Shown here piece after piece: positions 1 to 64,000 of a DNA stretch of 64,000 bases. Made by a program: the position numbers and the translations under genes. The stretch is from the NCBI GenBank assembly GCA_002104945.1, contig MCFH01000018.1, forward strand, positions 310,001-374,000, given 5' to 3'. The notes below the pieces were generated by a model. That model ran no database searches, was not told the origin of the DNA, and was given only the letters and a program-made list of their open reading frames with translations. Source of the stretch: Piromyces finnis finn (lineage: Eukaryota; Fungi; Neocallimastigomycota). How positions within the stretch are numbered: position 1 is the stretch's first letter; every line of letters begins with the position of its first letter.

Positions 1-567
1 CACTTCAAATTTTACATCATAATAATCATCAATAAAATTATTAAAATTATTTATTTGGTCAATATACTTACTGTAGATATATTGTTTATCTTGAATCTCA
101 TGTATAAATATATTGTTAATTGAAGAAATATTTGGCAATAAAATATAACCTTCAGGTATTGTTTTTTTTGTAAAATATTGTTGATATGACATTTCATTTA
201 TGTCTTTAATAAGTGTTATTCCCACAGTTAAATAATTTATTTTTTCAATATTATCATATTCAAACTTATAAAGACAAAATTTATTATCATAAAATTCATC
301 CATAGAATAATTATGTATGTAATGGTATCTCCTATCTATATTAAAATATTCGTTACTATTTCCATTATTAATACTTAACCTTATTGATTTAATTGATGGA
401 TTTCCTTTATATGATACTTTTATTTCCATATTATTGTTTGTCACATGATTAATTGAGATTACCCAAATTGCACCTTTACAAAAAAAATCTTTAGACTTAT
501 ATTCCTCATTAAGTTTTACTTGTGTCGTAAAAAAATAACTATTTATATTACTAATATTTATACTCAT
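1..567 (-). CDS. 5' part of a protein-coding gene running off the left edge (189 codons, absent from the ORF track); possible MATH/TRAF-like N-terminal domain
   Basis: Manual translation from ATG at 567 gives MSINISNINSYFFTTQVKLNEEYKSKDFFCKGAIWVISINH...DDYYDVKFEV with no stop for 189 codons in very AT-rich DNA. EYKSKDFFCKGAIWVI loosely resembles the MATH S-x-x-F-x-x-G-x-x-W pattern, so the domain call is weak. Confidence 0.7.
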   Translation of the reverse strand, partial: MSINISNINSYFFTTQVKLNEEYKSKDFFCKGAIWVISINHVTNNNMEIKVSYKGNPSIKSIRLSINNGNSNEYFNIDRRYHYIHNYSMDEFYDNKFCLYKFEYDNIEKINYLTVGITLIKDINEMSYQQYFTKKTIPEGYILLPNISSINNIFIHEIQDKQYIYSKYIDQINNFNNFIDDYYDVKFEV

Positions 568-3500
568 TTTGAAACAAATTTTATATTTACTAATATGTAC
601 AAATTTTTTATTTAATTTTCCAATTACTAATTATTAATTACTATTATCCTATCAACTTAAAGTTATATTACTATTTATATTTTTATTAAAATTATAAATT
701 AAATATTTATTATTACTACTATTATTATTATTATTACTAAAACCGTGTAATAATGTAATTCTATTAGTGATACTATACTACTACTGTAATTAATTAATTA
801 CTATTTTGCTTTTATTTATATTGAATTTTTCTATACTATTTAATTCTTTAATATACTAATTTTACTAATAAAAAGAAAAAATGAAGAAACAAAATTAAAT
901 ATAAATTATTTAAAAATACGCATATATATATAAAAAATAAATAAAAAAAACAATCTTCAAATATTATATATTTTAAACCAAAGATTCCCTATAATTACTT
1001 TTTATTAAATTTTTTTTTATTTTAATCTATATGACACTAAATTTTTTATCTTGTCTACTATATATTTGTCTATTTTTTTTCTTTTTCTTTTCTTTCTTTC
1101 TTTTTTTTTTATTATTTTTTTTTTTTTATTTTTTCTTTTTTTAAATTAATTTTTTATTTATGTAAATGAAAACTTTATATTTGAATTTCGGAATAAATAT
1201 TACTTAATAAAATTACTATTTTTATATATAAAAATGATAATAAATTAATAAATTCAATAATTCTTTACACCTTCTATTATCATAATAACAATTCAAATAA
1301 AATATATAATTATCTACTTTTGTAAAAAAAAAAAAAAAAAAAAAGTAAGCTTTTAAATATACAAAATATTACAAATATACTTTATTCTATTTTTCTTTTT
1401 TTGTTTACTAAAGTTATCATCAAATAAATGCTGAAATTATAAATAATACTAAAACTTTATAATTTTTTATTTAAATAAACAAATATATCTTCTTATATTA
1501 ATTCTAATTTTATTGTTGTGTTACAATAATTGAATACTTTTCTTTTTATTATTGTTACTGATAATGCTTTAAATAATTTATCTCCTCTCTATTATTTTAT
1601 TTTACTGTGTTTCCTTTAAAATAAATAATTGATTTTTATTCAAAGATTCATCATTTAATTTAATTTCCTATATTGAAGTTTTATTTTAATTAAAATAAAA
1701 AGGTGATCTTTTTTATTTTCAAATAAATATATATAAATATTTGAAATGTACAACATTTTAATTAAAATTGAAATTATGTAGAAATATGTAAAATTGTATA
1801 TTGTATATATTTTTTATGATAAATATTTTTTATATTAATCCAAAAATTTTTAATAATATAAATTATAAAGAAATAATATTCAAATTTATAAAAGTATCTA
1901 TTTATTAATTTATAGTTTTATTTATATCTACTTTTAATAATAATATTAATTTTTTATTAATAAAATATTTAAAGCTTATACAATATTTAAAATTATTTTT
2001 TCTAATGTATTATACTTTTTTTTTATTATTATTTATAATAAATATAAATTATAAGATTTAGTGAATTGGATTTTTAAGATTATAACAAAAGATAAATGAA
2101 AATTATTACATAAATACTATTCTTCACTATTTTATTGAAAATAACTAAATAAATAAAATAGAATATATATATAATTAATATAATTAACATAATCTATTTT
2201 GAATTTATGTAAATTATGTAAAAAATAAAATTTTGATTCTATATAAAAATTTTATACCATATATCATATAAAATATTAATAATTTTTTGAAAATATAAAG
2301 TATATGATAGATATTAGTTGTATGGAAAAGAAATAATAATAATAAAATTGAAATGTAACTTTTTTACATAATCATATTAATTTATAATAAAGAATTTCCA
2401 TTTTTTACTGAAATATATTATTTTGTTTTGTTTTTGTTTTTGAAAAAGTTTAAATAATTTTAATCAATAATTATTATCATCTCATCCCCATTTTTTCTTA
2501 ATAAATATATTTTCCGATAAGCAACAATAAATTTTAAAAAATTATTAATTATAAAGTGAATTATTAAAACGATAAAAAAATTGTTATAAAAAAACATACA
2601 TTTAATGTTCTTATTTTCAAATATACTCATTTTAAAATATTAAAAAATTATATTTTAAATAGTGAGCAATAAAATATAATTAAATATAATGTATAAAAGT
2701 AAGATGATAAAATATATATATGATAAAATAAAATATATAGTTTGAATCTTAATTTTGAGAAATTTACTATAAATTTTATTTATTTATATATATATTATCT
2801 TCTGGAAAATAAAATTCTTTCATTAAAATAGCCATTTTAATTAATAGCTATTATTTATAAGTAAATTAATAAATTTTAATAATATAATTATATAAAAGAT
2901 TGTAAAATATTTTATGTATATAATCATATGAATATTATTTAATATTATATCTTTGTTATATTGGTATTTCTTTTAATAAAAATAGATTTGAAACGTTATT
3001 ACTTTATTTCATTTATTTATTTATTTATTTATTATAATTAATGTCATTAAAAAGGAATTATTAGTTTCTAAGATTCGCATAGTATAAATATTATTTTGAA
3101 TCCAAGTGCAAGTGTTTTTTTTTTTTTTAATTCTTTTTAAAAAAAATAAGAAATGTTATTTTATAGGTAAATCGTAATTAAATATACGAATAATCATTTT
3201 TTACACTTTTGATCTTTTATTATTAAAAACAATTAAAAGTTATAATTTAATTATTATTTATCTTCAATGGAAAATAAATAATTAAATAATTAAAATGTAT
3301 CCCTTTATAATTTTTTTGTGGAACTAAATATATTATTTAGGTGAAACAGATTTATATTCTTTAAACCTTATTTATAATATATATAAATTATTCATGGTAC
3401 ATAATAAATAAAAAAAATGTACAATAAAAAAAATTTCTTTTGTATAAAAGTTAATGTTGATTTAAATAAAAAAATATAAAAATTGTTTTTTTTTTTTTTT

Positions 3501-6092
3501 TTTTATTTTTGTTCTATAAATATTTACATGCTAGTTTAATAAACAAAAGATTTTAAAACATTAAATATTGAAAAACTTTTATTGAGATTATTGAGATTAA
3601 AATAAGAATATTATATTACAGCTTTAATTGATTTTATTATTGTTATATTTTTAATTAAAATCTTTTTATATTTATATTAAAAGTTAGTAATAATATAAAT
3701 AGGAGGTATATAGCATATATTGACTATTGTATTATGTATCAAAAATATATAATATTAAAAAAAAAAGATAAGGAGTAATTTTAATATTGAAATGTTTTGA
3801 ATTTATATTATTTTCTATAAAATAGAATTTTAATTTTTTATTGGTTTATTAGAAAAGTTTAATGTAAAAGCGTTACTTTTTTATTTGACTATAGTATTTA
3901 AAAAAATTCAATTATTTATTATAATAAAAGTTTTGTGAAGATTGAAATAAAATAAGAACTAGTTTTTTATAAATAATGAAATATCATAATTTTAAATATA
4001 TTTATATTATCATAATAATGTAAAAAATGTCTATTTTTATAATATTTCTATGTATATTAAAATATATATTATTGGTGAATAATTATTATAGTGGAAAAAT
4101 TTTTCATTTATGATAAACTTTATTATATATTAAAAATTTAAGAATTTCAAAAAAAATTTTTTTTTAATATTTTTATTAATCCTAAATAAATTTAAAAAAT
4201 ATTAATACTAATAGAATAAACTTTTTAAACTCCTTTTTTTTTTTTAAAAAAATATATATATATATTTATTTGCTATATAAATTTTTATTTATTATCTTTA
4301 TAATATTTAGAAATATAATAAGAAGAGAAAGACAACATTTAATATAGATTAAATTAAAAATTTATGGGACAATATTTTAACTATATTATAAAATTTTCCA
4401 TATCTCCAATAATTCAATAAAATAAACGATTATGAATATTTTTTCTATTATTAAATACTCATAAATATTATTATTAAAAATGTAAAGTTATTATTATATC
4501 ATTCATTTGCTTTTGGAATGGTATATATAAATATAAAAATAATTTAATTATTAAATATTAAATATATTTATTCTGAAACTTTTTATATAGAAACTTAAAC
4601 TTCTTAGAAAATCAAATTATAGGGAAATCAATTTTAGGAAAATATATTTTTATAGGAAAATTACTTTTATAGGGAAAAAATCAAATTATATATATTGTAG
4701 AAATTATGATTTTTTAAAGCTTTTTCTTTTTTCTATCAAATATTAATACACAATATACAATTATAAAATAATAAGGATTTAATAAATATATAATTATTAA
4801 GTTAATATTTTTTAATCTATACGATATGATATGAGAGTGTTAATATTTGTTTCATTACAGACTTTAAAAAATATCATAAATTAAATAATTTAATAATACT
4901 AATAATATTAATAAAAAATGAGACAACTAATGATAAAGCATGGTTTTTAAACTTTAAACATAAACCTAAAAATAAATTTTTCAGTTTATTTTTATCCAAT
5001 TTATAAAAAAACTTTAATTCGGATATATTAATGCTTATTTCCAATTATACAATTACATATATATCATATATGCATATTTTTTTTTTTAAAAAAAAAGAGT
5101 AAATTAATTAATAATTGGTAAAAACTATTAATTTTTTTTTATAAACATAATAAAGTTGGTAAATCATAAATTTAAAATTTATTTTTGTTTTACTTTTTAA
5201 GTAATAATTAAAAACTATAATAATTATTTTTATATCATCCTTTTTAAATTGCTGTGTAAAATATTTAATATTTAGTAAACAACAAAAAAACAAAAAAAAA
5301 TTATAAAATTATATGTGCTGGTATTAACTTTTATTTTTAATAAATCTTCCATTATAAAAGATAAAAATATAAAAAGAAAATTAAATTATCTTTAAATATC
5401 TTACTAATTATAATTATATAATTATACTTTTAATAAAAATTTTTATATTAATTTGTTGATATTAATATTATTAATCATATAACTGAGAATTTTATAAGAA
5501 AAAGAATAAATCAATTGTAACTTATTGTTTATAACTATTCTAATGATATTACTATATAATAAGTTATACAACATATTTTTAAATATTTGTTATATCAGAA
5601 AATTTTTATAAAAAAATTTTTTTCAAAATTTTATAAATTTAAATTTTAATTAATAATATATTAAAGTTTAAATCTAGTGAATTATTATAGCACTTAAACA
5701 TTAAAAATACATTTTCTAAAATATTTAAAAAATATTTATTACTAATTTATATTAGTATATTCTATCATCTATTATATATGTTAATAAGAATAATTATATT
5801 TTTATACCCTCATTAATAAAAAAAAATTTATAGAATATGTTATAAAAAATATATATAATTCAATTAAAAAATCATTCTAATTCTCTAGTTTTATTTTACT
5901 TATTCTAGAAGATTAATATTTTATATTTATACTAACTTTATATTAACTTTTATTATAGGCTTAACAAAAATAATGATTAAGAATAAATGATATATTAAAA
6001 GTGTGTTGATTTTTATACAAACAATAGATGGCATAATCTTCCAATTCCAACCATCTTTTTATTCTTTTTATCTTTTTTATTTTATTTAACCA

Positions 6093-6191
6093 TTAATTTT
6101 TAATATTCATAATAGATTATTATAAGATATAAACTTTTAATGTTTAATTTTTAATATTCATAATGGATTATTATAAGATATAAACTTTTAA
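6093..6191. repeat. Tandem duplication, 51-bp period, 2 copies
   Basis: ttaatttttaatattcataat(a/g)gattattataagatataaacttttaa occurs at 6093 and 6144 with one mismatch. Confidence 0.8.
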
Positions 6192-8360
6192 GATATGTAT
6201 AAATTAACTTAAAAATAAAATTTCATTTTAGTTTTATATAAAATAAACAAATATAACACTTTTTGCTATTTTATCATTATATATTTTTTACTTTATTATA
6301 TGAACTTTTTTATTATATGAATCACAATTAAATTTTATAAAACGATAACATTTCATATAATAAAAAGTAAAAAATATATAAGCATTGAATTGATAATGAT
6401 GTAGTAGCAATTATTTTTATTATTAAATTTTATAATAAATTAAATTATTTATTAATTTATTATGGAAAAATTGGAAAAATAAAATGAATAAATAATAATT
6501 ATAATAAAAAACAATAGAATTAATATATAATTGTTCAATAATTACAATATATAATACATATATATAAATATTTTATATTTTCCATTTAGAACTTTAATAC
6601 TAATCTATTGTGACTTCATTTTATTGATAAAATTAGAAATAGAATATAACTATTTAAATTTATTTATAGTTGAAAATATTGAATAAAATCATTAATTTTA
6701 TTTTCATATTATTTAAACTTTTATATTATTATATATTTTTTTAATTATCATGATTATCAAATAGTAGTATCTTATTCTACTACAATGAATTAAGAATAAA
6801 ATTATTTATATTTTTTTTTATATTCCATATATCCATATATATAGAATAATGTTATTAAGGATAATAAGCTTAAAATTAAAATATAAAATTTAACTATAGT
6901 AAACCATAATAATAATAATGATAATTAATATTATTATTTTAATATAAAATTTAATATAATCTTTTTTTTTCCTTTTTTTTTTTTTTTTTTTTTTGGAATA
7001 AATTATTTGAAATATTATTTATATTGTACTAGATAAAAATAATAATAAATAAACTTTTAATATTGGAAGAAGTACAATATATATTAAAATAAGTTTAATA
7101 ACTATAAACTTGTAATATAATATTAATCAGTGGTAATTATATGTTATTAAAATAATAAAAACTGTAAAACTTAATTTCATTTCATCTCATTATCTCATTT
7201 AGAAAAGTTTATAAAATATAAGTCTAAAACAATATGTTTAAGGTTACAATATATTTAAAATGTATTGGTATTATATAGTATGATTGAAAAGTTTAAATAT
7301 TATATTTTAAAAACTTTTTTTTTTAAAAAAAAAAAAGTTTTTTATTGTATTATAATATTAATTATTGTAACTATATCCGGATAATAAGTTAAATATAATA
7401 TTTATACTTGATGATATATAAAATTTTTATTTTTAATATAAATAAATATACATTTTATTATTTGATATATATAATAATATATTAAGCAATATAATAAATA
7501 AATAGTTAATATATGAAAGAAGGAAAAAAGGAAAAAAAAAAGAAACAAAAATATTAAAATTTATATATTAATTTAATATACAAATTAATTTGTTATAACC
7601 AGAGTAAAAATACTTATTAATTGAAGGATAAAAACTTTAATATTTATATTAATAAAATTCTATATATATTGGTGATATTCTCTAAAAATTTAATTTTTTT
7701 TTTCTACTATATATATAGATATAGAAAAGTATCAGATTTGAAATAAAAAGGAGAAAGAGATAATAAACAATAAAAACACTATTTAACAAAATAATTTTGA
7801 AAAAAGAGTTATAAGAAACACATAATATAAACAAACATATATAGCATATATATTTTTAATAAAAACAATTAAACAGTAAAAGATTTTTATAAAAAAATAT
7901 AAAGTTAAATAATAAGAACAAGTATTATGTCAAAAAATATCATCAATAAGCATATATAAATATATATATTAATAAATATTAAATTCAAAAAATTACAATT
8001 ATTGAATTAGTAAATATAATAAAATACAATTACTTCAGCTTCAAAAATTTAAATTTATGTGTATAATTAAATATAATTTTAAAATCTAATAATATATAAC
8101 AAATATATTTAAGTTTTATATCTCTTAAAAAAGGTACATATATTTTTATTTTAAAAATATTTTATATAAAAATAAAAATATAAAACTCAGATAATTTTTA
8201 TTTAAATAAATTGAAATTATAATTTTGACTTTACATAAATTTCATAAATTAAATTTACTGTTTTTTTATGATATCTTAAAAACCAATTAATCATAAAAAC
8301 TGAAATATTAATATTATATTATATATTTATTTACTTACGTTAAGATAAAATAAAACGATA

Positions 8361-10943
<2,583 letters not shown>

Positions 10944-12211
10944 AATTATCGTCAATAATAAATATCAAAGCGCTTTCTTTTTTTAAATGTTTATTATTTA
11001 TATCCCAATAAATTAAAAAAATGTTTTTTTATATATTGTTTTAATATTTATATGAATTTATTTTTTATAATACAAGTTATTCTGAATAACAACTATTAAT
11101 CGATATAAAAAAAAAATAATAATAATAGTACATTCTACCATAGACTTATTATAAAATTAATAATAAAAATTAATAGCAACAATATCACATTTTAATTATC
11201 AATCCTTTTTAATTTTTAATATTTAAAGTATACATTCATTAAATCAATTAATTATACTGTCATTGTATAATTATTAAAATATTTTCAAGATTTTATATTT
11301 AAAATGTCATAATTATCAATTATCATTATTTATTTCTAATTTAATAATTAATAAAATAAATAATTTTAGTTTATTTATTTAAAAAATAAAAATAAAAATA
11401 TTTGAATTACTTTATATAATTTATTAATGTACTACTTTTATTAAGTAGGCTTTTTTTTTTTTAATGATTTTTAATGATTTTCTAAAATTTGATGTTTACT
11501 TTTATTCTAAATAATTTAATTAGTTCTTCTATATATATATTGTTTGTCATAATGAATGTTTTAAACTTTGATACGTTTATTCATACCTTTTTTATTATTT
11601 TCTTTGGAATAAAGCCAACTAAATTTTTTAATGAAAAAAAGATAATTTACATACTTTCACAAATTTCATTATAGCCAAAAATTCTACAATAAATAATAAT
11701 ATTTTATTTTATTCATCTGTGTATATATTGTTTTTTATTGTCACTTAAATTTAAAAGAAAATGCTATTACTTTATTCTCATAATTATTACTAAGTTACTT
11801 CTGTATTCATTAAATTTAAATTTCTGTAATTTCTCACTTCTTATAATGCTATTCTTTTAGTTATTATATTAATAAAATATATCCTTTTTAATTTTGGCTT
11901 TTTATATTTATTTGAAAAATATAATAATAATAATAATAAACCAAAAAATTGACCATACGTCTAGATATTATCAATATTAATAGTATTTCAAATTCTATTT
12001 TTAAATAACCATAAAGCTTGACAAATTCCAAGTTAAAAATTTTTTTTCAAAAACTTTTTATACTTTATTTAAGTTATAATTTTATTTAATAGTTAAATTA
12101 TGTAAATTATTTATTAATATTTTTTAATTTTATATTTTATATGTTAAAGAATAAGAATACTAAATAATATTTATAAAAAAATAGAAAAAGGTTTACTGTT
12201 TGATTTTACCT

Positions 12212-13582
12212 ATGATTCAAATTAAATATCAAATTTTGCTTTTTCAATTTTTAATTATTGCACTTCTCTATATTAAGTCAATAAATTCTATTTCAATTAA
12301 TGGAGCCAAGTTAGAAAAGCATGTTGCATCGAAGCCAAACAATCAAATTAGAATTGAACCCAATACCAATGATAAAATTTTTTTTGAGGAAAATAAGAAC
12401 GAAACAATATTTACATCTGAAAAAATACCTGTTAAATATTGGAGAAATAAGAAAAAGGAAGCACTACAACAAAGAATTGAAAATGAAATAGATTATAATT
12501 CTTCCTCTACCATAGTAGTAACATCGAATAAATTTAGATTTTATGATCAATTAAATTCAAATGAAAAACAAATATATGATATATTATATGCTAACTCAAT
12601 TAAACCAGAACCTAATTTAGAAATTACTATAGTTATTTCAAAAATTACAGATATATATGCTTTTATTGATGAATTAGTTATCTCTGCGGAAAAAATATTT
12701 ACAGTACTATCATATGAAAACCCAGAACTTTGGTGGATTGGTACATACCAATTTGTTGTATTGACTACACAATCTATTGATCAATATATTGTAAACTTTT
12801 ATACTATTCCTGAAGATTCCACTTTTTATGGTTATAATAGTACTGATATTTATTATATAAATCAAGAAATTGAAAGTGAAAAGAACAAAATTATGGATAA
12901 TATTTCCAATCTTAATATTACCTCACCTTATGCAATTATGAGATACCTTCATGATTATTTAATTACTAATATTGTTTATACTTTGGATGAAAATAAAAAG
13001 CATATTAGAACTTTATATGGGGCACTTGTAGAAAATGAATGTGTTTGTGAAGGTTATTCAGAGGCTTTTCAATATCTTACTCAACAATACGGAATTAATT
13101 GTATAGTTGCCAGGAGTTCAACTCACGAATGGAATTTTGTTGAAATAAATAATAAATGGTATATTATGGATGTAACATATGATGATCCAATGATCAATGG
13201 TGAATATACACCTTCTGGTTTAAATGAAAATCTTAGATTAGACTATTTTTTAATTGGTACTGATGATAAAGTTACTAAAAATTCGAAATATTATGAAGAA
13301 GTAAATCACATTTTAATATATTCTGGCTTTAGTGACAAGGAAATGGTAACCTACCCAAATATTGAAAAAACATATTATGTTCCTTCAGATATGGAATTAA
13401 ATGAAATTTTTTCAATGGATCTATCTTCACCCTCTACATATTCAAATATAAAAACTATGTATGATAATAATAAGAATAGTTATAAAAATAACGAATATGA
13501 TAGTAGCGGTTATACTTTAAAAATATATAAATCATTATCTATAACTATGAGTTTAATAATTTTATTTTTGAGTTTCGTTTAA
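12212..13582 (+). CDS. Secreted transglutaminase-like (papain-fold Cys-His-Asp) protein, paralog 1; single exon, hydrophobic GPI-signal-like tail
   Basis: Hydrophobic N-terminus (first ATG 12212). VCEGYSEAFQYL, STHEWNFVE and WYIMDVTYDD give a transglutaminase-core triad. Ends ...SSGYTLKIYKSLSITMSLIILFLSFV. Confidence 0.85.
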   Translation: MIQIKYQILLFQFLIIALLYIKSINSISINGAKLEKHVASKPNNQIRIEPNTNDKIFFEENKNETIFTSEKIPVKYWRNKKKEALQQRIENEIDYNSSSTIVVTSNKFRFYDQLNSNEKQIYDILYANSIKPEPNLEITIVISKITDIYAFIDELVISAEKIFTVLSYENPELWWIGTYQFVVLTTQSIDQYIVNFYTIPEDSTFYGYNSTDIYYINQEIESEKNKIMDNISNLNITSPYAIMRYLHDYLITNIVYTLDENKKHIRTLYGALVENECVCEGYSEAFQYLTQQYGINCIVARSSTHEWNFVEINNKWYIMDVTYDDPMINGEYTPSGLNENLRLDYFLIGTDDKVTKNSKYYEEVNHILIYSGFSDKEMVTYPNIEKTYYVPSDMELNEIFSMDLSSPSTYSNIKTMYDNNKNSYKNNEYDSSGYTLKIYKSLSITMSLIILFLSFV

Positions 13583-14429
13583 ATTTAACAATAAAACATT
13601 TTTATATATTTTCATTTTCTAATATTTAAATTGTAATATAACATAACACATAGATTTTTTCTAATTAATATTTATTATGTAGATTAACATTAAATATAAA
13701 AGAAATAACATTATAAGAAATAAAACTTTAATAAAAAAAATAAGAAATATGCTTATATAATAGAAGAATATGATCTTACTTTATATTTTTATACTGAAAA
13801 TAAATTTAATAGAATATAGTTAATATGTGATAATTATAAAAATATATATTTTTTATTTTTTTTATTCAATTACTTATTTAGGAACATTTAAAAATACACA
13901 TTAAAAAATTCTATAAAGATACAAATATATATTATATTTCTCATATATTAAAATACTATATTTATTTATTTTCGCTTTTCAATTATAAATAAAAAATATA
14001 TAAGAATTTATGATCATATTCTTATTTTTTACCAAGAAAAAATTTATCATTATGTTTTTTTATGCAATGAATAAACCTTTTATAATATAAAAAATAAAAA
14101 TACACTACCTTAAAAATTTTAAAATAATATAAAAACATTTTTAATATATTAAAACACTACGCATTACTTAAAAAAAAAAATAGCTATTGTTTCAATATAA
14201 ATATCTAGAAAAAAAATTTAAATTATTTAAAGTTTTTATATTCTATTATTAATGGTCATGTATATATTCATATAAACTATTAATAATTAATTATGAAAAT
14301 ATGAAATAAACTTTATTAATATATATAAATAATTTTGATTATCAAATATTAATTAAAAAAATAATATATAAATCAAAAAAAAAAAAAAAAAAAAAAAATA
14401 CTTATTTATAATTATTTGAAAGAAATAAA

Positions 14430-15931
14430 ATGAATCGAATAAAAGATAAAATATTTAATATTCTATTATATATATTCTTTTTTATAAATATAGTATGGGG
14501 TAATACTGAAACTCCAAAACTAAAAAAAAAGCATCAATCAAAATCTAATAATGCATTAATAATTGAATACTATGAAAATAGCAATGAAATTAATAATGGT
14601 AATTTACTTTTCAAATCAAAAATCACTCCTATTAAATATTGGGAAGATAGAGAAAAAACCGAATTAAAAAGCAATTTAAATCAAAATGATGAAGTAAATG
14701 TTAGCTCTCTTTCCTCCAATAAATTTACCAATTTTTATGATCAATTAAATGAAAATGAAAAACAATTTTATAATATTATTTATAAAAGTTCCATAAAATC
14801 ACCCCCAGATTTATCCATAAATATCATTGTTTCTGGAATTAGAAATTTAGATTCATTTTATGACGAAATATCAGAATCATCTGAAAGATTTTTTACTGCA
14901 TTAGCATATGATAATCCTGAACTCTGGTGGATTGGTACTTTTTATATTAGTATAAATTCAAGTATTAAAAGATATCAATATATTGTATCCTTTGATCTTG
15001 CTCCGGAGAATACATTGTTCCACGGAATAGCAGATGAAAAAATTATCGAAATAAATGAAGAGATCGAAGATATCAAATATGATATTATGAATCAAATTTC
15101 TAATTTAAAATTAACTACAAATTATGCTATTTTAAGATATATTCATGATTATTTAGTAACTAAAATTATTTATACTTTAGATGAAAGTATGATTTATATA
15201 AGAACTTTGTATGGTGCTCTTGTAGAAAATAAATGCGTATGTGAAGGTTATGCCGAGGCATTTCAATATATAGCACAACAATATGGAATTAATTGTATTA
15301 TTGCTAGAAGCTCTGTTCACGAATGGAATTTTGTTGAATTGAATGACAAATGGTATGTTGTTGATGTAACTTACGATGATCCAATAATTAGAGGAGTAAA
15401 TTTCCCATCTGGATATAATGATAATCTTCAACTAGACTACTTTTTAACAGGAAAAGAACATAAAAGTGACTATAGCTTAAAATATTCAGAAGATCCTGAC
15501 CATTTCTTAGTTTATTCTGGATATAGTGATAAATACATTATTAATTATCCTGAAATTGAAGATTCAGATTATATGCCAAATACATTAGAATTACAAGAAA
15601 TTGATTTAATTGATTTATCAAATATAACAAATTCAGGTAATTTATAAACAATAAAAGAAAAGAAAAAAAGTGATACACAATTTAATCTTATATCAAATTT
15701 TATAACTTAACAAATTTAAAATTTAAATATTAACTAACTATTATATTTAATTGTTTTTATAAAAATAATTTAATATTAGATCCATTTCACTATTCAGAAA
15801 TGAATGATTCTAATTATAATAAAACTAATGATGACAGCACAAGTAATAGCAACAAAGCCAATAATAAATTATATATAGTTAATATATTCAGTTTGTTAAT
15901 TACATTAAATATATTATATATATTATTATAA
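14430..15931 (+). CDS. Secreted transglutaminase-like protein, paralog 2; exons 14430-15636 and 15780-15931
   Basis: Same VCEGYAEAFQY / VHEWN / DVTYDD motifs. A phase-1 GT-AG intron with a CTAAC branch point joins exon DPFHYSEMNDSNYNK...LYIVNIFSLLITLNILYILL*. Confidence 0.85.
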
Positions 15932-16286
15932 AAATGCATACAATAAATAAATATAAATTTTAATTATTCTTATAAATTATATAAAAGTATATACATTAAA
16001 ATAAAAATCTAAAATTTAAATATTGAAATATACTGTATTAATTCATTATTTTCTTCATTAAACATAACATTATTTTTTTTATTTATTTTATTTTATTCTA
16101 AAAAGTAACATTATTTAAATTTAAAAATAAAAAACTAATCGGATAATATATAAAACTTTAATAGTACTATAAAAATTTTATTTAAATATAAAATAGAAAA
16201 TTATATTATTATAAAATATATTAAATTATATGTTATTAAAAATATATACATCATTGATTATTAAATAAAGAAATATATACTATATA

Positions 16287-17843
16287 ATGATATTAATAAA
16301 TAATAAAGTATTAAGGATATTATATAGTTTTTTACTTCTTAAATATTTTTTAATATGGAGAGTACTATCACAAAAAATATATATAGATGACAATGATAAT
16401 AAAAAAATGAAAATTTTTCAAAATAAATACAATGAAATAGACGAAATAGAGAATGAATATAATGAAATATTATATGATGATTATGAAAGAAATGAAATCT
16501 ATTATGTAAATGAAGTTTTCGATTCCGAAAATGAAAATGAAGATAAAGATAGGTTAATTTTTAAATCGAAAAAATTGCCAATAAAATTTTGGGAAGATAA
16601 TGAAAAAGAAGAATTTTACAATCAAGTCAAACAAAATATAACAAAAAGTAATGATAATGATGAAATTATTGACATAACAATCGCTTCAACAAATTTTACT
16701 TTTTATGATCAACTTACTTCTAATGAAAAAAGTTTATATGATATAATTTTAAAGGCATCAACTAAAGAAGTCCCTAAAGTAAATATTAAAGTATTGGTAA
16801 AAGGTGTAACAAATTTAGAAAAATATATAGCAGATATAACTATATCTGCTGAAAAACTATTTACAGTATTAGTGTATGAACACCCAGAATTGTGGTGGAT
16901 TGGGAATTATCAAATATCTATTTATGAAACTGATGATATAAATAATTATACCATTACATTTATATTACTTCCTGAAGGTTCTATTTTTTATGAATATACA
17001 AAAGATAAAATTTCTCAATTGAATTCTGAAATTAAAAATATCAAAAATGAAATTATTTATCAAATAGACTATTTAAAATTAAAATATCCATATTCAATAA
17101 TAAAATATATTCATGATTATTTGATTATAAAAATTGAGTATGTATTAGATGAAGAACGGAAACATTTAAGAACATTATATGGTGCCTTAGTTGAGAATAA
17201 ATGTGTTTGTGAAGGGTATGCAGAAGCATTTCAATATTTAGTGCAACAATATGGAATTAACTGTTTAATTGCAAGAAGTTCAACACATGAATGGAATTTT
17301 ATTGAACTAAATGATAAATGGTATGTTATTGATGTTACATTTGACGATCCATTAAAAAATGGTCAAACTGTTCCCTCCGGTTCAGGTTCAAATATAAAAT
17401 CAGATTATTTTTTAATTGGTACAGAACATTCTTTTAAAACAACTAAATATTCTGATGAGATTGATCATATATTAACTTACTCTGCATATAGTAATCAAGA
17501 AATGGTTTATTATCCAAATATCGAAAAAAATGACTATATTCCTAGTAATTTAGAACTTCAAGAGTTGAATTTAATCGATTATTCAAATATCACAAATGGT
17601 ATTTAAAATTTTTAAATTTCATATTTATATATACATATATTTAATAAAATGATTAAACGAAACATTTTATTAACTTTATTTTATATGGTTATCATAAATT
17701 TAGAATCGTTTGATATAAATGATCCAAACTATAACAATAAAAATGAAGACACTAGTTCTTACACAAATAAAATTTGTTTATTTAATAATCTATTCATTTC
17801 TCACATAATAACATTTTATTTATACAAAATATTAAAAGAATAA
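16287..17843 (+). CDS. Secreted transglutaminase-like protein, paralog 3; exons 16287-17598 and 17704-17843
   Basis: VCEGYAEAFQY / THEWN / DVTFDD. A phase-1 intron at the same position as in paralog 2 joins ESFDINDPNYNNK...ICLFNNLFISHIITFYLYKILKE* (track ORF 17649-17843). Confidence 0.85.
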
Positions 17844-18196
17844 ATTTATTACACATATAAAAACTATCTGTGTATTATTTTACTAATGTTTTTTATTTAT
17901 TTATTTTTCGAATTACAACTAATCATTATTATAATAATATAATATTTCTAAATAATAATTGCTTTACATAAAATTATTAAATATTAATTTTATTTTAAAA
18001 AGTTTATAATAAATAATATTTATAACTTAAAATATATTTATATAATTTAAATATTTTACTTTATTAAAATAAAAAATATAAATAAATAAAAAAAAAACAT
18101 TCATATATATAATTATAAATTATATATATACTTTATAAATTAATATTGCATTTTCATTTAAGGTTTATTTATTTATGTTAATTAAAAAATTATATA

Positions 18197-20500
18197 ATGT
18201 TAAAAATCAGCTTTGTATTATATATATTTATTTTTTGTTGTGCAATTGAAATATCATGGACTCGTTACATTTATATATCCGAAGCAAAATATAAGCACAA
18301 AAAAAGATTAGACGCTAATGTAATATTTGAATCATATTCTGATGATAATGATACAAATACAACTGAAAGTTTGGAAGAACTTTATACATCAGAAATGATT
18401 CCAATCAAATTTTGGACAAATGAAGAAAAAGATGAATTACAAGAACAATTAAATGATAATGCCGACATTAGTGAAATTGATGACTCGGTAAATTTTAGCT
18501 TTTACAATCAACTTAGTTCATTAGAGCAAAAATATTATGATAGTATATATAGTAATTCAGTAAAATCACCACCTGATCTAACAATTAAAGTTTCCTTAAC
18601 AATGGATACTAGTAATCCTAAAGCTTTTATTGCAGAATTACAAGAATCTGCTGAAAAGGTTTTTACTGCTGTTGTATATGAAAATCCAGAACTTTGGTGG
18701 CTTGGAACTTATACACTCAAATTATCATATAATAAAACAAAATATATCATAACATTTAATACAGTTCCATCAAATTCAAAGTTTTCAGTTTATACTAAAT
18801 ACGATATTGCTAATTTAAATCAAGAAATTGAACAATCAAAAAAAGTTATTATGGAAGAAATTGCAAAGTTAAATCTAACAACAAACTATGCTATTATCAG
18901 ATATATTCATGATTTTTTGGCTGTCAAAAATGTTTATACATTAAATGAAAATTTATTGCATATAAGAACTATTTATGGGTCACTTGTTGAAAATAAATGT
19001 GTTTGTGAAGGATATGCTGAAGCTTTTCAATACATAGCTCAACAATATGGTATTAATTGTATTATTGGTAGAAGTTCTACACATGAATGGAATTATGTTG
19101 AAATGGATGGTAAATGGTATGCCGTAGATGTAACTTTTGATGACAGAACATCAAAAGGAGTAACACCATTACATAATACATACAATAATATTATAACAGA
19201 ATACTTTTTAATTGGTACTGATCATATAGATTATAAAAAAAAAAAATTTTCAGAAGATAAAGATCATATTTTAGTTTATTCCGGATACAGTAATGAACAT
19301 ATAGTTTCATACCCATATATTGAAGCAGAAGATTACGTTCCTTCTGATATTGAGTTAATGGAAATTGAATTAATAGATTTATCAGAAATTGCATCAATTA
19401 CAAGTAATTACTCTCTATATTATATTGTGTTGATAAATTTTATAATATATTATGATTATTATGGTTTTTTTTAATAATTAATTTAATATTTTTAATACAA
19501 AATTTTTAGCTACAAGAAAAACAACTACTACTACAAAATCAACAACACCGTTAATTGGTATTACTACTACTACTACTGCTAATATTATTACTAATATAGA
19601 ACCAACAACAATTAACACTACTAATAATACTAATATAGAACCAACAACAATTGACACTACTAATAATACTAATATAGAACCAACAACAGTTGACACTACT
19701 AATAACACCAATATAGAACCAACAACAGTTGACACTACTTTTAATACTAATATAGAACCAACAACAGTTGACACTACTAATAATACTAATATAGAACCAA
19801 CAACAATTGACACTACTAATAATACTAATATAGAACCAACAACAGTTGACACTACTAATAACACCAATATAGAACCAACAACAGTTGACACTACTAATAA
19901 CACCAATATAGAACCAACAACAGTTGACACTACTAATAACACCAATATAGAATCAACAACAATTGATACTGCTACTGCTACTTATACAGAAACGATAACA
20001 ACAACATTAGTCGACATTATTACTACTGCTAATACAAATTTAATAGTAACAACAATTGATACTACTACTACAAAACCAACAATAACAACAGTTAAAAATA
20101 CTACTATAAATCCTGTTTCAATGTCTACAAAAATAAGTTCGACAACAAATAAAAGTGAAATAAGTAAAATCACCCCAACACCTATTGCTACAAATAATAA
20201 ATCGACGACCCAAAATGAAGATATTGTCTACCAAGTTACAAGTAATAAATATATTTCATAAATATATTAATATACAATTAAATTAATAATAGCATAATAA
20301 TTAATATATATATATATATTTGTTAATATATAGCATATGAAGATAATATTGAAAACCCAACAATTGAAATTGAGAATCCAAATTATAATAAAAATAATAG
20401 TGGAAAAGATACATCATCAACTAACGCAATATCTATTTCAACAACTATTATATTAAATATAATTATATCTATAATAGTGGCATTTTTTTTCATTGAATAA
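18197..20500 (+). CDS. Secreted transglutaminase-like protein, paralog 4, with Thr-rich mucin-like stalk; exons 18197-19403, 19510-20241, ~20334-20500
   Basis: VCEGYAEAFQY / THEWN / DVTFDD. A phase-1 intron leads to an open Thr-rich exon (TTRKTTTT..., TNIEPTTVDTTNN repeats). A second phase-1 intron leads to ...NPNYNKNNSGKDTSSTNAISISTTIILNIIISIIVAFFFIE*. Confidence 0.8.
19590..19979 (+). repeat. 39-bp coding tandem repeat, about 10 units (TNIEPTT[VI]DTTNN)
   Basis: Units start at 19590, 19629, 19668 ... 19941 with no spacers, in frame with exon 2 of paralog 4. Confidence 0.9.
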
Positions 20501-22015
20501 TTTAACTATTACTATTTGTAATCAATTATATGTATAAAATAAATAAGCTTAATATTTTTAATAACATAAAATACACTGATAAAGTAAATATATATGAACT
20601 TTTTACATTTATTTTACATCATGAAACTTAATAATTATTATATCAATGGCTTAAATATTTAAAAAAAGAATTAAAGGCTACAATAATTATTATTGGCCAA
20701 TATCTCCTTTGCATCATTTTAAAAAAAAAAAAAAAGCCGTAAATTTATTTTATCCTTAAAAGTTAAATTTAATTTAATTAAATTAAAATTAATTTAATAT
20801 ATTTCTTTATATAGGCATTTTATAATTTTCTATATAGAACTTTTTTTTTATTTTTATAATTAAAAATAAGTATTCTAGGGTTGTACTTAATTAAAAAAAA
20901 AAGAAACCAAGTTTTTTCTGTCATTATGATTATGGTTGGGTAAAGCACCTTATTTTTTAAAATAAAATTAGTTTATGCCTTAGTTTTAAAATACTTGAAT
21001 ATTATTATATCTGTTATTTCATCACATTTCTAATAAAATAATTTTTAATAATAGAGATTTTTTTAATTTTAATTACTCTTCAAATTTATTTTTTTTTGTG
21101 TGTGTTTATCTGTTTTATTAGTAATTCTGTGTTGATTTTTTATTTGTTATAACAAAGAAAAGTAAAATAAGGATAATGATAATAGATGACTTTCATTATT
21201 CTCTATCAAAAGTAAAAATTGTTCCAAATAAAAAAATTTTATAAATTTTATTTTATATTCTTTTAATTAACAAAACAATAATTAGTGTTGTATCTATAAT
21301 TAAATTATGTATATAAATTATAATAAGTTTATATTTAATAATATTCAATAGTAGAAAAAGGAAAAAAATAAATAAGATAGCAATTTTAATATAAATAATT
21401 AATAATTATAAATAATAAAAGAATATTTTTTTTTATATTTAGTCTTTATTGTTTAAATTATAATAGAAATTTTAAAAAAAAATAAAAAAAATAAAAATAA
21501 AAAAAATAAAAAAAAATAATAATATACATAATTTTATAATAATTAAAAAGAATATAGTTTTTTTTCTTTTTTTAGAAAAAGGTAATGATAACAATGACAA
21601 AATATTGATGTATATAAATGTTTAAATAAATACATAAATTGGGAAATAATTGATAATTCTTTTTATAATAAATAATAAAATGCTTTCGAGAAATTTCATA
21701 AATATTAAGTAAAGAACAAATGCAATTATATAAATTAAATTATTAGCTTAACAAAAAATAAAGAATAAATAGTTAAATAAATAAGTAATAATATAAAGTA
21801 AAAGAAAAGTGTCTAATGAATTATTTATACAATCATTTTAATTTCACAAATTCCTAATTTAATGAAAATAAAAAATAATCATTAATCAATTTTAAGTTTA
21901 ACAAAAAATTATTATATATAAATATTAAATACATTTTAACTTCATATATTTATAGAATTGACTATCAAAAAAGATATAAAGTCTGAAGGAATAAATAAGA
22001 ATTAAATTAAAATCT

Positions 22016-23966
22016 ATGTTTCAGGTAATATATGACAAAGTATATAAAGAAATAATGATTTAATTAAATTTGATTTTATCCTTTTACTATATAAAATAAG
22101 CTTTCATATATTTATAAATTATAATTTATTAATTTTCAAATTGTAATTCCGTAAAATTACATGCCATATAACAATTATTTAGACATTTTCATCTTACTTT
22201 GCAAAAACAATTCCACCACACGAAGAAAACACTGAAGAAATGATAAAGTGCTTTCCATTTAAATGTGGAGTTAAAGAAAAAGATGCTAATTTAATCTTAA
22301 CTTGCACAGCTCAGGCATTAATTAATGTTAAAAAATTTAAAGAAAAAGGCAACGAACTCTATAATAATGGAAGGTACCAAGAAGCAGCCAATGAATATAC
22401 CAAAGCTATGGCTTCTTTCACATTTAAAAAAACAAACGCTGCTACGGACCCTTCAACTATACAAGATACTGACGCTTCCTTAGATACCCAAGATGCAGTA
22501 AAACTTTACGCTACTTTACTATCAAATAGATCTGTCTCTATGAAAAAAATAGGAAAATTTGAAAATGCTAAAAAAGATGCAGAACAAGTTATAATTATGA
22601 GACCAACTTGGTTTAAAGTAAACATCATAAATTGTAAAAAAAAAAAAAAAGAATTAATATTATAATTCTTATTATAATATAATTATATAAAATAGAAAAT
22701 GCAATAATCATATTAATATGATTATATATTATATATTATATATATAATAAATATAAAAGGGTTACTTTAGAAAAGCTGAGGCTTTGAATGAATTAAGACA
22801 ATTTGAAGAAGCTAAAAACTTCTTCTTAGAAGCATTAAAATTGGTTGGTATTCATAATAATAATAAGTTGATAATGTTTATTAATTTATATATTAAATTC
22901 ATTAAACTCATTATAAAAAACTAATACACAGGAACCCAGTAACGAAACCCGTATTAGAAGATATATTACCTATATTAATAAAGAAATAGAAAATAAAGAA
23001 ATGGGTAATTTTTAAATTATTTTTCATATAATATTTTAATACTGATTTTATCCATAAAATTATAATAATCAACAACTTTTTTCTTTATAAAATTACTTTA
23101 GGTTTAGATATATATCAATTAATTCCTGGTCGGGATATTTGCTTAAGATCTATAAAAACACCAATTCAAAACTTTATATTTCCATTTAGTTATGAAATGC
23201 AAAATTTATTATATATTGTCTCGGACTCAAAAACAAAGAATTGTGTATTAGTAGATCCTGTATGTATTAAAATGCAATATAAATAGTATAAATATATATT
23301 AGTAATAAATTTATATATTTTTGTATTTTAATTAATTAGTGTTGGGATATTGATGGCATTGTTCAATATGCAAAATCAGCAAACTTAAATATTGTTGGAG
23401 CATACTATACTCATTACCATATCGATCATGCAGGAGGTATCCCACCAGCACCATACGATAAGTATTACATTCGTGTTGATGGTTTATTAAAATTGTCAAA
23501 AAAATTCCCAGATATACCAATTTATATTCATGAAGATGATTTTGAAGGCTTACAAGCATCTAACCCTGAAATCCAAAAAGATAGATTAACTTTTGTAAAA
23601 GATGGTCAAGTCTTAGAAATGCCAGGTAGTAATGGTAAAGATTCTAATAACGTAAAATTTAAAATATATCATACACCAGGTCACACTCAAGGATCAATAT
23701 GTATTTTAATCAACGATAAAAGATTATTGACGGGTGATACCTTATTTAATGGAATTTTCGGTCGTTGCGATTTTCCGGATTCGGATAAAAGAAAAATGTT
23801 TGAGTCTTTAAACCGACTCAAACTTTTAGATGAGAATATATTGATATTACCAGGACATAATTATAATGGTGAATGGACTACCATTAAAGAGCAGAAAAAT
23901 CATGGACCTCTATATGAAAGAGATTATGAAACTTGGGCTATGAAATATACTGGTAGTACTGAATAA
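22016..23966 (+). CDS. TPR-repeat + metallo-beta-lactamase-fold hydrolase (glyoxalase II-like) fusion, multi-exon
   Basis: TPR helices (KEKGNELYNNGRYQEAANEYTKA; LLSNRS...DAEQVIIMRPTWFK|GYFRKAEAL) are linked by GT-AG introns to an MBL domain with THYHIDH (HxHxDH), HTPGHT, LTGDTLF and PGHNY. The start exon MFQ at 22016 is tentative. Confidence 0.75.
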
Positions 23967-24971
23967 TTATAATAATCTGGCGCATTTAAAAAAAAAAAAA
24001 AAAGAAAGAAAAAAACTATTAAAAATTAGTTATATAAAATTTAAGTATTTCTTAATAAAAATGAAATATTATGTATGTTTATAAAGTATATATAATTTAT
24101 AGAAGAATTTCATATAAAAATAAAAAATATAATTACTAAGAAATGAATAAAATAGTTTTAAAAGGAATTATATAATATCATTATCTACAAAATGAATATA
24201 TAAAATGAATTTATAAAATTGAATTTGAATTTGTTAAATAAGTATTATAACTTAAATATTTGTTTAAATCCATAATTAATTAATAATAATCAAAGTAAAA
24301 AAAAAAGAAAGAAAGAAAGAAAGAAAAGAAAAGAAAAGAAAAGAAAAGAAAAGAAAAGAAAAGAAAGGAGAAAGAAAAAAATATAAATGAAAATATTTAT
24401 AATAATCTTATATATAATAATAAATTCAACTTCATATAAAATATATAGAAATAAATAATAATTCAAAAAAAAAGTTATATATTTATCAAGCATTTAATTT
24501 AATTATATATTCTAATTAATTTGTAGTTAGTAATTTTTCTTATTTTAAAAAAAGCAATTGTTATATAATTAATATGTTTTTTTTTTTTTTTTTTAATTAC
24601 AATAAGATATTATATTATATAAGTTTTATTAGTTATGTGTCTTTATAATTTAATGTAATTTTTACTAATATTAATTTAATTGTTACTTCTTGACATATAA
24701 TAACAGAAAATAGTTAATATTTAAAGATTCAGAAATTATTGAATAATAAAGTATATAATGGAATAGTTTCATATTAAAATTCTATTTAAGCATATCTAAA
24801 TTACTGACACATAAAATTTAATCACATGGATGATTTAATATTTATAAAAAAGAACCAATAACTAATTAGTATAGCTCCATATCAATATGTATATAAATTA
24901 CAAAATAAATCTTTTCTAAACTTTTTTTTTATTTGGTTTATAGTATTAAATATATCTATACATTTTATAGT

Positions 24972-26712
24972 ATGTCTAAACAACAACAACAAGAAGAATA
25001 TCTTTTATATGAAAGAAAGTTTATTACATTAAATAAGAATGTACCAAATACTATTCCTTCAAATAAGGATGATATTAAAAAAGTTCAAACCATTACATTA
25101 ATGTCTTATAACATTTTAGCACAATGTTTAATTCATAGAGAACTTTATCCATATTGTAAAGAAAAGAAACCTTTAAAACTTTCATATCGTACAAATTTAT
25201 TAATGAAAGAATTCGAATCTATTCAACCAGATATAGCCACTTTCCAAGAAGTTGATGGATTCTACAACTTATATCAAAATTGTTTTGAAAAACTTGGATA
25301 TGACTATAAATATATAAAAAAACAAATTAAAGATAAAGTTTATCAACATGGTGTTTGTATATTATGGAAAAAAGAAAAGTAAGTTAATTATTATATATGT
25401 ATATCTTTTTAGAAAAAAAAAAAAAGAAAAGAAAAGAAAAATGATCTCTAATATATATTGTAAATTGTAAAATTCAATAATACATTAATAAAATTTATAA
25501 TTTAATTAATATTAAAAATTATATGATAATATCATAAAAACAATAATGATAACAATATAATAATTAAAATATTAAAATAATAATAATAATAAATATCCTC
25601 AATATTTATAATAAAGATTTTCAGAAGTTCAATATAATGGATTTTTATTTGATGAATCACCTTTAGTTACACCAACAGATATCACACCATATACTGGTAA
25701 TACAGGACAAATTATTGCATTAAGATTCAATAATACCAATGAAAATGCTGAAGAGAAATTTTCAAATATCGAAAATGAAGAACTAAAAAGACTCGAAATA
25801 GAAAAATACAATATAGAAAACGATTTAGGAATTATAATATCAAATCATCATCTTTATTGGAAACCAAAAGCAAAATATGAAAAATTAAGACAAATTTATG
25901 TAATGTTAAACAATATATATTCTTTGAAAAATGAAATTGAACAAGATAATATAAAATTATACAATGATGTATGTAACAAAATTAAAAACTTTGAAAATAC
26001 TGTCGAAAAGCAATCATTAAATAAATGGCCAGTAATCATGTGTGGTGGTAATTATATACAAATTTTCATTTAAATTAAAAACAATAATTTACAATGAGTA
26101 TATATTACAGTAAATTGAAGTATATTAAAATTGATTTATTATAGTAATTAAAAGATAATATTTTCTTTTTCTTTTTTTTTTTTTTTTTTTTTTTTTTTGA
26201 ATACATATAATATAGATTTCAATACTTCTCCAGATCAAGAAATATATAAGCTTATAACAAAGCAAGAATTAAACAAAGAAGAACTTAAAGAATTGGAACC
26301 AAAAATTGAATCCGAAACCGAAATTAAAGATAACCCATTAACTTCAACAATATTAATAGAAGAAATTAAAAAATTTCCAAAAGGAAAAAGTTCATATTCT
26401 AGCTATAGAGATAATGATCCTAGTCATACTATCAACCCAAATTGGAAAAAAGGGCATGAATTCTTTAAAGGTGAACCAACTTACACAACTTACTGTGGTT
26501 GGAAAGGTACACTTGATTATGAATTCATAATGGATGATAATGATTTTAAATTCAATCAAGAAAACAATGATATTTCATTTAATCCTACATACTTAAAAGT
26601 AACTAAAAATTTAAATGTACCAAAAAGTGACATTCTTGAACCAGGTTTACCTAATTTAAATTTTCCAAGTGATCATATTTGCATTATGAGTGAAATAGAA
26701 TTATATCAATAA
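24972..26712 (+). CDS. CCR4/nocturnin/Angel (Ngl-type) EEP-family nuclease/phosphatase; exons 24972-25378, 25617-26047, 26216-26712
   Basis: MSYNILAQ, DIATFQEVD, a GDFN motif reconstituted across the intron (MCG-D|FN), TLDY and FPSDH are EEP catalytic motifs. No LRR, so Ngl/Angel-like rather than Ccr4. Confidence 0.85.
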
Positions 26713-26937
26713 AACAAATAATTTAAACATATTAAACCAAATAATCAAATTAAATAAAAATAAGAATTAACAAAATTCAAAAAAATAAAAATAAAATAAA
26801 ATTATAAAATTATAAAATAAAATTATAAAATAAAATTATAAAATAAAAAAATGAAGTTTTTATATATATATAAAATATTGAATTTGAGTATTTTGCATAG
26901 TAATAAATATAAAAATTTAAATATTATATAAAATAAT

Positions 26938-27009
26938 TGCCCACTAGCGGGATTGAACCACTGATCTTCGCTTTACGAGAGCGACGCTCTACCACTGAGC
27001 CAAGCGGGC
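26938..27009 (-). tRNA. tRNA-Thr(CGT), intronless
   Basis: Reverse complement GCCCGCT TG GCTC AGTGGTA GAGC G TCGCT CT-CGT-AA AGCGA AGATC AGTGG TTCAATC CCGCT AGTGGGC A folds into a full cloverleaf with A- and B-boxes. Confidence 0.95.
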
Positions 27010-27743
27010 ATTATAATTAATTTCTGATAAATAATAATTATAAATATATTATAAATTTGATATTAGTAGAAAATTTTATTATAAAATAATTATTAAATAA
27101 TTTTATATAGTTTATTATAAAAATATAATTTACATAAAATCAAATATTTTATAAATTTATATATTTGATTGGGTTAAATTATAAAAATAATTTTTAATAT
27201 AAAGAATAATAATATTTTTTAGTAGAAAATAAGACTTAGATTACTAATAATAAGTTAAATTTTAATAATAGTTAATATAATTAATTAGTGAATACATAAT
27301 AATATTTAAAAGACAAAAAATAAGTTTTTATATAATAAAAATTATTGTTAAAAAGAGCGTAAGAACAATAAATAAAAGAAAATATAAAAACGAAATTAAA
27401 CTTGTCTAATTTGTAATTATTGTGTTAATAATAAATAATATTTTATAGAATAAATCTGGTGTTATTATTCTATATAAATATTATTAAAATAATAAAACTA
27501 TTAAAATTATAAAATAACTTAAAATAAATTAATAAAACTAGTAGATATTGTTAAAGCTCGTACAATAGCTGTCGAGATAAAACAATATAAGATAACAGAA
27601 GAAGTAGTTAAAAAGTTGTAATATAACTACCAATCCGTTATCAAGTGGTGGAGAACCTCAGTCGTCCCGTGGGAAAGCCGAAAATTTAAATAATTCCTAT
27701 TAATTAGTATATTTAGTATAATTATCTTATTTATTTACTAAAT

Positions 27744-28598
27744 ATGACTGAAAATAAAAACAATTTTGAAAGAGCCGCTAGTATGGCTAAAGAAATAAGC
27801 CCTCTTGGCAAGAAAGATACTAAGTTCTTCAGATGGAAAATGGAACTTGAAGATATCTTAGAAGACTTAGCTCTTTCTGAAAAAGAAAAGAAGAGAATTG
27901 CTTTGCTTGCTACTACCGGTAACTCAAAGGATCTTTGTAGTGATATTTATTATGAAGATAGATCCCTATCTTATAATGAATTTATCAATAAAATATCTAA
28001 CTTATTTGAGGATGATAAAACCTCTAATAGAAACCTAAATAAGTTAGAAAAAATAAAAGTAAACAAAAGCTCTGTTAGAGAATTTAACCGTTCTTTTAAC
28101 GACCTTTTGAAAGAAATTAAAGAAAGGGACAAGCCTTCTGAAGAAAGACTTGTTTTTCTTTATACAAAAGCTTTTAATAGGAGAACTTCTATATTAAATT
28201 CTCTTATTAACAAACAACCAAAAACTTTAAAGGATGCTATGGTCATTGCTATTAAAGCAGATGAGCTTCTATCTGCTTATGAAAGTGATGATGAATATGT
28301 ACCCAATAAAAGAACTCAAAACAAAAATAATTATTATAAGAGAAAAACAGAAGTTGAAGATAAAACCTCTTATAATAATAACGAAAATAATAGTAGTACT
28401 GATAATGAAAAGACTACTAAAGAAGAAGCTAAAGAATCAGATCTGGATGCTTTGACCAAAAGCTTTGCCCAGATGAAAATTCATATCTGCCACCGTTGTA
28501 ACCAGAAAGGACATGATGCCCGCTTCTGCCCAAACGAAATGACCGATGTGAACAAAATCATAGCTACCCTCCTCAAAACCCAAAACCATTTAAATTAA
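27744..28598 (+). CDS. gag: Element A Gag with CCHC zinc knuckle
   Basis: CHRCNQKGHDARFC near the C-terminus; ends at a TTTAAAT slippery site. Confidence 0.85.
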   Translation: MTENKNNFERAASMAKEISPLGKKDTKFFRWKMELEDILEDLALSEKEKKRIALLATTGNSKDLCSDIYYEDRSLSYNEFINKISNLFEDDKTSNRNLNKLEKIKVNKSSVREFNRSFNDLLKEIKERDKPSEERLVFLYTKAFNRRTSILNSLINKQPKTLKDAMVIAIKADELLSAYESDDEYVPNKRTQNKNNYYKRKTEVEDKTSYNNNENNSSTDNEKTTKEEAKESDLDALTKSFAQMKIHICHRCNQKGHDARFCPNEMTDVNKIIATLLKTQNHLN

Positions 28599-28623
28599 AT
28601 GGGGGAAGTTCTCAATCTTCCCC
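28589..28623 (+). promoter_or_regulatory. Programmed -1 ribosomal frameshift signal, element A
   Basis: Heptamer T TTA AAT, then the gag stop, then stem ggggaag/cttcccc. ORF2 is in the -1 frame. Confidence 0.75.
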
Positions 28624-30586
28624 TTCTAACTCCAAAATTGATAATAACCAAACCCACAACATCAACAACATTAATGAGCAAATCTATGTTGATGATACAC
28701 GTGATTTCCATAAAACAAAAAAATTTCCAAATTCTAAAGAAAAATTCTCTAACCCTTTGGTGGATGATCCAATCAATGAAGATGATAAGGATTACGTTAC
28801 ACGTGATCACGTGACAAATACAGTCGATGATAAGGACATCGAAAACCTTATTTATGCATTCAAGAGAAAAAGTTCTGAAGAAAGTGATGAAAGTGATGAT
28901 GAGGATCACGTGACTCAGTCGAAGAAAAAGAAACTTCGAGAAAATCCATTACCAATACATACAAAGGCCACTCAGATGAAAGAACAGCAAGAAATTCGTA
29001 ATGAGAAAAATTCAAATTTTCATACCACTACTTCCCGCCTAGACATCTTAGACCCCTCGGTAATTGCAGGCAAGAATATTTCCTCTGCTAAGATGAAAAA
29101 TAAAGAAACCAGAAATAAAAGAAGAATTGGTCCAGATATACCAAGTAAACAGGACGAATTAGAAGAAGTTATAGATAGCAAAAAGTCTCCCAAAAGCAAC
29201 TATTATGACTTCCTACGTTCTATTGTCATGTTGGGCAAAAATAAAGAATATAATATTTTTGATGCCCTTAATAATACAAATGCTGGTATCTCTTTTGCAC
29301 AATTGCTTGCAGTCAGTCCTATCATCAGAAGACTTTGTGCCAAAGGTTTAAAGCTTGATCCAAATGATGTTCGGAAAATAAACGCCATTCAAAATATGGA
29401 TCTTAATGATGATGATATTAATTCATTTATTAATATCATTAATGAAAATTATAATAATAAAAATAATGAAAACAATGATGATGCTGATAATGACAATGAT
29501 GATGATATTATCAATATAGCAGATAACGAAATTAATGTCATTAATAAAATCAACATTGCTTCTGTCATTGGCTCAATTGATAATAACATTGTCCGAGTTT
29601 TAGTAGATACTGGTTCTGATGTTAATGTTATTACTAAATCCTTCTTTAATTTAATATCAGCAAATCATAATATTACACATTTTAAGAGAACTTTCTTTAA
29701 ATTAGCTAGCAAACAAGTTATTTCAACAAATCAAGCTGTTAATTTAACTCTTAAATTTGGTGATTTAAAAATCTATGCATTATTCTGGATTCTAGAAGAT
29801 GAAGATTCATGTTATGATATTATATTAGGTCGTCAATCTCAAAAGAATCACCGATTATACATTGATCCTGATGATGACTCTCTTTACATGAAAACTAATT
29901 CATCTCCTATTATGGTTGCTCGTCCCTCAAATTTTAAACAAAATAAAAATAATCTTTCAAATATTTCAATGATTCATTGTTTCAATCCATCAAATATTAA
30001 TGAATCTCAATTTAATTCATTTAATAATAATATCAAAATTCAAAATTTTAATTCGACTTTTAACAATAAAAACAAACTTTTTTATTCAATTAAATTTCGA
30101 CATTTATTCAAATTTAAAAATAAATATTTTTATCCAAAATATCACATTTTTCATTCAAATTTCAGCAAATTTCCAAAAAGAATTAAAAACGATTCACTTA
30201 TTAAATTTTCAATTAATAAGTCAAATCTTGTCGGCCGTGATGAAGCAGAAAAAACGCCAATTATTCACGAAAAATGCCACAAAATCAAGATATATAAAAA
30301 TAAAAGTAAAATTCTAAAATATAATCATTTGAATATTAATATTAACAGGAAATTAAAATCAAGAAAAAAGCGAAATAAACAAAATGATATAATCAAAAAT
30401 TCATCAAATAATTCGTTTAAGAATATATATTTCAGTATAATAAAAAGTGTAAAAGAAAGTATTTCAAATTCAATTATTTTCAATCTAAAAGATTATATCA
30501 AATCAGTAACTTCAATTTTAAAACGACATTATTTCGACATATTAAAATCAAAATTTCATCTATTTTCAAAGTTTAAAGAAAGATAA
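28589..30586 (+). CDS. Element A ORF2 (-1 frame): linker + aspartic protease + ~230-aa Asn/Lys/Phe/Ile-rich extension
   Basis: The frame is open from the slippery site at 28589 through track ORF 28757-30586. Contains VLVDTGSDVNV and CYDIILG. No YxDD, RNase H or DDE motifs. Confidence 0.8.
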   Translation, partial: FKLNGGSSQSSPSNSKIDNNQTHNINNINEQIYVDDTRDFHKTKKFPNSKEKFSNPLVDDPINEDDKDYVTRDHVTNTVDDKDIENLIYAFKRKSSEESDESDDEDHVTQSKKKKLRENPLPIHTKATQMKEQQEIRNEKNSNFHTTTSRLDILDPSVIAGKNISSAKMKNKETRNKRRIGPDIPSKQDELEEVIDSKKSPKSNYYDFLRSIVMLGKNKEYNIFDALNNTNAGISFAQLLAVSPIIRRLCAKGLKLDPNDVRKINAIQNMDLNDDDINSFINIINENYNNKNNENNDDADNDNDDDIINIADNEINVINKINIASVIGSIDNNIVRVLVDTGSDVNVITKSFFNLISANHNITHFKRTFFKLASKQVISTNQAVNLTLKFGDLKIYALFWILEDEDSCYDIILGRQSQKNHRLYIDPDDDSLYMKTNSSPIMVARPSNFKQNKNNLSNISMIHCFNPSNINESQFNSFNNNIKIQNFNSTFNNKNKLFYSIKFRHLFKFKNKYFYPKYHIFHSNFSKFPKRIKNDSLIKFSINKSNLVGRDEAEKTPIIHEKCHKIKIYKNKSKILKYNHLNININRKLKSRKKRNKQNDIIKNSSNNSFKNIYFSIIKSVKESISNSIIFNLKDYIKSVTSILKRHYFDILKSKFHLFSKFKER

Positions 30587-32256
30587 AACCACATTAAACA
30601 TTTATATACAAATAATACGACAATTACATTACAAAAATATATAAAAACACAAAAATATTTACACTACGACATTTAACAAAATTTCACTTCATTTTTTTTA
30701 TTTCTCTTTGAAAAAAAAATTTTATTAATAAAAATTTTCAAATTTTTCATCATTTTTTTTATAAACCTTATTTTATATTATTTTTATCATATATATATAT
30801 ATATAGAAAAAAAAATTTAAATTTTTAAATATTTAGTATAAAAATATCAAAAACTTATATATTTATTATTATTTATGAATATTTTTATCAGCTACCACTA
30901 AGTCGTATCTTAGGGGAGGAAATCTTGATAAATAATAATTATAAATATATTATAAATTTGATATTAGTAGAAAATTTTATTATAAAATAATTATTAAATA
31001 ATTTTATATAGTTTATTATAAAAATATAATTTACATAAAATCAAATATTTTATAAATTTATATATTTGATTGGGTTAAATTATAAAAATAATTTTTAATA
31101 TAAAGAATAATAATATTTTTTAGTAGAAAATAAGAAGACTTAGATTACTAATAATAAGTTAAATTTTAATAATAGTTAATATAATTAATTAGTGAATACA
31201 TAATAATATTTAAAAGACAAAAAATAAGTTTTTATATAATAAAAATTATTGTTAAAAAGAGCGTAAGAACAATAAATAAAAGAAAATATAAAAACGAAAT
31301 TAAACTTGTCTAATTTGTAATTATTGTGTTAATAATAAATAATATTTTATAGAATAAATCTGGTGTTATTATTCTATATAAATATTATTAAAATAATAAA
31401 ACTATTAAAATTATAAAATAACTTAAAATAAATTAATAAAACTAGTAGATATTGTTAAAGCTCGTACAATAGCTGTCGAGATAAAACAATATAAGATAAC
31501 AGAAGAAGTAGTTAAAAAGTTGTAATATAACTACCAATCCGTTATCATTTCTGGTACACCACATTCAGAAAAATGCAATAAATCCATATATTTGGTAAAT
31601 GAAATAACCCTTATAATATATATGGATTTAAATATTTTTATTTAATAAATTTATATAACGATAGTAATAATAAGAATGGTAAATTAAATTAATAACTTAT
31701 AAATAATTTATTAAAGTAAAATAAACTTTTTATAATTTAATATAAGGATGATAAAAATATAATTATATAAGGAAGAGGAAGACGCGTATATATATAAAAA
31801 AAAGAAAAGAAGAGTTTTTAGTTTTTAGTTAGTTTTAGTTAGTTTATATTAGTTATATTATAAATAAAATAAAGATAAGGTGATAATAATAGAAGAATAA
31901 ATAATATTATTGTTAGATTTAGTGAAGGAATTAATAATAATATTAGTTTATTTTCTAAGATTATACCTATTTTTAAAACAAATGATAATATAAAATAATA
32001 ATAAATAATACTTATAAATAATAAAGCTTGTAATAAAAATAATAAAATAATAAACAAAATAATAAAATAATATATAATCAAAAAATATTCATCTAGAATA
32101 TAAATTTGTTATTTATAACTGTTGTAGTGTCCCAAACAATAAAGAAAAAGGTACTTATAATAAAATTCTGTACCAAGTTTTTGGTGGAGAATCCGGGCGT
32201 ACAACAAGCAAATTTATGAAAATAGATGAGTAATAGATAGAGATTATACAAAAAAA

Positions 32257-32296
<40 letters not shown>

Positions 32297-32820
32297 TTTA
32301 TAATAATAATAATAATAATAATAATAAATTAATATATATAATAATAATAATAATAAATTAATATATATAATAATAATAATAATAAATTATATATAACTAT
32401 TTGTAACGAAATATTATAATAATAAACACACACACTCTAATGTATCAAATATATGTATTTTTTTTTTAATAATGTTTATTTATTAAATTTATTATTATAA
32501 TACGACTAACTCGCTAGGTCAGTGTATTATCAAACTAAAGACGAAACAAAAAAAAACTAATTTTTATTAATTATTAATAAAAACACTAAAGAACTATTTT
32601 ATCTTTCTTATTCTCTCTTTTATACATGAAAATTATTTTTTTTTTTTTTAATACAATTTGATAAGTGAATTAATTACTTAATGATTGGTTATAAAAATAT
32701 AATTATGAAATTTTCATTAATCTAACCTTAATGATTTTCTAGTCTAACCCTTATCATTAGATATACCTCATTACAAGCTCCTCCTCTAAATTCGGATTCC
32801 AGACGAATTTATAAGCTAAT

Positions 32821-32865
<45 letters not shown>

Positions 32866-32891
32866 AGGCAGTTGACTTCATATGAGAATTA

Positions 32892-33195
32892 AAAGGTGTG
32901 GTACAATGGTCGAGTAGTTGGCAATGAACTAGAAGGTTGTGGGTTCGAAGTCGGGGTTGGTAGAGTAACTTTGATGTAAGGCGGGTTGGCGCCAAGACTA
33001 AAGTATGTCCAACAAGTACTAGAGGTTTCATAGGCAAGGTTCCAATATGGCCGTTTGATAGTACTTGTTCTTGGTACGCTTGTAAGTCCAGTAAATCCCT
33101 ATGGGAGCTTCGCCAAAACGGTATCGGTTAAGTTTATTCTAAAAATTAATATTCCCTCATTTGTGTCTAAAAATTAATGAAAATTAGTTAATTTT
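32892..33195 (+). ncRNA. Candidate tRNA-derived Pol III unit lying antisense in the 3' UTR of element C
   Basis: A-box TGGTACAATGG (32899) and B-box GGTTCGAAGTC (32942) are 43 bp apart, as in tRNA-Thr. No T4 run until 33192. 11-bp stem 33011-33021/33059-33069. Confidence 0.5.
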
Positions 33196-33204
33196 ATTAT
33201 TATT

Positions 33205-33233
<29 letters not shown>

Positions 33234-33238
<5 letters not shown>

Positions 33239-36200
33239 GGGTCTTGTTGAATTCTCTTAGCTTTGCTGGACAGTTCAGATTTTCTTCGGGTTCCCATGAG
33301 GCTTCTGAAATAGGATATCCTTTCCATTTGATCAAGTACTGAGTTTTGTTATAGCGTCTTCTTTTGTCCAGAATTTCTTCTACTTCGTATTCCTCCTCTT
33401 CGTTTATAATGACAGGTGGTGGAGGTTGAACTTTTCGGTTTGTACTTTTCCCTTCGAAGTAAGGCTCGAGAGATGATTTATGGAATACCGGATCAATCTT
33501 CATGTTACCAGGGAGTTTCAATTTGAATGAGACTTCTGATATTTGTTGTTCAATTTCATAGGGACCGAGTTTCCGAGGGGTGAATTTTTTATTTCCCTTA
33601 ACTAAATTATTATTGATTAACCATACCTTTTCTCCTGGTTTGAATGACGGGCCTGGTTGTCTATGTCTATTGGCGAAATGTTCTTGTTTCTTTTGGGCTT
33701 CCGAAAGGTTTTTCTTGAGGGTGCTGATAATTTCTTTTAATTCTTTTGTGTATTCTTCAGCTCTTGGAACTTCACTTGTTGTTGGAATTGTTGGATTAAA
33801 ATTAGGATGGAAACCATAGTTCAAGAAGAAGGGTGTTTGTTTTGCAGATTCTTGAACTGAATTATTGTAACTAAATTCAGCTAGGCTTAAGTATTCGATC
33901 CAGTTAGTGCCTTTGTAATTTGAGAAGCAGCGTAGATATTGTTCTACAACGGAGTTCACTCTCTCCGTCTGGCCATTGGATTGGTGGTGATAAGCAGAAG
34001 AGTATTTCAAATCAATCTTGAGGGTAGCAAAGAATTTCTTCCAAAACTTTGAAGTGAACTGAGAACCTTGGTCGAGAACAATGTCGGAGGGGCATCCATG
34101 AAGTTTGAAGACGTTGTTAATGAAAGCTTCGGCAGCACGTTCAGCAGTGGGAACTTTTTCAAGAGGGATAAAGTGAGCCATTTTTGTCAATCGATCAATG
34201 ACAACGAAGATACAGGTAAATCCACGAGAAGAGGGGAGGTCAGTGATAAAATCCATAGCAATGGAAGACCAGGGACGTTCACCTAAAGGAAGAGTGGATA
34301 ATAACCCGTAAGGTTTATGTCTAGAGGATTTCGAACGACAGCAGACCTCACAAGAACGGACATAGTCCTTAACATCCTGATACATTTTGGGCCACCAGTA
34401 GTTACGGGAAATCAAGGATAAAGTTTTTGAAATACCAAAATGGCCGGCAGCAGGGGAGTCATGACAAGAAGACAGAATTTCAACTCGGCAATCATTAGGA
34501 ACATAGATTTTATCTTGGAAAAGGAGGACGTTGTTACTAAGTTTGTAGTCAGAAGAACAATTATCATTGAGAAGTTGATTAGAAGTCTCAATGAAGAATT
34601 TGTCAAGTTTACAAGAGAGAGCAATTTTTTCAAGAAGAGAAGAAGGAGTGGATGAAGCAAAGCAGGAGCTGAAATTTTCGGGACGAAAGACAGAGTTATT
34701 AGAATCGGAATTGCAAGAGTGATCAAGATAGTCAGGTCTTCTTGACAAGGCATCGGTTTTCCCGTTCGAGGAGCCAGGGCGATATTCAATGACAAAATCG
34801 AATTCAGCAAGGAAAAGGGACCATCTAATTAATCTCTGAGTCATCTTCTCCGGTTTCTTCTGAAAAAGGAGGTTTCTGTGGTCTGATATAATTTTGAAAG
34901 GATGATTCGCACCTTTCAAAAAATGTCTCCACACTTCTAAGGACGCGACGATAGCCAAAAGTTCTTTATCATAGATAGGGTAGTTCTTCTCCGGGTTTGT
35001 AAGGGATCTAGAAAAGAACGCAACAGGGTGAAGAATATTGTCGGACTTGTTGACTTGAGACAATACAGCACCTATGGCGAAGTTACTTGCATCGGTTTCG
35101 ACAACGAAAGGTAGGTCAACATCAGGATATGCAAGGATAGGCTGACTAATAAAATGCTTAACCAAAGCATCAAAAGCATCTTGAGCGGTATCGTTCCAAA
35201 CGAAGGCGGTGTTCTTCTTGCAAAGTTGGTGGAGTGGGTGAGCAATCTTAGCAAAGCCAGGAATAAATCTACGATAATAGTTGGCTAAGCCTAGGAAAGA
35301 TTGTAGCTCATGGACCGATTTAGGAGTCGGCCATTCCGCAATGGCTTTCACCTTATTAGGGTCCATTCCGATACCAGAGGCAGAGATTCTATGACCAAGG
35401 AAGTCAAGACAAGGAGAGTCGAATAGACATTTTTCAAGTTTAGCGTACAGTCCGGCTTCTTCGAGTCTACGAAGGACTTCATTGACGTGTTCATGATGTT
35501 CGGCTATATTATCAGAAAAAATGATAATATCGTCAATATACGAAAAGACGAATTTACCGATAATGCCTTCAAGAACGTCGTTAATAAAATGTTGGAAGAC
35601 TGCAGGAGCGTTCTTGAGACCGAAAGGCATTACCAGATATTCGAAATGGCCAAATTGACAGGTGAAGGCGGTCTTATATTCATCGCCTTCTTTGATTCTT
35701 ACCAAGTTATAGGCGGATCGAAGATCTAGCTTCGAGAACACCTTAGCTTTTCCTAGATGATCCAACATGTCTTGGATCAATGGGAGAGGGTACGAGTTCC
35801 TAATGGTGATTTCGTTCAAGCGGCGGTAGTCGATACACATACGAAGTTCTCCACTCTTCTTCGGGACAAACAGAACGGGAGCACCAGCTGGCGATTTGGA
35901 TTTGCGGATAAACCCCTTTTTTAAATTTTCATTAATGGTTTCTTCTAATACCTTTGATTCTTTCTCAGTAAGTCGGTAGATTGGACCATAAAACAAGTTG
36001 CTATTTGGTCTCAGGTTGATCTCACAGTCGTACGGGCGATGAGGAGGGAGTTTATCAGCGAGCCTTTCCTCGAACACTTTGGAGTGTTGAGAGTAGTGAA
36101 TTGGAATTTGGGGTGACTCAACTTCAGGTTCTTCTAAACAAGTGAATACATTGAAAGGGTATTCAGGTGTATTTCCAACTGACATTTCGTCCTTCGATTG

Positions 36201-37433
36201 GTCTTCGAGTTCAGAAGTGGTAGAGCTAGCAGATTCTTTCCTTAAGCAATTTTCCTTACAGTATTCAGAATGATAGGAAACGTCCTTACTAGCAAAATTG
36301 ATTGTCGGATTGTGAAGGGCCAGCCAATCAGAGCCAAGAATACAACAGTAAGAAGGCAATTCTACGACGTAAAATTGTAACTGGCATGAGTGATTCATGT
36401 GTTCCACAGTTATAGGCCAAGTCTGGCCGATAATCTTTTGGTGACCTCCGATACCTATAATTTGTGGGCATTTTACTTTGGTAATTATAGGGATCTCATG
36501 GGCCTTAACAAAGGCGTGGTCTATCAAACAGAATTGTGAACCACTATCTAAGAGAACTTTAGTTCCGACAGATTTGTATGGAAGAACAACATCAACATCG
36601 ATAACAGTTTGAGGTAAAGAGGAGTTATCCGAAAGTCGAGTGGATTTTTCTTGTTCATTCAAAACATGGACCCCAGCATTATTAGTATGGTTTTCCTTTT
36701 TGGTTCTAATAGGGCATTCAGATAATCGGTGACCAGGTTTACCACAATATAAGCAGAGATTCTCTTTCATTCGGCGGCTACGTTCTTCACTTGAAATGGG
36801 GCCAAAATTATTTTCCTTCTTGGGCTGAGTGGATTTACTTGTAGATCTTTCTGAGGAGCGGGATTGGAAGCTTTGTTTAGAACGGAAACTTCTATTGGAT
36901 CTTCTGTTTATTTCCTCTTGGTGGCATGCCAATCTACTTCCTATACGACTGGCTATTGTTTGTAAGTTTATCAAGGTAGAAGGGCCAGGAAACATCTGAA
37001 GGATATGGGTGGCGATTCTATCGTCCAACCCATCAACAAAAGCATCCATCTTGGCTTGTTCATTCCAAGTGGATTCATCAGCATAGTAGTTAAATTCCTT
37101 GATATACTCTTGAGTATTGGATAGGCCATGTTGTTTGATCTTCTTGAGCTTTTGGTTGGCAGTATAGACCATATCCTGAAAACCAAAAGCAGCCTTCAGC
37201 TTTCCAACAAAGGCGCCATAATCCTGTAAGCAAGGATCATGGTTGTTAATCAAGGTAGCAGCCCAATTCATTGCATCCCCGTAGAGGCGACTAACGACGT
37301 AGAAGACCTTTTCTCCATCGTCCCTTCCTATTTCAGGATGGATCATAAAGATCATGTCCATTTTGGCTAAGAATCCCTTCAGGTAGCGACGGTTGCCATC
37401 AAAACCGTTCTTCAAATCAGCAGAGTTATCCAT
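33234..37433 (-). CDS. gag-pol: Element C Gag-Pol polyprotein (Gag-CCHC-PR-RT-RNaseH-IN-chromodomain), single 1399-aa ORF
   Basis: [14 protein letters not shown]; LLDSGS; YIDD; VETDASNF; HDSPAAGH...CEVC; [20 protein letters not shown]; [10 protein letters not shown]...YLIKWKGY...SWEPEENL. Confidence 0.95.
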
Positions 37434-37491
37434 AAAAAAAATTAGAAGTAAGCAAATAAACGAGGCACTGAGGTAGCGATCTTTTTCTTAG

Positions 37492-37502
37492 AGTGTTTTT
37501 AT
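37492..37502 (-). promoter_or_regulatory. Self-priming PBS of element C (11 nt), complementary to LTR positions 37678-37688
   Basis: Minus-strand ATAAAAACACT directly follows the 5' LTR. Its exact complement AGTGTTTTTAT lies in the LTR 30 nt downstream of TATAAAA. Confidence 0.8.
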
Positions 37503-38194
37503 TGTAACGAAATATTATAATAATAAACACACACACTCTAATGTATCAAATATATGTATTTTTTTTTTAATAATGTTTATTTATTAAATTTATTATTATA
37601 ATACGACTAACTCGCTAGGTCAGTGTATTATCAAACTAAAGACGAAACAAAAAAAAACTAATTTTTATTAATTATTAATAAAAACACTAAAGAACTATTT
37701 TATCTTTCTTATTCTCTCTTTTATACATGAAAATTATTTTTTTTTTTTTTAATACAATTTGATAAGTGAATTAATTACTTAATGATTGGTTATAAAAATA
37801 TAATTATGAAATTTTCATTAATCTAACCTTAATGATTTTCTAGTCTAACCCTTATCATTAGATATACCTCATTACACTATTAAATTATATTATTTTAATT
37901 ATTTAATTTGAAGAATACACATATTTCCACCAACCGCTTTGGGTAGATCGCGGCTGTTGAATGAAAAACTTCTTAGCTAAAGGCCTTCTACACCAAAGTC
38001 GATAATATAAGTAGTTCTAAGAATTAAATTTATTAAAATAAAATAGTTTATATTTATATATAAAAAATAACATAAATTTATAATTAATACGCGTGTTAAT
38101 AATAATAAAATATAAAAATATATACAATTAGAAATCACGCGATATAATAAACAGACAAACAATAATAAGAGTAATATTAGTTCATCTTTGAGAA

Positions 38195-39229
38195 ATGGAT
38201 TTAACTACTATACGTAAAGAGGTTCCCAAACTTGATAACTATGGGAAGAATGTATGGGAATGGGTAGTGGATATGAACGACTTTTTGGATCTCTATGATT
38301 TAATTGAGCCTAGACAAGTGTATAATTGGGCTATGGCCGCAGTAGAGTCTGATACCAAAGAAGTTGTAAGAAGGTTAAAAATAAGAAGAAATAATGAAGT
38401 CCATTACCCATCACTTAAAGAAATACAAATAGCCATCGAAGAAGATATGAAGATTACTGAGGGAGATAAATGGACCCTACTTAGAAACATGAATATTGCG
38501 GAAGGAGAAACTATAAAAAAGTTTAATTATAGATATCGAAACTTGTATCATAATCTAAGTAGGGAATATCAGAAATTAATAACAGTGAAGGAATATAGAG
38601 ACTCTATTAGTGCTCGTGTCTATCCGTGCTCCCAGGTAGGAATGTCTGATTGTGAGAACCTACAAGAAGCTTACAAAATTGCTGAACGAGCTGAAAATAC
38701 TGAGAGAGAAATTAAAGAGAAAAACAAGGAACAAGTTAACCAAAGGAGAGGAACAAGGAATGTTACTTTAGCTGCCCAAAGTGATAATGTTCTATTAAAT
38801 CATCCGATTTATACTGGACTTATGAATGATAATAAAGAGGATTCGCATAATTCATATTACGACAGGAAGAATATTAACCAGAACTTTAGATATCCATATT
38901 TCAATAGAACTAGGACTAGCTACCGCAGAGTTTATGGAGGACAGTCTAATTGGAGCAACACCAATGGTTATGTAAATCAACAGAATGATAATAATAGTAG
39001 AATGGGTTTAATCCCTTATCAAGGCATGAATAAATCTTATTCTACAACAAGAAATGCGGAAAAAAGGGTATCCCTGATAGAACCAACCAATGCTATTCCA
39101 AGGGAGATTGATGAAAGAAATTCCGATATAAAATGTTTCAGATGTGGACAAAATGGACACAAACGTATAGAATGTCCATATACTTTTAAACAACTTGCCG
39201 AAATGGAAGAAAAGGGGCTTTTAAACTAA
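38195..39229 (+). CDS. gag: Element B Gag with CCHC zinc knuckle
   Basis: CFRCGQNGHKRIEC; ends at the TTTAAAC slippery site. Confidence 0.9.
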   Translation: MDLTTIRKEVPKLDNYGKNVWEWVVDMNDFLDLYDLIEPRQVYNWAMAAVESDTKEVVRRLKIRRNNEVHYPSLKEIQIAIEEDMKITEGDKWTLLRNMNIAEGETIKKFNYRYRNLYHNLSREYQKLITVKEYRDSISARVYPCSQVGMSDCENLQEAYKIAERAENTEREIKEKNKEQVNQRRGTRNVTLAAQSDNVLLNHPIYTGLMNDNKEDSHNSYYDRKNINQNFRYPYFNRTRTSYRRVYGGQSNWSNTNGYVNQQNDNNSRMGLIPYQGMNKSYSTTRNAEKRVSLIEPTNAIPREIDERNSDIKCFRCGQNGHKRIECPYTFKQLAEMEEKGLLN

Positions 39230-42200
39230 ACTCTGGGAGAAGGACAACTCCCAGTAAACAAACCAATCTATCGGTGGTACAACCAACGGTAGATAAAACC
39301 ATAATTAATACTAATACCTCAAATAATAATTACCGAGAGCCTTCGTCTATAACCTTGGTTGCAACGAAGAAATCAAAAGACACAAATAGCAAAGCTAAAA
39401 ATGCGCACAAGGAAACAACCAGCCAAATAAAGAGAATGCATGAGAATAAACTACAGCGAAATCCTATGCCTATTAAAACTGCTGCTATGAAGTATAATGA
39501 GCAATTAGATAAGAGAAGGAATTATATAAATAATAATGATAAGGAGATGAACTTGGACACTTCTGAAATTATAACAATAGATTCTGATGGAAAATCAACC
39601 AAAGATGAAAATAAGTTAATAGAAACCATAGGAAAAGAAGAAATGGAAGAGGAGTTGGATGATATAAATGAAGAATTGGGCAAGAATGATAAGAGCAAAG
39701 CAACAACTCCTAAGGAAAATAGAAAATTAAACAAAGTAGAGAAGTTAGAACACTTGGATGTATCCTATCTAAATGATAAAAGAATAGAGAATGTAAAGAA
39801 GAAAAATCGGGAAGAAAGAAATGCTGAAATGAAGAAACAAGAAAGGAAGGAAATAGATAAAATAAACCCTAACCCACCGCAAGAACAAATTTTAAATATT
39901 GAAAAACACATACGTCTAATGGATGGTTTTGAAGAGTTCAAGGTAGATGATTTAGTTAAAGAAGTAGCTTCAACAGAAGTGGTAACAAAACTTGTGAATT
40001 TATTAGACCTGTTCCCAAAATTCCGCACAGCATTTGCCCAGAAGTTGAAATTAACACCAAAATTCAAAAATGCAGTAACAAATGCTGTCACCTTGCTTGG
40101 AGAACATAAAGTTGTCAAAGTCCGCGGGAAGGTAGAAGATGTGGAGGCTGAAATATTCTTAGATTCATGTGCCAGCGTTAATATGATAACAAAGTCAGCA
40201 CTCCGCAAATTTAGGATTCACAAGCAGCCAGTAGGAAATATTACAGAGACAATATTTCAGGCATATTCCAATACTTCATCGAATACGGATATATATAAAC
40301 TAAAAATCACAATTGGCGAGAAGACTTTCACAGAGATATTTAGGGTTATCGAAAAAGATGATATCTTTGATATATTAATTGGAATCGATTCCCTTAAAAG
40401 GAATAGGTTTAGTTTAAATTTTGTGGATGATAATTTATATTACATTGATAAAAACAATTCTCCCATGAAAATTGCAGACCTCCATTATGATGTAAATCTC
40501 CAGGAATCTAAAGGGGAGGATTCAGAGGAGGAAACTATAGAAGAAACACCAATGTTAATAACAGTAGCGATGTCTACCCAGAATGAAGGAAAAGAAGGAA
40601 CGTTAGAAACAAAAGAAAATATTATTAATAATATTGTGAATAAAATTCCGAAAGATATTAGAGATGTAGTAAGAAAGCTATTTGATAAATTTAATCATGT
40701 TATCGCTGTTAAAACTGACGATCTGAGTAGAACAAAATTACTACCTCATCGTATCAGGTTGAAGCCAAACTCGTTTCCTTTTAAACAACGAGCATATAGG
40801 CTATCAAAAGTGCAAGCAGATGCATTGAAAGAGGAGTTAACCAAGCTGATTAAGAATAAATTAATTGAACCATCCCATTCATCGTGGTCGTCGCCTGTAG
40901 TCTTAGTGCCTAAGAAAAATGGAAAATACCGAATGTGTGTGGATTATCGACGCTTAAATGAATGTACAATAAAGGATTCCTACGCTCTACCACTAATTGA
41001 TGACATACTGTGCTACGTAGGTAAGAAAGCTGTTTTGACTACTATGGATTTGTTTTCGGGTTACCACCAAGTTCCGATGTATCCTGAGGATGAAGATCTT
41101 ACATGTTTTACCACTATATATGGAAACTATAATTTCAAGGTAATGCCTTTCGGGTTATGTAATGCCCCAGCTACCTTCCAGAGAGAAATGAACAGGATTT
41201 TCTTCGACCTTATTGGGAAGTGTGTCTTTATTTATATTGATGATTTGATAGTCTTTTCCAATACAATGGAAGAACATATTAGAGATTTATCAAAGGTTTT
41301 TAAAATACTCAGGGAAAATGGTTTAAGAATCAACATTGAGAAGTGTCACTTCTTTCAAGAAGAAGTAGAATTGCTAGGCCATGTATTATCTAAAGAAGGA
41401 ATTAAACCAATTCCGGGGAAAACGCAGGTAATCATGAACTGGCTACCACCGAAAAATGTTTCTCAATTGCGTTCGTTTTTAGGGGCTGTAAGTTACTACC
41501 GAAAATTTATTGATAAATTTGCACAATATGCTAAACCATTATTTAAGTTATTAAAGAAAGACGAAGAGTTCAAATGGAGTCCAGAGGCGAATAATTCATT
41601 TGAAATCTTAAAATTAAGACTAATAGAAGCTCCGATATTAATGCCACCGGATTTTGATAAACCATTCAAGATTAGAACAGATGCATCACGTAATGGGATA
41701 GGTGGAGTGATTTTACAAATAGATGAAGATGGAATGGAGAAACCACTACACTTTGTAAGTAGGACACTGAATAAATCAGAAGAAAACTATAGTGTAACAG
41801 ATTTAGAAGGGACAGCTGCATATTATTGTTCTAGGAAATTCAAGCATTATATAGTAGGAAATACGTTGGAAACTGAATTAATCACCGACCATAAACCGCT
41901 AGTTGGATTGATTAATAATAGCGAACCAACCAATAATCGACATCTTAAATGGGTCACTACGTTTAGTATATTAAAAATCAAAGTGTTGTACGAAGAAGGA
42001 AAGAAGAATGTAATAGCTGACGCTCTATCAAGATTGACCAGTAAGGAAGAAAGTCAGTTAGCACCAAGACCAAGTCATAACAAACAAACAATCAACGTGA
42101 TCGTGGAGAACAATAGTAATACTACTACTAATAATAAAATAAGTGAGAATAATAATCAATATAAAAATATAAATGATTTTATTAATAGGAAACTTATAAC

Positions 42201-43302
42201 TATGGATGGAATACAATACTACAAGAGTAATGGGAAACTAAGAAGAATTATAGATGATGACGAAGAAAAATTCAGACTAATTGAAGCCGCTCATTCTATC
42301 GGACATGAAGGTATATACAAGACCTATCATAGGCTAAAGAAGGAATTTTATTGGAAGGGCATGAATAACGATATAAAAATTTATATTAAGTGTTGTCCAA
42401 GATGCCAACAATTCAAGCCACAGAAATCTAACCTTTTTGTTGAAAGCATACCTACAAAGCCAGGCTTACCATTTTCAAGAGTAGGTCTTGATCTGGTAGG
42501 TCCGTTGCCAATAACAAATAAAGGCAATAAATACATCATTGTCCTAGTGGACTATTTAACTAAATGGGTGGAGGCTGAGGCTTTGGAGAATATAGAATCC
42601 GATGATGTTATTGACTTTTTGAAGAGGGTATTTTCTCGCCATGGTATTCCAGAGGTTCTAGTAACAGACAATGGGCCTCAATTTAGATCTGATAAGACGA
42701 AGGCATTCCTGGATTTACATGACGTGTACGTCCAATACGTATCGACATACCACCCTGCATCTAATGGAGAAGTGGAAAACCGGAATAAGGAGATAATCAA
42801 ATATCTGAAACTATTAGGTAATGAAGAAGATGAATGGGATGAAATACTGCCTAGTGCATTATGGGCTCTTAGAACTTGTAAAAACGAAATTACAAAGTTC
42901 AGCAGCTTTGAACTACTATATGGACGCAAAGATCTACAACCCTTCGAACTATCTTTGATGAAAGACAGGAATAAGTATGAGAACGAAGAGGAATATTGGA
43001 TACAGAAGTTCGTGAGACATCATAAGTGGATACAAGAAGCCATCGATAATATTGAAACAGCCAATAAATTATGGAGTGACCGGAGACGACAGAGTAAACG
43101 AATGAGAGCCGCATATAAACCTGGAGATTTAGTATTAGTTAAAGTATTCAATAGAAGGAAACTGGACCCTTATTTTACTGGACCCTTAAAAATCATAAAG
43201 AAAGAATTTAATACAGTTACAGTTTGTGATCCTATTTCAGGGGAAATTGCAGAACGGAATATTCACTTAAAGAATATAATTCCATATTTTTCTGAATTGT
43301 AA
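39220..43302 (+). CDS. pol: Element B Pol (PR-RT-RNaseH-IN), reached by -1 frameshift
   Basis: T TTA AAC (39220-39226) + stem ctgggag/ctcccag. The -1 frame is open into track ORF 39274-43302. LDSCAS; YIDD; RTDASRNG; HHCC; LDLVGP / TDNGPQF / NGEVENRN; YFTGP tail with no chromodomain. Confidence 0.9.
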   Translation, partial: FKLNSGRRTTPSKQTNLSVVQPTVDKTIINTNTSNNNYREPSSITLVATKKSKDTNSKAKNAHKETTSQIKRMHENKLQRNPMPIKTAAMKYNEQLDKRRNYINNNDKEMNLDTSEIITIDSDGKSTKDENKLIETIGKEEMEEELDDINEELGKNDKSKATTPKENRKLNKVEKLEHLDVSYLNDKRIENVKKKNREERNAEMKKQERKEIDKINPNPPQEQILNIEKHIRLMDGFEEFKVDDLVKEVASTEVVTKLVNLLDLFPKFRTAFAQKLKLTPKFKNAVTNAVTLLGEHKVVKVRGKVEDVEAEIFLDSCASVNMITKSALRKFRIHKQPVGNITETIFQAYSNTSSNTDIYKLKITIGEKTFTEIFRVIEKDDIFDILIGIDSLKRNRFSLNFVDDNLYYIDKNNSPMKIADLHYDVNLQESKGEDSEEETIEETPMLITVAMSTQNEGKEGTLETKENIINNIVNKIPKDIRDVVRKLFDKFNHVIAVKTDDLSRTKLLPHRIRLKPNSFPFKQRAYRLSKVQADALKEELTKLIKNKLIEPSHSSWSSPVVLVPKKNGKYRMCVDYRRLNECTIKDSYALPLIDDILCYVGKKAVLTTMDLFSGYHQVPMYPEDEDLTCFTTIYGNYNFKVMPFGLCNAPATFQREMNRIFFDLIGKCVFIYIDDLIVFSNTMEEHIRDLSKVFKILRENGLRINIEKCHFFQEEVELLGHVLSKEGIKPIPGKTQVIMNWLPPKNVSQLRSFLGAVSYYRKFIDKFAQYAKPLFKLLKKDEEFKWSPEANNSFEILKLRLIEAPILMPPDFDKPFKIRTDASRNGIGGVILQIDEDGMEKPLHFVSRTLNKSEENYSVTDLEGTAAYYCSRKFKHYIVGNTLETELITDHKPLVGLINNSEPTNNRHLKWVTTFSILKIKVLYEEGKKNVIADALSRLTSKEESQLAPRPSHNKQTINVIVENNSNTTTNNKISENNNQYKNINDFINRKLITMDGIQYYKSNGKLRRIIDDDEEKFRLIEAAHSIGHEGIYKTYHRLKKEFYWKGMNNDIKIYIKCCPRCQQFKPQKSNLFVESIPTKPGLPFSRVGLDLVGPLPITNKGNKYIIVLVDYLTKWVEAEALENIESDDVIDFLKRVFSRHGIPEVLVTDNGPQFRSDKTKAFLDLHDVYVQYVSTYHPASNGEVENRNKEIIKYLKLLGNEEDEWDEILPSALWALRTCKNEITKFSSFELLYGRKDLQPFELSLMKDRNKYENEEEYWIQKFVRHHKWIQEAIDNIETANKLWSDRRRQSKRMRAAYKPGDLVLVKVFNRRKLDPYFTGPLKIIKKEFNTVTVCDPISGEIAERNIHLKNIIPYFSEL

Positions 43303-45221
43303 TAAAAAAAAAAAAATATTTAAAATTGGACTTCAAGGGACGAAGTCCAAACTAAGGCGGGATGTCTTGGTACACCACATTCAGAAAAATGCAATAAATC
43401 CATATATTTGGTAAATGAAATAACCCTTATAATATATATGGATTTAAATATTTTTATTTAATAAATTTATATAACGATAGTAATAATAAGAATGGTAAAT
43501 TAAATTAATAACTTATAAATAATTTATTAAAGTAAAATAAACTTTTTATAATTTAATATAAGGATGATAAAAATATAATTATATAAGGAAGAGAAAGACG
43601 CGTATATATATAAAAAAAAGAAAAGAAGAGTTTTTAGTTTTTAGTTAGTTTTAGTTAGTTTATATTAGTTATATTATAAATAAAATAAAGATAAGGTGAT
43701 AATAATAGAAGAATAAATAATATTATTGTTAGATTTAGTGAAGGAATTAATAATAATATTAGTTTATTTTCTAAGATTATACCTATTTTTAAAACAAATG
43801 ATAATATAAAATAATAATAAATAATACTTATAAATAATAAAGCTTGTAATAAAAATAATAAAATAATAAACAAAATAATAAAATAATATATAATCAAAAA
43901 ATATTCATCTAGAATATAAATTTGTTATTTATAACTGTTGTAGTGTCCCAAACAATAAAGAAAAAGGTACTTATAATAAAATTCTGTACCATTTCTGATA
44001 CAAGATGCATAGAAAAATATAATATTTTAAATATTTTATGAATAATGTCAAGAGTTAGAGTGGATTTAGAACTATAATTAAGTCTACTAGGTTAGGATAG
44101 GCTTAATTATATAGTAAATAATAAATTTTTATAAATAAAAGAGTAATAAATATAGTTTTTTTAAGAAATATTTTATTTAATTTTTATAATATAAGTAAAT
44201 GATAATTATTAATTTTAAATATTGAATTTACTATATAAAAATGAGTATAATAATCTCACAAAGAACTTCTTAAAGTTGTTCTTTGTTCAACTTATTTATA
44301 CTTCATTTTTAATATAATGTTGATATTAATAAAGTATAATAATAATATAATTTAAGTTATACATGTATAATAATATAAATATAAATATTAATAAGATATA
44401 ATAATAATAATAATATAATTTTCTTTAAATATCGATATTAATAAGTTGTTAAAAATAATATTAATAATTATTTAAATGAATCTTATTTTACTAATTGGTT
44501 TGTTTAATATTAATTAATTGTTACACTATTTATCTCCGGATAATAAATAGCTTTCCAATTAATATTTATATTAAATAAACTATTATTAGTAAAATATTAT
44601 TAAATTAATATTTTAATTAATTTAACTAATAATTCAAAATTATGAAATTTCATGAAATGTCAAATTTCATGAATTGTGATTTTGACAAATAATATCTAAT
44701 CCTTTTATAAATTGTATATCAATTACTAATGATAATAATAATTAAACTATATTAGTATAAATTATTATGACGCAAATGTTACACATACATTAGAATAATT
44801 AGTTACACAAGAAAGGAAAAGATATAAAAGAGAGTGTTAAAGCAGAAGATATCAAGAGAGAGAACTTTTCATTTATAAATAATATTTGATATTTTAGTTT
44901 TAAGTATTAGTTTTATTTTATTTTATTTTTATATTAATAGTTTTAGTTTAAGTTAGTTTTAGGTTAATAATTACGTATTTAGTATTTATTATATTTCCTT
45001 CAGTTTAAATATTAGTTATAAAAGAAAAGAATATTTATTGTTTATTTTTACTATTTCAGAAAAGTTATATTTTATCATTAATAATACTTTCATCAACATA
45101 TTTTTATATTTACACATTATATTTAACTATTTATATTTATTCAATAATAACTTTCGATCCTATTAGTATTGAATGTTATTAATGTTATAATCATAATAAT
45201 AATAATAATTAAATAAAGAAT

Positions 45222-45780
45222 TTTTTTTTTTTTTTTTTTTTTTTTAACTTCCGAGTGCATTTCTCCCATCGATCAGAGTTAGCTCCAATGGTGGTTCTTA
45301 GAGAAACGTTGGCTCATTCCTATTGCTAGGTGGTTGTGACCCTCCTGGTCTGTCATACTGTTTCTTCAGCTTCGACGCTCACTTAATCCATGTACATTAG
45401 ATGCATGTCGTTGTACGATATTTCACAACTACAATGCTAAGCCTCTTATAGTCAATTTGATCACGTGTCAACCGCCCCCTAATGTTTACACTTAAATTGA
45501 TTAAGGAATATTATGTGTTTTTGGCATAGCCTAAGTCACCACTTATTAAGTTCTAATTTGGAATGTACCATGTACACTAGACCCTCTCAGGCCGGCTAGA
45601 CGAGTGTTATTATCATAGTAGTAAATTAGAAAGTTCATTTATACTTACCTGAATATCATAACCCAACCCATGGCAAACCCAGTGGGAAAATCCACAGGCA
45701 CTGACATCTGCGGGGTCGAACCAGAAGCCTTATGTATGCTAAGGAAACGCCTTAACAACCAGGATAAAAACTGGAACGAC
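45222..45780 (-). mobile_element. tRNA-Ala(AGC)-derived SINE with poly(A) tail and 12-bp TSD TAAATAAAGAAT
   Basis: Minus-strand head TATCCTGGTTGTTAAGGCGTTTCC-TTAGCAT-ACATAAGGCTTCT-GGTTCGACCCC; T25 on the plus strand at 45221-45245. Left TSD 45210-45221. The right TSD is reconstituted across element E (45781-45787 + 52826-52830). Confidence 0.8.
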
Positions 45781-47061
45781 TAAATAATGTTAAGGAATGA
45801 ACATAAATAGTTGAATTAGCTAGAATTTTAGGAATTAACCTTCAACTATTTATATTCCTTACTAGTGTTTAACTCTATTTTTAAAATATAAAAATTATAA
45901 TATATAATTTTTATACATTTTTCTAGTAATTATTCATATTTTTATTATATAGTTATATTATTTGTATATAGTTATTTAAGACCTTTATTATTAGTATTAG
46001 TATAATTACTTATAATATTTTATACTTATAAATTTTACAAAATTTTATTATTAAAATAGTTATAGGAATTTTATTATTATTTAAGGTTTATTTTATTAAT
46101 TAACTTTATTGTATAATATTTTATAATTTGAAATTATGACATAGAATTTAATTATAATTTTTACTAAAAGAGGCAACTGTTACACACAAAACAGAAGATA
46201 CCTCGACAGAAAAATTATTATTTATGTCTAAAAAAGGGCATAATTAATTGAATAATATAATTTTATTATATGTCATAATTAAATATATAATATATGATAT
46301 GCAAAAATGTTACACATATCATAAATTAAAATTTTATTAATTATAAATTAAAAATTTTTCTATTCAAATATTAAGAGATTATTCATAATATATATTAAGG
46401 ATTTAATTAATATATGTTACAGTGAATGATCCATATATTATGAATGAAATCAATTTAAATCCTTAGCTATCCAAAACCATTAAATTTCAAATAATGGATA
46501 GTTGGAAAAAGTACGAGGATTTTTGAGAAAATTTTTAAAAACTGAAAAATCAAAAAATAAATTAAATGAATAAAAATTAAAATTAAATAAATTTTTATTT
46601 TTATAACTATTCAAGTGTTTTGTGATATCTTATTTGAACCGTAGCATAATTAATGGTGGAGATATCGGGGATAATAATAACATATTGATATCACACTACA
46701 TTTTTATAGTTACTTTTATAATTGTTTTTGTATTATTATTTAATTAAAATAGTTAATAATTCAAAAGAGGGTTATACTAGTATAATAAAAAGTTATATAC
46801 TTCAAGGCACAAATTAAAATAGTTAATAGAGAGAAATTAATATTGTTAATTGGTGCAGTTAAGGAAGTATTTTATATTGGTATTACTAGTTTAACTAAAG
46901 AGAATAATTATTAGTGTTGTTAATTAAATATATTTCAAATATTGTTGTAATTCATTCTTTTAAATTCTTATAAAAGAAAATTATTTTTTTTTAAACTTGT
47001 TTCATTCTTTAATATTATTGTAAAATTGTATTTTTATCTTTATTTAAAACTTGTATATAAA

Positions 47062-47970
47062 ATGAGTACGGGAGCTGATAAATCTATTGACTTTGCTAAA
47101 TTAATGAAGGAATTAAAGCATGTCACTAGATTAACCGAAGATAATTTGGACATTAAGACTTGGTATAGTCAATTAAAGTATTGGACTATGCTTCAAGATG
47201 TTAAAAGTCCAAAAATGGTGTTTCTAGCTTGTTTGTTTACTACTACAGGAACACCAAATGAACTTATTCAAGAGTTGAATCCTAATAAGGACTTCGAAAG
47301 TGATGAAGACAGTGAAGATAGTGATGAAGAAGATGAAGGTAGAGGAAAGAGAAGAGCTCACTACCCTTCCCTTAAAAAGATAGTCACTATGTTAGAAGAA
47401 TTTTATGGAGTAAAGGAAGATCAAATAGAACTTCTCAAGGAGCTTAGGGATATGCGAATCAAAAAGAATGAAAAAGTAAAAGACTTCAACATAAGGTACC
47501 GTTCCTTGTATGTCAAACTAGACAAGAAGCGTAGAAGGAAAGTAGATGTTGAAGATTACTTAGATTCCATTGAGCCTAACTATAAAGCCTGGGAAAATGT
47601 GCGTAGGGAAAAAGAAGTTACCTTAGCAGAAGCCTACAAGCTTGCCGAAGATGGGGACAGACTAAATTTAAGAAATCGTCATAAAGCTAACAATTATGAT
47701 GTATCCACCTCTTCTAACTCTGATAAAAGATATAAAAATAAATATGAAAGAAAAGAAGATAGCTATGAAAGGAACAAGAAGCCAACAATAGCGAATTATG
47801 GTAATGATAAGAAAGATCCTATGAATGAGTTGACGGAGAAAATGAGAAACTTAACTATCAAAACTTGCTACTTTTGCAACGAGAAGGGACACTTTCAATA
47901 TCATTGTCCTAAGCTGAGTGCCATAGTAGAAGAAAACAAACAAAAGGCCAGAAAAGGTCATTTAAATTAG
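47062..47970 (+). CDS. gag: Element E Gag with CCHC zinc knuckle
   Basis: First ATG 47062; CYFCNEKGHFQYHC. HYPSLKKI resembles HYPSLKEI in B Gag. Confidence 0.9.
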   Translation: MSTGADKSIDFAKLMKELKHVTRLTEDNLDIKTWYSQLKYWTMLQDVKSPKMVFLACLFTTTGTPNELIQELNPNKDFESDEDSEDSDEEDEGRGKRRAHYPSLKKIVTMLEEFYGVKEDQIELLKELRDMRIKKNEKVKDFNIRYRSLYVKLDKKRRRKVDVEDYLDSIEPNYKAWENVRREKEVTLAEAYKLAEDGDRLNLRNRHKANNYDVSTSSNSDKRYKNKYERKEDSYERNKKPTIANYGNDKKDPMNELTEKMRNLTIKTCYFCNEKGHFQYHCPKLSAIVEENKQKARKGHLN

Positions 47971-50900
47971 ATAGTGGGAGAAGAAGCACTCCCAGTAATC
48001 CAAAAATAGCTTCACTTAATAACAGTTCAGTTGATAATAATGAGTACTCTGAATATTCTGAGTATTCTGACTTATCAGATAATGAAGAAATATCTTCTAT
48101 TGAAGATAAAATTATTGCTGCAGCTAAAAGAAAAGCTAATGATGAAGAAGACTCTTCCAAGAAAAGAGTACAAAAATCATTAAAAGAAGACCCAAGACCA
48201 ATAGTTACCCCTGCTACTAGGAAGCAACAAGAACGTGAACTCAGTAATGAGAGTTTAGAATCAGGTTCACCATCACAACCCAAGAACCAACTTGACACGT
48301 CTGTTCTGAGTCAACCTAATATTAACAAGGAAAAAGAAAAAAGTAAAAGACTCAGAGAAAAACAAAGAAGTAAACCACCAACCCCCATAAATAAAGACGA
48401 AAGAGAAGAAAACGAAGATATGGAGGTCAGTATTGATACGGAAGATAAAGTAGAAGTAGAAAAAGCTAAAAAGAAAAATACAGATATTCTACCGACGTTA
48501 TTGAAAATGACTAAAGATAAAGAAAAAGATAAAACTAAAGAGGAGAAAGTCACACGTAATATCCAAATGAGAGGTGATACCAGTGATTATGATATTTTTG
48601 AAGATTTAAACACAGCTAAATGTGATATTACTTATGGACAGTTATTTAATGTATGCCCAAAAATAAGAACACAACTTTCCCAAGGACTAAAGTTAGAGAA
48701 AGTACAAAGCAAGGTATCAGGTGCATTAAATAACATAGTAGCTACTACAACCTTATTAAATAATATCTACCATGACTATATAAGTAAGAATAATGAAGCT
48801 TCAGAAGAGGATATAGCAATGGTGGATGCGACTGTGGATGGAATACCAGGAAAACTACTGGTGGATACGTGTAGTAACTTAAATGTTATTACATCTTCTT
48901 TTTACAAAAGACTACCAAAGGAATATGAAGTGGTAGGAATAAGCAAAGGACGTATTCGACTAGCTACTACTGATGAAGAATACTCTGAGGGTACTGTGGT
49001 GCGTATACCAGTTAGAATAGGAGAGGTAGAACTAGTGGTTGACTTCAGAATACTTGAAAAAGAAGAACCGTTCTATGATATGTTAATAAATTATAAAACT
49101 CAAGTAGATAATTTATTATATATAAATCCAGTAACCAAGAGCTTATGTCAAGTGAAAGAAAGAGGTGTAGTAGAAGAAATAGTACCTATCAATAACCAAT
49201 ATTATAATGAAGGAAAATTGGTATGTACTATTAAGAAGATACCAGATGGAGATACTAAAAGCTTGAAGTCTATTGAAGGTTTACCACCTCAGGAGTATAT
49301 ACACAATGAGATATTCTTGAACACCTTACCAAAAGATAAACGGAAAGAAATACTCCGACTTTTGGAAGAAAACTTAGAGATTATTGCGACGTCTTCTGAG
49401 GAATTAACGCCTTCTAAATTATCACCACATAAAATAAATCTAAAGGCTGGTGTAAAACCAGTTAAACAAAGAGCTTATAGGTTAACTAAATTTAAATCAG
49501 ATATACTAAAAGAAGAGTTAACTAAGCTAATAGAAAAAAAGTTAATAGAGCCGTCCTATTCAGAATGGTCCTCCCCTGTAGTTCTGGTTCCAAAACATAA
49601 TGGTAAGTGGAGAATGTGTGTGGACTATAGGAGAGTGAACGACCTCACGGAAAAGGACTCTTATTCACTCCCCTATATTGATGAAATATTTGATAGTCTG
49701 AACGGAGCCAAAATATTCACTACTATGGACTTATATTCAGGTTATCATCAAATTTCTATGCATGAGGAAAGCACTGAGGTTACTAGTTTTACTACCAAGT
49801 TTGGTAACTATCAGTTAAAGGTCATGCCGTTTGGGTTAACTAATGCACCAGCAACTTTTCAGAGGGAAATGAATAAGATATTATTTCCTTTAATAGGAAA
49901 TTGTGTATATAATTTTATTGATGATGTACTCATATATTCCAAGAGTGTGGAAGAACACATGGAACATATTAAGAGAGTATTTGAAATATTGAAAGAAAAT
50001 GAATTAAAAATAAATCTTGAGAAATGTAGTTTTATGAAGGAAGAAGTAAATGTATTAGGTCACAGGTTATCTACTAAAGGTTTGAGTCCTTTGGAAAGTA
50101 AAATAGAAGCCATAAGGAAGTGGGAAGCTCCAGGAAATATTCATGAGTTACGTTCATTTTTGGGTGCAGTAGGATATTATCGAAATTTTATTCCTAATTA
50201 TTCTCAAGTAACCGCGCCCTTATGTGAGTTATTAAAGAAAAATGTACGATATAAATGGGAAGAAAAACATGAAAAAGCATTTAAAGTATTAAAAGAAAAA
50301 CTGATAAACGCTCCCATTTTAAAGTTTCCTGAATTTGATAAGCCTTTTATCATACGTACGGACGCGTCGTATGAAGGAGTGGGTGGTGTTTTATTACAAG
50401 AAGATGAAACTAACAAAATAGAACACCCTGTACATTATATTAGTCGAAGTCTTAGTAAAGCGGAGAAGAACTATGGAATAACAGAGTTAGAAGGTGCTGC
50501 GTTATTCTTTTGCGTGAGTAAGTTAAAACCTTATATTTTAGGAAACCCGTACACTACTATGGTTTATACGGACCATAAACCACTTTTGGGTTTATTTAAA
50601 AATAAGGAACCAAATAGTGCACGTCACAACAGATGGTGTCTTACAGTAAGTCAGTTGGATATTGATATTCAATATGATAAAGGAAAGAATAATGTTATAG
50701 CTGATGCATTATCAAGAATGAAGAATAAAGAGGAGAAAAAGATACTGGTAACAAAAATTAATAAAACTAATAATGAAGAGTTATTAACCAAAGTTATTAA
50801 GGAGTTTATAGCTGAAAAATTTACTACCATAGATGGGAAGGACTATTTCGTAGATGGTAATAACTTACGTCAGCTAATATCTACTGTAGAAGAAAAAGTA

Positions 50901-51938
50901 AAGTTAATATTTCAAGCACATAACGTAGGTCATGAAGGTTATTATAAGACTTATCAAAGGTTAAAGAAAAATTATTATTGGAATGATATGATAGCGGATA
51001 TTAAAAGAATTATTAGCAAGTGTGAGAAGTGTCAAGTAAATAGACCACAACCTTATCCAGAACCAACTGAGGACAAAGCTACTAAAGTGGAAGGACCATT
51101 TGTACATCTAGGTTTGGATATTATTGGGCCATTACCTAAGACAAGAAATAGTAAACAATATATAATAGTCATAGTTGACTATTTTACTAAATGGGTAGAA
51201 GCCGAAGCGGTGGAAACTGTTACTTCTCTGGACGTGATAAAGTTTTTAATAAATGTGTTTGCAAGACATGGGGTACCACAAGTTATTACTACAGATAATG
51301 GAACTCAATTTACCTCAGATATGACAAAGATATTTCTAGACCTATATGACGTATATGTGAAGTTCACAGTTCCCTACCACCCTGAAAGTAATGGATTAAC
51401 AGAAAACCGAAATAAGGAAATTGGGAAACTTTTAAGACTTTTAGGGAAAGAAAGTAAAGACTGGGATGAAGTTCTACCTTCCGCGCTTTGGGCCTTAAGA
51501 ACTACAAAGAATACGGCTACGAAACATTCAAGTTTTGAGCTAGTTTATGGTAGGGAAGACCAACAACCTTTTGATATAGCTGCCCGACCCACTAAAGATC
51601 AAAACAAGAGTTCCGATGAAATTCTTTTGGAAAAGTTTATAAATCACTACCGATGGACCCTAGAAGCTGCTGAAAATGTAAAGACGGCTAATAAATATTG
51701 GTCTATGAGAAGAGAAGAAAAATTAAGTATGAACCAAGCTAAGAAAATAAAAGTAGGTGACCTAGTTTTGGTAAGAAACTTCAGTAGAACAAAATTGGAA
51801 CCTTACTTTGTAGGACCTCTCAAAGTGGTCCAGAAACAGTTCAATACAGTAGTCTTAGCAGACCCAGAAACTGGAGTACTAATGAACAGAAATGTACATT
51901 TCAAAAATGTCGTTAAATATAACTCAGCAACGGAGTAG
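47961..51938 (+). CDS. pol: Element E Pol (PR-RT-RNaseH-IN), reached by -1 frameshift
   Basis: T TTA AAT (47961-47967) + stem tgggag/ctccca. The -1 frame is open into track ORF 48420-51938. VDTCSN; FIDD; RTDASYEG; HHCC; LDIIGP / TDNGTQF / NGLTENRN. Confidence 0.9.
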   Translation, partial: FKLDSGRRSTPSNPKIASLNNSSVDNNEYSEYSEYSDLSDNEEISSIEDKIIAAAKRKANDEEDSSKKRVQKSLKEDPRPIVTPATRKQQERELSNESLESGSPSQPKNQLDTSVLSQPNINKEKEKSKRLREKQRSKPPTPINKDEREENEDMEVSIDTEDKVEVEKAKKKNTDILPTLLKMTKDKEKDKTKEEKVTRNIQMRGDTSDYDIFEDLNTAKCDITYGQLFNVCPKIRTQLSQGLKLEKVQSKVSGALNNIVATTTLLNNIYHDYISKNNEASEEDIAMVDATVDGIPGKLLVDTCSNLNVITSSFYKRLPKEYEVVGISKGRIRLATTDEEYSEGTVVRIPVRIGEVELVVDFRILEKEEPFYDMLINYKTQVDNLLYINPVTKSLCQVKERGVVEEIVPINNQYYNEGKLVCTIKKIPDGDTKSLKSIEGLPPQEYIHNEIFLNTLPKDKRKEILRLLEENLEIIATSSEELTPSKLSPHKINLKAGVKPVKQRAYRLTKFKSDILKEELTKLIEKKLIEPSYSEWSSPVVLVPKHNGKWRMCVDYRRVNDLTEKDSYSLPYIDEIFDSLNGAKIFTTMDLYSGYHQISMHEESTEVTSFTTKFGNYQLKVMPFGLTNAPATFQREMNKILFPLIGNCVYNFIDDVLIYSKSVEEHMEHIKRVFEILKENELKINLEKCSFMKEEVNVLGHRLSTKGLSPLESKIEAIRKWEAPGNIHELRSFLGAVGYYRNFIPNYSQVTAPLCELLKKNVRYKWEEKHEKAFKVLKEKLINAPILKFPEFDKPFIIRTDASYEGVGGVLLQEDETNKIEHPVHYISRSLSKAEKNYGITELEGAALFFCVSKLKPYILGNPYTTMVYTDHKPLLGLFKNKEPNSARHNRWCLTVSQLDIDIQYDKGKNNVIADALSRMKNKEEKKILVTKINKTNNEELLTKVIKEFIAEKFTTIDGKDYFVDGNNLRQLISTVEEKVKLIFQAHNVGHEGYYKTYQRLKKNYYWNDMIADIKRIISKCEKCQVNRPQPYPEPTEDKATKVEGPFVHLGLDIIGPLPKTRNSKQYIIVIVDYFTKWVEAEAVETVTSLDVIKFLINVFARHGVPQVITTDNGTQFTSDMTKIFLDLYDVYVKFTVPYHPESNGLTENRNKEIGKLLRLLGKESKDWDEVLPSALWALRTTKNTATKHSSFELVYGREDQQPFDIAARPTKDQNKSSDEILLEKFINHYRWTLEAAENVKTANKYWSMRREEKLSMNQAKKIKVGDLVLVRNFSRTKLEPYFVGPLKVVQKQFNTVVLADPETGVLMNRNVHFKNVVKYNSATE

Positions 51939-53015
51939 CTTGAGTTTTAACGAAGGGCATTCTGTTAAGGAATGAACATAAATAGTTGAATTAGCTAGAA
52001 TTTTAGGAATTAACCTTCAACTATTTATATTCCTTACTAGTGTTTAACTCTATTTTTAAAATATAAAAATTATAATATATAATTTTTATACATTTTTCTA
52101 GTAATTATTCATATTTTTATTATATAGTTATATTATTTGTATATAGTTATTTAAGACCTTTATTATTAGTATTAGTATAATTACTTATAATATTTTATAC
52201 TTATAAATTTTACAAAATTTTATTATTAAAATAGTTATAGGAATTTTATTATTATTTAAGGTTTATTTTATTAATTAACTTTATTGTATAATATTTTATA
52301 ATTTGAAATTATGACATAGAATTTAATTATAATTTTTACTAAAAGAGGCAACTGTTACACACAAAACAGAAGATACCTCGACAGAAAAATTATTATTTAT
52401 GTCTAAAAAAGGGCATAATTAATTGAATAATATAATTTTATTATATGTCATAATTAAATATATAATATATGATATGCAAAAATGTTACACATATCATAAA
52501 TTAAAATTTTATTAATTATAAATTAAAAATTTTTCTATTCAAATATTAAGAGATTATTCATAATATATATTAAGGATTTAATTAATATATGTTACAGTGA
52601 ATGATCCATATATTATGAATGAAATCAATTTAAATCCTTAGCTATCCAAAACCATTAAATTTCAAATAATGGATAGTTGGAAAAAGTACGAGGATTTTTG
52701 AGAAAATTTTTAAAAACTGAAAAATCAAAAAATAAATTAAATGAATAAAAATTAAAATTAAATAAATTTTTATTTTTATAACTATTCAAGTGTTTTGTGA
52801 TATCTTATTTGAACCGTAGCAATAAAGAATCTTTAAACCAAAATCTATTTAATTATATTATTATAAAATTTATTATTTTTATTATTTATTTTTATTATTA
52901 TAAAATAGAAATAAATACAATATTAACTAATATATTATTCATATATCATTCCCTATTGCTAACGTTCATAATTATATTTTATTTATGGTGTTTTTGAAAT
53001 ATATTGCATCATTTC

Positions 53016-53636
53016 TGATAAATAATAATTATAAATATATTATACATTTGATATTAGTAGAAAATTTTATTATAAAATAATTATTAAATAATTTTATATA
53101 GTTTATTATAAAAATATAATTTACATAAAATCAAATATTTTATAAATTTATATATTTGATTGGGTTAAATTATAAAAATAATTTTTAATATAAAGAATAA
53201 TAATAATTTTTAGTAAAAAATGAGAAGACTTAGATTATTAATAATAAGTTAAATTTTAATAATAGTTAATATAATTAATTAGTGAATACATAATAATATT
53301 TAAAAGACAAAAATAAGTTTTTATATAATAAAAATTATTGTTAAAAAGAGCGTAAGAACAATAAATAAAAGAAAATATAAAAACGAAATTAAACTTGTCT
53401 AATTTGTAATTATTGTGTTAATAATAAATAATATTTTATAGAATAAATCTGGTGTTATTATTCTATATAAATATTATTAAAATAATAAAACTATTAAAAC
53501 TATAAAATAACTTAAAATAAATTAATAAAACTAGTAGATATTGTTAAAGCTCGTACAATAGCTGTCGAGATAAAACAATATAAGATAACAGAAGAAGTAG
53601 TTAAAAAGTTATAATATAACTACCAATCCGTTATCA
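53016..53636 (+). mobile_element. Solo LTR A' (family A), same orientation; TSD TTTC
   Basis: Near-copy of the element A LTR with several substitutions and indels; flanked by TTTC at 53012-53015 and 53637-53640. Confidence 0.9.
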
Positions 53637-54971
53637 TTTCGATAAATAATGAAATTAATAAATATAAAATTATTATTATACCTGATTTTTAAGTTAACCC
53701 TAAAAGTAACTTAAAACAAGTTATAGTTTAATTAAGTACTTTACCAAAATTCTTAAATAAAATTAATCCTAAACACTGCATATATTTTGATTATTGAAAG
53801 AAAATAATAAACTTTAATTAATCGAGATCAAAATATATAACTCTTGTTAAATTAATTGTTAAATTAAATATTTAATAACTTCGTTAGTAAATTACACTTT
53901 AAAAGTAAACAAATATAATAATTCATGTTATAAAATAATATAATTAAACACCTTTATTAAAACATTAAAAATAATTATTACTTTAATTAATTGTAAAATA
54001 AACAACTTTTTATATTCTTTAACTTTTAATTATTTCTTTTATTGTTATTTCTAATTACTTTTATTACTTTTATTGTAAATAGTTATTAATATTATTGTTT
54101 TAATGTAAATAGTTTAAATTTAAAAGAAAATATAAATACATGTAAATATTCTTATTTTAATCATTATTATTATTATTAATAAAGAAATATTATATAGTTA
54201 GATTAATATTTTATAATTTTAATAATCACTTTTATACTTAAATAAATAAAATTTTAAATATTTAAATATTAGAAAAACAAGTGTTTCTAATAAAACAATT
54301 TAGTGTTTTAACAAAACAATTTTATTAATTTTTATAAAAACGATCTTAAATCTTAATCAATATAACTTATATAGTTATAACAAAAGATATAATATAATAA
54401 TCACTTTTTGAAGTAAAATTCAAAATTAAGATTATTACCAAATTATATCAATTTTGATACGAAGAGGATATTATCTTAATTCTATAAATGAATATAGAAA
54501 GTGATAATATTTGTATCTAAAATTTAATAAATAAAAATAAATAAGAAAATAAAAATAGAATAAATGATTTTTATACTTGTTCATTTGCAAGTCTTTGTTA
54601 GTTTAAAATATAAAATTATTTAATTTAATTATAAAGTTTTAATATTTAATAACTCTTGTATTATTAAATATATATATGTTATGGTTTAATACATCTTGAA
54701 TGTATGTAAATATAATCACAACTATTATTTTAATAAAATTTAATATTATTATCTAATTTTACTGGATTATTAGGAACATCTTTTAAAATAAAATAATTCT
54801 ATCACTATTTATACAAAATTATTATTTTAAAGTATAATTATAAACAAATATAAACTATTTAATTTAAAAATAAATAAACAATTAAATAGACAAAAAGTTT
54901 ACATTTATAGTTTTTAATTTAATAATTTTATACATGTTAATTATTTTAATTTTCAACTATCTGTGTTTTAA

Positions 54972-55043
<72 letters not shown>
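54972..55043. repeat. (ATT)n microsatellite
   Basis: About 24 uninterrupted ATT units. Confidence 0.85.
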
Positions 55044-55044
<1 letters not shown>

Positions 55045-56311
55045 AATTCATAATTTATAAATTTAATTATTTATCAATTTTTGGCAGGTTAGCTACCTAA
55101 AAATATAATTATAATTAAGTGATAACAAACAACTTAACCTATTTCTAATAATATAAATTATATAACTTAAATCATCAATAAAAATAATTTGGTTTTTTAT
55201 AATCTTTTATTATATATTTTATATTAATTTTTATATTATAAATATGACTAACAGAAATCTTTTTAAAAATTAAGCAATGAATAAAAAATGTAATATCGGT
55301 ATCGATATTTAATAAATAATAATGAATATATCTATTAAAATCTAGATTTTAATATCATAATTAATAAATATATATATCAAAATATTAGTATATTATTTTA
55401 TAAAATGCAAATACATAAAAAATTGTTTGGAATGTATTTTATTTTCATAAATGATAACCCTTTAATACAAATAAATAATAATTTTAAAGTGTTAATAACC
55501 CTTTAAATATTAAACAAAGCAACATAATGACTTAATAATAGCAATGTAATTATTAAATAATAACAGCTTAATAAAAATAAATAAATAAGAAATAAGCTTT
55601 AAATAAAATATATTGCATCAAGTTATTAATTCTAATATTATATATAAAGAGTGCTTTAGAGTTTCTTTTTTGAATTTTTAAGCTAATAAATAATTGATTA
55701 ATAATTAATTACATAAAGTAGCATATTTAAAAATTCTGTTTAGTTTTACGATACATAGTACTTTTTATTCATTGTTTACTAGAAATTGTCTTTTTTTATT
55801 TTTTAAATCATTGATTAGTTTTTAGTAATAATTTGTATAACTTGTATTTATTAAATATAAAACAATAAAATCCGATAATTATTTATAATAAAATAGAGGA
55901 TTTTTATAAAAAAAATAATGATAAAAATTCAAAATTATTACTTATATACAATGAATTGTATGTATCTTCCATACAATGCATTCTATATTGCTATTATTGT
56001 TTTTATTATTAATGGTATATATTTGTTTATTGCTAATAATAATATAACAAAGTTTCTATAATTTTTATTGTTAAAGAGAAATAATAAAGAACGAGAAATA
56101 TTATTAATATTAATAGCTTATAACTAATATAAAATTTTAGGATAAAATTAAATAAAAAATATTAAAAAAATAATTAATTTTTTAATAATTAATTAATAAT
56201 CAATTTCTGTATTTATTTGATTATATAAAATTTCTATAAAATATAAGTTGGTCTTTTTTTAACACAATTCTATAGTTTTTAAGGAATTAATTTAACAAAA
56301 CTTTTTTATTA

Positions 56312-56345
<34 letters not shown>

Positions 56346-56491
56346 CAATAATAAAATATAATATTTATAATATAAAATTCTAAACAAAATGGTATAAATA
56401 AAAATAATATAAATGAAACAGAAATTCGAAAAAAAATTATTCATCATTGACTTTTTATTATTTAAAACATTATAATGGATTATAGTTTTCA

Positions 56492-58245
56492 ATGTGGCAA
56501 AATTTAAACATTCCTCAATTCGTTAATCGAAATTTTGTAATATAATTTTTAATCCAAATATAGAATAAGTTATAATTTTTGAAATTTAAAATAAATATTA
56601 TATGTTGAAATTTCAATGTTAAATTGTAATATGCTATTTTTAAATAGGAGGAATATTATAGATGTTACTCAACTTCATTCATGCAAGGCAATGATAAACC
56701 AGATATTCATTATGGTGGAAAAGGTATTTATTACATTTATATAACATGTGTCATAACAATATCAATTTAATAATATACTTTTCATTATTGTATATATTTT
56801 TAAATTATTTTTTCAATAAAGTAATTATGCCTTCAAGTGCTTTGGATAAATTATGTAAATATATTTAATTTATAATTATAGAATTATACAATTAGTATTC
56901 TCATATAGTTTTATATATTTAAAAAAGCTCGTTTAAATATTGCTTATCCTATGCTTTTTGAATTAGTAAATGAACAAGAAGACAGAAAAACACATGCTGG
57001 TGTTTTAGAATTTACAGCTGAAGAAGGAAGAATATATCTCCCAAATTGGGTATGCAATTGAAATTTCATTATATATATTATTTCATAATAAAAAATAGGT
57101 TATAAAGTATTAATATAATTCTTTTCTGAAATGCCTTTTTATAATTAATGCTAAAAAATTAGATGATGCAAACTTTATTAATTCAGGAAGGATCAATTAT
57201 TAAAATCAAGAATGTTTCACTTCCTTTAGGGTCATTTGTTAAAATTCAACCTCAATCTGTTGATTTTCTTAATATATATAATCCAAAAGCAGTGTATGTA
57301 TTTTCTAGATATGAAAAAAAGAGAAAGAAAAAAAAAGTACTAAAAGTTTAACGAATGTTTATCTATTTATTTTGTTCATGTATAATCTTATATATTTTAT
57401 TATTATTATCATAATTTTATGTAAAAAATATAATATAAACAATTTAGTCTTGAAAAAACTTTAAATAACTTTTCAGCCTTAACTGAGGGTGACATTATTA
57501 CTATCAATTATAATGATAAATTTTATGATATAGAAATCTTAGAAATCAAACCAAAAGGACCAGGTATATCTGTAGTTGAAACCGATCTTGAAGTAGATTT
57601 TGCTCCACCAGTTGGTTACAAAGAACCAGAACCAGAACCTAAAGTTCAAAGTACACACACAAGCATTCCATCTTCCTATGAAACTATGAATATAGATAAT
57701 GATACAATTGATTTAAAAAAGACAGATTTTTCTGCATTTCAAGGTTCAGGTTTCCAATTAAATGGAAAAAAGAATAACAATGCAATGTAAAAATCTAAAA
57801 ATATGATAAAATATTAAAACTTCAAATTATTATTATTATTATTATTATTATTTTATTAATATATGTTGTAATTGTATAATATATAATATTAAAATGTGCT
57901 TTTTTCTTCTTCTTTAAACAGAGCAGGTAGTAGTAATAGTGATGATAACAGCAATAATAGTGTTAATAAAAAAATAGATAAAAATGATCCAGCAAATTTA
58001 AAGATATTGAGATTACCAAAAGGAAAACTATTTTTTGGTTACGAAGTTATACCTTTAAAGAAAGAAGAAGAAGAAGAAAAACCAGTAAGTTAATATAATC
58101 ATATAACTTTATATATATTAATATAAATTTATAAAATATATATAAATAATATATTAATAAAATAATATTACAATAAAAACAAAAGACTGTATTTACTGGA
58201 ACTGGTCATACATTAAAAGCCAAAAAGAAGAATAGAAAAAATTAA
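56492..58245 (+). CDS. UFD1: Ubiquitin fusion degradation protein 1 (Cdc48/p97 adaptor), multi-exon
   Basis: Spliced exons read MWQNLNIPQFVNRNF|EEYYRCYS...YGGK|VIMPSSAL..., YPMLFEL, THAGVLEFTAEEGRIYLPNW, LPLGSFVKIQPQS, ALTEGDII, DLEVDFAPPVGY, FQGSG, LRLPKGKLFFGY, and final exon TVFTGTGHTL (58186-58245). The start is tentative. Confidence 0.9.
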
Positions 58246-58346
58246 TTATATTGCATTCCGAGCATATGTAACTATTTTTTTTTTTTTTTTTTAATAAATA
58301 ATAATATAATAATAATAATACTGATAATTTCTTTTTTTTTTTTTTT

Positions 58347-58392
<46 letters not shown>

Positions 58393-58617
58393 TTATTTAG
58401 TAAAAATCATTATCAATAGCATCACCAATAACAACAAACAAACCAAAAAAATAAAAAATAAAAAATAAAAAAATAAAATAATATATAAAATAGAATATTT
58501 ATTTATGAAAAATTAAAAAAATAAATAAAAGTAAACATGCAAATTATAATAATAAAATTATTGAAATTAATGAATTATATATAATATTAGCATTCATTGT
58601 AACAATAGTATGTTTTG

Positions 58618-58654
<37 letters not shown>

Positions 58655-58974
58655 AGCATAAAATTTGATTTATTTATTTATTTAAAGTGTTTCCCTTATA
58701 TATTTAAAGAAGAAAATAATTACTACTATTACCAAAATCAATTATAACTTTTTTTTTTTTTTATTATTCTATTTTATTTTATTATATAAATTTACTTAAT
58801 TTTATTAAAGAATATATATATTATAAACATTGCACAATAACTAATACATCATGATAATAATAATTATAATAATAAAAAATAAATAAAAATAAACTATTAC
58901 TAAATTTTAAAAAAATGAAATTTCTTCATTGTTAAATGTTTTGAATTGATCTTCATATACTCAATATTAAATTT

Positions 58975-61434
58975 TTAGACAGTAATTGTATTGTCAAACC
59001 ATTCATTACTAATTTTCTTAATATTGTATAACTTTTGGTTTTCAGGTATATTTAAAGACAAAATTAAATCATAGTTTTCCTATTAGAGAATATAAAATGA
59101 TAATAATAAATATATATAAATTATTGTGATTTTTATTTTAAATCTAATAATTATAAAAATATTAATTATTTACCTTATTTGATTCATGGTCAGAAATACA
59201 TTTAATAATTTCCTTACACATCGAATTTAAGCAAATTTTACGTTTCAATAAAATTTCATAGTCGGATAATGAAATCTTACTTTTTGAACTTAATTGGATT
59301 TGAATAGATTTTAATATAGTATTTAATTTTTCTAATAATTCTTTATAAGAAATAATATCATTTTTCTTTGAAGTTGTGTGATTTATAATAGAAAGATATG
59401 AAAGGAATAATTGACCACCATTTTCCCAGTCCTTTACTTCTTGATGATTAATCTTATTTAATATTTTTTCAACAAATTTTGTATTGTTATTTATAATGGC
59501 TTCAGGAAGGATTTTATTTATAACTAATGAATGGACCTTATTCCAGCATTTTGCATCAATTAAATAAATTGCTTCTAATATTGCATCATTGGCATAACGA
59601 GCTTTTATAATTCTTGTTTCATGAATCCACATTTCTGGAATTTTTAATTTATCTACAAGGAATGTCCACAATTCACTGTTTTTATTTTTTGTAAATTCAA
59701 AAGTTTCATTGCTAGCCTTTAACTTTTCTTCATTTGATTTTTCAATTGAGCATAATTCCTTATAAATACTACCACTGTAATCGTCAATAGGATAGTATCT
59801 ATATATCAAATTTTTAATTGCCATTTCGCGACAGTTTTTATTATTAATAAATAAACATACAAAACATGCCCAATCCCACATTCCGATACTTTCTAATTGA
59901 AAAGCTAAGGAAATTGTTAATTTATCTTGAAGTCTTTTTTCTTTTTCATTTTGTAATTGGGACTTAGATAATAAAGAGTTAATTAACCAGGGAATTCTGT
60001 AATCAAGCATATCACTGGAAATATTTTGTGGAGAAAATATCTTGTTTTTATTGTATGAATCATTAACATAGTATTTAAATAAATGATATACAATGTCAAA
60101 ATGCTTTGGCTTTTGCTTCATATCAAATGATTCAAAAATATTATTCTCTTTTTTTTCATCATCTTTATACAATTGGTTTTCGAAATAAGATGGTAATGGT
60201 TCAGAAATTAAGTCTTCTTTTTTTACAATATCTTGTTCTCTTTGACTCTCTAGAATTTGTTCATACTTTTCCAATGAATCTGCAAGATCATCCATACCTC
60301 CATTAACAAACCAAACAAAAAGAGCAAATGTTCTTTTCCAACTATTTAAGCCATAACATACATCATCAACTTGACCACCAATCAATTTCCATAAATTAAT
60401 ATAATTAGATTTATATTCATTGTTCTTTGCATCATTTTCCCAAAGTGAAATTTGTTGATTAATCAAATTTTGAGTGTAATTGTCCATTACGCCTGATCCT
60501 GGAACACCTTTTCCGTAGGATAAGAATTCTGAACTTTCAAAACAACTACCGCATTGAGAAATAACAGTTGCTAATCTATAATCACCTTGTTTAATAACTT
60601 CCTTACATGCTTTTGATAATTTTCTACCTGAGAGAAGATTAAATATGATTTCATTATTTAATTCTTTCATTTGAACTTTATCTTTAGTATTTTTAATTTT
60701 TTTTCTTAATTCTATAATATTTTGCTCAATTTCATCTTGAACGTATTCTTCAAGCCATTTATTTATTCTTTCCTTTTTAAACATTTTTGAGAAATACTTG
60801 TTTTTTGTTTCATCTAATTCCTTTTCTACAATCTCATTATTTTCAGTAGTGTTGATTAAAATAGGGTCAAATAAAGCTTCACATAATTTCCAAATCATTA
60901 TTTCATTTTGATCAAAAACATCCATAGACTTTTCGCTTAACATATCCGTAAAGGTTTTAAAAGATATTTTTGGAGAAAGTTTAATCTTTGGAATCAATTG
61001 AATATCGTTATCTTCTTTTTTCAATATATTCTTTTCAAATTTATCTTCTTCGTTCTTGTCATTTACAATATTTGAATTATTTAACTGATTTTGAAGAGTA
61101 ATACGATGCTTTTCTCTAAGCTTCATATCATCAGCATCATCGAATAAATTTAAATGATGAATTACTATTTTTTCCATTGGTAAAACATTACCACCAGAAG
61201 CATTCTTAACTATATTTGGCAATTTTGTAATTAATACACCACCTGGACCCCAGCCTACTCTAAAACTACGTGAAAGTGCTAAACCTATGTTTTTATAATT
61301 TTTTTCATGATTAAATGATACACTTTCTGAATGTTCAATAATATTTTTGATATTTGACACATTTTCCTAAATATAATAATTCATTTTAGAAAATATAATT
61401 TATAAGTATTTTGTAATGATCATATGTATTATTA

Positions 61435-61519
<85 letters not shown>

Positions 61520-64000
61520 AACAGTATCTCAAAATTATTCTTTAAATACTAATATTTTTAAAAAAACAAAAACACAAATATGAACAATATATATTATATT
61601 TTTTATATTTTCTTTTACTTTGTTTTAAAAAAAATTTTTTTTAATGATTTATTTATTTATTAGTGTTTCTTGAGATTATTATTATTATTATTATTATTGC
61701 TATTCCAATAATTTGATCAATTATTAATTTTATAAATTTGAAGTTAATTTATTAACATAAAATAAAATTTATGAAAGTAAAAGAAATTAAAAAAATATAA
61801 TTATATTTTTATATATTTAATATCTGAATTAGAAATGATATTTATAATAAATAAATAAATAAAAATAAAAAGATAATAATAATAATAAATAAATAAATAA
61901 AACTACTTTAATATTAAATACTCATTCATAAAATATAAAAATTCTTTTTAAAAAAAAATGAAATAAAATAACTATTTATAAATAATACTATAATTATATA
62001 CTTATTTTAGCTAACCTTTTGTGTAATTGGTTGGTTGATGTTCATATCAAATCCTTTAGACTTTAACTTTTTTACTGGATTTTCATTAACTAATTTGGTT
62101 ATAGTCTCATGTTTTATATTATGCTTTCTCTTATTAGAAGTTGTATCCTTTTTTCCTTTTAAATTATTACTTTTGACTTTTCCTAATTCTTTTTCTTTTT
62201 TTATTTCATCACTTTCATTATTATCTAAATTTAAATTTTCTTTAGATTTTTTTTCTTGTGAATCGCTTCCTTCAGAACTATCTCCATTATCAGAACTAGA
62301 GCTTTCTCCAGAACTATGATATACTTCTTCAGCTAATAATTCCAATTCACCAGAAACAAGTCTTTTTAATAATTCTTTCTTTTCATGTTTATTCATTTTT
62401 TCATCATTTTTTAATTCTTCTTCCTCATCAGAAGAAATATCAACGCTAACAACTTCATAAACTCCATATCTAGAATCATCATTACTATTTTGACGAATTT
62501 TACAATATTTTGCAATATGCTTTTCATTATCAGTATATTCTTCTTCTTCTTCTTCATTTAATAAACCATATTTACTAAAATGTTCAACATTAAATGACCA
62601 ACAACCAGTTTCAATATCAAAAGAAATAAATTCAGTCTCTGGCATAGTTTTTAATTTCTTCATATGTCTCTTGAATCTTGGATGTTCCACATCTAAAATT
62701 GGTTTTTGGGTAGCTTTATCCATAGTCCAACATTTTAATAATTCAATATGAGCTGGTACATTCAATCCTTGACCAACTGGTGGTTTGTTTTCTTCACCTG
62801 GATATACAGTACAAACCTTTGGTTCAATAATAATAATTGAGCCAAAAATTTTAACAATACCATTGCGATCATTAGTTGGTGAAGCTGATATTAAATCAAC
62901 TGGTTCTAAGAAATGAACAGAACCAACACCAGGATATGTAACAATTAAATCCTTAACATGCTTCAATTCTTCATTTGTCATACGATTCATTTCAGAAAGA
63001 GATGGTGAAATAATATAATCGTTAACATATGATGTTTTAGTTTCTTGAGTTTCAACCTTAATTTCATTTTTAGTATTAATTGTTGTTTCGTTAGTTTCTG
63101 TTACAGTTCTACCTGGAGTCAAGAATATACTAGATTTATTAACACTTCCAGTACTTTTATTCAAAGTAAATGGTGTAACATTCAATTTTTGCTTATTTGG
63201 AGTACTAATTTCAAGATTTTCATTGAAGTTAATTTTTTTGCTTTCCTTTTGAATAAATAATGAAGATGAAATTGGCTTAATAATTTCACTCTTCTCTTCT
63301 TCTTTATTAATAATCAACTTTTTGATACTTTTTCTAGTGACAAGTTTATTAGCCAATTGTGGATCATCAATATTTCTACTATCAAATAATGTTTTTTTAA
63401 TCAATTCAGGTTTTGAACCTGGGGATGGGGCTGAAAATCCTTGAAGCTTTATTTTAGTTGTAGCTTTTGGTGTTGTCTTGTATTGAGAAGAACTTATTGA
63501 TTTTTTAATCTTTGATGTTTCAGATACTTCAGTTTTTGAAGAACCTAATACATTAGAAGATGCTACAGTTTCAAATAATGGATTAATACCATATGGGGCC
63601 TGATCGATTGATGCTTGTAATGGTGCTTGATTTAATCCAGTATTCATTCCACTAAATGTTGATGTTGTAGTGTTACCAAAAAGACATCCAGTAGCTGGTT
63701 TTGCTGTATTGAATGATGAAAAACTGGTTGTAGCAGGTTTAGAACCAAATAATGAATTATTTTGTGTACCGAATGAAGTATTGGTTGTTCCTGTACTGTT
63801 AAATGAAAACATTGGTTTATTTCCAGCATTTAATGTAGAAGTCGCTGGTTTATTTAAATTTAATCCTCCTCCAATTGCTGGCTTATTACCAAATAATGAA
63901 CCAGTTGTAGCAGTGTTGTTATTACTTCCAAACAAACCAGTACTAGTTGTATTATTTTGAGTATTTCCAAACAAACTGTTAGATGTATTATTATTATTGT
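58975..64000 (-). CDS. NUP98: Nucleoporin Nup98-Nup96 precursor (Nup145/Nup189-type), 5' end beyond the window; exons >64000-62016, 61366-59174, 59079-58975
   Basis: LFG/FG repeats and QASIDQAPYG, then the autoproteolytic domain ending VEHF|SKYGL. The Nup96 part has SRSFRVGWGP and a helical C-terminus. Two phase-0 GT-AG introns (61367-62015, 59080-59173) join the pieces in frame. Confidence 0.9.

Follow-up and report, generated by a model that had tools for sequence, protein, structure and literature searches.

Serial insertion of Ty3/gypsy-type retrotransposons upstream of a tRNA-Thr gene of Piromyces finnis points to targeting of RNA polymerase III start sites

Upstream of a tRNA-Thr(CGT) gene of the anaerobic fungus Piromyces finnis, the same four to five bases have received at least six LTR retrotransposons in succession. 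The most probable explanation (estimated at about 0.88) is that a Ty3/gypsy clade of this fungus integrates at RNA polymerase III (Pol III) transcription start sites by serial proximal insertion. Position-specific integration at Pol III genes is a textbook example of 'safe-haven' targeting, described chiefly in ascomycete yeasts and in Dictyostelium. The elements described here represent further Pol III targeting of the Ty3/Tj1/DGLT-A kind, an already known behaviour.

The window (64,000 nucleotides of contig MCFH01000018.1, assembly GCA_002104945.1, positions 310,001 to 374,000) belongs to a genome that is very AT-rich; its features are listed in Table 1. The tRNA gene possesses an A box (TGGCTCAGTGG), a B box (GGTTCAATCCC) and a T4 run 3' of the gene. 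An earlier note on this DNA had placed this gene and five TTTC junctions beside it, and their positions were borne out by ARAGORN, Rfam and the junction sequences, all junctions being read from the assembled contig sequence alone. On the tRNA side the sequence reads ...TTAA TTTC-TGATAA, and three junctions follow the pattern CA-TTTC-TG; in addition to these and the F-side TTTC junction, two ATTT junctions were identified. The frequency of TTTC in the window being 0.0062, the probability that four more junctions carry an identical 4-mer is ~1e-9, which excludes chance. TG...CA termini and 4-bp duplications are found in A, B, D, E, F and H; for A, B, E and H, extension of the duplication to 5 bp fails. 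The array had previously been taken to end at position 53640, but it continues with F, ATTT, H and ATTT, and possibly with an old LTR at 55082-55621. The target position wobbles by 1 bp, being ATTT at first and later TTTC, 1 bp farther from the tRNA. The earlier target ATTT corresponds to positions 27020-27023. The C of the distal TTTC sits at the first base of F, where other F copies have T.

Table 1. Features of the retrotransposon stack upstream of tRNA-Thr(CGT) (positions are those of the window; a hyphen within sequence marks an element boundary)
Feature	Position	Strand	Duplication or junction	Remarks
tRNA-Thr(CGT), anchor of the stack	26938..27009	-		ARAGORN; Rfam RF00005, 66.3 bits
Spacer and tRNA-proximal TTTC copy	27010..27024			Spacer 11 bp (ATTATAATTAA); TTTC at 27021-27024
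A, non-autonomous element	27025..31547	+	TTTC	4523 bp; transcribed away from the tRNA
Junction A/B	31548..31551		TTATCA-TTTC-TGGTAC	
B, autonomous Ty3/gypsy element	31552..43991	+		LTRs 31552-32175 and 43368-43991
C, chromovirus inside B	32402..37876	-	CTATT (5 bp)	
Junction B/D	43992..43995		GTACCA-TTTC-TGATAC	
D, solo LTR, interrupted	43996..53011			~760 bp (TGATAC...GCATCA); pieces 43996-44045, 44693-45221, 52826-53011
M, solo LTR of another family	44046..44687		AATAA (5 bp)	TGTCAAG...TGACA
tRNA-derived SINE	45222..45781	-		560 bp including 24-nt poly(A) tail
E, autonomous gypsy element	45788..52821	+	ATAA	
Junction D/A'	53012..53015		GCATCA-TTTC-TGATAA	
A', solo LTR of family A	53016..53636	+		Orientation same as A
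Most distal TTTC	53637..53640		TTATCA-TTTC-GATAAAT	
F, solo LTR	53641..54451	+	ATTT, if the first base is taken as 53640	5' end toward the tRNA
Junction F/H	54452..54455		ATTT	
H, solo LTR	54456..55077		ATTT on either side	TGATACGAAG...TTATTTATCA
Distal ATTT copy	55078..55081		ATTT	
N, possible oldest layer	55082..55621		AGTT after	TG...CA ends

Element A encodes Gag (Ty3_capsid) and an ORF with a protease-like domain alone, and carries the PBS TGGTGGAGAACC; no RT or IN was found in it by Pfam domain search. The Pfam domains PR, RT, RNaseH and IN were identified, in this order, in B, E and C, whereas A has Gag and PR only. The LTRs of A (27025-27643 and 30926-31547) are separated by a single 3-bp indel and no substitutions. 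A' is 98.4-98.7% identical to them and belongs to a different sub-lineage: it had been described as visibly the most diverged copy, but just one of its differences is private to it, the others being common to further genomic copies. A, B and A', for which a common orientation had been noted, all lie on the plus strand, A being transcribed away from the tRNA. B possesses LTRs of 624 bp each, with one substitution between the pair, the PBS TGGTGGAGAATCC, Gag (38195-39229) and a Pol with PR-RT-RH-IN, open at 39190-43302 in the -1 frame. In the chromovirus C within it, one ORF (33234-37433) encodes Gag and Pol and ends in a chromodomain; the 374-bp LTRs of C are identical, and C is not tRNA-directed.

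D had been regarded as one simple solo LTR, but is a solo LTR split by M, a SINE and E; it is uninterrupted at other loci (L013, L039, L048 and L060), and all D copies obtained are solo LTRs. M is present in at least 40 copies, elsewhere as pairs spaced about 6.04 kb apart. The SINE has a B box (GGTTCGACCCC) and an 11-bp target site duplication (AAATAAAGAAT), and at least 40 near-identical copies of it were scored from 875 first-look candidates. E, with LTRs identical at 859 of 859 positions, encodes Gag (47026-47970) and a Pol open at 47913-51938 in the -1 frame. Its 5' LTR starts 6 bp upstream of the SINE 5' end, and E thus also follows Pol III geometry; measured to the B box of the SINE, the distance is 66 bp, equal to that between A and the B box of the tRNA gene. 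Among the distal layers, F has at least 40 copies and elsewhere forms the LTR of a ~8.4-kb element, and H is repeated at no fewer than ten further loci. N, which shows partial matches of 68-87% to repeated LTR-like sequences, is possibly a degraded seventh layer. Its final 15 nt equal the 3' end of D; a relationship between the two was considered and dropped, the match being limited to these terminal nucleotides.

The LTRs of A, B and D had been called unrelated in sequence. This holds for the LTR bodies, but the termini are similar and the families appear from sequence comparison to form one clade. The PBS TGGTGGAGA is common to A, B and E, and the protease region of A resembles that of E. 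The Pol proteins of B and E share 46% identity over 1127 aa, compared with 32-33% to C. Alignment of B Pol with Ty3 Gag-Pol extends across RT-RH-IN (E = 1e-103). In pairwise comparisons with Ty3 Gag-Pol (7q5b), C scored 516 bits, E 374 and B 351; judged by these scores, the B/E lineage is less like Ty3 than chromovirus C is. B and E Pol end ~30 aa past the GP(L/F)K motif of an SH3-like CTD, and Pfam found no chromo domain in either. Homologues at 45-77% identity were identified only in metagenome assemblies and Orpinomyces, with values below 40% beyond these. Four metagenome contigs encoding a B-like Pol (L081-L084) contain stacked gypsy elements; no tRNA was found on these four, which makes them uninformative on targeting elsewhere.

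The association with Pol III genes is seen at many other places in the genome. Among 80 loci picked by LTR A, B or F queries, 18 tRNA genes have a free upstream side, and at 17 of these an LTR terminus lies 13-18 nt upstream; owing to this selection, the proportion should not be read as an unbiased rate for the whole genome. The anticodons of these tRNAs include Thr, Trp, Ser, Cys, Ala, Met, Arg, Gly and Val, and the LTRs belong to families A, B, E, F and G, with one K-like. The duplications vary by locus (TTTC, ATTT, ACGT, TTTT, TAAA, GTTT, AACA, AAAA, TCAG and others), indicating that no sequence motif is recognized, and further stacks repeat a 4-mer of their own: GTTT, AAAA and TAAA twice each, and AACA twice at each of two separate loci. 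In tRNA-Ser genes the variable arm is long, and the LTR distance is 14-18 nt there as well, so that the ruler works from the 5' side (A box, start site) and not from the B box. The 5' LTR faces the tRNA in all tRNA-adjacent LTRs of known sense (A, B, E and F), with the exception of L005. SINE copies with an LTR 6-9 bp upstream of their first base were found for E (in the window), B (L040) and F (L068), and these insertions are independent support for Pol III start-site targeting. The earlier note had proposed that several gypsy families re-use one tRNA-defined site while duplicating the same 4-mer, and had named random placement of LTR copies relative to Pol III genes, or TTTC flanks regardless of context, as observations that would speak against this. 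The placement at 17 of 18 tRNA genes is not random and the flanks include ACGT, TTTT, TAAA, GTTT, AACA and AAAA, both of which support the proposal.

It could be argued that the elements home to resident LTR ends, or to the word TTTC/ATTT, independently of the tRNA: in many copies a gap of exactly 4 bp separates the element from another LTR terminus, and the later duplication takes in the first base of LTR F. This explanation is largely refuted and very improbable, as many copies are found directly beside a tRNA with no other LTR (L002, L021, L023, L036, L057 and L059), the duplications change from locus to locus, and the 5' ends of SINEs are targeted with the same geometry.

Construction of the array by unequal or ectopic LTR exchange, or by gene conversion between stacks at tRNA loci, in place of serial integration, was also considered. 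A and A' are of one family, tandem LTR-internal-LTR-internal-LTR arrays exist (B at L044-L046), and some elements have non-matching flanks; the mismatched flanks of B at L035/L036 indicate that recombination also reshapes stacks. Recombination within LTRs, however, does not place one and the same 4-bp word at five junctions in a row where the adjoining LTR termini are unrelated, and every unit has complete TG...CA ends, leaving little probability for such an origin of the array. Mis-joining of repeats by the assembler is the least probable explanation of all. The region does consist of high-copy repeats at 98-100% identity, but mis-joins fall within shared repeats and not at exact TG/CA termini with a coherent 4-bp duplication, and the same architecture is present at many independent loci.

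Serial insertion at Pol III start sites would be carried out by a clade characterised by 4-bp target duplications, by a Pol shifted to the -1 frame with respect to Gag, and by an integrase without a chromodomain. The integration complex would most likely be tethered to Pol III pre-initiation factors, namely TFIIIB and/or the tau-A part of TFIIIC. As the spacing between these factors and the A box is constant, a staggered cut would be made ~12-15 nt before the 5' end of the mature tRNA, at a position that lies a few bases upstream of the start site. A newcomer would insert at the tRNA-proximal copy of the prior duplication, re-duplicate it and displace older copies outward, the tRNA gene being undamaged and hence remaining a target. 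The empty site before insertion would have been ...ATTATAATTA-ATTT-flank, and the order of arrival at tRNA-Thr may have been H and F at ATTT, possibly with N before them, and later A', D, B and A at TTTC. The non-autonomous A was presumably mobilised in trans. C and LTR M, which have no Pol III signature, would be later events inside the stack; the SINE probably arrived by LINE-type retroposition, with E then drawn by the Pol III promoter of the SINE itself.

Dating of the layers by LTR divergence was attempted and dropped, as all values are about zero and give no order (A, 0 substitutions and 1 indel; B, 1; C, 0; E, 0). Terminal branches of A, B and F copies are likewise 0.004 or less. The order therefore has no support from divergence, everything here being <0.5% diverged. 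We infer the age order from geometry, from the first base of F absorbed into the TTTC duplication, and from the contrast between intact proximal elements and solo or riddled distal ones. On these grounds the earlier suggestion of newest proximal and oldest distal can be retained, while its argument from the divergence of the A' LTR cannot.

Contacts with TBP/Brf1 direct the cut made by Ty3 to -6/-2 of the start site (PMC8632968), and insertion positions are comparable among Ty3, Tj1, Tca8, Tyl3 and DGLT-A (PMC5911963, PMC6101501). As in P. finnis, Ty3 and its yeast analogues Tj1, Tca8/beta, Tyl3 and Ylt1 insert at many different tRNA genes as well as at other Pol III units, recognize no sequence motif and leave solo LTRs behind (PMC5911963, PMC8632968, PMC6673722). 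In contrast, the target duplication of Ty3 is 5 bp (PMC8632968), 1 bp longer than that of A, B, E and H, and its Pol is expressed via a +1 frameshift (PMC5911963) whereas that of B and E lies in the -1 frame. The integrase of Ty3 carries a ~130-aa extension with a vestigial chromodomain contacting Brf1 (PMC8632968), an extension lacking in the integrases of B and E. This genome also differs from the Ty3 system in its strong orientation bias and in having approximately ten or more LTR families, piled several layers deep. The non-targeting C being closer to Ty3 than B and E are, a separate origin of targeting is plausible.

It has been described that DGLT-A of Dictyostelium discoideum is a gypsy-type element without a chromodomain; most of its copies are solo LTRs, and they lie ~15 bp upstream of tRNA genes. 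DGLT-A is considered a case of convergence with Ty3, its tether being RNase H plus the N-terminal domain of IN, which bind the TFIIIC subunit Tfc4 (PMC6101501, PMC5006619). DGLT-A is a single family with one gag-pol ORF and ~20 mostly degenerate copies, whereas here gag and pol occupy separate frames, the stacks are deep, and the families are numerous, young and apparently intact. Full-text literature searches, whose coverage is incomplete and leaves absence unproven, yielded no account of LTR elements targeted to tRNA genes in Neocallimastigomycota.

We tentatively suggest, at somewhat below even odds, that a non-chromoviral gypsy clade restricted to anaerobic gut fungi acquired start-site targeting independently, by a tether that differs from the chromodomain-Brf1 contact of Ty3 and imposes one orientation, and that ten or more LTR families plus non-autonomous parasites radiated to occupy almost every tRNA gene, their history being recorded as ordered stacks. 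An early-diverging fungal lineage displays the same targeting in extreme form: orientation is nearly fixed, the same few bases are contested by many young families that appear intact and by a Gag-protease-only parasite, and a SINE serves as an additional landing pad. The system offers a natural comparison for how integrase reads the Pol III pre-initiation complex, and may add a third, independently evolved solution to those of Ty3 (TFIIIB) and DGLT-A (TFIIIC). A considerable share of the repeat structure of this genome is explained by the stacks, which annotators of anaerobic fungal assemblies should expect; the stacks could also provide an ordered record of transposon activity, of use for dating bursts and comparing isolates.

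In the assembled sequence, six secure tRNA-directed insertions belonging to five LTR families, together with four nested insertions, span positions 27021-55081 beside the gene for tRNA-Thr(CGT). Reading outward, the 5' end of this gene is followed by 11 bp and then by TTTC. The earlier note had described this word at each boundary that it named, and this was confirmed: each is a complete LTR terminus, with TTTC standing between neighbours. The G+C content of the window is 13-40%. As TTTC makes up only 0.6% of its 4-mers, chance cannot explain five identical junction words. The LTRs of A, B and D were also correctly described as unrelated, with no similarity among the LTR bodies in self-comparison. 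Their termini are similar across families (5' TGATA or TGGTA; 3' TATCA or TACCA).

Features of the tRNA-Thr(CGT) stack and other repeats of the window, in order of position
Feature	Position	Strand	Description
Four tandem paralogous gene copies	12679-19366		72-80% nucleotide identity (self-comparison)
Tandem repeat	19579-20001		39-bp period, ~90-94% identity among units
tRNA-Thr(CGT)	26938-27009	minus	sole tRNA gene of the window
Junction, tRNA side/A			TTTC-TGATAA
A, LTR pair	27025-27643 and 30926-31547		self-comparison
Junction A/B			TTATCA-TTTC-TGGTAC
B, LTR pair	31552-32175 and 43368-43991		self-comparison
C, chromovirus nested in B	32402-37876	opposite to B	identical LTRs, 5-bp duplication CTATT, C-terminal chromodomain
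Junction B/D			GTACCA-TTTC-TGATAC
M, nested in D	44046-44687		TG...CA ends, 5-bp duplication AATAA
SINE, nested in D	45222-45781	minus	560 bp, tRNA-derived; B box GGTTCGACCCC, A-box-like stretch, 24-nt poly(A) tail
E, nested in D	45788-52821		complete gypsy element; identical 859-bp LTRs; duplication ATAA
Junction D/A'			GCATCA-TTTC-TGATAA
A'	53016-53636		98.4-98.7% identity to the A LTRs (self-comparison)
Junction distal to A'			TTATCA-TTTC-GATAAAT
F	53641-54451		directly after the last TTTC; high-copy LTR, at least 40 copies, pairs 7.56 kb apart
H	54456-55077		repeated LTR, ATTT on each side
N	55082-55621		begins TG, last 15 nt those of D; 68-87% partial matches to LTR-like repeats

Element B is a complete gypsy element (PR-RT-RH-IN). 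Its Pol, with a frame open from 39190 onward, lies in the -1 frame and overlaps the gag end. In A, a Ty3-type capsid is accompanied by an ORF whose sole domain is protease-like, the N-terminal 376 aa of which share 27.5% identity with the pre-RT part of E Pol; judging from this content and kinship, A must be a non-autonomous relative mobilised in trans. A second, diverged A-like non-autonomous family occurs at two other places in the genome (L017 and L028/L029; 83% nucleotide identity, Gag 78% amino acid identity). B also forms a tandem array of LTR-internal-LTR-internal-LTR with 6.3-kb spacing (L044-L046, G000:C16:6510-19735), a sign of unequal recombination or of integration into the end of an LTR. 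A full-length B beside a tRNA-Ser(TGA) (L035/L036, G000:C135:213093-220061) has differing 4-bp flanks, TGAA and AAGG, which suggests exchange between copies after insertion.

The unit given as a simple solo D proved to be composite. When 43996-45210 was used as the query in a genome search, all copies returned were those of the internal 642-bp repeat M (at least 40 scored, from 368 candidates), which is an LTR, given that pairs of it lie 6.04 kb apart elsewhere. Insertion sites of M are AT-rich LTR sequence, not tRNAs. The SINE is flanked by an 11-bp duplication of LINE type, AAATAAAGAAT, and E lies within this duplication. At least 40 SINE copies, from 875 first-look candidates, were scored at ~100% identity (for example, G000:C167:995389-995950), and the SINE is evidently very young. 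With M, the SINE and E taken out, D is 759 bp long and is found uninterrupted at four other loci (89-99.5% identity). D is thus a solo LTR, as described, into which three later insertions were made.

The Pol III start site of such a SINE is its first base. The first base of E lies 6 bp from that of the SINE; its distance to the SINE B box is 66 bp, equal to that between the first base of A and the tRNA B box. Copies of B (L040) and F (L068) were found 7 bp and ~9 bp upstream of a second and a third SINE copy, respectively. Given that start site, the duplications are placed a few bases upstream of it, as in Ty3 (-6/-2; PMC8632968).

The surroundings of A, B and F LTR copies in the genome, 80 loci in all, contained 20 tRNA genes, two of which lie directly behind another tRNA. 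An LTR terminus lies 13-18 nt upstream of 17 of the other 18, in loci that were picked by LTR queries; placement relative to these genes is therefore not random. Many of these LTRs belong to families not used as queries (E, G and a K-like one). The genes represent diverse anticodons, and the duplicated 4-mers vary among loci, so that TTTC does not accompany the LTRs regardless of context. Genes for tRNA-Ser, whose B box is displaced by a long variable arm, keep the distance of 14-18 nt, so that the ruler runs from the A-box/start-site side, as expected for placement by TFIIIB. Among tRNA-adjacent LTRs of known sense (A, B, E, F), the 5' LTR faces the tRNA in all except L005. Other stacks also repeat one 4-mer at successive junctions (GTTT, AAAA, AACA at two loci, TAAA); base-precise re-use of the site is general, with a wobble of one or a few bases between events. 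No tRNA was found on short metagenome contigs of relatives. Two such contigs (L081, L083; ENA) each have a pair of adjacent gypsy elements of B/E type.

The array had been thought to end at 53640; it continues beyond A' as F, ATTT, H and ATTT, and N is possibly an older layer. F copies elsewhere begin TGATAAAT, while here the C of the last TTTC occupies the position of the T. In the simplest history, H and F would have inserted at a target ATTT, the arrival after F would have used a target 1 bp over (TTT plus the first base of F, already C or turned C), and subsequent arrivals would have re-used TTTC. L044 and L056 likewise show this 1-bp absorption of the first base of F.

The earlier note saw A', its most distal copy, as the most diverged from the A LTRs, in keeping with outward ageing. 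This did not hold, as the differences of A and A' are mostly common to other genomic copies. LTR pairs differ by no substitutions and one indel (A), one (B) or none (C, E), terminal branches of A', F and other copies are at most 0.004, and insertion order cannot be read from LTR divergence. That the layers age outward rests instead on three points: the geometry of a tRNA-anchored target; the TTTC series, which is necessarily younger than F; and the two intact elements being the two most proximal units, with distal units solo, riddled or degraded, a pattern that chance would give roughly once in 15-21 cases.

Among gypsy elements, targeting of start sites is already well documented for Ty3, Tj1, Tca8, Tyl3, Ylt1 and DGLT-A (PMC5911963, PMC5006619). 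Despite their dissimilar LTR bodies, the elements of the stack are akin in their termini and beyond: a primer-binding site that begins TGGTGGAGA is common to A, B and E (27644-27665, 32176-32200 and 46647-46670); that of F is TGGTCCTTCGAACC. Pol identity is 46% between B and E and 32-33% against C. For the integrase region of B, homologues at 45-77% identity were confined to metagenome assemblies and a single Orpinomyces model, the next being below 40%. In pairwise comparison, Ty3 Gag-Pol (PDB 7q5b) is matched better by C (516 bits) than by E (374) or B (351). The vestigial chromodomain of Ty3 binds Brf1 (PMC8632968), whereas B and E Pol lack that region, ending ~30 residues past the SH3-like CTD; a duplication of 4 bp and a Pol in the -1 frame also count against the Ty3 lineage. 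Together, and with scores that are pairwise only, this argues for a clade Ty3-like in behaviour but probably outside that lineage. DGLT-A contacts Tfc4 (PMC6101501), and the stack clade may likewise use a contact other than that of Ty3; an independent origin of targeting with a different tether is put forward tentatively, at somewhat less than even odds. Nothing on such targeting in anaerobic fungi was found in the literature searched, the coverage of which was incomplete. The finding is of solid interest to transposon biology.
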